Below are positions 1-64,000 of a DNA stretch of 64,000 nucleotides, one piece after another. The stretch is taken from assembly GCF_902713615.1 (NCBI RefSeq), contig NC_052168.1:496001-560000 (forward strand), read 5' to 3'. How positions within the stretch are numbered: position 1 is the stretch's first letter; every line of letters starts with the position of its first letter. The position numbers were made by a program, and so were the translations under genes. Source of the stretch: Scyliorhinus canicula. Taxonomy: Eukaryota. A model generated the notes under the pieces. The model was given only the letters and a program-made list of their open reading frames with translations, ran no database searches and was not told where the DNA came from.

Positions 1-372
1 AAGTCCCGCCGCTGAGAGGCAAATCGCACCGATGTGGTTTCAACCACCTCTGGTGGCGGCGGGATTGGAAGTACGAGCGGGTCCCCCACGCGGTAGTGAA
101 TCCCCCTACCGCACATGTGCCGGTGGTGACGTCAGTGGCCACTAATGCACCGGCGCATGCGCGAACTGGCGAAGGCCTTTCGGCCAGTCCCGACGCCGGC
201 GGGCGGGCGTCAAAGGCCGTTGGCCCCGGCTTTGGCACCAGTCAGCGTGGCGCCAACCACTCCAGCACGGGGAGAATTCCGCACCTTTTGGGGAGGCCCG
301 ATTCCGGACTGGCTGGTGCCACTCCGCTACGCCAGGACCCCTCGCCCCGCTGGGTAGGGGAGAATCTCGCCA
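1..372. mobile_element. GC-rich interspersed repeat, probable non-autonomous DNA transposon end (truncated by window edge)
   Basis: Abrupt CpG-rich block ending in GGAGAATCTCGCC, similar to the termini of the GC-rich element at 40701-42191; no coding signal. Confidence 0.4.
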
Positions 373-1197
373 AGATCTCGCCAAGGGAAATCTCGATTCA
401 CAACTCCTGAGATTTTGTGCTTGTGTCCCTGTTTTTGCTCAGACCAGACCACAGGTGTAAAATCACCCTCAGCCAGGAATCTACGGAATCCCTCAAAAAA
501 CCTCCCCTACCAGGAATAAACTAACTCAGCACAATGATATTCCTGGTTTCATGGACTGAGCATTAACATAATTAACAAAGTAAAGGTTCTGCTTCACAGA
601 AATATTATCCAACAAAAGCTGACATCAAGCCACTGAAGGAAATAGTACAAGGATTCGAAAAGAAATGAAATCTGAGGGAGACATTGGGGTGGTGATAATG
701 TCACTGGATTCAGAGACCCAGCAATACTCTGGGGACAAGGCCTCAAATCTCATCACAGCAGCTGGTGCATTTTGAATATTAGTTAATAAATTTGATATAT
801 TTAGTCATCATGAAACTATTAATTGTTGTAAAAACTTATCTGTTTCTCTCGTTTGCCTCAGGGCATGAAAGCTGCCATCCTTACTTAATCTAGCCTACAT
901 GTCTGGGCCCACAGTGATGTGTTAACTGCCCTCTGAAATGGCCCAGCAAGGACAGTTAGGGATGGGCAACAAATGCTGGTCTTTCCAACGACACCCACAG
1001 GAAAATAAACAAACCAAAAACATTGAATCAAGAATTTCCTGGACTAACAGCCAATGAAGACAAGGATGATTGGTGAATGAGACATTATTTCAAGTTCGTG
1101 TCAGGGTTAATTACTATGCCAGGGTTGGGATCTGTTTTAGAATCAGACATGGCCAGAAAGATAAAGAGAATTAGAGTTGTTGAGAATGGAGCTGGTT

Positions 1198-1554
1198 AAC
1201 GTTGAGGCCTGGATCAATGACATGGCGGGGTTTATCAAATTGGAAAGGGTGAAATTTGCTTTGAGGGGGTCGGTACAGGGGTTTTTCAAGCGGTGGCAAC
1301 CGTTCCTAGGCGTCCTGGCAGAACGGTAGACAACGATCAGTGGCAGCAGCAACCCGGGGTGGGGGGTTTATTTCAGTTTTGTTTCTATATATTGGAGGTT
1401 ATGTCTGGGTGTATATATTTGCTACGTGTTTGGGCGGGTGTTAATTTATTATTTTTGTTATTGAGTTTCCTTTACATTTTTTGCATTTTGTACTTTATAT
1501 TTTTGTTGTTGATGTTTTGTGAAAACTTTAATAAAAATTATTTTTTTTTAAAAA
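1198..1554 (+). mobile_element. 5'-truncated L1-clade LINE 3' end with 16-bp TSD
   Basis: Perfect TSD GAGAATGGAGCTGGTT at 1182-1197 and 1555-1570; encodes ORF2-like C-terminus NVEAWINDMAGFIKLERVKFALRGSVQGFFKRWQPFL...; T-rich 3'UTR, AATAAA and A tail. Confidence 0.85.
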
Positions 1555-2041
1555 GAGAATGGAGCTGGTTTTGTGACAGTGATCAAGGCAATGATGTCAG
1601 TCTACCAATCATTGTCAGGATTCTCTGCTCATCCAAAGCTGATGCCAGACAAACTTTGTGACAAATCAGAGGCAGGAGGGATTGAGCTAATGGCTGGTAG
1701 AGCAGCCATTACACGTTAGTTACTGTTAACATTTCTTTGAAGTAAAAACAGAATTCCCAAAGCATTTGCTAATTAATAGGAAGAGATTATCCATTGGTCC
1801 GAGATACATTGTGCACATCACATCAAATAGACCTTCGTTGGTTCGGAGTTGAGTGCATTTCATTATCTGGTTACTCACTGCCCCGGAGATTAATGGCTAC
1901 ATAGTCAGTAGCTCAGTGCATTACATTAAATGGTTACATATTGACCATGATCTGAATGCAGTTATTAATTTACCAGGAGCTAAATGTGTTACATTAAACA
2001 GGTTATTCACTGCTTATTATAAATTATACTGATTTACAAAC

Positions 2042-2125
2042 CCGTCTTTCAGGAAAATCGTCATCATCCTCCTCAATAACCTCCCTCTCAGACAGGATTG
2101 TATCTCCGGTAATGTCATCAGTTTC
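2042..2125 (-). CDS. DKK3/DKKL1: Dickkopf-3/DKKL1-like gene, third visible coding exon (ETDDITGDTILSEREVIEEDDDDFPERR)
   Basis: Acceptor ttttattttag, donor CGG|gtttgt, 84 nt, phase 0-0; resembles DKK3 ITNNQTGQMVFSETV...EEGRRSH and DKKL1 MTDNKTGEVLISE; joins in frame to exon 21146-21280. Confidence 0.8.
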
Positions 2126-2726
2126 CTAAAATAAAATACAAAAAGCTCAGAATGTTACTGATAGAATAACACAAATGGTTTGTGAAAAATTCCCACAGAA
2201 TATGTTCAAACCCACATGCCAGACATCGGTAACCTTACCAGCAAAGAGTGATTTAATGTTACCAGTTTGTCTGAGATAGATTGTGTGAAGAGATTGGCAT
2301 CAACATTTAATCCAGACAAACTGTAGAAAAGTAAAACAGACAGAAATTTGTTTCTGTCAGTCTATAATTACTTTGAGATATTAGCAAGTTCATGAATACA
2401 GGTTTTTTAGTATCACTGTGCTCTACCATTCTCAGAGATGGGTGAAGTTATTGTTTGTGAAAATGATCATGTACAGGTTGATGATACCGTTACCTTCACA
2501 CCATCTGCAAAGTGCTTCAACCTGTACCTCCTTCATTTCCACTTCCCACACAAACCTTCCTTGAGTTTGACCGAAGAAAACTGGCACATTAATACTGCAA
2601 GAAATTTGGATGAGTGACAGAAAGACACGCCCCTTACTGATGATAATTATTGTTGGCAACATGCAGATACTCTTTTCCTTCATTTCAAACTGAACACAAA
2701 CACAGATACAAAATGTGAAAATTAGG

Positions 2727-4850
2727 AACATAGAACATTACAGCGCAGTACAGGCCCTTCGGCCCTTGATGTTGCGCCGACCTGTGAAACTCCTCAAAAG
2801 CCCATCTACACTATTTCCTTATCATCCATATGCCTATCCAATGACCATTTAAATGCCCTTAGTGTTGGCGAGTCCACTACTGTTACAGGCAGGGCATTCC
2901 ACACCCTTACTACTCTCTGAGTAAAGAACCTACCTCTGACATCTGTCCTATATCTATCTCCCCTCAATTTAAAGCGATGTTCCCTCATGCTGGACATCAC
3001 CATCCGAGGAAAAAGGCTCTCATTGTCCACCCTATCTAATCCTCTGATCATCTTGTATGCCTCAATTAAGTCACCTCTTAACCTTCTTCTCTCTAATGAA
3101 AACAGCCTTAAGTCCCTCAGCCTTTCCTCATAAGATCTTCCCTCCATACCAGGCAGCATCCTGGTAAATCTCCTCTGCACCCTTTCCAATGCTTCCACAT
3201 CCTTCCTATAATGCAGCGACCAGAATTGCACGCAATACTCTAAATGTGGCCGCACCAGAGTTTTGTACAGCTGCAACATGACTTCATGGCTCCGAAACTC
3301 AATCCCTCTACCAATAAAAGCTAACACACCGTACGCCTTCTTAACAACCCTCTCAACCTGGCTGGCAACTTTCAGGGATCTATGTACATGGACACCGAGA
3401 TCTCTCTGCTCATCCACACTACCAAGAATCTTACCATTATCCCAGTACTCTGTCTTCCTGTTATTCCTTCCAAAATAAATTACCTCACACTTTTCTGCAT
3501 TAAACTCCATTTTCCACCTCTCAGCCCAGCTCTGCAGCTTATCTATGTCACTCTGTAACTTGTAACATCCTTCTGCACTGTCTACAATTCCACCGACTTT
3601 AGTGTCATCTGCAAATTTACTCACCCATCATTCTACGCCATCTCCAGGTCATTTATAAAAATGACAAACAGCAGTGGCCCCAAAACAGATCCTTGTGGTA
3701 CACAGGGCCGGCTCAAGGCACCGGCAACTCGGGCTGTCGCCCGGGGCGCCATGTGCTCGGGGGCGCCAGAGACTCGGTCCCGCGCATGCGCAGTTGGGCC
3801 GGTGCCAACCAGCGCATGCGCGGTGGCCCCCCGGCTCGCTCCGCCCCCCCCGCTCGGTCCCCCCCCCCGCCCCCCTCGGGTCCGCCCCCCTGCCCCGCCC
3901 TCGGGTCCGCCCCCCCGCCCCGCCCTCGGGTCCGCCCGCCCCCCGCGTCCGCCCCCCCGCGTGTCCACCCCCCCCGCGGGTCCGCCCCTCCTCGGCCCCG
4001 CCCCCCCTCGGGTCCGCCCCTCCTCGGCCCCGCCACCCCGCCTCGCCCCCCCCCCCCCCGCCCCCCCCCCTCGGCCCCGCCCCCCCTCGCCCCCCCCCCC
4101 CTCGGCCCCACCCCCCCTCGGCCCCGGCCCCGCCCCCCCCAGCCCCCCCCCGGCCCCGCCCCGCCCCAAGGGCGCCGAAGTTCAGCTTGCTCGGGGCGCC
4201 AGCAACCCTAGAGCTGGCGCTGGTGGTACACCACTAGTAACTGGACTCCAGGCTGAACATTTTCCATCAACCACCACCCTCTGTCTTCTTCCAGCTAGCC
4301 AATTTCTGATCCAAACTGCTAAATCACCCTCAATCCCCAGCCTCCGTATTTTCTGCAATAGCCTACCGTGGGGAACCTTATCAAACGCTTTACTGAAATC
4401 CATATACACCACATCAACTGCTTTACCCTCGTCCACCTGTTTGGTCACCTTCTCAAAGAACTCAATAAGTTTTGTGAGGCACGACCTACCCTTCACAAAA
4501 CCATGTTGACTATCTCTAATCAAATTATTCCTTTCCAGGTGATTATACATCCTATCAATTATAAACCTTTCCAATACTTTGCCCGCAACAGAAGTAAGGC
4601 TCACTGGTCTATAGTTACCGGGGTTATCTCCACTCCCCTTCTTGAACAAGGGGACAACATTTGCTATCCTCCAGTCTTCTGGCACTATTCCTGTAGCCAA
4701 TGATGACATAAAGATCAAAGCCAAAGGCTCAGCAATCTCCTCCCTAGCTTCCCAGAGAATCTTAGGATAAATCCCATCCCAGGGGATTTATCTATTTTAA
4801 CACTTTCCAGAATCGTTAACACCTCCTCCTTATGAACCTCAAACCCTTCT
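2727..4850 (-). mobile_element. CR1-clade LINE (HER1-like), 5'-truncated ORF2 RT region, interrupted by a hAT MITE
   Basis: ORFs 4182-4724 and 2806-3624 carry NYRPVSLTS, QHGF, DFSKAFDKVPH, VPQGSVLGP, KFADDTK; 3' tail ...TGTTCTATGTTC; close sister copy at 25127-26963. Confidence 0.95.
3703..4222. mobile_element. Non-autonomous hAT DNA transposon (MITE) with C-rich internal repeats
   Basis: 8-bp TSD GTGGTACA (3695-3702, 4223-4230); TIRs CAGGGCCGGCTCAAGG / CAGCGCCAGCTCTAGG (13/16); sister LINE has a single GTGGTACA near 26114. Confidence 0.9.
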
Positions 4851-5586
4851 AGATTAAGCAGAGATTAACAGAGACCACCTAAAATGGTGAATTTATTTGC
4901 ACTGAGTTCACAATCGCTAAAATCAACAACAATTTTCACTGACATAGTAAAAGTCTCATGCTGCTTTCTGGGAACATTAACAAAATGTTAAACTGGTGCT
5001 AATTTTGGAGATCACAGAACAAGTGAGTAAAACCTTGTTTGAGTTAGGTTTTAAGGAGTGTGATCAAGAAAGGGAGCGAGCTGGAGACGTTTAGGAAGGA
5101 AATTGTGGAGCTGAGGGTCTCGGTGCTGTAACCAGTGGCTGAATGGTTCAAATCAGATGGAGAAGCAGCCAGAATTGGGGAACACAAAGATCATGCAGGG
5201 TTGTCGGGCGAGATGAGATTGCAAAGAATGGGAAGGAATTGTAAAGAAATAGGAGAAGGCACAGTTTAGGAAAGTCTGTGCTTTTTGAGAGTTTAGTCAG
5301 GCTTTCATCCACTGAGGACACGAGATGTACTTTGTGGTTCCAGCTTTCTGGAGCTGTGTTTGGTTCTGGCACTAAGATACACCACACTGTCACACTGTAG
5401 GCTGAGGGACTGGGCAGATTCTCCCATGGTGATGATCTCATCCAGCTGCACCTGCTCCATGGGTGGGTGGTACGATCCTACATGGTGTGAATAAGCACAC
5501 GGATTCAGCGTCCTCTCAGTGTGATCCTGTTTATATTGTTCAGTCGCCCCAATCCTGTAAAATGTTTCAGGAACTTTTGTTCTTAA

Positions 5587-5889
5587 GGGCAGCACGGTAG
5601 CATGGTGGATAGCACAATTGCTTCACAGCTCCAGGGTCCCAGGTTCGATTCCGGCTTGGGTCACTGTCTGTGCAGAGTCTGCACGTCCTCCCCGTGTGTG
5701 CGTGGGTTTCCTCCGGGTGCTCCGGTTTCCTCCCACAGTCCAAAGATGTGCAGGTTGGGTGGATTGGCTATGATAAATTGCCCTTAGTGTCCAAAATTCT
5801 ATGATCTATGATTAACCTAGGACAAAAGTTCGGCACAACATGGTGGGCCGAAGGGCCTGTTCTGTGCTGTATTTCTCTATGTTCTATGA
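5587..5889 (+). mobile_element. tRNA-derived V-SINE (HE1-like) with CR1-type 3' tail
   Basis: B box GGTTCGATTCC, V-domain core GTGGGTTTCCTCCGGGTGCTCCGGTTTCCTCCCAC, tail GGGCCGAAGGGCCTG...TATGTTCTATG shared with the CR1 3' end. Confidence 0.9.
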
Positions 5890-7978
5890 GCCAGGCCCTT
5901 GCAGGATGACTTTGGCAATCTTCTATAGCGGGTTAAGATCAACATAGGATTTGTGGCTCAGTTAAACACAGCTGGTTGTAGATCACAGAGGGTTTAATGG
6001 ATTGTTTTATTCTTGTATCTCAGTGTCACTGGTAGGATGACTTTCACGGGAGGGTTAAACCTCCTGCCACTTATCGGGATTCTATGATCGATGTTAGCTG
6101 CCAAAATGCCTGTATTCCAAACGGAGAGCCAAGGTCTTTATCCTCACCCAAAAAGCTGTCTCGGGGCTTATGTGAATTTCAGAGTTTTTGCCCTGCACAG
6201 TTTGCTTTAATGTCCAATCCTATGGCACTGATAGCCTGAACTTGCTTAGCATGATGTAGCCTGTGGGGGCGCTCTGTTCCACAGCATTGGAATGGTGGTT
6301 CTTGCTGGCTGGTTTGGGTATGGATGTCCCTGGCCTGGAATGCCCCGTGCCTGTGTTTCTGGATGAGCTGAACTGTGGGATGGTCTCTGCACCAGTTTAT
6401 TTTATCCCCTTAAAATGGTTGTGCACGTCACAGAGTTCTGACTGCCTATCGATCTGGATTACACCTGCCTTTGCTTGGATGCCACATGCCCGTCTTCTCC
6501 CCACCCCAGGCACATTGGGATAAAGATACTTTCCACAAATCAGCTTAACATGACATAAACTTATTGAAATCAGCATGACCAGTGGTGCAGGACATCACAC
6601 TCATATTACTGACCAACAGATCTCGGGACAGAGTAAAAACTGACCAACAGATCTCGGGACACAGTAAAAACTGACCAACAGATCTCAGGACACAGTAAAA
6701 ACTGACCAACAGATCTCGGGACACAGTAAAAACTGACCAACAGATCTCAGGACACAGTAAAAACTGACCAACAGATCTCAGGACACAGTAAAAACTGACC
6801 AACAGATCTCAGGACACAGTAAAAACTGACCAACAGATCTCAGGACACAGTAAAAACTGACCAACAGATATCAGGACACAGTAAAAACTGACCAACAGAT
6901 CTCAGGACACAGTAAAAACTGACCAACAGATCTCAGGACACAGTAAAAACTGACCAACAGATCTCAGGACACAGTAAAAACTGACCAACAGATCTCAGGA
7001 CACAGTAAAAACTGACCAACAGATCTCAGGGCACAGTAAAAACTGACCAGATCTCAGGACACAGTAAAAACTGACCAACAGATCTCAGGACATAGTAAAA
7101 ACTGACCAACAGATCTCAGGACACAGTAAAAACTGACCAACAGATCTCAGGACACAGTAAAAACTGACCAGATCTCAGGACACAGTAAAAACTGACCAAC
7201 AGATCTCAGGACACCGTAAAAACTGACCAACAGATCTCAGGACACAGTAAAAACTGACCAACAGATCTCAGGACATAGTAAAAACTGACCAACAGATCTC
7301 AGGACACAGTAAAAACTGACCAACAGATCTCAGGACACAGTAAAAACTGACCAACAGATCTCGGGACACAGTAAAAACTGACCAACAGATCTCAGGACAC
7401 AGTAAAAACTGACCAACAGATCTCAGGACACAGTAAAAACTGACCAACAGATCTCAGGGCAAAGTAAAAACTGACCAACAGATCTTGGGACACAGTAAAA
7501 ACTGACCAACAGATCTCAGGGCACAGTAAAAACTGACCAACAGATCTCAGGACACAGTAAAAACTGACCAGATCTCAGGACACAGTAAAAACTGACCAGC
7601 AGATCTCAGGACACAGTAAAAACTGACCAACAGATCTCGGGACACAGTAAAAACTGACCAACAGATCTCAGGACATAGTAAAAACTGACCAACAGATCTC
7701 GGGACACAGTAAAAACTGACCAACAGATCTCAGGACACAGTAAAAACTGACCAACAGATCTCGGGACACAGTAAAAACTGACCAACAGATCTCAGGACAC
7801 CGTACAAACTGACCAACAGATCTCAGGGCACAGTAAAAACTGACCAACAGATCTCAGGGCACAGTAAAAACTGACCAACAGATCTCAGGACACAGTAAAA
7901 ACTGACCAGCAGATCTCAGGACACAGTAAAAACTGACCAACAGATCTCAGGACACAGTAAAAACTGACCAACAGATCT

Positions 7979-8180
7979 CAGTAAGTAGTCTTACAACACC
8001 AGGTTAAAGTCCAACAGGTTTGTTTCGAATCACTCGCTTTCGGAGCACAGCTCCTTCCTCAGGTGAATCATTCACCTGAGGAAAGCTAGTGATTCGAACC
8101 AAACCTGTTGGACTTTAACCTGGTGTTGTAAAGACTTCTTACTGTGCCCACCCCAGCCCAGTGCCCACATCTCCACACCA
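7979..8180. mobile_element. Penelope-like element terminus as an inverted (palindromic) pair
   Basis: Arms 7979-8068 and 8070-8144 are inverted about C8069, followed by a tail on one arm; CAGATCTCAG duplicated on both sides; hammerhead motif inside. Confidence 0.75.
8031..8065 (-). ncRNA. Minimal type I hammerhead ribozyme motif (probably inactivated)
   Basis: CAC-CTGAGGA-A-GGAGC tgt GCTCC-GAAA-GCGA-GTG: CUGANGA and GAAA cores, 5-bp helix II, CAC/GTG helix I; cleavage-site U replaced by G relative to the sister arm (GAAAGCTAGTG). Confidence 0.65.
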
Positions 8181-9399
8181 CAGATCTCAGGACATAATAA
8201 AAACTGACCAACAGACCTCGAGGCACAGTAAAAACTGACCAACAGATCTCAGGACACAGTAAAAACTGACCAACAAATCTCAGGACACAGTAAAAACTGA
8301 CCAACAGATCTCAGGACACAGTAAAAACTGACCAGATCTCAGGGCACAGTAAAAACTGACCAACAGATCTCAGGACACAGTAAAAACTGACCAGATCTCG
8401 GGACACAGTAAAAACTGACCAACAGATCTCAGGACACAGTAAAAACTGACCAACAGATCTCAGGGCACAGTAAAAACTGACCAGATCTCAGGACACAGTA
8501 AAAACTGACCAACAGATCTCAGGGCATAATAAAAACTGACCAACAGACCTCGAGGCACAGTAAAAACTGACCAACAGATCTCAGGACACAGTAAAAACTG
8601 ACCAACAGATCTCAGGACACAGTAAAAACTGACCAGATCTCAGGGCACAGTAAAAACTGACCAACAGATCTCAGGACACAGTAAAAACTGACCAACAGAT
8701 CTCGGGACACAGTAAAAACTGACCAGATCTCAGGACACAGTAAAAACTGACCAACAGATCTCAGGACACAGTAAAAACTGACCAACAGACCTCGAGGTAC
8801 AGTAAAAACTGACCAGATCTCAGGACACAGTAAGAACTGACCAACAGACCTCGAGGCACAGTAAAAACTGACCAACAGATCTCAGGACACAGTAAAAACT
8901 GACCAACTGATCTCAGGACATAGTAAAATCTACATATGCCAAGAAAATACAAGAGAAATGTGCAAACAGGTAAAAAGGGTTAAAAGATGTGCAGAGCAGG
9001 AGCTCTCGAAAACACAGCCACCCGCACTCATATCAGATGACCCCCCCACCTAGGAGTTAAGATTTTTAAGTCTACACATTCACAACCTTCTTCCATTCTG
9101 TGCACTGACCTCTGGCATAACGAGACAATGCTAACTGGAGTAAGCAACCTTTAAACACACCTGAAGTAACTGCGAGGACATTTTCACACGCCGCTGAGTA
9201 ACATTTTTTTTTAAAGATTTACACTAATGAGTATTCAAGACATGTAACACATATGAGCTCACTAAAGGTCAGCATGAAGCCCACCGTGCTGCTAGCTGAA
9301 CCCACCAATGGGAAATTGAAGTTTTGCACACTGCCCATCAGTCACCATATATTTCCTGCTTTTAAAATCAAACTCCGACAAGTCTTACAGTCCCAGCAA

Positions 9400-9816
9400 C
9401 CAGGGATCAGTCAGTTTAACTGGTGGGCAAGCTTCCAAAATTAGTCACAAGGAGAGATGTGGGTTGATTAGAAAGAGCCAGCATGAATTTATAAAAGGGA
9501 AAATTGTGTTTAACGAGCTCACTGGAGATTTTTGGGGTCACAGAAAGGGTCGATGAGGGTAATGTTGTTGATGGGGTGTACATGGACATTCGGAAGGCAT
9601 TCAATACAGTGCCACAAAACAGCCTTGTGAGAAAAGGGAGAGTGGCAATGCGGATACAAAACTGACTGAATAATAGGAAGCAGAGAGGAATGATCAATAG
9701 ATATTTTTCGGGCTGAAGGAAGGTTTGTAGTAGCGTTCCCCAGGTGCCAGTATTGGGACCGTTACTTTTCCTGATACATATTAACGATCTAGATCATGGT
9801 GTGCAGGGAACTATTT
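9400..9816 (+). mobile_element. Old CR1 LINE RT fragment (left part, continues at 15428)
   Basis: Degenerate QH..KGK, VDGVYMD..KAF, VPQ..VLGP and INDLDHGVQG motifs. Confidence 0.75.
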
Positions 9817-10142
9817 ATTGTTTTGTTTTGAAAGGATTTTTATTGAAATCATTTTAATTTTCACAAAATAACAATTATATAATATAAAATAGATGCTTCA
9901 AGTTACAGTGGAAAAAGAGCACAATCAATAATCAGAAACACATCCTATTTAATCCCCCACCCCCCCCCCCACCCACAACATTAAACTAAAACCCCCTTAA
10001 CAACTGACGATGACCCACTCTTTAAAAAAAAATGAACAGCTGCCATCTTCAGCAGAACCCGTCTCCCGGCCCCCTCATGGTGTACTTGACCTTCTCCAAG
10101 ATCACCCAATCAGGCCGAGGCACTGGGTGGAGTAGGAGGCCT

Positions 10143-10432
10143 CCACCCAAGCATAACTCCACCCAAGCATAACACCACCCAAGCATAACACCACCCAAGC
10201 ATAACTCCACCCAAGCATAACTCCACCCAAGCATAACTCCACCCAAGCATAACACCACCCAAGCATAACTCCACCCAAGCATAACTCCACCCAAGCATAA
10301 CACCACCCAAGCATAACACCACCCAAGCATAACTCCACCCAAGCATAACACCACCCAAGCATAACTCCACCCAAGCATAACTCCACCCAAGCATAACACC
10401 ACCCAAGCATAACTCCACCCAAGCATAACTCC
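10143..10432. repeat. 16-bp minisatellite CCACCCAAGCATAAC(T/A), about 18 units
   Basis: Direct inspection. Confidence 0.97.
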
Positions 10433-10486
10433 AGGCTATCAATGAAGCAAAGACGAAGACAAAATGTCTTCACCCCCGTCTGCAGC

Positions 10487-10882
10487 ACCAGCTAGTCCAA
10501 TACCCCGAGAATGGTCACCAGCTAGTCCGATACCCCGAGAATGGTCACCAGCTAGTCCAATACCCCGAGAATGGTCACCAGCTAGTCCGATACCCCGAGA
10601 ATGGTCACCAGCTAATCCGATACCCCGAGAATGGTCACCAGCTAGTCCGATACCCCGAGAATGGTCACCAGCTAGTCCGATACCCCGAGAATGGTCACCA
10701 GCTAGTCCGATACCCCGAGAATGGTCACCAGCTAGTCCAATACCCCGAGAATGGTCACCAGCTAGTCCAATACCCCGAGAATGGTCACCAGCTAGTCCAA
10801 TACCCCGAGAATGGTCACCAGCTAATCCGATACCCCGAGAATGGTCACCAGCTAATCCGATACCCCGAGAATGGTCACCAGC
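10487..10882. repeat. 30-bp minisatellite CCAGCTAGTCCGATACCCCGAGAATGGTCA, about 13 units
   Basis: Direct inspection. Confidence 0.97.
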
Positions 10883-11739
10883 GGACATCGCTCCAGATCT
10901 AAGAATCTCTGACATGGTGTTGAAGAAGGAGATCCAAAGTTAATAACCTGGGACATGGCCGGAACATATGCATATGGGTAGCCAACCCCTGAGGACACCT
11001 CTCACATTTATTGTCCACCCTGAAAAGAACACTCATCCTCGACAGGTGAGCCCCGTGCACCACCTTTAACTGGATCAAACAAAGGACGTTGAGTTGAGCC
11101 TAAGCCTCATGGAGTGGACCTGACAAAGAACCTCACTTCACACCTCATCCAGAACACAACCCAATTCACATTCCAATTTCACCTCCATCTCATTTAATGG
11201 AGACAACTCTGCTGATAGGATCTGGCTGTACGTACCTGAAATATTCCACCAACCAAACCTGGCCAAAGATAAAATCCTGGGAGTGGGGGGGGGGGGAGAA
11301 ATCTTGCAGGGGAGAATGGAAGTGAGGCAGATACTAATGCACCCAAACTAGAGTCCCCACAAGAATGGGCCTCCACTTTCCCCCATGTGGAATTCGGGTC
11401 ACGAAGCCTCCCCAGCACTTTCTCAATATTGGCCAGACCAATGATAAAATAACAAATTGGGTAAAGCTACATTTGCCCGTCCCAATAAAAGGGGACACAA
11501 ATTTATTAACTCTGATAAAGAAAGATTTGGGGAGAAAAGTGGAGATATATTGAAAATGATATAAAAACCTTGGGAGGACATTCATTTGAACAGTCTGAAC
11601 ACTGCCCTCCAAGGACAAGGGGAGGTTGTTTCATTTTCAAGTCAGATTCGACCCCATTAATCAGACTAATATCCTGTAATTTATGAGGCGAGGCCCAGTC
11701 ATGGGCCACCCTGATACCCAGACAACATTCCAAGCGATT

Positions 11740-13266
11740 TTTCACAGTGCTCAGCAAAAGTTTATACCAACAAAAAGGAAGGATAATAGAAAGAGGGGAA
11801 ATCGACCTTGGATATCTAAGAAAATGAGGCTATGACAGGTGAGGACCTTGAGAGGATTGTTATCACTAAGGAGGGAGTGATGGGCAAGCTAATGGGGCTA
11901 AAGGTAGACAAGTCTCCTGGCCCTGATGGAATGCATCCCAGAGTGCTAAAAGAGATGGCTAGGGAAATTGCAGATGCACTAGTGATAATTTACCAAAATT
12001 CACTAGATTCTGGGGTGGTCCCGGTGGATTGGAAATTAGCAAACGTGACACCACTGTTTAAAAAAGGAGGTCGGCAGAAAGCGGGTAATTATAGGCCAGT
12101 ATGTGGAATCTATCATCAAGGAAGAGATAACAAGGCACCTGGATGGAAATTGTCCCATTGGGCAGACGCAGCATGGGTTCGTAAAGGGCAGATCATGCCT
12201 AACTAATTTAGTGGAATTTTTTGAGGACATTACCAGTGCAGTAGATAACAGGGAGACGATGGATGTGGTAGATCTGGATTTCCAGAAAGCTTTTGACAAG
12301 GTGCCACACAAAAGGTTACTGCATAAGATAAAGATGCATGGCATTAAGGGTAAAGTAGTAGCATGGATAGAGGATTGGTTAATTAATAGAAAGCAAAGAG
12401 TGGGGATTAGTGGGCGTTTCTCTGGTTGGCAATCAGTAGCTAGTGGTGTCCCTCAGGGATCAGTGTTGGGTCCACAATTGTTCACAATTTACATCGATGA
12501 TTTGGAGTTGGGGACCAAGGGCAATGTGTCCAAGTTTGCAGATGACACTAAGATGAGTGGTAAAGCGAAAAGTGCAGAGGATACTGGAAGTCTGCAGAGG
12601 GATTTGGATAGGTTAAGTGAATGGGCTAGGGTCTGGCAGATGGAATACAATGTTGACAAATGCGAGGTTATCCATTTTGGTAGGAATAACAGCAAAAGGG
12701 ATTATTATTTAAATGATAAAATATTAAAACATGCTGCTGTGCAGAGGGAGCTGGGTGTCTTAGTGCATGAGTCACAAAAAGTTGGTTTACAGGTGAAGGC
12801 GAATGGAGTTTTGTCCTTCATTGCTAGAGGTTGAGTAGACTGGGACTGTACTCGTTGGAATTTAGAAGGATGAGGGGGGGATCTTATAGAAACATATACA
12901 ATTATGAAGGGAATAGATAGGATAGATGCAGGCAGGTTGTTTCCACTGGCGGGTGAAAGCAGAACTAGGGGGCATAGCCTCAAAATAAGGGGAAGTATAT
13001 TTAGGACTGAGCTTAGGAGGAACTTCTTCACCCAAAGGGTTGTGAATCTATGGAATTCCCTGCCCATTGAAGCAGTTGAGGCTCCTTCATTAAATGTTTT
13101 CAAGATAAAGATAGTTTTTTGAAGAATAAAGGGATTAAGGGTTATGGTGTTCGGGCCGGAAAGTGGAGCTGAGTCCACAAAAGATCAGCCATGATCTCAT
13201 TGAATGGTGGAGCAGGCTCGAAGGGCCAGATGGCCGACTCCTGCTCCTAGTTCTTATGTTCTTATG
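11740..13266 (+). mobile_element. CR1-clade LINE fragment (second subfamily) inserted in the L1
   Basis: KSPGPDGMHP, NYRPV, QHGFVKGRSC, VPQGSVLGP, KFADDTK; tail TTCTTATGTTCTTATG; internal deletions. Confidence 0.93.
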
Positions 13267-15427
13267 TATAACGAAAGCTGGACCTGGCAAGACAAAAAGG
13301 CAACATCCCCAGATTGACCGGAATGTATTCACTCTGATCCAGATTCAACTTATACCCAGAGAAGGAGCTAGAATTCTTCAGTAGCTTCATTATCTCATCT
13401 ATAGTGGAGACTAGGTCCGAAATATAAAGAAGATGATTTGTGTACAAGGACACCCTTTGCTCCCTCCCTCCCCGACTTATCCCTTCCACTCACTGGAAAA
13501 TTTTAACACTATGGCCAGTGGTTCCATTGCTAAAGCAAAGTGAAGCAGAGACAATGGACATCACTGCCTCATACCCCAGTTCATCGGAATATGCCCGGAG
13601 CTCAATGCATTAGTGCAACACTAGCAGTGGGGACCCTCCAGTAAACAATCCAGGATATGAAGCATTGCCCAAAACCACATCTCCCAAGAATCTCAAAGAC
13701 AGGCCCCTATCACAAAAAGCAATCAGTTCGGGTACTGAACAGGGGCAAAGAGGACAACACTTAACAGCCAACGTATATTGGCCGACAATTGCAGATTCTT
13801 GGCGAAGCCAGTCTGGTCTTCCGAAATCACCTCTGCGAGGCCGACTCCAACTGTACCAACACTTCTGTAATTTAGTGTCTGCATTCAAAAGCAAGATGGG
13901 TCAAAATAACCCAGATTCCATAAGGATCCTTCTTCAGGATCAGGTAGATAGAGGCTTGCGCCAGTGTAAGGGGCAATGAATCCTGGGACAAGAAGTCTTT
14001 GAACATATCTAATATTAAAGGAATCAACTGCCTTGCGAACTTCTTAGAAATCTCATTGGGGAATCCATCAGGGCCGGGAGCTTTACCCGTCTGCGTTAAC
14101 CTAATACATTCCATCAACGACGATTCAAACTCCTCCCATCTTTCCCTCTCCACCAATGGGAAAGATAACCCATCCAAAATCTCCGTCAAGGCCAAACTCC
14201 CTCCAGGGGCTCTGAACTTTGAGATCCCAATAGAATGTTTCAAAAGCTGCACTGACCTTAGACAGAACGGAAACCAAACCTCCGCCAGAGTCCCTTATCT
14301 GCACAATCTCCCAGGAAACAGCTGCCACCTCAGCTGTTGAGATAAAAGGTGATTGGCCTTCTCCCAGTGTTCATGAAAAGCCTCCCTTGAATGTCCAACT
14401 GGCCCACTGCCTTACCTGTTGATAGCAATCAAATTGTGTGAGTGCAGCTTCTTCCTACTTGCAAGGGACCCCGGGTGTAGGGGCAAATGAGTATTGATGG
14501 TCCACTAGCCTCTGCCACTCCGCCCTGGCATCCTTTCCATGTGGGCCTCATAGGGAATTATCCCCCCCCCCCCCCCCCCCCACCTTAAGGGTTTCTCACA
14601 GCATGGAAGGCGAGATAGACTCACTTTCATCAAATTGAATGTAATTTCCCAATGGCAGAGGACATGTGTTCGCAAAATCTTTTGTCCGCAAACAGTGACA
14701 TATCCAACCTCAATGGTGGATGCTGAGAGGGGTCGACTCTGGCATCAAATCCACAAAATGTGGGGCATGATCTGAATCACAATAACCAAATACCCTGGAC
14801 CTGGATCAATTCAACGCATGGTCGAAATTAGCTGATGTGAATTCAAATCAGGAATGGAGACTAGCTACTTGTTAAAACTTTACCAACCCAATTCGCTGCA
14901 TAGATATTAACCAGCACTACCAAAGTACCCACGTCTAACATTAGGATCCGCCAAGATCTTAGTGGCTGAAACCACACCCCCAAGGCCCTACTGTCAAAGC
15001 CAGAGTGAAAAACTTGACCCAGCCACTTGACTGCAGCTTTGTCTGGTCCTTGACCCACAAACAGGTCTCCAGCAGAAACACCACATCAGCATTCAATCTT
15101 TTAAGGTGAGGAAATACACTCTCCCTTTTCACTGGGACATTCAAGCCCCTGGTGACCCCCCCCCCCCCCCCCAGCCACTCCATCTGGAGTCAGCCATTTC
15201 CACCAAGAGGGGGCATCCAACAACTTAGAGTCTCCAGGCACCAGGCCCATCCAAGATGGCTGCCAATCCCACCAGCAAGACAAAACTAAGACAAAACTGT
15301 AATCACCGTCAGAAAATTATTCCTGCCCACCTCCCCAAACCCCCTTCCTCTCACCTCCCTGCCCCCAAACATTTGCACACCCTTGCAGGAGCCACTTTGT
15401 ATACAACTTCTCCCTACATGCCACCAC

Positions 15428-16065
15428 CAGGGGACAATTTCGAAGTTTGTGGATGGCACAAAACTTGGAAGTATTGTAAACTGTGGAGAGAACATTGTCC
15501 TTTTCATCAACATGTTGGTGGAGTTTGCAGCTCGATGGCAGGTGAAGATCAATGCAGAGAAATGGGAGGTGATGCATTTTGGTAGGAAGAACATGGAGCG
15601 GCTATATAAACTAAGGGGTAACATTCTTAAAAGGATGCAGGAGGAAAAGGGACCTGGGATATATGTGCATTGATCATTGAAGGTGGCAGGACAGGTGCAG
15701 AGAGCAGTTAATACAAAGGAAACATACAGTTTCCTGAGCTTTATTAACAGGGCACAGAGTACGGCAGTAAGGAGATTATGCTGAACGTATAAAAGGATAA
15801 AACGCTCATAAAAGGATCAAGAACGAGAGGCAAAGATTTGAAGTGATTTGCAAAAGAAGCAAATGGAATGCAAGATAAAACTTTATCACAGAGCCAGTGA
15901 CTGTGGTCTGGAATGTATTGTCTGCGAGTGTGGTGGAGGCAGGTTCAATTGAGGCATTCGAGAGGCCATTAGATGATTATTTGAATAGAAACAATATGCA
16001 GGGGTGCGGGGAAAAGACAGGGGAATGGCACAAAGTCATGGCCTCCTTCTGCACCGTAACAATTC
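15428..16065 (+). mobile_element. Old CR1 LINE fragment (right part of the element split by the L1)
   Basis: Resumes QGTISKFVDGTKLG where the 9400-9816 fragment stops; later VWNVL..SVVEAGS. Confidence 0.75.
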
Positions 16066-16935
16066 GGCAATCCTATGAATTCAATGAAAAGTGTGCTTAG
16101 TATTGCTCAGTTGTAAAAATCCAGCTGTTTATAATGTTTTTCAGTACAGGTCACCTCTGCAAAAATGTGTTTACATATGCCCTCTGAATTAGCCTAACAA
16201 AGGACCTCAGTTGTACAAATAATTGCAACTAGAATGCCCACCCTTTTTTTATTCATTCATGGGATGTGGGAATTGCTGTATAGGTCAACATTCATCGTCC
16301 AACCCGAATTATCTTTAAGAAGGTGGTGATGAGTTGCTGCCTTCTGAAACGGCCGCACTTCATGTGGAGTAGGTACGCCCACAGTATGGTTAGGGAGGGA
16401 GTTCCAGGATTTTGACCCAGCGACAGTGAAGGAACAGCCGATATATTTCCAAGTCAGATGATGTGGCCTTGGAGGGGAACTTTCAGATGGTGGTGTTCCC
16501 ATATGTTTGCTGCCCTTGTCTTTCTACATGGCAGAGGTCACGAGCTTGGAAGGTGCTTTCAAAGGAGCCTTGGTGAGTTCCTACAGTGAAGCTCGCAGAT
16601 GGTACACTCGGTTCTCATTGTGCATTGGTAGTGGAAGGAATAGATGTTTAAGTTGGTGGATGGGGCACAATCAAGCGGGGCTACTTTGTCCTGGATGACG
16701 TTGAGCTTCTGGAGTGTTGTTGGAGCTCAACTCATCCAGGCAAATGGAGAGTATTCCATCACATCCCGGACTTGTGTCTTGTGGATGGTGGACAGGTTTT
16801 TTGGGGGGGGGGGAGGACGTGAGTTACTCTCCACAGAATTCCCAACCTCGAACATGCTATTGCAGCCACGGTATTTATACAGCTAGTCCAGTCCAGTTTC
16901 TGGTCAATGGAAACCCCCAAAATGCTGATAGTGCA

Positions 16936-17157
16936 GGGCGGCATGTGGCACAGTGGTTAGCACTGGGACTGCGGCGCTGAGGACCCGGGATCGATCCCGG
17001 CTCTGGGTCACTGTCTGTGTGGAGTTTGCACATTCTCCCCAAGCCTGCGTGGGTTTCACCCCCACAACCCAAAGGTGTGCAGGGCAGGTGGATTGGCCAC
17101 GCTAAATTGCCCCTTAATTGGAAAAAAAATAGTTGGGTACTCTAAAAATTTTTAAAA
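16936..17157 (+). mobile_element. V-SINE, short A-tailed subfamily
   Basis: tRNA-like head, V core, tail TTGGGTACTCTAAAAATTTTTAAAA. Confidence 0.85.
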
Positions 17158-17239
17158 GAGGGGAATTAATTCAGTGATGATAATGCCAATAAATATCAAG
17201 GGGAGATGGTTCTATTGTCTCGGTGAAAATGGGAATTGC

Positions 17240-17420
17240 CAGGCTGGTTTAGCTCACTCGGCTAAATCGCTGGCTTTGAAAGCAGACCAAGCAGGCCAGC
17301 AGCATGGTTCGATTCCCGTACCAGCCTCCCCGGACAGGCGCTGAAATGTGGCGACTAGGGGCTTTTCACAGTAACTTCATTGAAGCCTACTCGTGACAAT
17401 AAGCGATTTTCATTTCATTT
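17240..17420 (+). mobile_element. tRNA-derived SINE with a different head and a tail shared with other SINEs
   Basis: GGTTCGATTCCC B box; tail GTGGCGACTAGGGGCTTTTCACAGTAACTTCATTG shared with copies at 29574 and 46284. Confidence 0.8.
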
Positions 17421-17682
17421 TCACTTGTGTGACGTGAATGGTCCTTGCCTGCCCAAGCTTGGATATTGTCCAGGTTGTGCTGCATTTGCACAGGGACTTT
17501 TTCAGTGTCCAAGAAGTCACGAATAGTGCTGAACATTGTGCAAAATCAACAAACATAAACATCCCCCCCACCTCTGTCCTTATACAAATAGAAAGAAGGT
17601 TATTGATAAAACAATCAAGCCGGCTGCTTTGTCCTGGATGATGTTGAGCTTCTGGAGTGTTGTTGGAGCTGAACTCATCCAG

Positions 17683-20520
17683 AGCTGGAGCCGAGCAGTA
17701 GGCCCGGAGCCCAGCAGCAGGCCCGGAGCCCAGCAGCAGGCCCGGAGCCCAGCAGGAGGCCCGGAGCCCAGCAGGAGGCCCGGAGCCCAGCAGCAGACCC
17801 GGAGCCCAGCAGGAGGCCCGGAGCCGGAGCTCAGCAGCAGGCCCGGAGCCCAGCAGGAGGCCCGGAGCCCAGCAGCAGGCCCGGAGCTGGAGCCCAGCAG
17901 CAGGCCCGGAGCCCAGCAGGAGGCCCGGAGCCCAGCAGCAGGCCCGGAGCCCAGCAGCAGACCCGGAGCCCAGCAGGAGGCCCGGAGCCCAGCAGGAGGC
18001 CCGGAGCCCAGCAGCAGGCCCGGAGTCCAGCAGCAGGCCCGGAGCCCAGCAGCAGGCCCGGAGCCCAGCAACAGGCCCGGAGCCCAGCAGCAGACCCGGA
18101 GCCCAGCAGCAGGCCCGGAGCCCAGCAGCAGGCCCGGAGCTGGAGCCCAGCAGCAGACCCGGAGCCCAGCAGCAGACCCAGAGCCGGAGCCCAGCAGCAG
18201 GCCCGGAGCTGGAGCCCAGCAGCAGACCCAGAGCCCGGAGCCCAGCAGCAGGCCCGGAGCTGGAGCCCAGCAGCAGGCCCGGAGCCCAGCAACAGGCCCG
18301 GAGCCCAGCAACAGGCCCGGAGCCGGAGCCCAGCAGCAGACCCGGAGCCCAGCAGCAGGCCCGGAGCCCAGCAGCAGGCCCGGAGCTGGAGCCCAGCAGC
18401 AGACCCAGAGCCCGGAGCCCAGCAGCAGGCCCGGAGCCCGAGCCCAGCAGCAGGCCCGGAGCCCAGCAACAGGCCCGGAGCCGGAGCCCAGCAGCAGGCC
18501 CGGAGCCCTGCAGCAGGCCCGGAGCCCGGAGCCCAGCAGGAGGCCCAGAGCCAGAGCCCAGCAGCAGACCCAGAGCCGGAGACCAGCAGCAGACCCAGAG
18601 CCGGAGACCAGCAGCAGACCCGGAGCCCAGCAGCAGGCCCGGAGCCAGAGCCCAGCAGCAGGCCCGGAGCCCAGCAGCAGACCCAGAGCCCAGAGCCCAG
18701 CAGCAGGCCCGGAGCCAGAGCCCAGCAGCAGGCCTGGAGCCCAGCAGCAGGCCCGGAGCCCGGAGCCCAGCAGCAGGCCCGGAGCCCAGCAGCAGACCCA
18801 GAGCCCGGAGCCCAGCAGGAGGCCCAGAGCCGGAGACCAGCAGCAGACCCAGAGCCGGAGACCAGCAGCAGGCCCAGAGCTGGAGCCCAGCAGCAGGCCC
18901 GGAGCCCAGAGCCCAGCAGCAGGCCCGGAGCCAGAGCCCAGCAGCAGGCCCGGAGCCCAGCAGCAGACCCAGAGCCGGAGCCCAGCAGCAGGCCCGGAGC
19001 CCAGCAGCAGGCCCGGAGCCCAGCAGCAGGCCCGGAGCCCAGCAACAGGCCCGGAACCGGAGCCCAGCAACAGGCCCGGAGCTGGAGCCCAGCAGCAGGC
19101 CCGGAGCCCAGCAGCAGACCCGGAGCCCAGCAGCAGACCCGGAGCCCAGCAGCAGGCCCGGAGCCCAGCAACAGGCCCGGAGCCCAGCAGCAGGCCCGGA
19201 GCCCAGCAGCAGGCCCGGAGCCCAGCAGGAGGCCCGGAGCCCAGCAACAGGCCCGGAGCCCAGCAACAGGCCCGGAGCCGGAGCCCAGCAGCAGACCCGG
19301 AGCCCAGCAGCAGGCCCGGAGCCCAGCAGCAGGCCCGGAGCTGGAGCCCAGCAGCAGACCCAGAGCCCGGAGCCCAGCAGGAGGCCCGGAGCCCAGCAGC
19401 AGGCCCGGAGCCCGGAGCCCAGCAGCAGGCCCGGAGCCCAGCAGCAGACCCAGAGCCCGGAGCCCAGCAGGAGGCCCAGAGCCAGAGCCCAGCAGCAGGC
19501 CCGGAGCCCGGAGCCCAGCAGCAGGCCCGGAGCCCAGCAGCAGACCCAGAGCCGGAGACCAGCAGCAGACCCGGAGCCGGAGCCCAGCAGCAGACCCGGA
19601 GCCCAGCAGCAGGCCTGGAGCCCAGCAGCAGGCCCGGAGCCCGGAGCCCAGCAGCAGGCCCGGAGCCCAGAGCTGGAGCCCAGCAGCAGACCCAGAGCCC
19701 AGAGCCCAGCAGCAGGCCCGGAGCCAGAGCCCAGCAGCAGGCCTGGAGCCCAGCAACAGGCCCGGAGCCCAGCAACAGGCCCGGAGCCGGAGCCCAGCAG
19801 GAGGCCCGGAGCCCAGCAGCAGGCCCGGAGCCCAGCAGCAGGCCCGGAGCCCAGCAGCAGGCCCGGAGACCAGCAGCAGGCCTGGAGCCCAGCAGCAGAC
19901 CCAGAGCCGGAGACCAGCAGCAGGCCCGGAGCCCAGAGCTGGAGCCCAGCAGCAGACCCAGAGCCCAGAGCCCAGCAGCAGGCCCGGAGCCAGAGCCCAG
20001 CAGCAGGCCTGGAGCCCAGCAGCAGGCCCGGAGCCCGGAGCCCAGCAGCAGGCCCGGAGCCCAGCAGCAGACCCAGAGCCCGGAGCCCAGCAGGAGGCCC
20101 AGAGCCAGAGCCCAGCAGCAGACCCAGAGCTGGAGCCCAGCAGCAGACCCAGAGCCCAGAGCCCAGCAGCAGGCCCGGAGCCAGAGCCCAGCAGCAGGCC
20201 CGGAGCCCAGCAGCAGGCCCGGAGCCCAGCAGCAGGCCCGGAGCCCAGCAGCAGGCCCAGAGCTGGAGCCCAGCAGCAGGCCCGGAGCCCAGCAACAGGC
20301 CCGGAGCCCAGCAACAGGCCCGGAGCCCAGCAGCAGGCCTGGAGCCCAGCAGCAGACCCAGAGCCGGAGACCAGCAGCAGACCCGGAGCCCAGCAGCAGG
20401 CCCGGAGCCGGAGACCAGCAGCAGGCCCGGAGCCAGAGCCCAGCAGCAGGCCCGGAGCCCAGCAGCAGACCCAGAGCCGGAGACCAGCAGGAGGCCCGGA
20501 GCCCAGCAGCAGGCCTGGAG
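17683..20520. repeat. GC-rich composite minisatellite, core 19 bp GCCCGGAGCCCAGCAGCAG with optional 6-7 bp inserts
   Basis: Direct inspection, about 2.8 kb. Confidence 0.97.
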
Positions 20521-21145
20521 TAAAGAGAAAAGCTTCCTGATGTCATGTACACAATCCTATGAGTAACAGCTCATTTTATCGTGAGAAATAACAATAAATT
20601 ATTGATCACCTCACTTTCAGCACCCTCATAACCTTATCTAAACATGCATCATACAGGATCTCTATCAACTCTCCCCACAATCTCCGTTGCTCAGAGGGGA
20701 ATGGACAACCTAACCTTGTAGCTAAAATCCCTCGTTCCTAGAACCAACCTGGTCAATCTTCTCCGCACCTTCACATGGACCCTCTCATGGACCCTCTCCC
20801 TTCCTAAAATGTGGTGACCAACATCTGGCATCACATCTGAGCAAATTTGCAAATATAGTTAATAGTTCCTCCCAGATGTTTGTGATGTTTGCAAACATCA
20901 GGAAACCCAAAACAGACAGCATTTGCATTTACCTCAATTTAAAATCCAATAGTCAATACTAATAAATATTTTCTCATCCATTTCTCAGTTCAATGTTCCA
21001 TATATTCCTGTTCTAGAAAGTAAAATGTTGGTTTCACAGGCAGAGCTTGATAATGAATACCTACAATTCCTAACAACTGTCTCATTTTAATAAAAGGCTC
21101 TACTGTTAACCTGTTACCCATTGTATCAATGCGATATTTGCTTAC

Positions 21146-21280
21146 CTTATCAATTTTTTCATATTTGTGGAAGATTTTGTCTCCAACCAGTTCTTCTTCA
21201 TTCTCCTCATCGTGGTAATTTAGGGGCAGGCTGTCGAAGTCAACCACTTTCACAAAACCATCAGAGTCACTTTTGGCCTC
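21146..21280 (-). CDS. DKK3/DKKL1: Dickkopf-3/DKKL1-like gene, Soggy-domain exon (EAKSDSDGFVKVVDFDSLPLNYHDEENEEELVGDKIFHKYEKIDK)
   Basis: Acceptor atttcag, donor AAG|gtaagc, 135 nt, phase 0-0; LPxNYHxEEN...G.......IDK matches DKKL1 [28 protein letters not shown] and DKK3 [28 protein letters not shown]. Confidence 0.88.
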
Positions 21281-21601
21281 CTGAAATGTTGCCCAATATT
21301 CATCAATTAGAACAGATTTTTATTGATATTTATTGTTTGCGAACATTACATTAATAATTAAAGTTGATAGTGAATACTTGGTGAATGCTTAAAATCTAAA
21401 GACAAAAGCAAAGAAGACCCATTTTATTGACAGGAAGAAGCAGCTATTTTTTTTAAAGTAAATATTCAGAATCTTAAACATGCAATGTGATAAACTCACT
21501 TAGATTTGCGTCACATTTCTGAGCCACACAACAAACAGCCACCTAGACAGACTGTTCTATATCAACCAGTCTAGTATCCTGTATCCCAGTGGTGTTGCTT
21601 T

Positions 21602-21845
21602 CATAGAATCCCTACATTAGAGAAGGGGGCCATTCAGCCCATTGAGTCTAACCAACCCTCCAAAAAAGCACTGGACCTAGACCCATTCTCCCATCCTATC
21701 CCCATAACACCATACATTGATCATCTTGCACATCTTTGGACTGTGGCGAGGATGTGCAGACTCCACACAGACAGTTACCCATGCCTGGAATTGAACCCGG
21801 GTCCCCAGCACTGTGAGGCAGCAGTGCTAACCACCATGCTCCCCT
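21602..21845 (-). mobile_element. V-SINE copy (internally deleted)
   Basis: Reverse complement of tRNA head and SINE tail. Confidence 0.8.
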
Positions 21846-22019
21846 TTTGAGGAAGTTTCTACTCAGCATCTTCCTTGAGCAACAAGACTAAGATTCTGAC
21901 TGAGTGGCAGAGAGACACTCTGCTCCATCTACTGCCCAATGCACAATGTCCTGTCACAATTACTTTTACACTTACATGAGGACATGAAAATCAACAGAAA
22001 CTTGTTTTTTATGATACAG

Positions 22020-22162
22020 GAAGTGAAACTGTAGCGCCCGAAGGAAACCTACACAGACACAGAGAGGACGTACAAACTCCACACATATAATGGCCCAAGG
22101 CCAGAACTGAACCCGGGTCCCTGACACGGTGAGGCAGCAATGCTAACCACTGTGCCAATGTC
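22020..22162 (-). mobile_element. Diverged V-SINE 5' half
   Basis: Reverse complement of head GGCACAGTGGTTAGCATTGCTGCCTCAC and V core. Confidence 0.75.
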
Positions 22163-22446
22163 CCACTCTCCTGCACATTTTCTTCATAGTCCTCCATTTA
22201 TTCCCCATCAAGTATTTATCCAATTTTCTTTTGAGTATTACTATTCAATTTGCTTCCACCAGCCTTGGAGGTTGCACATTTCAAAACATCAAAACTGATT
22301 GAATAATAAAAATCTCATCTCCCCCTCTGGCTCTTTTGGCATTTACCAACTTTCTTGCCAGTGGAAACAGTTCTTCCTTATTTATTCTTATCAAACCCAT
22401 TCAGAAGTTCAAACTTCGGTCTTAAATCTCCCTTTATGGAGTGTCA

Positions 22447-22688
22447 CAGCGGCGCAGTGGTCAGCACTGTAGCCTCACGTCACCAAGGTCCCAGGTTCAA
22501 TCCCGGCCCCAAGGTCCCAGGTTCAATCCCGGCCCCGGGTCACTGTCTGTATGGAGGTCTCACATTCTCCCCGTGTCTGCGTGGGTTTCACCCCCACAAC
22601 CCAAAGATGTGCAGGTTAGGTGGATTGGTCACGCTAAATTGCCCCTTAATTGGAAAAAATAATTGGGTAATCTAAATTTAAAAAAAAT
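22447..22688 (+). mobile_element. V-SINE, A-tailed subfamily, with a 26-bp internal duplication of the B box
   Basis: CCAAGGTCCCAGGTTCAATCCCGGCC twice (22483, 22509). Confidence 0.88.
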
Positions 22689-23935
22689 TAAATCTACCTT
22701 TATTTTCTCTACCCGATCGCGAGGAAGCCCAAATTCTCTCGCCCATCAGCTTAACCAGAGTCCACATCCCTGGTACAACTGTCGTTAATCTCTTTCTCAT
22801 CATCTAAACTTTGTTTTGTTCATCTGCACACTTTAAAATTATGTTCTATATACACAAAAAGTCACGAACCTAAATACCAAAAGTAGCTGTGATCCTAATA
22901 CCAAATCCTCTCCAAACTTCCCTCCAGTCTGATAAATAGCTATTCGTTACTATTCCCTGCTTTCTATATCTTTGCCAACTCACTCATAAAACAGTAAATA
23001 GACTTTTAAATCAGTGGGGTATATATTATTTTGGACATGTTATGATAAACTGGGAACAATGATCTTTGTGATTAAGATATTTGTTGGTTTGTATTGAAGA
23101 GTAACAGTGATAATGATGGTAAGGACAGCCCAACTCCTTTATGATGTCACGGAGAAGCTGCTGTGACACTGGGCAGCGACTGCGAGGTCATCAAATGGAT
23201 CTTGTTGTCGACAGTTTAGATTTAACTGAAAAATGACCACTTGGTGTGTCCAAGATGGTACGCTGAGGTAACACCCATCCAGCAAGGCTGATAACCAACT
23301 ACAGGAGCCTGCAGCCCTCAGTGGGAACGAGCCCCTCTTTCCCTATATCTGTAAAACAAAATAAAAACTGATAAGTGCAGAGTATTTCACTTAAATTAAA
23401 ATTAAAGCAAGATATTCTTAATGTAGAAACAGTGCTAACTAACCATGGTGTCAACCCTTGATTAGCAAAAACAAAAACTTATTGTGCTACTTAAGAATTT
23501 TGCTTTATTTCGAGCTGCTTGTTTCCAACATTAAAAGTATTATTTATGGTATAAACTGAGTTACTCCCCGACCTTTCGTGTTACCCAAGGCCCTCCCTTC
23601 TTGTCCTATCCTCTCATTAGAATTGTTGCTTTAGATGTGTTGATAATAGTCCTCCACTGAGCAGACATAATAATCTTTATTCTCACAAGTAGGTTTACAT
23701 TAACACTGCAATGAAGTTATTGTGAAAAGCCCCTAGTCCCCTGGACAATACTCCTTCATCTTCCTTACCCCCCACCCCACAGCAAGCTTGGTCTTGGAGC
23801 TGCTATTTCTACATTATTATTATTCAAGTATCTATTTGACACAAAGGGTGGGTTGATTGAAACCCTCTAGCTCACCTATTTCTGTCCCGCCGTCTTCTCG
23901 GTGTCCACCAGAACCTCATTATTGGCTTGACTTAC

Positions 23936-23998
23936 CAAGGCGGCAGGAGCGGCTGTAGCGAGGGGCAGGCAGAGAAATAGAGCCAGGTACAGCATCAT
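23936..23998 (-). CDS. DKK3/DKKL1: Dickkopf-3/DKKL1-like gene, first coding exon, signal peptide MMLYLALFLCLPLATAAPAAL
   Basis: ATG with purine at -3, hydrophobic core and A-T-A|AP cleavage pattern, consensus donor TTG|gtaagt in phase 0, compatible with exon 21146-21280. Confidence 0.75.
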
Positions 23999-25126
23999 TT
24001 CGTGGCCCTCTCGAGTTACCAGAGGCTCTGTCTCCTTCAACACCTACTCTGGCTACTACTCCGGCTTTGAATGATGCACCTCGGTCTGGCTTCCAGAATG
24101 CAACAAGTTGCTGCTGACCCGACCCCGCAGTCTGTCCAGATCTCCCCCAGACCTGCTCTGACGTGACAGAGGATCAATGAGGTCTCCTAGCAACAGCCAT
24201 ACACACACAGGGAGCAAACAGCGAATCACCGCAGAGGGATCTCATTGTCCTGATTTCCCAAGTCCTGTCCCTTTCTCCCTTTGCTCCAGTTGCCAGGAAT
24301 TGCCATTGCTGGCTCCAGGATCTGTACCATCCCCACAGATCCATCCATCTAGCTGCACTTGCTGAAGTTAGCGGGAAGGAGACACCAACCAGAGGTCAGC
24401 TGGACAAGTTTGCAAACTGACCCTTTGTTATTCACAGAACATCATTGACCATTTCAAATGGAATGTGGCCGGTCTGCTTTCCTTCTGCAGAGTTCCAGAG
24501 GATCTTTAAAATACTGATTGCAAGATCCAGACAGACATCTGTCCAAGAAGTGACTCAGAATTACTGTGTGGAAGGACTGGCTTGTGGAAGGACTGGCTTG
24601 TGGGAGGATAGCCCAAGGTTAGAGAGCATTATTGGAGACTTCAGCTGACATTTCCAGAGAAAGTTAAAGGTACAATAAAAGTTGCATGTTCAGTAAAGCT
24701 AGTAATTTTCAAACACATCTGGAATGGTACACAATGATTAGCACAATGATTAGTATAGTGAATAGTACAAAATAATTTACCTGGCACACCTCTCACTTCA
24801 TCCAATCCACTTGATGTTTTAAATTTTAACCAACTATATTCACAGATGGTCTGGGAGAAATGTGACTGAATTCAGGCAATGAGTGACAACAACACCTTTG
24901 AGTTTATACAGCGAGCGGAATGTTAAAATAGCTCCCAGGGCGGATGTCCAAAAACTTGGTCAAAAAAGTAGATTTTAAGGAGTGACTGAAAAGGGGAAAA
25001 GAGAGTTAAAGAGGAGCAAGAGGGAACTCCAGATTTTGGAGCATTGGGACTGAAGGCACAGCTACCAATGACAGAACACAAACAAAAACTGGGAATGCTC
25101 AACGTGCATTGGAGCTGGAGGAGCAT

Positions 25127-26963
25127 AGAGATAGAACATAGAACATAGAACAATACAGCGCAGTACAGGCCCTTCGGCCCTCGATGTTGCACCGACATGG
25201 AAAAAAAACTAAAGGCCATCTAACCTACACTATGCCCTTATCATCCATATGCTTATCCATTAAACTTTTAAATGCCCTCAATGTTGGCGAGTTCACTACT
25301 GTTGCAGGTAGGGCATTCCACGGCCTCACCACTGTTTGCGTAAAAAACCCACCTCTGACCTCTGTCCTATATCTATTACCCCTCAATTTAAGGTTATGTC
25401 CCCTCGTACTAGCCACCTCCATCCGCGGGAGAAGGCTCTCGCTGTCCACCCTATCTAACCCTCTGATCATTTTGTATGCCTCTATTAAGTCACCTCTTAA
25501 CCTTCTTCTCTCTAACGAAAACAACCTCAAGTCCATCAGCCTTTCCTCATAAGATTTTCCCTCCATACCAGGCAACATCCTGGTAAATCTCCTCTGCACC
25601 CGTTCCAAAGCTTCCACGTCCTTCCTATAATGAGGCGACCAGAACTGTACACAATACTCCAAATGCGGCCGTACCAGAGTTTTGTACAGCTGCAACATGA
25701 CCTCATGGCTCCGGAACTCAATCCCTCTACCAATAACGGCCAACACACCATAGGCCTTCTTCACAACCCTATCAACCTGGGTGGCAACTTTCAGGGATCT
25801 ATGTACATGGACACCGAGATCCCTCTGCTCATCCACACTACCAAGAATTTTACCATTAGCCAAATATTCCGCATTCCTGTTATTCTTTCCAAAGTGAATC
25901 ACCTCACACTTCTCCACGTTAAACTCCATTTGCCACCTCTCAGCCCAGCTATGCAGCTTATCTATGTCCCTCTGTAACCTGCAACATCCTTCCGCACTGT
26001 CTACAACTCCACCGACTTTAGTGTCGTCTGCAAATTTACTCACCCAACCTTCTGCGCCCTCCTCTAGGTCATTTATAAAAATGACAAACAGCAACGGCAC
26101 AGAACAGATCCTTGTGGTACACCACTCGTAACTGAACTCCATTCTGAACATTTCCCATCAACCACCGCCCTCTGCCTTCTTTCAACAAGCCAATTTCTGA
26201 TCCACATCTCTAAATCACCCTCAATCCCCAGCCTCCGTATTTTCTGCAATAGCCGACCGTGGGGAACCTTATCAAACGCTTTACTGAAATCCATATACAC
26301 CACATCAACTGCTCTACCCTCGTCTACCTGTTCAGTCACCTTCTCAAAGAACTCGATAAGGTTTGTGAGGCATGACCTACCCTTCACAAAACCATGCTGA
26401 CTATCCCTAATCATATTATTCCTTTCTAGATGATTATAAATCGTATCTCTTATAATCCTCTCCAAGACTTTACCCACAACAGACGTGAGGCTCACCGGCC
26501 TATAGTTACCGGGGTTATCTCTACTCCCCTTCTTGAACAAAGGGACCACATTTGCTATCCTCCAGTCCTCTGGCACTATTCCTGTAGCCAATGATGACAT
26601 AAAAATCAAAACCAAAGGCTCAGCAATCTCTTCCCTGGCTTCCCAGAGAATCCTAGGATAAATCCCATCAGGCCCCGGGGACTTATCTATTTTCACCTTG
26701 TCCAGAATTGCCAACACTTCTTCCCTACGCACCTCAATGCCATCTATTCTAATAGCCTGGGTCTCAGCATTCTCCTCCACAACATTATCTTTTTCCTGAG
26801 TGAATACTGACGAAAAGTATTCATTTAGTATCTCGCTTATCTCCTCAGCCTCCACACACAACTTCCCACCACTGTCCTTGACTGGCCCTACTCTTACCCT
26901 AGTCATTCTTTTATTCCTGACATACCTATAGAAAGCTTTTGGGTTTTCCTTGATCCTACCTGA
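25127..26963 (-). mobile_element. CR1-clade LINE (HER1-like), young 5'-truncated copy
   Basis: ORFs 26073-26906 and 25225-26151 are ORF2 RT split by one frameshift near VPQGSVL; (TTCTATG)n tail. Confidence 0.95.
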
Positions 26964-27057
26964 TCTCAGAGTGCTGCGGGGCTAGAGGAGATTACAGATA
27001 TAGGGAGCAGTGAAGACATGGGATTTGAAAACAAGGAATCAAGATATAATTCAGGTA

Positions 27058-27275
27058 GGGCAGCCCAGTGGCACAGTGGTTAGCTTTGCTGCCTACGGCG
27101 CCGACGACCCGGGTTCGAATCCCGGCCCTGGGTCACTGTCTATGTGGAGTTTGCAAGTTCTCCCCGTGTCTGTGTGGGTTTCACCCCCACAACCCAAAGA
27201 TGTGCAGGATAGGTGGATTGGCCATGTTAAATTGCCCATAATTGGAAAAATAATTGGGTACTCTAAATTTAAAAA
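27058..27275 (+). mobile_element. V-SINE, A-tailed subfamily, with 16-bp TSD
   Basis: TSD AAGATATAATTCAGGT at 27041-27056 and 27276-27291; B box GGTTCGAATCCC. Confidence 0.92.
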
Positions 27276-27304
27276 AAGATATAATTCAGGTCAGTGAGCA
27301 TTGG

Positions 27305-27963
27305 AATAGGTAGAGTTGCAGGTGGACATGGGGGTGAAGAAGGCTAGTTTTTAATGGTCAGAATATTGAATACAGGAGTTGGGACATCTTGTTGAAGTTG
27401 TACAAGACGTTGGTAAGACCACACATGGAATACTGTGTTCAATTCTGGTCACCCTGATTATAGGAAGGATATTGTTAAACTAGAAAGAGTGCAGAGGAGA
27501 TTTACGAGGATGCTACCAGGACTTGATGGTCTGAGTTATAAGGAGAGGCTGGATAGGCTGGGACTTTTTTCCCTGGAGCGTAGGAGGCTTAGGGGTGATC
27601 TTATAGAGGTCTATAAAATAATGAGGAGCACAGATAAGGTAGATAGTCAACATCTTTTCCCAAAGGTAGAGGAGTCCAGAACTAGAGGGCATAGGTTAAA
27701 GGTGAGAGGGGAGATTTACAAAAGAGACCAGAGGGGAAATTTCTTTACACAGAGGGTGGTGAGCATCTGGAACGGGCTGCCAGAGGCAGTGGTAGCGGTG
27801 GGAACAATATTTCCCTTTAAAAAAGTTATTTACATGGGCAGGGTGGGTATAGAGGGATATGGGCCAAATGTGGGCAAGTGGGACTAGCTTAGTGATAGAA
27901 ACTGGACGGCATGGACAAGTTGGGCCGAAGGGCCTGTTTCCATGCTGTAAACATCTCTGACTC
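27305..27963 (+). mobile_element. CR1 LINE 3' fragment
   Basis: LERVQRRFTRMLPGL...FSLERRRLRGDLIEVYKIM; CR1 3'UTR GGGCCGAAGGGCCTG. Confidence 0.92.
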
Positions 27964-28079
27964 TAACAAGACTTGATTTGAGTAAGGTGCAGAGTTTTGG
28001 ATGATCTGAGGTTTACACAAGGTGGAGGTGGGAGGTTAGCCAGGAGTGTGTTGGAAAAGCCCAATCTTAAAATTAAATC

Positions 28080-28790
28080 TTTATGGCATGTGGGCTTCGC
28101 TGGCTGGGCCAGCATTTGTTGCCCATCCCTAATTGCCCTTGAGAAGGTGATGGTGAGCTGCCTTGAACCGCTGCAGTCCATATGGTGTAGGTACACCCAC
28201 AGCGCTGTTAGGGAGGGAGTTCCAGGATTTTGACCCAGTGACAATGAAGGAACAGCTGATATATTTCCAAGTCAGAATAGTGAGGGATTTGGAGGGGAAC
28301 AGGTGATGGCGTTCCCATGTATCGACTACCCTTGTCCTTCTGGATGGCTGTGGGTTTGGTGGGTTGTACCATGTACTCATACAGGCAAGTGGAGAGTATT
28401 CCATCACACTCCTGATTCAATTCTGGTAATGCAATTGAATGTCAAGGGGTGATGGTTAGATCCCCTCTTTTAAGAGATGGTCATTGCCTGGTACTTGTGT
28501 GGCACGAATGTAGCTTGTCGCATGTCAGCCCCAAGCCTGGATATTGTCCAGGTCTTGCTGCCTTTGGACATGGACTGCTTCATTATCTGAGGAGTCGCGA
28601 ATGGTGCTGAACATTGTGCAGCCATCAGCAAACATCCCCACTTTGCCCTTATGTTGGAAGGAAGGTCATTGATGAAGCAGCTGAAGATGGTTGGGTAGGA
28701 CACTACCCTGAGGAACTCCTGCAGTGATGTCCCAGGGCTGAGATGTCTGACCTCCAACAACAACAACCATTTTCCTTTGTGCCAGGTATG
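28080..28790 (-). mobile_element. CR1/L2-group LINE 3' fragment
   Basis: GSKSWNSLPNSAVGVPTPYGLQRFKAAHHHLLKGN; CFINDLPS. Confidence 0.75.
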
Positions 28791-29573
28791 AACTAAGGAA
28801 AGATCAGAATCAGACAATAATGTAGAGATGGAAATAAGCAGGCTTATTAATGGGGTTGATGTGTGGTCAGAGCTCATTTTGAGGCATATTTGCTTCAGCC
28901 TTCAAGACATTTACTGAGGAAAGGGTATGAAACCTAACTGGAATCCAGCCTATATTGCAGCTGTTCCATTTATCAAATTGCTGTTTATCCCTTTAAATTT
29001 CTGATCCTTCCTTTCAATTCTACCACTCCAAATTTCTGTCCGTTTATTTCTCTTTATTTGATCATTTCATCTCGATCTGTCTGTCTCTCTTCCTTACCTC
29101 CCAATCTCCGTCTCCCAATACTCACTTCCTCCATTTAAATTGTCTTTTTTCTGCCTCATTCCCATTTCCCTCTTATACTCTTTTTGTTTTGAAAGCATCC
29201 AACCTACTGGTCTCACCTATTTCCTGTGGTAACAAATCACACATTGGAACCATTCAGATGTGAATCCGAAACATTCATTCCACATCTACCCTGTACAACC
29301 TATTCATAATTTTAAAGATTTCTGTCAGGTCTTTTCAAAGTTTTTCTCATCAAAAGAAAATTGGCCCAACTTGTATCTTTCCGCAATAGTTATAATGTTC
29401 TTTGTTCTAGTAGCATCTTTGTGGATGTTTTTTGTACTTTCTGCACTGTTTCTATATCCTTTCAACAGTTCAGAGATCGGAACTAATCACAGACCTGACC
29501 CAGGTTCCTACACAATTTTATCCTGTTTCTCTATGTTTAAAATTCACTGAGTATGGGACCCCGATTTCACCAG

Positions 29574-29820
29574 TAATAATAATAATTTTTATTAGTGTCA
29601 CGAGTAGGCTTACATTAACACTCCAATGAAGTTACTGTGAAAAGCCCCTAGTCGCCACATTCCGGCGCCTGTTCAGGTACAGGGGAGAATTCAATGTCCA
29701 ATTCACCTAACAAGCACGTCTTTCGGGACTTGTGGGAGGAAACCGCAGCACCCGGAGGAAACCCACGCAGACACAGGGAGGCATATGGAGTACAGATTCA
29801 GTACTAGGACGCAGTGACCA
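29574..29820 (-). mobile_element. V-SINE with (ATT)n-ended tail
   Basis: V core plus tail shared with 17240 and 46284 copies. Confidence 0.85.
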
Positions 29821-30268
29821 TGAGCTTAGGCAGTGATTGCCAATAATCGAGAGACGTTGTTGATACAGTGTTTGTGACCCAGAAATAAATCTTTTCCCCA
29901 TTTTGGGAGTGTTTATTTGCAATGGTCAAACTATTACTTAAGCAGGTAGGTAAAAATGGATGAAATGTATTTTTTTCAAATGCCTTCCCCAGTCAAATAG
30001 CCTGAATGGCCTCACAGCTCAGACTGAGCTGTTGTGGGTGGTGTTGGAACCTGACCCCAGACCTCAGTTTGGGACCTTCAGAACTTGTCTTTAGTTTGTT
30101 TTTGGAAAGTTGGAATCTATATTTCTACTATTATAACATTGAACACACTTCACAAGTGCTCTACTGACTAGGAACCGCTCTGGGAGGCGCAGTGGTGTAA
30201 AAGGGCGCGATATAAATGTAAGTATTTTCCACAGCTCATGCATGGTGAGGAGAAAATAGACTGGCCCA

Positions 30269-30283
30269 ACATTCCGGGAATGT
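30269..30283. promoter_or_regulatory. Candidate composite site: inverted TEAD (MCAT) motifs overlapping a STAT GAS motif
   Basis: ACATTCC-G-GGAATGT palindrome containing TTCCGGGAA; motif match only. Confidence 0.3.
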
Positions 30284-30317
30284 CATGTGTCCATATTCCC
30301 AAATCCCCCAGAAACGG

Positions 30318-33300
30318 CCCAATCCCTGGGCTGCTGGATCCAATCCCCGTAGCTGGATCCAATCCCTGGGTCGCTGGATCCAGTGCCCGGGCCGCTGGAT
30401 CCAATCCCCGGGTCGCTGGATCCAGTGCCCGGGCCGCTGGATCCAATCCCCATAGCTGGATCCAGTACCAGGGCCGCTGGATCCAGTGCCCGGGCCGTTG
30501 AATTCAGTGCCTGGGGTGCTGGATCCAGTGCCTGGGCCGCTGGATCCAATACCCGGGCCGTGGATCCAGTTCCCGGGCCACTGTATCCAATCCCCGGGCT
30601 GCTGGATCCAATCCCCGGCCGCTGGATCCAGTGCCCGGGTCGCTGGATCCAATCCCCGGGCCGCTGGGTCCAATCCCTGGGCCCCTGGATCCAAGACCCG
30701 GGCCGCTGGATCCAATCCATGGATCGCTGGATCTAATCCCCACCCCGCTGGATCCAATCCTCGGGCCGTGGATCCGGTTCCCGGGCCGCTGGATCCAGTG
30801 CCCGGGCCGCTGGATGTAATCCAAGGGCCGCTGGATCCAGTGCCCGAGCCGCTGGATCCAATCCCTGGGCCGCTGGATCCAGTGTTCGGTCCCCAGGATC
30901 CAATCCCCGGGCCGCTGGATCCAGTGACCGGGCCGCTGGATCCAATCCCAAAGCAGTGGATCCAGTTCCCGGGCCGCTGGATCCAATCCCCGGGCCGCTG
31001 GATCCAATCCCTGGGCCGCTTGATCCAGTGCCCGGGCCGCTGGATCTAATCCCCGGCCTGCTGGATCCAGTGACCTGGCCGCTGGATCCAATCCCAAAGC
31101 CATGGATCCAGTTCCCGGGCCGCTGGATCCAATCCCTGGGCCGCTGGATCCAGTGCCCGGGCCACTGGATCCAATCCCTGGGCTGCTGGATCCAGTGCAC
31201 GGGCCGCCGGATCCAATCCACGGCCGCTGGATCCTATACCCGGGCCGCTGGATCCAGTACCTGGGCCGCTGGATCTAATCCCTGGGCCGCTGGATCCAGT
31301 GCCTGGGCCGCTGGATCCAATCCCTGGGCCGCTAGATCCAGTGTCCGGGCCGCTGGATCCAATCCCAGGGCCGCTGGATCCAATCCCCGGGCCGCTGGAT
31401 CCTGTGACCGGGCCGCTGGATCCAATCCCAAAGCCGTGGATCCAGTTCCCGGGCTGCTGGATCCAATCCCCGGGCCGCTGGATCCAGTGCCCGGGCCGCT
31501 GGATCCAATCCCCGGCCCGCTAGATCTAGTGCCCGGGCCGCTGGATCCAACACCCGGGCTGCTGGGTCCACATGCCCGGGCTGCTGGATCCAATCCCCGG
31601 CCACTGGATCCAATCCCTGGGTCGCTTGATCCAGTGCCCAGGCCGCTGGATCTAATCCCTGGGCCGCTGGATCCAATCCCAGGGCCGCTGGATCCAATCC
31701 CCGGGCCGCTGGATCCAGTGTTCAGGCCGCTGGATCCAATAACAGGGCCGCTGGATCCAGTATCCGTGCAGCTGGATCCAATCCCTGGGCAGCTGGATCC
31801 AGTGCCCAGGTCACTGGATCCAATCCTAGGGTTGCTGGATCCAGTGCCCGGGCCGCTGGATCCAATCCCAGGGTCGCTGGATCCAATCCCTGGGCCGCTG
31901 GATCCAGTGCCCAGGCCACTGGATCCAATCCCAGGGCCGCTGGATCCAGTGCCCGGGCCGCTGGATCCATTCCCAGGGTCGCTGGATCCAGTGCCCAGGC
32001 CGCTGGATCTAATCCCCGGGCCGCTGGATCCAATCCCCGGTCGCTGGATCCAATGTTCGGGCCGCAGGATCCAATCCCTTGGCCGCTGGATCCAGAGCCC
32101 ATGCCACTGGATCCAATCCCAGGGCCGCTGGATCCAATCCCCGGGCCGCTGGATCCAATCCCCGGGCCGCTGGATCCAGTATTCGGGCCGCTGGATACAA
32201 TCCCTGGGCCGCTGGATCCAGTGCCCAGGCCACTGGATACAATCCACGGGCTGCTGGCTCCAGTTCCCGGGACGCTGGATCCAGTCCCCGGGCCGCTGGA
32301 TCCAATCCTCGGGACGCTGGATCCAATCCCTGGGCCGCTGGATCCAGTGCCCGGGCCGCTGGAACCAATCCCAGGGCCGCTGGATCCAGTGCCCAGGCCG
32401 CTGGATCCAATCCCAGGGCCGCTGGATCCAATCCCTGGGCCGCTGGATCCAGTGTCCGGGCCGCTGGTTCCAGTGTCCGGGCTGCTGGATCCAATCCCCG
32501 GGCCACTGGATCCAATCCCAGGGCCGCAGGATCCAGTGCCCTGTCCGCTGGATCCAATCCCTGGGCCGCTGGATCCAGTGCCCTGGCCACTGGATCCAAT
32601 CCCAAGGCCGTTGGATCCAGTGCCCGGGCCACTGGATCCAATCCCAGGGCCGCTGGATCCAATCCCCGGGCCGCTGGATCCAATCCCCGGGCCGCAGGAT
32701 CCAGTGTTTGGACCGCTGGATCCAGTATCCGGGCCGCTGGATCCAATCCGAGTGCCGCAGGATCCAGTGCATGGGCCGCTGGATCCAATCCCTGGGCTGC
32801 TGGATCCAGTGCCCAGGCCACTGGATCCAATCCCAGGGCCGCTGGATCCAGTGCCCGGGCCACTGGATCCAATTGCAGGGTTGCTGGATCCAGTGCCCGG
32901 GCCGCTGGATCCAATCCCTGGGCCGCTGGATCCAGTGCCCAGGCCACTGGATCCAATCCTAGGGTCGCTGGATCCAGTGCTCAGGCCACTGGATCCAATC
33001 CTAGGGTCGCTGGATCCAGTGCCCGGGCCGCTGGATCCAATCCATGGGTCGCTGGATCCAATCCCTGGGCCGCTGGATCCAGTGCCCAGGCCACTGGATC
33101 CAATCCCAGGGCCGCTGGATCTAGTGCCCGGGCCGCTGGATCCAATCCCAGGGTCGCAGGATCCAGTGCCCAGGCCGCTGGATCTAATCCCCGGGCCACT
33201 GGAACCAATCCCCGGGTCGCTGGATCCAGTGTTTGGGCCGCTGGATCCAATCCCTGGGCCACTGGATCCAATCCCCTGGCTGCTGGATCCAGTGCCCAGG

Positions 33301-34522
33301 CCGCTATATCCAATTCCTGGGCAGCTGGATCCAATCCCAGGGCCGCTGGATCCAATCCCAGGGCCGCTGGATCCAGTGTCCGGGCCGCTGGAACCATTGT
33401 CTGGACCGCTGGATCCAGTGTCCGGGCTGCTGGATCCAATCCCTGGGCCACTGGATCCAATCCCTGGGCCGCTGGATCCAGTGCCCAGGCCACTGGATCC
33501 AATCCCATGGCCGCTGGATCCAGTGCACGGGCCGCTGGATCCAATCCCTGGGCCGCTGGATCCAGTGCCCGGGCCACTGGATCCAATCCCAGGGTCGCTG
33601 GATCCAATCCCAGGGCCGCTTGATCCATTCCCCGGTCCGCTGGATCCAATCCCCGGGCCGCAGGATCCAGTGTTCGGGCCGCTGGATCCAATCCCAGGGC
33701 CGCTGGATCCAGTATCCGGGCCGCTGGATCCAATCCGAGGGCCGCTGGATCCAGTGCACGGGCCGCTGGATCCAATCCCTGGGCCACTGGATCCAGTGCC
33801 CAGGCCACTGGATCCAATCCCAGGGCCGCTGGATCCAGTGCCCGGGCCGCTGGATCCAGTGCCCGGGCCGCTGGATCCAATCCCTGGCCGCTGGATCCAG
33901 TGCCCAGGCCACTGGATCCAATCCTAGGGTCGCTGGATCCAGTGCTCAGGCCACTGGATCCAATCCTAGGGTCGCTGGATCCAGTGCCCGGGCCGCTGGA
34001 TCCAATCCCAGGGTCGCTGGATCCAATCCCTGGGCCGCTGGATCCAGTGCCCAGGCCACTGGATCCAATCCCAGGGCCACTGGATCTAGTGCCCGGGCCG
34101 CTGGATCCAATCCCAGGGTCGCAGGATCCAGTGCCCAGGCTGCTGGATCTAATCCCCGGGCCACTGGAACCAATCCCCGGGTCGCTGGATCCAGTGTTCG
34201 GGCCGCTGGATCCAATCCCTGGGCCACTGGATCCAATCCCCTGGCTGCTGGATCCAGTGCCCAGGCCGCTATATCCAATTCCTGGGCCGCTGGATCCAAT
34301 CCCAGGGCCGCTGGATCCAATCCCAGGGCCGCTGGATCCAGTGTCCGGGCCGCTGGAACCATTGTCTGGACCGCTGGATCCAGTGTCCGGGCTGCTGGAT
34401 CCAATCCCTGGGCCACTGGATCCAATACCAGGGCCGTTGTATCCAGTGCCCGGGCCACTGGATCCAATCCCAGGGTCGCTGGATCCAGTCCCAGGGACGC
34501 TTGATCCAGTATCCGGGCCGCT
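30318..34522. repeat. 21-bp GC-rich minisatellite GGGCCGCTGGATCCA(ATCCCN/GTGCCC), about 200 units, runs into a gap
   Basis: Direct inspection; BamHI site in most units. Confidence 0.97.
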
Positions 34523-35022
34523 NNNNNNNNNNNNNNNNNNNNNNNNNNNNNNNNNNNNNNNNNNNNNNNNNNNNNNNNNNNNNNNNNNNNNNNNNNNNNN
34601 NNNNNNNNNNNNNNNNNNNNNNNNNNNNNNNNNNNNNNNNNNNNNNNNNNNNNNNNNNNNNNNNNNNNNNNNNNNNNNNNNNNNNNNNNNNNNNNNNNNN
34701 NNNNNNNNNNNNNNNNNNNNNNNNNNNNNNNNNNNNNNNNNNNNNNNNNNNNNNNNNNNNNNNNNNNNNNNNNNNNNNNNNNNNNNNNNNNNNNNNNNNN
34801 NNNNNNNNNNNNNNNNNNNNNNNNNNNNNNNNNNNNNNNNNNNNNNNNNNNNNNNNNNNNNNNNNNNNNNNNNNNNNNNNNNNNNNNNNNNNNNNNNNNN
34901 NNNNNNNNNNNNNNNNNNNNNNNNNNNNNNNNNNNNNNNNNNNNNNNNNNNNNNNNNNNNNNNNNNNNNNNNNNNNNNNNNNNNNNNNNNNNNNNNNNNN
35001 NNNNNNNNNNNNNNNNNNNNNN
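34523..35022. other. Assembly gap (500 N)
   Basis: N run; the round size suggests a placeholder. Confidence 1.
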
Positions 35023-35550
35023 CTCACTATGGTCGTATCGTCAGCAAACTTGTAGATGGAGTTGGAACCAAGTTTTGCCATGCAGTCGTGTGTGTACAGG
35101 GAGTAGAGTAGGGGGCTAAGTACGCAGCCTTGCGGGGCACCGGTGTTGAGGACTATTGTGGAGGAGGTGTTGGTGTTCATTCTTACTGATTGTGGTCTGT
35201 TGGTCAGAAAGTCAAGGATCCAGTTGCAGAGTGGAGAGCCAAGTCCTAGGTTTTGGAGCTTTGATATGAGCTTGGCTGGGATTATGGTGTTGAAGGCGGA
35301 GCTGTAGTCAATAAATAGGAGTCTGATGTAGGAGTCCTTGTTTTCGAGATGCTCTAGGGATGAGTGTAGGGCCAGGGAAATGGCGTCTGATGTGGACCGG
35401 TTGCGACGGTATGTGAATTGCAGTGGATCAAGGCGTTCCGGGAGTATGGAGGTGATACGCTTCATGATCAGCCTCTTGAAGCCCTTCATTATGACTGAAG
35501 TCAAGTCATTGAGGCACGTTGCCTGGTTCTTCTTTGGTACCGGTATGATT
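35023..35550 (-). mobile_element. Rex1/Babar-clade LINE RT fragment
   Basis: [58 protein letters not shown]. Confidence 0.9.
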
Positions 35551-36720
35551 GTTTAGCCCACTGTGCTAAACCAGCCCCTATCCAGTTCCACTTATTTTAT
35601 GATGTGGTAAATGCTTCATTATCTAAAATGTGATCTGGGTAACTGCCTAGGTCCAACATTGCGGAATCTTCTGAGTTATTCAGTACCAATCTCATTCATT
35701 CCCATTTTCCACACTTGGCTTCTGAAGGTGCAGTTCTGTGGGTTCCTAGAAAATTAGTGCTGGCGGGCTATTTGACAATAGGTATCATCCTAGCTAACTA
35801 ATTCTGTTGACCTGATGTCCAATCACAAACTTCCTATCTGGAGCTGTTGAAAATGATTAGTAATGGGAAGTCTGTCCTCATTAGAGGAGCGGGAATTGTG
35901 GCAGCCTCTACACCACTTGAGCAACAACGAAAGCACATCCACCAGGTGCATCACTTTTATCTAGAAAAGGGGCCTCGAGTTGTGCGAGTACTGCTCGGTT
36001 TACAGCTGTGATCTCGTCTTCACACGTTACAGACAAGTTCTTTGATCCACCTTAGTTCACTCAGCCATTGTCAGGCTAATAATAATGTTGATCTTTGAAC
36101 CTCCTCCACCTCTTCTGTCTTCACCTCAACCCTCTCAATGTTATTTAGAAAATGTCATTTTGTTTTCCTGTTTATGACCAGTTCTTTATATTTGTCTATC
36201 TCTAGCCGAGTAGTAATACTCACTATTTGCTGTCAGAGTTGCTCAATTAAACATAACTTAAAACTGATTAAGTGTTCATTGCAGTGTGTTTGATCTTGCT
36301 GTCCACACTTTGTCCCCTGTTGGTTGTCATATCGAGCAGACAATAATTCAGATGTTCAGCTTGAAGTGCCTTGCAAATTCTGAAAAGTCCAATTGTAAAT
36401 AAATGCTTTTCCTCCACATTAAATTTCCTCAGTGACTGACATTCTGACCAACTAATTACATCATTTCCGAGCCACTTTCTCTGAATCTACTGTCTACATT
36501 TCACTGGGTTACTGTACATTAGAAACAGGACGGGTCTCAGTACCAAATCCTGTAATCCCACTTCCGATTCCCATACTCTCTCCTCCACTCAGTACAGTCT
36601 CACCCAGACATTAAAAACTTAAAATATTGGAAATACTCTGTGGGGAGATTTATGTTCAGGTCAATGATCGTTAATCAGAACTGGAAAGAGTTCTAAAGCA
36701 AGTTTAGATGCAGAGAAAGC

Positions 36721-39700
36721 TGGGTGGGGTAGATAGGGACAGGGTGGGGTAGATAGGGACAGGGTGGGGTAGATAGGGACGGGATGGGGTAGATAAGGAC
36801 AGGGTGGGGTAGGACAGGGTGGGGTAGGACAGGGTGGGGTAGATAGGGACAGGGTGGGGTAGATAGGGACAGGGTGGGGTAGATAGGGACGGGGTGGGGT
36901 AGATAGGGACAGGGTGGGGTAGATAGGGACGGGGTGGGGTAGATAGGGACGGGGTGGGGTAGATAGGGACAGGGTGGGGTAGATAGGGACAGGCAGGGGT
37001 AGATAGGGACAGGGTGGGGTAGATAGGGACAGGGTGGGGTAGATAGGGACAGGGTGGGGTAGATAGGGACAGGCTGGGGTAGATAGGGACAGGGTGGGGT
37101 AGATAGGGACAGGGTGGGGTAGATAGGGACAGGGTGGGGTAGATAAGGACAGGGTGGGGTAGATAAGGACAGGGTGGGGTAGATAAGGACAGGGTGGGGT
37201 AGATAGGGGACAGGGTGGGGTAGATAGGGACAGGGTGGGGTAGATAAGGACAGGGTGGGGTAGATAGGGAAGGGGTGGGGTAGATAGGGACAGGGTGGGG
37301 TAGATAGGGACAGGGTGGGGTAGGACAGGGTGGGGTAGATAAGGACAGGGTGGGGTAGATAGGGACAGGGTGGGGTAGATAGGGACAGGGTGGGGTAGAT
37401 AAGGACAGGGTGGGGTAGGACAGGGTGGGGTAGATAGGGACAGGGTGGGGTAGGACAGGGTGGGGTAGGACAGGGTGGGGTAGGACAGGGTGGGGTAGAT
37501 AGGGACAGGGTGGGGTAGATAGGGACAGGGTGGGGTAGATAGGGACAGGGTGGGGTAGATAAGGACAGGGGTGGGGAAGATAAGGACGGGGTGGGTAGAT
37601 AGGGACGGGGTGGGGTAGATAGGGACGGGGTGGGGTAGATAGGGACGGGGTGGGGTAGATAGGGACGGGGTGGGGTAGGACAGGGTGGGGTAGATAGGGA
37701 CGGGGTGGGGTAGATAGGGACAGGGTGGGGTAGATAGGGACAGGGTGGGGTAAATAGAGACAGGGTGGGGTAGATAGGGACGGGGTGGGGTAGATAGGGA
37801 CGGGGTGGGGTAGATAGGGACGGGGTGGGGTAGATAGGGACGGGGTGGGGTAGATAGGGACGGGATGGGGTAGATAAGGACAGGGTGGGGTAGATAAGGA
37901 CAGGGTGGGGTAGATAAGGACAGGGTAGGGTAGATAGGGACAGGGTGGGGTAGATAGGGACAGGGTGGGGTAGATAGGGACAGGGTGGGGTAGATAGGGA
38001 CAGGGTGGGGTAGATAAGGACAGGGGTGGGGAAGATAAGGACGGGGTGGGGTAGATAGGGACGGGGTGGGGTAGATAGGGACGGGGTGGGGTAGATAGGG
38101 ACGGGGTGGGGTAGATAGGGACGGGGTGGGGTAGATAGGGACGGGGTGGGGTAGGACAGGGTGGGGTAGATAGGGACGGGGTGGGGTAGATAGGGACAGG
38201 GTGGGGTAGATAGGGACAGGGTGGGGTAAATAGAGACAGGGTGGGGTAGATAGGGACGGGGTGGGGTAGATAGGGACGGGGTGGGGTAGATAGGGACGGG
38301 GTGGGGTAGATAGGGACGGGGTGGGGTAGATAGGGACAGGGTGGGGTAGATAGGGACAGGGTGGGGTAGATAGGGACAGGGTGGGGTAGGACAGGGTGGG
38401 GTTGATAAGGACAGGGTGGGGTAGATAGGGACAGGGTGGGGTAGATAGGGACGGGGTGGGGTAGATAGGGACAGGGTGGGGTAGATAGGGACGGGGTGGG
38501 GTAGATAGGGATGGGGTGGGGTAGATAAGGACGGGGTGGGGTAGATAGGGACAGGGTGGGGTAGATAGGGACAGGGTGGGGTAGATTGGGACAGGGTGGG
38601 GTAGATAGGGACAGAGTGTGGTAGATAGGGACAGGGTGGGGTAGGACAGGGTGGGGTTGATAAGGACAGGGTGGGGTTGATAAGGACAGGGTGGGGTAGA
38701 TAGGGACAGGGTGGGGTAGATAGGGACAGGGTGGGGTAGATAGGGACAGGGTGGGGTAGATAGGGACAGGGTGGGGTAGATAGGGACAGGGTGGGGTAGA
38801 TAGGGACAGGGTGGGGTAGATAAGGGCGGGGTGGGGTAGATAGGGACGGTGTGGGGTAGATAGGAACGGGGTGGGGTAGATAGGGACGGGGTGGGGTAGA
38901 TAGGGACGGGGTGGGGTAGATAGTGACAGGGTGGGGTAGATAGGGACAGGGTGGGGTAGATAGGGACAGGGTGGGGTAGATAGGGACGGGGTGGGGTAGA
39001 TAGGGACAGGGTGGGGTAGATAGGGACAGGGTGGGGTAGATAGGGACAGAGTGTGGTAGATAGGGACAGGGTGGGGTAGGACAGGGTGGGGTTGATAAGG
39101 ACAGGGTGGGGTAGATAGGGACAGGGGTGGGGTAGATGGGACAGGGTGGGGTAGATAGGGACAGGGTGGGGTAGATAGGGACAGGGTGGGGTAGATAGGG
39201 ACAGGGTGGGGTAGATAGGGACAGGGTGGGGTAGATAGGGACAGGGTGGGGTAGATAGGGACAGGGGTGGGGTAGCTAGGGACGGGGTGGTGGTAGATAA
39301 GGCGGGGTGGGGTAGATAGGGACGGGGTGGGGTAGATCATGGCCAGGGGTAGGGTAGATAGGGACAGGGTGGGGTAGATATGGACAGGGTGGGGTATAGG
39401 GACAGGAGTGTGGGTAGATAGGGACAGGGTGGGGTAGGACAGGGTGGGGTTGATAAGGACAGGGTGGGGTAGAAGGGGACAGGGGGGGGTAGATAGGGAC
39501 GGGGTGGGGTAGATAAGGGACGGGGTGGGGTAGATAGGGACAGGGTGGGGTAGATAGGGACGGGGTGGGGTAGATAGGACGGGGTGGGGTAGATAGGGAC
39601 AGGGTGGGGTAGATAGGGACAGGGTGGGGTAGATAGGGACAGGGTAGGGTAGATAGGGACAGGGTGGGGTAGATAGGGACAGGGTGGGGTAGATAGGGAC

Positions 39701-39739
39701 AGGGTGGGGTAGATAAGGACAGGGTGGGGTAGATAGGGA
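36721..39739. repeat. 20-bp G-rich minisatellite GGGTGGGGTAGATAGGGAC(A/G) with 15-bp variants, about 150 units
   Basis: Direct inspection. Confidence 0.97.
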
Positions 39740-39742
39740 GGA

Positions 39743-39985
39743 TCTGTGTGGAGTCTTCACATTCTCCCCGTGTGTGCGTGGGTTTCCTCCAGGTGCTCCG
39801 GTTTCCTCCCACAGTCCAAAGATGTGCAGGTTAGGTGGATTGGCCATGCTAAATTGTCCCTTTAGTGTCCAAAAAAGGTTAGGTGGGGATACAATGGAGG
39901 TGTGGGCTTGGGTAGGGCGCTCTTTCCAAGGGCTGGTGCAGACTCGATGGGCTGAATGGCCTCATTCTGCACTGTAAATTTTGTA
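39743..39985 (+). mobile_element. 5'-truncated V-SINE abutting the G-rich array
   Basis: V core and GGGCTGAATGGCCTC tail. Confidence 0.88.
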
Positions 39986-40079
39986 ATTATAATCGGCCTT
40001 CCCCCAGTTTAGAACTTTGATCTCAGGCCCATCCTTTTCCTTTTCTATGACAATCTTGAATCTAACAGAGTTATGATCG

Positions 40080-40490
40080 CTGTCTGCAAAATGCTCCCCC
40101 GTTGATACTTAACCACTTACCCACTTATCCAGGCTCCTCCCCTCTCTTGTTGGCCCTTCTACGTATTGGCTTAAAAAGTTCTCCTGGATGCATTTTACGA
40201 ATTCCACTCCCTCAAAACCTTTCACATGATGACTACCCCGATTAATATTGGGACGTTGAAACCCCCCATTATCACCACCCTATTACTTCTCTGAAATTTG
40301 CCTTCATATCTGCTCTTCAATCTCTTTCGGATTGTTAGGGGGCCTGTAGAACATTGCCAGCAATGTGATTGCTCCTTTTGATTTTTAAGTTTTACCCATA
40401 CGACTTCATTTGAAGATCCTTTGAAGATGTTGCCCCTCCTTTACTGCTGTAATTGATTCTATGATCAAAACTGCAACCGCTTCTCCCCCC
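40080..40490 (-). mobile_element. Degenerate CR1 ORF2 endonuclease-region fragment
   Basis: Minus strand reads YRPP and VVIMGGFN..NI-like motifs and GGEAVAVLI. Confidence 0.55.
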
Positions 40491-40495
40491 CCTAA

Positions 40496-40627
40496 NNNNN
40501 NNNNNNNNNNNNNNNNNNNNNNNNNNNNNNNNNNNNNNNNNNNNNNNNNNNNNNNNNNNNNNNNNNNNNNNNNNNNNNNNNNNNNNNNNNNNNNNNNNNN
40601 NNNNNNNNNNNNNNNNNNNNNNNNNNN
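40496..40627. other. Assembly gap
   Basis: N run. Confidence 1.
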
Positions 40628-40700
40628 CCCCCCCTCCCCCCCCCTCCCCCCCCCTCCCTCCCCCCCCCTAACCTCCCTCCCTATCTCACCGGAGGATCCT

Positions 40701-41127
40701 GGGCAGAATTCTCCCAATTTGCTCAACACCAAAATTGGGCACAGTGATTGGGCGGGGAATAGCTCCCAAAGCCAAAATTGCGCAGGCGATGGTGTGGCAC
40801 CGAATCACGATGCTCCGTCCCCTCCAAATCGGCGTCATTGCACCTCGTGTAGTTGCAGCCCCGTTTGCATCTCATTATCAGGCTCACCCACGATGCTGCA
40901 GCTCCGATAGGCCGAGTTTCCGACAGCACCGTCCGCATGTGGTCTCAATGATCGTGAGCCTGTCGTGGTGGCTGGACAGTGTCCAGCACCGGCACACATC
41001 GCCGACAGCGTGCCGCTGGTCGGGGGGCTTCTGCTGGGGCTGGGGGGTGTAGGGGGGGTGCAGGAAGTGGGCTGTGGGGTCGGGTGGACGGGTACGCGGT
41101 CCAGCAGGGCCATCTTTTCGGGCGCGA

Positions 41128-41161
<34 letters not shown>

Positions 41162-42191
41162 GAGGGTGTGTGTGTTGAGTGGGTGTGTGTGTGTGGAGGG
41201 TCTGTGTGTGTGTGTGTGTGGGGNNNNNNNNNNNNNNNNNNNNNNNNNNNNNNNNNNNNNNNNNNNNNNNNNNNNNNNNNNNNNNNNNNNNNNNNNNNNN
41301 NNNNNNNNNNNNNNNNNNNNNNNNNNNNNNNNNNNNNNNNNNNNNNNNNNNNNNNNNNNNNNNNNNNNNNNNNNNNNNNNNNNNNNNNNNNNNNNNNNNN
41401 NNNNNNNNNNNNNNNNNNNNNNNNNNNNNNNNNNNNNNNNNNNNNNNNNNNNNNNNNNNNNNNNNNNNNNNNNNNNNNNNNNNNNNNNNNNNNNNNNNNN
41501 NNNNNNNNNNNNNNNNNNNNNNNNNNNNNNNNNNNNNNNNNNNNNNNNNNNNNNNNNNNNNNNNNNNNNNNNNNNNNNNNNNNNNNNNNNNNNNNNNNNN
41601 NNNNNNNNNNNNNNNNNNNNNNNNNNNNNNNNNNNNNNNNNNNNNNNNNNNNNNNNNNNNNNNNNNNNNNNNNNNNNNNNNNNNNNNNNNNNNNNNNNNN
41701 NNNNNNNNNNNNNNNNNNNNNNNNNNNNNNNNNNNNNNNNNNNNNNNNNNNNNNNNNNNNNNNNNNNNNNNNNNNNNNNNNNNNNNNNNNNNNNNNNNNN
41801 NNNNNNNNNNNNNNNNNNNNNNNNNNNNNNNNNNNNNNNNNNNNNNNNNNNNNNNNNNNNNNNNNNNNNNNNNNNNNNNNNNNNNNNNNNNNNNNNNNNN
41901 NNNNNNNNNNNNNNNNNNNNNNNNNNNNNNNNNNNNNNNNNNNNNNNNNNNNNNNNNNNNNNNNNNNNNNNNNNNNNNNNNNNNCGGGGCTGTAGCCTGT
42001 CAGCCCTGTGGCTGTACAGGACGGTCCTGTCAATCTCCCTCTGTTTTGTGTGTAATTTGCGGGTATTCCATGCGGTGCCGGTGCTAGCCCCTCCCCGGTA
42101 GCCGGATCGGTGCAGGCTTGGTGCCGATTTTACTGTCGTGGAACTCCACAGATTGGCCACCACTTAGATGCAGGAATGGAAAATCCAGCCC
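40701..42191. mobile_element. GC-rich non-autonomous DNA transposon-like element with (TG)n and an internal gap
   Basis: Imperfect TIRs GGGCAGAATTCTCC / GGAAAATCCAGCCC; superfamily (possibly PIF/Harbinger) not established. Confidence 0.5.
41224..41984. other. Assembly gap
   Basis: N run. Confidence 1.
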
Positions 42192-42404
42192 CTGTATCCA
42201 GGAATATTGAGCTGCCAATCCTGATCCTCCCTTAACCATGTCTCAGTGACAGCAATGACATCATATCCCCCATGTTACACCATCCAATCTTGCCAAACGC
42301 TCTCCTGACGTAGCTGCTGTATAACTTCTCTGGCTTCCTGACTCACTTATTGGGCTCGATTCTCCCTAGAAATTCCTAAGTTAATGTGCGGTATTTTTTT
42401 CAGA

Positions 42405-43310
42405 GAGTTTCCTGCCGGCTCTGCCGGTGAATTCCTCATCGCTGTTCAATGTAACTGAGTCCCTTTCTGGTCCTGGGGAGTTTCTCACTGGTTTTGCCCA
42501 TTTCACTGGGGCGCTGAACTCAAGAGATTGGGCCGCCATTTTGAAAGTGAGCGTGTGGGTCCCCCATACCCTCCAACCCATGGGCAATGTCGCCCCCCAC
42601 ACACACATTGACACTACTTCACACCTCCCAAGTGAGGACACCCCACTATGGGATCCCTGTGAGTCCCCCCTTCTTCAGGCCCCCCAAGCCCCCTTACAGC
42701 ACCCCCTCCCTTCTAGGACCCCACCCATCACCCCCAAACCTCCTGGAGGCCCCTACGTACCTTCCCAGCACCCTCACACCCTTCAAAACCCCCCCTCCTC
42801 CATCCTTATTTCATGGGCATGGCCTCCTCACTCCATGGCCCTCGGCAATGCCACCCTGGCACCTAGGCAGTGCTCCTGCTGGCTTGGCAGTCATCTGGGC
42901 ACCTTTGCAGTGCTGTTGCCAGCTTGGCCCTGTCAAGGTGCCCACGTTCCACGGGGAGGGCCAGGGAGCCACCCTGCACTTACCCTGACCACCCAGAGGT
43001 CTCTGATGGCCCTGGAGACACACCCCCCCCCCCCCCAGTACACATTTGTATGGACCAGCACTGATCGCCCAGCTGCAGACTCCCTGTGGAGGCCGGAGAA
43101 TCAGAGGACGCTGTTGGGTCCTATGCAGGTAGGTTGTAAGTAGGTTTACGACCTACGTCCGCGAGCGTCATTCGGTCCCGCCTGTTTGGGGCAGAGAATC
43201 CTGGGAGGCGTGGAGAAAGTTGGGAGGCTCACAGCAGCCTATCCTAGCATCCTCCGCCTATCCCAGCATCCTCCGCCCACGTTGCCCATTGCGCTGTGCA
43301 TCTCCCCCCA
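42405..43310. mobile_element. GC-rich interspersed repeat, probable old DNA-transposon derivative
   Basis: Compositional block similar in style to 1-372 and 40701-42191; termini poorly preserved. Confidence 0.35.
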
Positions 43311-43610
43311 GCTGAACCTTCCCTCCAGACACCCAGCCCCCTGCCAGGTTAGTTTACACCCCAACAGCACCGACAAACCTCCTGAGCAGGGCACTGGGCG
43401 CATTTCGGTTCGAGTGGAGCCTGTCTTGTACAGTGTCTAACATTTCCTTGTCATGAATCATAATTGTAACATCAATGGCCTCGGGCAAGTTTCTATATCC
43501 CTGCTGTAGTTATTTGCATATGTCTTCAGTTCCTCATACCCATTTTATTATACTGACTTAGGATTTATCCAACAATAAGGAAACAGTTGTTTTAAATAAA
43601 AGTCCTTTCT

Positions 43611-43707
43611 TTTTTTTTTAAATTTAGAGTACCCAATTATTTTTTTTCCAATTAAGTGGCAATTTAGCGTGGCCAATCCATCTAGCCAGCACACCTTTGG
43701 GTTGTGG
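43611..43707 (-). mobile_element. 5'-truncated A-tailed V-SINE with TSD
   Basis: Flanked by TAAAAGTCCTTTCT and TAAAAATCCTTTCT. Confidence 0.8.
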
Positions 43708-44068
43708 TAAAAATCCTTTCTTAACAGGGCAAAACAGTGAATATGACATAAGCACAATGGACAGAAAGCTAAATGCTGTGTTTGCAGGACTGAAAAACAA
43801 AGCCAGAAAGTTGGAAATATTCAGCTTGTCTGGCAGCAAGTAGGAGGGAGAAACAGAGTTAACATTTCTCATTGGAGAGATTAAATTACAAAAGCATTGG
43901 TCATGCAAGACTAAAGGGAATGATAATGGCATAAGTAAAGGAATAAAAGATGCGACAAGAGTTGATGTAAGTGGAAAATGCAGAAACATTATTAACGGCA
44001 GCCATGAAACAGAGTGGGTCAGAGGGTGTAAAGTGCCAAAATGAAAGATGAACTGCTGTTCTTCAGAG

Positions 44069-44535
44069 CAAAATACTGCAGATGCCAGAAATCTGAAACC
44101 AAGAGAGAAACTGCTGGAAATACTCAGCAGGTCAGGCAGTATCTGTGCAGAGAAACAGTTCACAGGCAGTATCTGTGCAGAGAAACAGTTCACAGGCAGT
44201 ATCTGTGCAGAGAAACAGTTCACAGGCAGTATCTGTGCAGAGAAACAGTTCACAGGCAGTATCTGTGCAGAGAAACAGTTCACAGGCAGTATCTGTGCAG
44301 AGAAACAGTTCACAGGCAGTATCTGTGCAGAGAAACAGTTCACAGGCAGTATCTGTGCAGAGAAACAGTTCACAGGCAGTATCTGTGCAGAGAAACAGTT
44401 CACAGGCAGTATCTGTGCAGAGAAACAGTTCACAGGCAGTATCTGTGCAGAGAAACAGTTCACTTTTCAGGGTCATCGACCTGAAACATTAACCCTGTCT
44501 CTCCACAGAGAGATCTGCTGAGTATTTGCAGATGT
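44069..44535. mobile_element. Penelope-like terminus (inverted arms) containing a minisatellite
   Basis: AAATACTCAGCAG...TGTGCAGAGAAACAG on the left and CTGTCTCTCCACAGA...CTGCTGAGTATTT on the right; GGTC-atc-GACC-TGAAA hammerhead remnant; related copies at 43810, 56935 and 60843. Confidence 0.65.
44133..44463. repeat. Perfect 30-bp minisatellite CAGGCAGTATCTGTGCAGAGAAACAGTTCA, 11 units
   Basis: Direct inspection. Confidence 0.98.
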
Positions 44536-45119
44536 TTTTTAATTATTGCTGTTCTTTGAGCTTCATTGGAATAGTTTTTGGGAGGCCAGTGTCAGAGAGG
44601 AGAGGAGAATGAAAATTGGAAGCTTGGGTCTTAGCAGTGAACTGCTGAGTGGTCACCCAATCTAATTTTTAGTTTGTAAATGTTGAGACGGTTGACCACC
44701 CCGTGAGCAGCATATACATTTTACTAAATTGAAAGAAGTACTATTAATTCATTGTATCAGCTGGAAGGTGGGTGTGGGCCCTATTCCAATATTTCTCCTT
44801 CTCTGTAATAATAAATAAAAAGGTGCATTGTACCCATTGGCAGCTCCAGCCAGGCCTATTTCTGTTGGAACTAATACCATCAATCCGGTATGCTCGATCA
44901 AATGGATGTTTCAATTATGGCAATATTTCAGACAACCTTATTTTTAAAAAAGGTGATAGTCTGCTTCATGGAACAGTGATTTTGTAACTGGTATCTTTTT
45001 ATTAAACTAAAAAAATACCTTTACAAGAGAATATACCAGATCCCCCCCTTACTCCGTTAGATTGTGGTCACAACTCTATCCATCAGTTATTACATCAGAG
45101 CATTTATAAAGAAAAGTAA

Positions 45120-45520
45120 AATGCAGATTCTGATTTCAATAGAGCTTTTAACAACCACCAAACATCCCAAAATGCTTCACGGCCAATGACATGTTGTTAT
45201 GTTGCGATGTAGGAAAGACAGCAATGTGATAAGATGAGATAATCTGATGATTTATTTTGTGATGTTGATTGACAATGAAATATTGACCAGGACACCAGGG
45301 ACAACTCCCTTGCCCATTGTTGAAAAAGTGACATGCAATCTTTTACATTCACCTCCAAGGAAAGATGGGCCTCTGGTTTCAAGTTTCATCAGAAAGATAG
45401 CAGCTTCAACAGTGTAGTGTTCCCTTGGTACTGCACTGGAGTGTCACTCGATCTTCATACTCCAGTCTGAGGGTGAGACCTTAACTCATAACCTTGTGAT
45501 TCAGAGGGAAGAGCTGACAA
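45120..45520 (-). mobile_element. DeuSINE (SacSINE/AmnSINE1-related) copy
   Basis: Minus strand TGCAGTACCAAGGGAACACTACACTGTTGAAGCTGC...GGTGTCCTGGTCAATATTT resembles the Deu domain as recalled. Confidence 0.7.
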
Positions 45521-46283
45521 TAAGACTGAATTACATGGTGGTATAATTGTTTATTTATCACATACTCTGTGTCCATTTTTCCACTTTTCCTTCAGATGTT
45601 TTTATGTTTCATTAATCTTTCATTTGAGAATGTTTTACAAGTTTTGAGTTTTTTCGCTTAAAGAAAGCAGATGACAGTGGCAGCTGTCAGCGTGAAATGC
45701 CAATGCTTGATGGGAGTCTGCCTGTTGTCAGCCTCCTTGTCCCTTTTTATTAATGTGTTCCATTCTACAGCAGGTGGTTTGAGTCTGTGCAGCAGCTGTT
45801 TGAAATGAAGGGCTGACTGTAAAAAGAATTTCTTCACAATGCCCTGCAGAACTATTCAGTTAGGGTCCAGCTACATGTGCCTTATGCCAAAACGCTCGGA
45901 CATAATGAAACTGCCGCCTTTGTTGAAGGGCCTCTCCAATGTTGTAATGGGAGTTTCAGTAAAGTGGATGTTTGAGAATTTAATAGTGTGCCCATTGTGA
46001 AGGGCATTGAACTGTATAACAGTGGATTCTTTTTCAAACTTGTGCTGTCTTTGAAGCAGAGGCTTTTTGGTTATACGATAGCCGGGTATTCTGGTGGGAC
46101 AGGTCTAGCACAGGAGTCAAGAGCAATTTGAAGCAATTCACTAAAGCATTATGGAACATTATATAGAGTTTTATTTATGTGATTTTTTTTCTGATCAGTG
46201 TGTATGTAAAGCACTTTTTCTATAATGTACTCCAGCTATGATATACCACAATTACATCATACTGTACAAACAAGACATTTAAT

Positions 46284-46587
46284 TAATAATCTTTAATATT
46301 GTCACAAGTAGGCTTACATTAACACTGCAATGAAGTTACTGTGAAAAGCCCCTAGTCGCCACATTTCCAGAGCCTGTTCGGGTACACAGAGGGAGAATTC
46401 AGAATGTCCAATTCACCTAACAGCACGTCTTTCAGGGCTTGTGGGAGGAAACCGGAGCACCCGGAGGAAACCCACGCAGACACGGGGAGAACGTGCAGAC
46501 TCCACACAGACAGTGACCCAAGCTGGGAATCCAACCTGGGACCCTGGAGCTGTGAAGCAACAGTGCTAACCACTGTGCTACCGTGCA
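46284..46587 (-). mobile_element. Full-length V-SINE with ATT-rich tail
   Basis: tRNA head, V core and shared tail. Confidence 0.9.
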
Positions 46588-48139
46588 GCCATAACTAAAA
46601 CCAATTCCATTAACTACACTAACATTCATAGTTTTTAATACCAGGGGTCAACAATACCATCAGTTCCCTGATCATTCAGGGATTTCTACTGCAACATGTA
46701 TTTATATAATGCCGTTAAAATGTCCCATGACAGATTTGGATGTTAAGGCTCCAATCAGATCAGCCACAGTCTTATTGAAAGATCAAGCAGGCTCGATGGG
46801 CCAAATGGCCTTTTCCAGCTCCTATTTCTTGTATGGCTTCACAAGAGCATCATGAAGTAAATTTAACACCAAGCCATAGAAGGAGATACACGGCAGGTGA
46901 CCAAAAGATTATTGTAAAGAGGACAGTTTTAAAATGAGGTAGACTGGCAGAGAGAATTTCCGAGCTTTGGTAGTGTAAGGAAGGCCACTGATTGTGGAAT
47001 GATTGGGGAATGATTGGGGATGTTTAAGTGGCCAGAATTAGATTAGCGCAGATAACTTTGGAGGAATTCTCCTGAATGGAGTTGTTTAAGAGAGAGTCTG
47101 CACTCCTTTAATGAAAACCTAATGATAATATAATAGAGGCCCTATTAATGGGCTGCCTTATGCTATTCTCTATACAGAGAGAGAAAGGTGGGGACACCTA
47201 ACATATCTTTGGCTAACGATCAAAGGAAACTAAATTCAATAGCACCTGAAAATGGGCGTGGGGATCCATAATGAAACAAATGATGTTTCCAAGGAGCTGA
47301 GGTCATGGACATGTGGATAGATGGATGGAAAGAGCAATATTACTGGATAACTAACTGGAAAACCTCAAGAGATCACGAGCCTTTGAGATCAGGATACGTT
47401 GTGAAGTGACCGAATGTAGCTCCTCCCTGATGGCCTGTTTGGTTAAGGAGTTATAGACTAAACCACAATGGCCTAAATGGTTACAAACATGTCTCGGTGT
47501 CGGATTAATTCATTTATTCGAAGAAATCTCAGGTGAATGGAAAACCCTTTCCCCTTACTTGATACTCCTGGTGTTTTTAGTGAATGTTACTTTCCAGTTG
47601 TGTGAAAATTGTCTAAATTTTCCTGGAATGCAAGTCTCCGACTGGTCTGGTGCTGCTTCAGTTTTGACATTTTACTTGTAGCTGTGGCAGAGCTAGGCAA
47701 TAGAGATACTGGCCTGTAATGAAAATCAAGGAGGTAATTGTTGAGGGTAAAAATATAAATTTATTTCACAAACCATTAACAGGCAGATTATTTCTCAGCT
47801 GGCAATCTTCTTGTTATTCTCGTTGTTTCATTGCATCTCCCAATCACTGACTCCCATTTCCTTCTGTCCACTTTCTGCAAGTTAATTGCAGGATTTCTTG
47901 AGGTTGAGAGCAGAAGAAAGAGGCCAAAGGAGAAGGAATAGAAATAACCTGAAAATGTGGTTGTAGCAGCTGGACCCTTAGACCAATATTGTGTTCCTAA
48001 TGAAACAGTACAAACCCATTTCATGTTGAAGTGCATTTTTTCAAACGTATTTACCGGTTCCTGAACTTGTATTTTCTGTATTCGCTCAGATGTGCTGTGC
48101 TGCCCTCCAAGTTGTAGCTTGGAGACCCTCACAGTTAAA

Positions 48140-48341
48140 ATTGAGACAGCCGGCTGGAGCGAGGGCGGAAGCCCTGACCATGACTCTGACACAATGAGTG
48201 ATTCACTGGAGAAGAGTTTGGACAGTGAAGCAGAGGGAGTGTGGAGTCCTGACATCGAGCAGAGCTTCCGGGAAGCATTAGCCATCTACCCACCATGTGG
48301 CCGGCGGAAAATTATCCTATCAGATGAAGGAAAAATGTACG
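48140..48341 (+). CDS. TEAD1/TEAD2: TEAD/TEF-1 family transcription factor, first coding exon (exon 48090-48341, inferred AUU start at 48140); TEAD1-like in sequence, TEAD2-like in synteny
   Basis: [68 protein letters not shown], the start of the TEA domain; acceptor ttcgctcag ending 48089; donor G|gtgagt in phase 1 at the conserved MYG junction. Confidence 0.95.
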
Positions 48342-49142
48342 GTGAGTGACAGACACTTTGATTTCAAGGAGGAGTAAATGACTCGCTGTTAATGCTGAAA
48401 TTCGTCCTTTATTTGCCTTGTTTCCATTGAAATGGAGAATGGTCCGGACTGTTGCCCGGACAACCTGTAAGTTAGTGCACAAGTTTAGAATGTTTAAACA
48501 TACTTTAAACTTGGTTATCTTGATTGGCGGCTGGGAAGTATTCCCTCTAAATTTTCTTTACACGAGGGAGGTTAGTTACTGCTGTGTTTTTGCAATGATC
48601 TAAAGGCACCAGCCACTGATGCGGGACTGGGTAAATGACGTTGTGAGTCCATTTATTAAGACTGGGCACTTGAGAAGCAACATGGATATCAATCTTGAAG
48701 TGGTCAGCAGCAGAGCTGTCTCTGCATTGTCTGCTCAAAGCAAAAGCAAAACTAAAACTGGATCACATGGCACAAATCCTTTCCAGGGATGTTATGCTGA
48801 AATATTTTCAGCATTATTTTTTTTCCTCAGGAAGCAGCTTTCTTTTCAAATAATTGCAACTTTTGCAATAATGTGAGGATCCTCTTAAATGTTAACGTGT
48901 GGTGCATTCCAGATTGCTGCGTCTTTACTGGAACTTAGCTCCCAGGCCAGTTCATATTTGTGTTGCCCACTAAATGAAGCCACTTGATATGGCTGCTCTG
49001 CCTTCTCAGTACCATTGCTCAATCCATATTCTGTATAAATGTGGGAAGGAGAAGATTTGATGTGAAGGAAGCTTCACCTTTCAAACAGTAAGATGCTGTG
49101 TTCTTTTCATGAGGTTCCTTTTGCCCATTCCTTTGTGAATTA

Positions 49143-49453
49143 GGCAGCATGGTAGCACAAGTGGATAGCACAGTGGCTTCACAGCACCAGGGTCCCAGGT
49201 TCAATTCCCGGCTGGGTCACTGTCTGTGCGGAGTCTGCACGTCCTCCCCGTGTGTGCGTGGGTTTCCTCGGGTGCTCCGGTTTCCTCCCACCGCCAAAGA
49301 CCGTGCGGGTTAGGTGGATTGGCCATGCTAAATTGCCCAAAAAAAGGTTAGGAGGGGTTATTGGGTACAGGGTGGAAGTGAGGGTTTAAGTGGGTTGGTG
49401 CAACTCGATGGGCCGAATGGCCTCCTTCTCCACTGTAATCTTCTATGTTCTAT
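49143..49453 (+). mobile_element. Full-length V-SINE (HE1-like)
   Basis: Head, V core, TTCTATGTTCTA tail. Confidence 0.9.
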
Positions 49454-50904
49454 TTACCTTTAGGAACACCTTTTTGAAATTAAACGGTTTCTGTAGTATG
49501 TCAAGTGAAAATGGAAAGGTCTGCTAGAGATCACATGGCTGGCTGATGGCGATATCAGTAAAGGCATCAAATGGGGCCTCCGCATGTGTTCCTGATCAGA
49601 AATTAGAAGGGAAAGTGTGCGTAACAGTACTGGAGTTCCTGGATTTTGAAGTACTGAGGGATTGGGTGGCTGCACGTGGTTATGAAATGGAGAAGCTGCT
49701 GATTTGCTCGTGCTCTGATTTAGCAGCTGCTCCATAATCGAGGCAACGGGGACTTGATCCGCTTTAAATGTTGGCCTCTTCTCAGAGATCCAAATGCCAG
49801 ACATGGAGCCTGATGGCGCAAACAAAACGTCACAAACAAAAGTTCTGTTTGGACCTAAATTCGATTTTCACTTTAAAACATGAAGCACCTCAGTTTCAGT
49901 GGATTTGCTTTGAGATTCTGACACATTCCCTCTCTGCCCTGACTCTGAATTGGTGCCAATTCTCTGGTATTCCTCAAGGTCAGAATTATTTCCAAGACCA
50001 TCCTCCTCCGCCCCGCCCTGTGGATCTTTGTGTATCAGACAAACTTCAACATTTACATTTGTCTCAAGTCTGCCACTCTCGAGTAATTGTCATTGAACAA
50101 ATAACAACAGGCTAGGACTGAAGGCAAAAGAATATGTTAACTTGAAGGTAAATATGTGAATGTCAAATGTCAAAGTGGACAAATGAGGAAAGAAAGTAGT
50201 TGGACTGTTTTTAAAATCAGAGTTCGGGTGATTTTGATGCAACATGTTTGAGTCTCAAGGTCACAAAAACATCCTTGATGACGAAAGGGAAATTTGATCC
50301 ATGCAGGAAATGGCTGCCTGATGGGTTATTGTGTGCGCGCGATTGGCACTATTTTAAAACAAATTCATAAATTGTCTCGATGCCCTTTCCCGACATTTGG
50401 GGTCAGTCAGCTGTGAGCAGCTGTTCCTTGGATCATCTATAGTTTCATCTGCTGTTTTTAACCTTTTGAAACCAGTTGGGTTCTACATTAAAGCCAGTTG
50501 TGGCATGGAAAATAGTGGCTAGCAGCTTCGCGAATTCACAGGCATCGTGATCTCACGGTGTTCGCCTGAATTCTGCATTTTCCCTGTTTTTCAGCAGAAC
50601 TTTGATGTTTTGCATGATTGATTCAGAATTGTTTTCAGGCAACCCCCCCCCCCCCCCCCATCCGTCCTCTCTCCCTCCCCAGCCCCTCCTCTCTCCCTCC
50701 CTCCTCCCTGCCTCCCATCCCTGACCATTTGTGATTATTATCATTTAACACTTTAGAAATGTCAGTCGGTGTTGCAGATTTTGATTGTTGACGTCCTGCC
50801 CCTGACCACTTTTCTCTCTCCTGTCCTGGAATTTCTGACTCTTGTTGGGTTCAGTTCACAGGAGACAGATACGGGGGCCCTCCAGCCCCTCACGCACTCC
50901 ACCC

Positions 50905-51010
50905 TCTCACTGTCCATGTGGAGTTTGCACGTATCTGTGTGGGCCTCACTCCACAACCCAAGATGTGCAGGGTAGGTGGATAGGCCACGCTAAATTGCTC
51001 CTTAATGGGA
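50905..51010 (+). mobile_element. V-SINE fragment
   Basis: CACAACCCAAGATGTGCAGGGTAGGTGGATAGGCCACGCTAAATTG. Confidence 0.75.
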
Positions 51011-51027
51011 ATTTGTTTTTTGAGAAA

Positions 51028-51350
51028 GAATGTTCCCGATGGTGGGGGAGTCCAGAACTTGGGGTCACAGTTTGAGGATAAGGGGTAAACCTTTTAGGAC
51101 TGAGGTAAGGAGAAATTTCTTCACCCAGAGAGTGGGGAATCTGTGGAATTCACTCCCACAGAAAGTAGCTGAGGCCAAAACATTGTGTAATTTCAAGAAG
51201 GAATTGGATATCGTTCTTGGGCTAAAGGAATCGAGGGATATGGGAGAAGGCAGGATCAGGCTACTAAACTTGATGATCAGCCATGAATAGCTGAGCAGGC
51301 TTGAAGAGACGAATGACCTCTTCCTGCTTCTGTTTTTTTCTGTTTCTATG
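51028..51350 (+). mobile_element. CR1 LINE 3' end
   Basis: MFPMVGESRTWGHSLRIRG..FRTEVRRNFFTQRV.NLWNSLP. Confidence 0.88.
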
Positions 51351-51359
51351 TCCTATTTT

Positions 51360-53175
51360 GACCTGTAGCCCCATGTGCTCTCTCAGGTGGGTATGAATGA
51401 TCCCATGACACTATTGGATAAAGTGCAAGAGTTTATGCCCCAAAGTCTATCCTCAACCAATCAGCCCATTGTGGTCTCCAGGATGACGCGGTCTCGGGGA
51501 TAACGCGGTCTCCAGGATAACGCGGTCCCCAGGATGACGCGGTCCCCAGGATGACGCGGTCTCGGGGATAACGCGGTCTCCGGGATAACGCGGTCTCCAG
51601 GATAACGCGGTCTCCGGGATAACGCGGTCCCCAGGATAACGCGGTCCCCAGGATAACGCGGTCCCCAGGATAACGCGGTCCCCAGGATAACGCGGTCTCC
51701 AGGATAACGCGGTCTCGGGGATAACGCGGTCCCCAGGATAACGCGGTCTCGGGATAACGCGGTCTCGGGGATAACGCGGTCTCGGGGATAACGCGGTCTC
51801 CAGGATAACGCGGTCTCGGGGATAACGCGGTCTCGGGGATAACGCGGTCTCCAGGATAACGCGGTCTCGGGGATAACGCGGTCTCGGGATAACGCGGTCT
51901 CGGGGATAACGCGGTCTCCAGGATAACGCGGTCTCCAGGATAACGCGGTCTCGGGGATAACGCGGTCCCCAGGATAACGCGGTCTCCAGGATAACGCGGT
52001 CTCGGGGATAACGCGGTCCCCAGGATAACGCGGTCTCCAGGATAACGCGGTCCCCAGGATAACGCGGTCCCCAGGATAACGCGGTCCCCAGGATAACGCG
52101 GTCCCCAGGATAACGCGGTCCCCAGGATAACGCGGTCTCCAGGATGCGGTCTCGGGGATAACGCGGTCCCCAGGATAACGCGGTCTCCAGGATAACGCGG
52201 TCTCCAGGATAACGCGGTCTCCAGGATAACGCGGTCTCCAGGATAACGCGGTCTCCAGGATAACGCGGTCTCCAGGATAACGCGGTCTCCAGGATAACGC
52301 GGTCTCGGGGATAACGCGGTCTCGGGGATAACGCGGTCTCGGGGATAACGCGGTCTCGGGGATAACGCGGTCTCGGGGATAACGCGGTCTCCGGGATGAC
52401 GCGGTCTCCGGGATGACGCGGTCTCCAGGATGACGCGGTCTCCAGGATAACGCGGTCTCGGGGATAACGCGGTCTCCAGGATAACGCGGTCTCCGGGATA
52501 ACGCGGTCTCCAGGATAACGCGGTCTCGAGGATAACGCGGTCTCGGGGATAACGCGGTCTCGGGGATAACGCGGTCTCGGGGATAACGCGGTCTCCAGGA
52601 TAACGCGGTCTCGGGGATAACGCGGTCTCGGGGATAACGCGGTCTCGGGGATAACGCGGTCTCCAGGATAACGCGGTCTCCAGGATAACGCGGTCTCGGG
52701 GATAACGCGGTCTCCAGGATAACGCGGTCTCCAGGATGACGCGGTCTCGGGGATAACGCGGTCCCCAGGATAACGCGGTCTCCAGGATAACGCGGTCCCC
52801 AGGATAACGCGGTCCCCAGGATAACGCGGTCCCCAGGATAACGCGGTCCCCAGGATAACGCGGTCTCCAGGATAACGCGGTCTCGGGGATAACGCGGTCT
52901 CGAGGATGACGCGGTCTCCGGGATGACGCGGTCTCCGGGATGACGCGGTCTCCGGACGCGGTCTCCGGGATGACGCGGTCTCGGGGATAACGCGGTCTCG
53001 GGGATAACGCGGTCTCGAGTGATGCGGTCTCCAGGATACGCGGTCTCCGGGATAACGCGGTCTCCGGGATAACGCGGTCTCCGGGATAACGCGGTCTCCA
53101 GATGATGCGGTCTCCAATTTGTGTGCCTCAGGACATTGCGAACATGTGAAAAGTGCTAGATAAATACAAATGTTC
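51360..53175 (+). mobile_element. Old DeuSINE split by the 17-bp array
   Basis: CTCTCAGGTGGG...GATCCCATGACACTATT...CCTCAACCAA before the array; GTGAAAAGTGCTAGATAAATACAA SINE-type 3' end after it. Confidence 0.5.
51472..53116. repeat. 17-bp CpG-rich minisatellite GGATAACGCGGTC(T/C)C(CA/GG), about 95 units
   Basis: Direct inspection. Confidence 0.97.
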
Positions 53176-53184
53176 TATTACTAT

Positions 53185-53336
53185 TGTCATGCGAGTGTCC
53201 CTTTCAGAAATGTTTTGTATTATCAAATGGCTTCAGTGATGTTATTGTGTGGGTGGAGCTGGGCTGTGGCCCTGGGATTTAGTTTTGTTTACACGTTTGG
53301 AAGCCGGATTCAAACAGAGAAGTCTTGCCTTGTCTG

Positions 53337-53414
<78 letters not shown>

Positions 53415-53781
53415 GCATGTTAAAAGTTATCTCCAGATCACTTGCTAACTTAACTGTTTTATGGAAGGAAATCAAATCTACTGTTTTGGTAAAAGGGTTT
53501 TCTGGTTTATGGATGTTGTTACTTAATTACAACAATTGAGGGAAGTTGTAAGGGTTATATAGAGTGCTGTAGCTGTGTGGGGTACTTAAGTTTTGTAGTT
53601 GATAAAAATGCTTACTGTGTGTGTTTATAACGATGTTAACTGAATTCGTAGAATAAATTTAGTTTTTGATTAAAAGTGCTTAAGGCCTCTGTTGAATCTG
53701 AACCTGAAAGGCAGGTCCTCGTGCTCCTCATTACCAAAATCAATACAATAACCAGTTGTGGGTCAGGTGAACTCCATGACA
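53185..53781 (+). mobile_element. Solo LTR (Gypsy-type) containing a (CT)n microsatellite
   Basis: TGTCATG...CATGACA inverted termini; flanks CTAT/CTGT (4-bp TSD, one mismatch); internal AATAAA near 53652. Confidence 0.7.
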
Positions 53782-54229
53782 CTGTAGATTGTTTATTGGA
53801 GATGTTTTGCTTTTCCGTGTTTTGTGCATTAGTAAAAGGTCCCACAATTCATTCCCAATCCTTGAGATTCTATTAGGGTTAGGGTTGCTGCAATTGGCCT
53901 CAGTACCCTGGGCTGAGATGTGAGAAGTAGTTGGATAGGGTAGAATCAGGATGCAATGTGAACACCTGTCTTTACTCTGAGGACATCCGAAGGCTTGAGT
54001 GACAGGAGAAGGAGACAGTTTGAGAGTTATCCCAGTGAGAGTCAACTCAGACTTCTCTTAAAGAAAAATAATAAACCATTTGTTCTCCTTGACAGAACAA
54101 AGCTTCTGCTTCCAGGTCCAAATTGCAGACCACCGCAGGATCCAGAATCTTTCCCCGACTAACTTACCACGCAGTCATATCCAAAATGGCGAGTGTGCAG
54201 GACCCTACTGGAGGGGCCCACAATCCCTC

Positions 54230-55151
54230 CGCCCGAGGTCACACCCTCCCCGCACCGAGGTGCCCCCCCTGCCCGAGGCCACGCCCCCCCCGCACCGAGG
54301 TCACGCCCCCCCGCACCGAGGCCGTGCCCCCTGCCCGAGCCACGCCCTCCCCGCACCGAGGTCACGCCCCCCCGCACCGAGTCACGCTCCCCCCCCGCAC
54401 CGAGGACACGCCCCCCCCCCCCCCCGACCGGACACGCCCCCCCGCCCCCGCACCGAGGACACGCCCCCCCCCGCACCGAGGTCACTCCCCCCCCCCCACC
54501 GAGGTCACGCCCCCCCCCGCACCGAGGTCACGCCCCCCCCTGCACCGAGATCACGCCCCCCTGCACCGAGGCCACGCCCCCCGCACCGAGGTCACGCCCT
54601 CCCCGCACCGAGGTCACGCCCCCCCTGCACCGAGGTCACGCCCCCCCGCACCGAGGTCACGCCCCCCACCGAGGTCACGCCCCCCCCCGCACCGAGGTCA
54701 CGCCCCCCCCCGCACTGAAGTCACGCCCCCTCCCGCACCGAGGTCACGCCCCCCCCCCCGCACCGAGGTCACGCCCCCCCCGTACCGAGGTCACGCCCCC
54801 CCCGCACCGAGGTCACGCCCCCCCCACCCGACGGTCACGCCCCCCCCGCACCGAGTCACGCCCCCCCCCACCGAGGTCACGCCCCCCCACCGAGGTCACG
54901 CCCCCCCCGCACCGAGGTCACGCCCCCCCCGCCCCGAGGTCACCGCCCCCCCCCCACACCGAGGTCACGCCCCCACCGCACCGAGGTCACGCCCCCTCTG
55001 GCACCGAGGTCACGCCCCCCCCCACCGATCACGCCCCCCCCGCACCGAGGTCACGCCCCCTCTGGCACCGAGGTCACGGCCCCCCCCCCCACACCGAGGT
55101 CACGCCCCCCCGCAACCGAGGTCACCCCCCCCCCTCCCGCACCGAGGTCAC
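54230..55151. repeat. About 22-bp minisatellite GCACCGAGGTCACG(C)n, about 40 units
   Basis: Direct inspection; variable C-run length. Confidence 0.95.
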
Positions 55152-55311
55152 AAAGATTTGGATTTTGCCAGTTTACATCTGAATACTGAGTTATGTTATG
55201 GGTTTGGGGGGGATTAATGGGTAATAAAATTCTACATTACAGAATGGATGGAATCATTTAATTAAACCTTGAAGAGTTTTACTCAAAGAGTGGGTGGGTA
55301 AGAGCTCCGTC

Positions 55312-55673
55312 TAGATCCGGGACAGTGGGTAGATTATTATTCCGTACGGATCCGGAACAGGTGGATAGATGTCTATTCCGTACAGATCCGGGGTTGCTGG
55401 ATAGATGTCTATTCCGTACAGATCCGGGGTCGCTGGATAGATGTCTATACCGTACAGATCCGGGGTCGCTGGATAGATGTCTATTCCGTACAGATCCGGG
55501 TCGCTGGATAGATGTCTATTCCGTACAGATCCGGGGTCGCTGGATAGATGTCTATCCCGTACAGATCCGGGGTCGCTGGATAGATGTCTATTCCGTACAG
55601 ATCCGGGGTCGCTGGATAGATGTCTATTCCGTACAGATCTGGAATAAACATCTATCCTCTGTTTCCGGATCTA
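55312..55673. repeat. 36-bp tandem array with an inverted terminal unit (foldback/MITE-like)
   Basis: Unit GATCCGGGGTCGCTGGATAGATGTCTATTCCGTACA; ends TAGATCCGG...CCGGATCTA. Confidence 0.85.
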
Positions 55674-56099
55674 TTCCGTGTTGGGATTGTGGAATTATTT
55701 TCCCAAGACATTAGTCCAGCCAAAGCTGCAATGTTTTTGCTTCCCAGCTACACCGGGTTATTTTCCCAAAGTTATTTGAAAAATTGCAGAATGGATTTCA
55801 AAATATTCTGAAGGTCTATATATCTGCATGAGGTGGTTTGTAATTGTATGCGTGCATTTGTTGAAAGAAGGATTTGATACCAAACCCTGCTCTATTACAT
55901 TCTGTTAAGGTTTGGGCCCATTGTTTAGTATCGTCTTGTACGTATTGTCTCCCATATAAAATGTATCAGTGTCCAACTCTGGAAAAGCCCAAAAATGAGA
56001 TAACAAAACATCAAAGGTTTCAGTGTAATACACGATCAGTAAGAGAGCTAATCTGAAGTGGAGATTTTTTTTTCTGGGGTACATTTACGAACATCCAAA

Positions 56100-56665
56100 A
56101 TAAGAGCGTAATAAGGCCATTCAGCCCCTCGAGGCTATCCACCATTCAATAAGATCATGGCTGATCTGTTTGTGTTTCGAATTCCACATTCCCATCCACC
56201 CCGATAACCTCTGATTTGCTGCCTAACAAGAATGTGTCTACCTCCACCTTAAATCGATTTAATGACTCCACTCCTGAGGCAGAGTTCCAAGTTGCACAAC
56301 CTTTGAGAAAAAAAATTACCCCATCTCTATCCCAAAAGGGAAACCCCTAATCTGGACTCGCCCACAAGAGAAAATATCCTTCCCACATCCACCTTGTCAA
56401 GACCGTTCAGGATCTTATACACTTCAATAAGTCACCCCTCACTCTTCTAAACTCTGAAGAATACCCATTTACACATACTGTCTGAAACAATCTTCTAATT
56501 AATATGTTAATGATCTAATCAGTATGCTAATATATTACTCCCTACACCATGAACTTTTATTTTCCTCAAAAACCTTTCAACGTGGCACCTAATCAAACGC
56601 CTCCTGGAAATCTAAGCACATCTACAGGTTCCCCTTTATCCACAGCACATGTTACTCCTTCAATG
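56100..56665 (-). mobile_element. Old CR1 LINE fragments
   Basis: GGCCATTCAGCCCCTCGAG 3'UTR signature and VVYLDFQEAFD-like RT remnant. Confidence 0.7.
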
Positions 56666-56934
56666 AATGACCATGAAGATCTCCTGAGATACAGAGTTCA
56701 AGAGACACTGAAACTAATCAGTGCCCCAGCTGCAACCCTGGTGGAAGATATCTCACTAAACACTGTACTCGTATCTTTTATTGTCCCAGGTGCTGGAATG
56801 AGTCCTGCCAATGTCTACACAACAAGAGGGCAGACATATTAGAACTTGGGCACTAATTTTGCAGTTCAACCAATATTAACATCTGTATTTTCACATCCAA
56901 GCCCAATGACTAGGTGTTAATGAAAGTTGTAACC

Positions 56935-57031
56935 AAAGAGAAAATGCTGGGAAATCTCAGCAGGCCTGGCAGCATCTGTATGGAGAGAAAAGAGCGAACG
57001 TTTCGAGTCCAGATGACTCTTTGTCAAAGCT
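56935..57031 (-). mobile_element. Penelope-like terminus with variant hammerhead motif
   Basis: AGCT-TTGACAA-A-GAGTC atctg GACTC-GAAA-CGTT-CGCT. Confidence 0.6.
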
Positions 57032-57139
57032 ATTATGAAAGTTGTAATGTGTGTCTTGTGTTTCTGTTTGATTTGCACAAACTTATCAATCTCCCCAGGA
57101 CTGGTAAACTGTATTTTCGGTTCAGTTTATTAAAGGTGC

Positions 57140-57512
57140 TGGACGGGATGGACAGGATGGACGGGATGGACAGGGTGGACGGGATGGACGGGTGGACGGG
57201 ATGGACGGGGGACGGGGTGGACGGGGTGGACGGGGTGGACGGGGTGGACGGGGTGGACGGGTGGACGGTGGACGGGATGGACAGGATGGCAGGGTGGACG
57301 GGGTGGACGGATGGACGGGATGGACAGGGTGGACGGGTGGACAGGGTGGACGGGGTGGACAGGATGGCGGGATGGACAGGTGGACGGGATGGACAGGGTG
57401 GACAGGATGGACGGGGTGGACAGGATGGACGGGATGGACGGGGGACGGATGGACAGGGTGGACGGGATGGACAGGGTGGACAGGGTGGATGGGATGGACA
57501 GGATGGACAGCA
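57140..57512. repeat. Degenerate 9-bp G-rich repeat GGAC(G/A)GG(A/G)T
   Basis: Direct inspection. Confidence 0.9.
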
Positions 57513-57583
57513 GACAGATCTATGGATTCAGCCAACAATGAAGAACAAGTGGTTTGGGTCTGGACGCACAACCTGGAAGTGTG

Positions 57584-57815
57584 GTGTGTCTGCGTGGGTT
57601 TCCTCCGGGTGCTCTGGTTTCCTCCCACAGTCCAAAAGATGTGCAGGTTGGGTGGATTGATCATGATCAATTGCCTCTTGGTGTCCAAGGCTGTGCAGGT
57701 TAAGTGTGGTTACAGGGTTGCAAGGGTAGGGTGGAGCCTGTTCGGCTCCTCTTTGAAAGGGTTGGTGCACACTCGATGGGCTGAATGGCCTCCTGCACTG
57801 TAGTGATTCAATGAT
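57584..57815 (+). mobile_element. 5'-truncated V-SINE
   Basis: V core and tail. Confidence 0.85.
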
Positions 57816-58339
57816 TATGAATGGCACTAAGTCTTGATGCTAATTTCGAGGGTTGCTCCCAAGTGTAATATGGCATTGAGATCTTGTCCTGTAATATCTA
57901 CGGAGTATCAGTTCGAGTTAGATTTCCACTTTGCTCCTACTTACCTGGAAATGAATCAGCTGCTTTCTTGCCCAATATTCTAACTCCAGCCTTGTGAGAA
58001 AGGTGCAGTGAGTGCCTGAGGCTTTGAATCGGGGGCAGTTGAATTTGGAGCTAAGGAATAATAATAATCTTTATTATTGTCACAAGTAGGTTTACATTAA
58101 CAATGAAGTTACTGTGACAATCCCTTAGTCGCTGATCACCACCCTAAAGATGCTCAGGTACAGATCGCTTGAGATATCCTTCAGTTATCTGATGATTTGA
58201 TATTTGGAAATGTAACCCATGGACTAGGAGAAAATAATTGCTGTGGATAGTATATAAATCTATTGTGACTTTGGACTACAGTATGACAGAATCCCATGAG
58301 GGTGTAAAAGTTCTTTGTGATGATGTGGATGATGACTGT

Positions 58340-60290
58340 GGAAAAGCTCACACATCCTCACTACCTTCTCAATATTCTAGTTGACGCCCTGACCAATATG
58401 AAGTCTACGTTGACGAGCATCTTGTTCATCTTGTGTCTAACTGACCAGAGCTACAGGTACAAGCACTTGTTTTCCTTTGAATTCACACTTACTGAAATAC
58501 CCAGTTCCTCTTTCCAGGGCTAAAATCATCTAAGGGTGTCGGACATTGTAATGTATCAGGAGGGCCTTCTACAGTGACTCTCCGTACCTTCAGTCACAAA
58601 TCATTTGCTGTTTCCACCTGAAAGTGACCGATCAGACTGACCAAATACACCTTCTACTCTGTTGTCTATTGTAAATCTAGCAAAACATTTGTGTTCTTTT
58701 CCTGATTTGTTTACTTGTTCTCTGTGTCTGAAGTAACCATTTTGCTGCCCAGATTCTGACAGATGCTGAAATTGTCTCCCTGTAGTTTATTACAAGTTGG
58801 TGTAGTCTGGGTAATGTTCTTGTCAGCGGACAAACCATTTCCAGTTGTTTATAGTTAATTTCCACAATGAATTGTTAATCAAACAGATATCTGGAATTTT
58901 GTGATACCAAATACCAGAGCAAGATTCTCAGATTCTATGTTCAAATAATTGGATTGTGCTTATGATAGGCTTCTGGAGCCAAGTACAATTGGCTTGCATA
59001 GTGCACGCTCCTAACCCTTTTTGAGGCGTAGTGCCATCTAAGATTGTGGAATTGTAGACCCATGTGTCTCCTGATAATGTTGGCTTGAGTTACTCAGATG
59101 TGTGTTGATGTTCCTCCTGTCTACGTATGGAACATCCTTGACCTGCAGTTCGCTTAGTCAATGGTGCTCAATGGTCACCAATTTAGCTACGTCTGGTTGG
59201 CCAAGAAGTTGAATAATCCTAGTCAACTCTGCAAGTCCTCTTTGTCCTGGAATGTAGACATCTCAAACCTCTTTGTGTTGTCCTGGGTCAATATGGATCA
59301 TAACTTGAGTAAAAACAGCGAAGAAAGTTAGTCTGTCCCACACCCTCACTCTACTTCCTGCTCTGACAGGTGAATCCTTCATGATGAATTGGTGCTGTCT
59401 TTGTGTAGATTTCAATGCTTTTCATTGGTTTTTCCCATCATCACAATGTCTTCGGCAATGGATACACATTCAGAGATATTTTCTATGATTCTCTGGGGAA
59501 CATCCTGCCTGATGGGTAAAGCAGAGGGTAATCTCTGGGAGCAGTAACGTCCGACTGGTGCCCTGAGGGTGGTGATTCCTGAGACCCATCTGCTGAATGA
59601 AGCGACCAATATCTATGTTTGGATTCTAACTTGGAGGGAAGCTTTGCGGCTGTGAATCTGGGATTCAATTCCTCTAATCTAGGATCTCTTTATAACAAGA
59701 TGTATAAAGCCTGGGTCCAAGCATATGGATTGTACCAGCATTTTTTTTCAGTCCATATGTGATGGAGTGCCCCAGTCAGTATGCTGATGGAGTGCCCCAG
59801 TCAGTATGCTGGTGTACAGCTTGAATAATGCCCTTGCCCTCCACATCATTTAACTTGTCCGTGAGGTTCTCCTTCACTCTGCACTTTCTCAGAGGGTTCA
59901 TCGGCATCTTCCGAGGCCTAGAACAGCATCACCACTGAAACTCCCGATAGCATCAAGTGTCTGTTATAGAGCTCATAAACTGATTCAATGTGATATTGGC
60001 CTCTTCTCCTGTATTGGTGATCTTGTGCATAGTCACAATGTTAAGTTCCACAATGCTGATGTATCCAGCTATGGCTGCATCCCTTGTGCCCACCAAGAAT
60101 ACATGTGGTTTCCAGGCAGATCTGCCGTAGCTGCTACTCAATGTCAATGTTCCTACGCAGTGAATGGGTGAATCTTTGTACACAGTTAACGTGACTGTCG
60201 GATGTTGTGATTGTATCATCGTCTCCCATGGATCTCGATACATTCTCTTCAGGATCCTGGCCTATGAAATGTTCGCTCCTATTCCCATGT
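58340..60290 (-). mobile_element. Highly degenerate Ty3/Gypsy pol remnant
   Basis: RYCSQRLPSALPIRQDVPQRI...SIAEDIVMMGKTNEKH (degenerate LPFG and xADD), KL.SK..YWSL, protease-adjacent LTVY..SPI.CVG.LTL; many frameshifts; boundaries uncertain. Confidence 0.6.
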
Positions 60291-61736
60291 GTGAGAAACA
60301 GCTGTAAAACTGAGCATTTTTTTATTCATTCGTGAGATGTGGGTGTCGTTGCCTGGGTCAGCATTTAGTGCTCATCCCTATTGACCTTTGAACTGAGTGG
60401 CTTGGTAGGCCATTTCCGAGGGAATTCAAGAGTCTACCACATTGCTGAAAGAAGTTACCGGAACTTGATGGGCCTGGGTCAGCATCATTCTGCCTGAGTC
60501 AGTTTTCTTTCATCGCTGATGAGTGATGTCCATTGGGATTGAAGAGTGGGGGAGAAAATAATCATTATCTTCAAGGAAGGAAATTAATGAGGTAAATCCG
60601 GGAGACAATCCGTTTCCACAGCAAACCTGTATTCGTTGCATTCTGTTGAATGTTTGGAACTGTACATGAAGTTGTCGGGAAGATTGAGTTTAGATTAGAA
60701 AACTGGATTTAGATCCATCCTATTTGGCTGGAGCCTACAAGAGATGTATCGATGCAAAGCATTGACCGGGAAGCAGCAGCTAGACGGCAAGGACAGCAGA
60801 AGAGTGGGAAAGAGAAGATTACAATATCAAAATATTCCAGAAACTGGGAATCTGAAATGCAAACAGAAAATGCTCAGCATGTCTCAGGCAGCATGTATGG
60901 CGAGAGAAGCAGAGCTAATGTTCCGTGTTGTGGTCCTTTTGTAAGGACAGGAAAGGAAAATTGTTTGGCTGAATGTGGGACAACATGAAGATTGCAGACT
61001 GTTGCTTAGCAACAGAATAATCAAGTGGGTTTTGAAAGTCAAAGGAAATTTTAAAAAGTTAGACAATATTTGTGCTAATAAACTTTAATTTTAAGCATTA
61101 TGAATTGAGTTTTTTACTTGTGTTACTATTTGCTACAGATATATTCAGTGTAGGGAAAAGCAGCTGATCGGACCTGCAACAGAGGCACAAATATTTGGCT
61201 CAATTGTGATATTAAATGTTGTCTGAAGCATTGGGCTACATGGCAGAAGATTCCCAAATGACTAGACTTTGTGAGATTGCTGTTTGATGACTACATTAGT
61301 TCAGCTGATCCTTTTGTGCTCCGTGGCAGGCGTGAGTAAATGGCGTTAGATCTGAATGGGAAGTGGACAGACGGATGACCAGCAGCTGCTCCAAAGGGCA
61401 GAGGTCTTGCTGATCCCGAGCAGTGAAAGACTCTGCACCTGCCAACTCCAGACTCAATGAGTCTGGAATTCTCAGCAGGAAAGTTGCTTTCAGGAGAAAA
61501 TTGCAGGAACTCTGAAAAATAGAAAACAAAAGCCAGACTAAAGACTAAAATGGTTGCCTAGTAAAGTTTAAACAAAGCAATTTTCAGTAGCTTGTATGTT
61601 GGCAGAGGACATGTTATACTGTTTTGCAATAATTTATAATGTGTAAAACGAGCTGAGATATTTGAACACAAGTTTGTGCGTTTCCTGGGCACACATTGAC
61701 AAATCCCATGCTCGCTAATGGACTATAACCATAACT

Positions 61737-62056
61737 GGGCGACAGGGGTTAGCACTGCTGCCTCACAGCTCCAGGGAACCGGGTTCAATTCCGGCCTCGG
61801 GTGACTGTCTTTGTGGAGTTTGCACGTTCTCCCCGTGTCTGCGTGGGTTTCCTCTGGGTGCTCCGGTTTCTTCCCACTGTCCAAAAATGTGCAGGTTAGG
61901 TGGATTGGCCATGCTAAATTGCCCCTTACTGTCCAAAAGGTTAGGTGGAGTTACTGGGATAGGGAGGTGATGTGGGCTGAGGTACAGTGCTCTTTCGGAG
62001 GGATGGTTCAGACCTGATGGGCGAAATGGCCTCCTTCTTCCCTGTAAGGATTCTAC
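61737..62056 (+). mobile_element. Full-length V-SINE
   Basis: Head with GGTTCAATTCC, V core, tail. Confidence 0.9.
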
Positions 62057-62162
62057 CAATCAATTTTTTAACCCATGGAATCTCCAACTTGCCAACCTCA
62101 ATTTTGGTGAGTTGGTTTGGAAAGGACAATAAAGTGACTAGATTTTGAAATAAATATGATCT

Positions 62163-64000
62163 TAGTATAGAGCTCTGCGTACACTGAGGCAGTATGGAGT
62201 GCTGCGTACACCGGGGGCAGTATGGAGTGCTGCGTACACCGAGGCAGTGCTGCGTACACCGGGGCAGTATGGAGTGCTGCGTACACCGAGGCAGTGCTGC
62301 GTACACCGAGGCAGTATGGAGTGCTGCGTACACCGAGACAGTATGGAGTGCTGCGTATGCCGAGGCAGTGCTGCGTACACCGAGGCAGTATGGAGTGCTG
62401 CGTACACCGAGGCAGTGCTGCGTACACCGGGGCAGTATGGAGTGCTGCGTACACCGGGGCAGTGCTGCGTACACCGGGGCAGTATGGAGTGCTGCGTACA
62501 CCGAGGCAGTGCTGCGTACACCGAGGCAGTATGGAGTGCTGCGTACACCGAGACAGTATGGAGTGCTGCGTACACCGGGGCAGTGCTGCGTACACCGGGG
62601 CAGTATGGAGTGCTGCGTACACCGAGGCAGTATGGAGTGCTGCGTACACCGAGACAGTATAGAGTGCTGCGTACACCGGGGCAGTATAGAGTGCTGCGTA
62701 TACCGAGGCAGTGCTGCGTACACCGGGGCAGTATGGAGTGCTGCGTACACCGAGGCAGTATGGAGTGCTGCGTACACCGAGGCAGTATAGAGTGCTGCGT
62801 ACACCGAGGCAGTATAGAGTGCTGCGTACACCGGGGCAGTATAGAGTGCTGCGTACACCGAGGCAGTATAGAGTGCTGCGTACACCGGGGCAGTATAGAG
62901 TGCTGCGTACACCGGGGCAGTATAGAGTGCTGCGTACACCGAGGCAGTATAGAGTGCTGCGTACACCGAGGCAGTATGGAGTGCTGCGTACACCGGGGCA
63001 GTGCTGCGTACACCGAGGCAGTGCTGCGTACACCGGGGCAGTATGGAGTGCTGCGTACACCGGGGCAGTGCTGCGTACACCGGGGCAGTATGGAGTGCTG
63101 CGTACACCGAGGCAGTGCTGCGTACACCGAGGCAGTATGGAGTGCTGCGTACACCGAGACAGTATGGAGTGCTGCGTACACCGGGGCAGTGCTGCGTACA
63201 CCGGGGCAGTATGGAGTGCTGCGTACACCGAGGCAGTATGGAGTGCTGCGTACACCGAGACAGTATAGAGTGCTGCGTACACCGGGGCAGTATGGAGTGC
63301 TGCGTATACCGAGGCAGTGCTGCGTACACCGGGGCAGTATGGAGTGCTGCGTACACCGAGGCAGTATGGAGTGCTGCGTACACCGAGGCAGTATAAAGTG
63401 CTGCGTACACCGAGGCAGTATAGAGTGCTGCGTACACCGGGGCAGTATAGAGTGGCTGCGTACACCGAGGCAGTGAGACGGTGCTGCGTAAGACCGGGTC
63501 AGTATAGAGTGGTCTGCGTACACCGGTGCATATAGAGTGCTGCGTACACGTGGGGGGGGGGTTGGCAGTATAGAGTGCTGCGTACACCGAGGCAGTAGGG
63601 AGTGCTGCCGTACACCGGGGCAGTGCTGCGTACACCGAGGCAGTATAGAGTGCTGCGTACACCGAGGCAGTATGGAGTACTGCGTACACCGAGGCAGTAT
63701 AGGAGTCTGCGTACACCGAGGGCAGTATGGAGTGCTGCGTACACCGAGCAGTCTGCGTACACCGAGGCAGTGCTGGCGTACACCGAGGCAGTATGGAGTG
63801 CTGCGTACACCGAGGCAGTGCTGCGTACACCGAGGCAGTGCTGCGTACACCGAGGCAGTATGGAGTGCTGCGTACACCGGGGCAGTAGGGAGTTCTGCGT
63901 ACACCGAGGCAATGCTGCGTACACCGAGGCAGTAGGAGTGCTGCTACACCGAGGCAGTATAGAGTGCTGCATACACTGAGGGCAATGCTGCGTACACCGA
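62163..64000. repeat. 20/27-bp composite minisatellite GTGCTGCGTACACCG(A/G)GGCA plus optional GTAT(G/A)GA, runs off the window
   Basis: Direct inspection. Confidence 0.97.

Follow-up and report, generated by a model that had tools for sequence, protein, structure and literature searches.

TEAD2 is a transcription factor of the Hippo pathway, which binds DNA through a TEA domain and also has a YAP-binding domain. DKKL1 of amniotes is a testis and acrosome protein, which is about 240 aa in human and diverges quickly in mammals. The antipodal arrangement of the two genes in mammals is stated in the title of Kaneko & DePamphilis 2000, as cited in PMC10778571, and the reptile DKKL1 shows the same order and orientation with TEAD2 and on the KASH5 side (PMC10967326). 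In soft-shell turtle, DKKL1 consists of four coding exons encoding 222 aa (PMC10967326). Here, we describe a stretch of 64,000 nucleotides from the cartilaginous fish Scyliorhinus canicula (the window), which very probably carries the divergent TEAD2-DKKL1 pair in its cartilaginous-fish form, consisting of a TEAD2 orthologue and a positional DKKL1 orthologue.

Organization of the two divergent genes

Exon mapping on both sides confirmed the original prediction that a Soggy-domain gene on the minus strand and a TEAD gene on the plus strand diverge with their starts about 24 kb apart; the ATG-to-ATG distance was ~24.1-24.2 kb (Table 1). The former, DKKL1-like gene had four small coding exons over ~34 kb. 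Position 2042, at which the predicted locus began, coincided with the final base of exon 3, but it was not the end of the gene, which continues out of the window. Exon 3 was found via the shark orthologues, having been missed in a fuzzy search with DKK3/DKKL1 motifs. The product is a 103-aa precursor, becoming 82 aa after the putative signal peptide, and the mature protein is very acidic (pI 4.1), with zero cysteines and no N-glycosylation sequon. By sequence inspection, the leader encoded by exon 1 was hydrophobic, ended with AAPAAL, and was conserved in the shark and ray orthologues (P0273-P0278); the protein is predicted to be secreted. A conserved dibasic site was located near the C-terminus of the elasmobranch protein.

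No cysteine-rich exon was found in C23:436,001-560,000, and a genome-wide Pfam search for Dickkopf_N had no match on C23. Filing the gene as DKK3 was rejected, since CRD1 (Dickkopf_N) and CRD2 are missing after the Soggy domain, as was a reading of it as an intermediate between DKK3 and DKKL1, the gene being without any cysteine-rich exon. The Pfam scan of the small protein returned no family, there is no Pfam model of the Soggy domain, and the Soggy exon used as a query against the genome matched only itself.

The TEAD gene had 11 coding exons over ~52 kb, and the other end of the predicted locus, position 48341, is indeed the end of its first coding exon. An open frame (48092-48346) matched Pfam TEA with an E value of 3.6e-7, and spliced RNA contigs joined window positions 48311-48339 to exon 2 at C23:562,828. 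All 11 exons were mapped with the protein of Scyliorhinus torazame, with 86-100% identity per exon; four exon matches at C23:588.5-595.8 kb belonged to the YAP-binding domain, the composite of which was 98% identical to that of the S. torazame orthologue. In the assembly, TEA exon 2 contained two 1-base insertions, appearing as frameshifts. Both extra bases were absent from one DNA contig set, whereas two spliced RNA contig sets lacked the first and diverged from the assembly at the second. Once the two bases were removed, the canonical TEA sequence was restored, and exons 2 and 3 then completed the domain. The same DNA contigs differed from the assembly by 7 single-base indels within ~350 bases, indicating a poorly polished stretch. 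Both frameshifts are thus assembly errors, and the TEAD2 gene is intact and transcribed.

It had also been predicted that no other recognisable gene lies between the two. ORF checks bore this out, yielding LINE fragments, satellites, of which that with the 20-bp unit gives a spurious 1047-aa ORF, and nine further ORFs, whose sole match was a short phage baseplate-protein domain below the cut-off. The three assembly gaps expected between the genes were all at the predicted places, and the coding exons were untouched by any of them. Comparison of the gap 1 flanks in the shark assembly itself showed no continuity across the gap, and no bridging evidence was obtained for gaps 2 and 3. A CpG-island bidirectional promoter was not supported, as a CpG island was absent at both promoters.

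Table 1 Features of the DKKL1-like/TEAD2 locus (window positions, unless given as C23; L038, gap-free whale-shark DNA)
Feature	Position	Strand	Remarks
DKKL1-like exon 4 (last coding)	C23:485,975-485,946	-	9 codons + stop; 10 kb outside window
DKKL1-like exon 3	2125-2042	-	28 aa; second half of Soggy core and acidic run
DKKL1-like exon 2	21280-21146	-	45 aa; AG/GT, phase 0; first half of Soggy core (LPLNYH...IDK)
Conserved non-coding block, DKKL1-like intron 1	23092-23442		80% identity over 363 bases, L038:10773-11126
Conserved block, DKKL1-like exon 1 and promoter	23830-24277		71% identity over 478 bases, L038:9925-10375
DKKL1-like exon 1	23998-23936	-	ATG; 21-aa putative signal peptide; GTAAGT donor
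LINE reverse-transcriptase fragments	25228-26981		between the two genes
Two colinear conserved blocks left of gap 1	28813-29113		L038:7230-7292, L038:6898-6953
Satellite, 21-bp unit	30319-34522		between the two genes
Assembly gap 1	34523-35022		500 N; satellite on left flank, unique DNA on right
Three colinear conserved blocks right of gap 1	35611-36405		L038:3477-3616, 2910-2980, 2548-2721
Satellite, 20-bp unit	36722-39739		between the two genes
Assembly gap 2	40496-40627		132 N; poly-C on both flanks
Assembly gap 3	41224-41984		761 N; TG microsatellite on left, non-repeat DNA on right
TEAD2 first coding exon	48128-48341	+	N-terminus and first half of TEA domain; donor after 48341
TEAD2 intron 1	48342-64000, on to C23:562,827	+	
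TEAD2 exons 2-11	C23:562.8-595.8 kb	+	all beyond window

Phylogenetic position of the TEAD gene

Similarity to solved TEAD structures separated the mammalian reference P0130 (521 bits to the human TEF-4 structures versus 354 bits to TEF-1), while crocodile TEAD2 was not told apart from the other TEADs. Since structure similarity was not discriminating, a maximum-likelihood tree was used instead, built from the YAP-binding domain only (228 columns). The window TEAD and 7 chondrichthyan sequences formed a clade (support 100/99), which joined TEAD2 of Latimeria, lungfish, amphibian, crocodile and mammals (99/95), leaving TEAD1, TEAD3 and TEAD4 outside. Among the shark paralogues included, the copy on C9 fell in TEAD1 and that on C15 in TEAD3 (100/97 each). 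The AU test rejected a single clade of the chondrichthyan sequences and TEAD1 (p 0.0115). This tree thus places the window gene in TEAD2 and not in TEAD1, and shows the gene on the plus strand to be an orthologue of TEAD2. The shark gene shares with tetrapod TEAD2 (TEF-4) the TEA domain, the YAP-binding domain, the position in the TEAD2 clade and the DKKL1 neighbour. Amniote TEAD2 is much more diverged, whereas in the YAP-binding domain shark TEAD2 shares 86% identity with its frog and coelacanth counterparts; being so little diverged, it is named "TEF-1-like" by automatic annotation.

Conservation of the DKKL1-like gene and its relationship to DKKL1 and DKK3

Eight elasmobranch orthologues of the small gene were found, two of which, from a skate and a stingray, are named dickkopf-like protein 1 by NCBI. 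Exon 2 had 100% identity with that of basking, white, whale and bamboo shark, and 65 consecutive residues of the elasmobranch protein were invariant across sharks and rays. Against thorny skate, dN was 0.011 and dS 0.79 (dN/dS ~0.014). The gene is under strong purifying selection.

In a profile search of 5.8 billion proteins, Chanos Dkk3b was the only significant outside match (E 8.5e-4). Pairwise alignment of the Soggy core with the segment immediately preceding CRD1 of this protein gave 51% identity over 41 aa (E 8e-13). The Soggy domain of the shark gene is thus homologous to the N-terminal region of DKK3, and both genes are also divergently paired with a TEAD from the TEAD1/TEAD2 lineage. 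Unlike DKK3, the shark gene has no CRD1, CRD2 or N-terminal helical segment, and its distance to TEAD is 24 kb, as against 0.87 Mb for the true DKK3, which this genome carries on C9.

The features in common with mammalian and reptilian DKKL1 are a signal peptide on a secreted protein (both putative in shark), the DKK3-related Soggy core as the only domain, without cysteine-rich domains, and transcription away from TEAD2, upstream of a KASH5-family gene. The number of coding exons is the same as in turtle, whereas the shark protein, with 103 aa, has less than half the length of the turtle one (PMC10967326). It is also without the C-terminal half of amniote DKKL1 and without an N-glycosylation sequon, and it is almost invariant in sharks and rays, unlike the fast-diverging mammalian protein. 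Position, orientation and domain content together suggest one-to-one orthology with amniote DKKL1. In our literature search, no paper dealt with DKKL1 of cartilaginous fish; the earlier view that DKKL1 is mostly described from mammals needs to be widened to the described reptile gene (PMC10967326) and to the skate and stingray genes so named by NCBI.

Chromosomal neighbourhood

Downstream of the DKKL1-like gene there is a KASH5-family gene on the same strand (C23:446-416 kb, minus), in which EF-hand_9 is encoded by an exon at 445.9 kb and KASH_CCD by those at 425.2 and 416.5 kb, followed by PTH2 (TIP39) on the opposite strand, for which the genome gave a single strong match (C23:241,462, plus). 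The small gene therefore sits where the mammalian and reptilian DKKL1 sits, antipodal to TEAD2 and upstream of KASH5/CCDC155, and a neighbourhood of the 19q13.33 type (DKKL1, KASH5, PTH2) is present at shark TEAD2. CD37 and SLC6A16, proposed as synteny markers beyond the window, were not recovered in two pieces of the right flank (C23:600-610 and 620-630 kb), neither of which had an exon of the tetraspanin or SLC6 type. These pieces contained only repeats and one ORF, which we guess to be MIR-domain-like. Three KASH5-like loci are present in the genome (C11, C9 and C23), with that on C11 scoring slightly better against the Pfam models. A PIH1 match on C23 was 7 Mb off and gives weak support.

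A separate TEAD1 is located at C9:152.89-152.95 Mb in the same genome, with a cysteine-rich DKK3 0.87 Mb away in divergent orientation; the TEAD/DKK pair of the window is thus not the only one in the genome. TEAD3 is on C15, where a TULP gene adjoins it in a Tub-family scan; the same scan gave no TULP gene on C23, which is not informative for TEAD2.

Adjacency in other cartilaginous fishes

The adjacency, proposed for checking in other chondrichthyan assemblies, recurred in whale shark and elephant shark. In whale shark, both genes are head to head in a locus without N, the annotated TEAD gene starting ~420 bp from the block of DKKL1-like exon 1 and promoter. The gap-free whale-shark DNA (L038) was colinear in one orientation with the window at 23.8-24.3, 28.8-29.1 and 35.6-36.4 kb, across gap 1, and this supports the order and orientation of the sequences on its two sides. 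In elephant shark, both genes are also head to head, and the one N of the locus falls within the TEAD gene. The elephant-shark neighbour agrees in placement and strand with respect to TEAD2, from which it diverges at ~7 kb upstream, but differs in that it apparently keeps cysteine-rich domains, being known from annotation only (364 aa with a Dickkopf_N domain). On this evidence, a Soggy-only gene is not a constant feature of the position beside TEAD2. Only low-complexity sequence was present in the initial 3 kb of the Dickkopf gene of elephant shark. Within 10 kb, no called gene was present upstream of frog TEAD2 and no TEAD exon at the skate DKKL1 locus.

Alternative explanations

Taken at face value, the NCBI name "TEF-1-like" of the shark orthologues and the two 1-base insertions in TEA exon 2 would make the locus a TEAD1-DKK3 block, or its TEAD gene a decayed pseudogene. 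However, the TEAD1 and DKK3 genes of this genome are located on C9, assignment to TEAD1 is rejected by the tree and by the AU test, and the extra bases, both omitted by the DNA contigs and the first by the RNA contigs, lie in a poorly polished stretch and leave a canonical TEA sequence on removal. We regard this reading as refuted by the tree, the AU test and the DNA and RNA contigs, the probability left to it being negligible. The adjacency itself might be an assembly artefact, with the 500-N gap joining contigs that are not truly neighbours, as could be suspected from the arbitrary length of gap 1 and from the unrelated unique DNA that faces the satellite across it; against the colinear, gap-free whale-shark DNA and the head-to-head annotations in whale shark and elephant shark, this is very improbable.

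The small gene could also have arisen within its lineage by duplication and truncation of DKK3 or a DKK3-like gene and lie beside TEAD2 without being the counterpart of amniote DKKL1, which would be separate in origin. Similarity alone does not discriminate between DKKL1 and DKK3, as a teleost Dkk3b was the sole significant match outside; the long C-terminal half of amniote DKKL1 is missing from the shark protein; and the Dickkopf_N domain of the elephant-shark gene at the same position indicates domain loss at least within chondrichthyans. We nevertheless consider such an origin unlikely, because the gene, with TEAD2 to one side of it and a KASH5-family gene and PTH2 to the other, has the location, strand and neighbours of amniote DKKL1 (PMC10967326), and because a true DKK3 with its cysteine-rich exons exists elsewhere, linked to TEAD1. 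The naming of the ray and skate genes as DKKL1 by the NCBI pipeline points the same way, as do the nearest language-model clusters, which are DKKL1 clusters and serve as a lead only.

Origin of the TEAD2-DKKL1 pair

The reading of the locus as a TEAD2-DKKL1 ohnologous block, as in the original prediction, is supported by the TEAD tree, the AU test, the separate block on C9, the KASH5-PTH2 order and the adjacency in other species. An ancestral DKK3-like/TEAD block would have been duplicated in the early vertebrate genome duplications, with the present pair as one copy and the DKK3...TEAD1 arrangement on C9 as its sister. The further claim that both lineages reach back to the base of jawed vertebrates agrees with the TEAD2 tree and the conserved locus: TEAD2, and with it probably DKKL1, is older than the divergence between cartilaginous and bony vertebrates, and the two would have kept the head-to-head layout since. 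On this assignment, the shark genes named "TEF-1-like" should be called TEAD2, and those listed as "uncharacterized LOC" DKKL1.

For the origin of DKKL1, these results suggest a model in which it is the Soggy-only remnant of a DKK3 copy that stayed beside TEAD2. We propose tentatively, as a scenario that is possible rather than probable, that in the ancestor of jawed vertebrates the TEAD2-linked DKK3-like gene still encoded a complete Dickkopf, whose Dickkopf_N domain is kept at this position in elephant shark, and that the cysteine-rich domains were lost independently in elasmobranchs and in the amniote line. The elasmobranch remnant, a secreted acidic peptide of 82 aa that is extremely constrained, would then function differently from mammalian DKKL1, which is acrosomal and evolves fast. 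What the Soggy domain does is unknown (PMC10778571), and a Soggy-only protein that is nearly invariant in sharks and rays offers a clean object for testing its function. Exon 2 of the gene was present in 18 small, probably RNA, runs from 6 studies, in which the tissues are coded.

Structure and conservation of the small minus-strand gene

The window, C23:496,001-560,000, has a G+C content of 50% and is situated about 0.5 Mb into the 27.7-Mb contig C23 (NC_052168.1; whole genome 4.22 Gb in 646 contigs), and the best protein relatives among its matches were catshark and other shark sequences. Six-frame reading revealed two exons of the small DKKL1-like gene, with the exact borders being taken from the DNA; its last exon falls outside the window on L027, another piece of C23. 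Position 2042, at which the original prediction had the locus begin, is exactly the last base of exon 3.

Coordinates of gene and repeat features (window positions unless a contig is named)
Feature	Position	Strand	Remarks
Small gene, exon 1	23998-23936	-	ATG, hydrophobic 21-aa leader, GTAAGT donor
Small gene, exon 2	21280-21146	-	45 codons, AG acceptor before, GTAAGC donor after
Small gene, exon 3	2125-2042	-	28 codons; located with elasmobranch orthologue proteins
Small gene, last exon	L027:9975-9946 (C23:485,975-485,946)	-	nine codons and stop; located with the same proteins; outside the window
TEAD gene, first coding exon	48128-48341	+	open frame 48092-48346, Pfam TEA match
Gap 1	34523-35022		500 N
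Satellite, 31-base unit	6608-8928
Satellite, 19/44-base unit	17687-20520		three spurious ORFs of about 1000 aa at 17.4-20.5 kb
Satellite, 21-base unit	30319-34522
Satellite, 20-base unit	36722-39739		spurious 1047-aa "ATG" ORF at 36704-39847
LINE fragment	25228-26981	-	Pfam RVT_1 match
LINE fragment, same family by eye	2809-4787	-	interrupted by G-rich simple repeat at 3652-4233

The predicted product is 103 aa long; its mature part has 82 aa, a pI of 4.1 and 28 acidic residues, and inspection of the mature sequence revealed neither a cysteine nor an N-glycosylation sequon. A database search with exon 2 retrieved eight short elasmobranch proteins (104-168 aa). At NCBI, the orthologues of Amblyraja radiata and Hypanus sabinus are named "dickkopf-like protein 1", that of Narcine "dickkopf-related protein 3-like", and those of four sharks (whale, white, basking and bamboo shark) "uncharacterized" or "hypothetical". 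Eighteen small runs from 6 S. canicula studies, probably of RNA, also contained the entire exon 2.

The small gene is real and constrained. In the elasmobranch protein alignment (A1), 65 consecutive residues encoded by exons 2 and 3 did not vary among four sharks and three batoids, and comparison of these exons with the thorny-skate locus (L037) revealed 19 synonymous and 3 non-synonymous base changes (dN 0.011, dS 0.79, dN/dS about 0.014). The exon-adjacent introns of the two species were only 52-58% alike, without gaps. It was also noticed that a dibasic pair (RR, KR or RK), which might be a processing site, was kept at the end of exon 3 in all seven species. Within intron 1, a non-coding segment (23092-23442) had 80% identity over 363 bases with the whale shark, exceeding that of the surrounding intron.

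The long ORFs listed with the 20-base and 19/44-base satellites were rejected as genes, being created by these repeats. A Pfam search with 2809-3627, the tested part of the second LINE fragment, gave no match.

Identity and transcription of the divergent TEAD gene

Only three TEAD loci were found in the genome, on contigs C9, C15 and C23. In a maximum likelihood (ML) tree of YAP-binding domains (YBDs), containing all three S. canicula TEADs and named references, the window TEAD and seven chondrichthyan "TEF-1-like" proteins formed a single clade (support 100/99), which was sister to TEAD2 of coelacanth, lungfish, newt, frog, caecilian, crocodile and mammals (joint support 99/95). The C9 copy fell inside TEAD1 (100/97) and the C15 copy inside TEAD3 (100/97). 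The mammalian TEAD2 reference scored 521 bits to human TEF-4 structures versus 354 bits to TEF-1. Forcing the chondrichthyan clade to group with TEAD1 cost 18 log-likelihood units (AU test, p 0.0115); given this result and the ML placement, the window TEAD is therefore TEAD2. No TEAD4-like locus was among the three found genome-wide, and TEAD4 may be lost or unassembled in S. canicula.

The "TEF-1-like" (NCBI name) protein of Scyliorhinus torazame mapped to 11 exons, from window position 48128 to C23:595.8 kb, with an identity of 86-100% per exon and 98% across the YBD, the exons of which are located at C23:588.5-595.8 kb. In exon 2 (L028:2828-2894; L028 is a piece of C23 beyond the window), two extra bases in the assembly break the frame, and contigs from four public runs were compared with the assembly at this exon. 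The DNA contig set omitted one base at 2856 and one at 2877, and in the RNA, two spliced contigs, with depths of 105 and 22, omitted 2856 and differed from the assembly at 2877; removal of both bases gave the canonical TEA sequence. Altogether, seven single-base indels were observed between the assembly and the read-derived DNA contigs over about 350 bases (L028:2650-2946, C23:562,650-562,946), which suggests poor polishing of the assembly in this region; two of the seven were inside exon 2 and caused false frameshifts. Since the RNA contigs had window positions 48311-48339 immediately ahead of exon 2, the splice from the window exon to exon 2 is proven and the gene is transcribed.

TEAD1 has an alternative micro-exon, which is resembled by a 4-residue insert encoded in RNA contigs X25 and X42 (L028:3554 onward) between TEAD2 exon 3 and the next exon; S. 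torazame isoform X2 was without this insert.

Adjacency of the two genes

The three runs of N that had been reported between the genes were present at their positions. At gap 1, the 21-bp satellite ends at the left edge and unique DNA begins at the right edge, so the assembly by itself shows no continuity; neither gap 2 nor gap 3, both in low-complexity DNA, was bridged. The head-to-head adjacency recurred in two other chondrichthyans. In the whale-shark annotation, the small-gene orthologue faces a 457-aa TEAD gene head to head, their starts being about 420 bp apart in a locus without N; in the elephant shark, a divergent neighbour is located about 7 kb upstream of the TEAD2 orthologue. The whale-shark locus aligned with the window in a single orientation and in order at 23.8-24.3, 28.8-29.1 and 35.6-36.4 kb, i.e., on both sides of gap 1. 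This colinearity and the short whale-shark spacing suggest that TEAD2 may have untranslated 5′ exons close to the small gene in the window, in which case all three gaps would be inside the TEAD2 transcription unit and not intergenic.

Relationship of the small protein to Dickkopf proteins

No Pfam model matched the small protein. A profile of the elasmobranch proteins, searched against 5.8 billion sequences, matched "dickkopf-related protein 3b" of Chanos chanos (E 8.5e-4), with a pairwise identity of 51% over 41 aa (E 8e-13). The aligned stretch of Dkk3b is directly N-terminal of the first cysteine-rich domain and thus represents the Soggy region, described as the part of DKK3 resembling DKKL1 (PMC10778571). 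A Dickkopf_N scan of the whole genome gave nothing on C23, and tblastn with either the cysteine-rich exons of S. canicula DKK3 or the cysteine-rich half of the Chanos protein found no match in the continuous 124 kb of C23:436,001-560,000. The small protein had also been considered as an intermediate between DKK3 and DKKL1; as no cysteine-rich exon was found in these 124 kb, this reading was rejected, and the predicted protein is Soggy-only, an architecture common to DKKL1.

The elephant-shark neighbour of TEAD2 (Callorhinchus milii GCA_018977255.1, MU249861.1, just below position 613,400; L035:1-3045) is annotated as a 364-aa protein with Dickkopf_N, whereas the elasmobranch gene is Soggy-only. 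The 3 kb of the elephant-shark gene examined were low-complexity. If this model is right, a full Dickkopf gene would have been beside TEAD2 in the chondrichthyan ancestor, with the cysteine-rich part being lost in elasmobranchs and, independently, in amniote DKKL1. A DKK3L gene with cysteine-rich domains and no Soggy domain is also listed for turtle (PMC10967326).

Neighbouring genes and the sister block

One refuting outcome named in the original prediction, that the C23 block is the only TEAD1/DKK3 pair in the genome and groups firmly with TEAD1 and DKK3, was not observed: the genome contains both blocks. On C9, TEAD1 occupies 152.89-152.95 Mb on the minus strand, and a gene carrying cysteine-rich exons of the DKK3 type occupies 153.79-153.83 Mb on the plus strand; the two diverge, with 0.87 Mb between them, in agreement with the known DKK3-TEAD1 arrangement. 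On C23, the one strong genome-wide match for PTH2 (TIP39) was at 241,462-241,605 (plus strand). It is separated from the small gene by a minus-strand KASH5-family gene, whose EF-hand_9 exon is located at 445.9 kb and whose KASH_CCD exons are located at 425.2 and 416.5 kb. Along the contig, PTH2 is followed by the KASH5-family gene and the small gene, both on the strand opposite to PTH2, and then by divergent TEAD2, mirroring the human order. Published arrangements also agree: Soggy is antipodal to TEAD-2 in mouse, according to a title cited in PMC10778571, and in alligator and turtle DKKL1 is located upstream of CCDC155 (PMC10967326).

The observation behind the original prediction was confirmed, and its TEAD2-DKKL1 interpretation is supported with corrections. 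As an orthology assignment the result is sound and partly already in automatic annotation; it is no new kind of system. Most worth pursuing are the elasmobranch protein, for its extreme conservation, and the elephant-shark gene, for its domain content.

As a caveat to the gene order on C23, EF-hand_9 and KASH_CCD exons were also observed at C11:107.44-107.45 Mb and C9:154.94-154.96 Mb, suggesting three KASH5-family paralogues in S. canicula, including one in the DKK3-TEAD1 block. The C11 copy scored slightly higher than the C23 copy against the Pfam models. The C9 copy is 1.1 Mb beyond DKK3, a position that fits a duplicated block. TUB/TULP-type genes were seen directly upstream of TEAD3 on C15 and at C20:49.29-49.32 Mb, the latter with no TEAD match nearby. 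Further along C23, a minus-strand ORF at 623.2-623.5 kb (L031:3197-3478) resembles, by eye, a MIR-domain (SDF2-like) exon.
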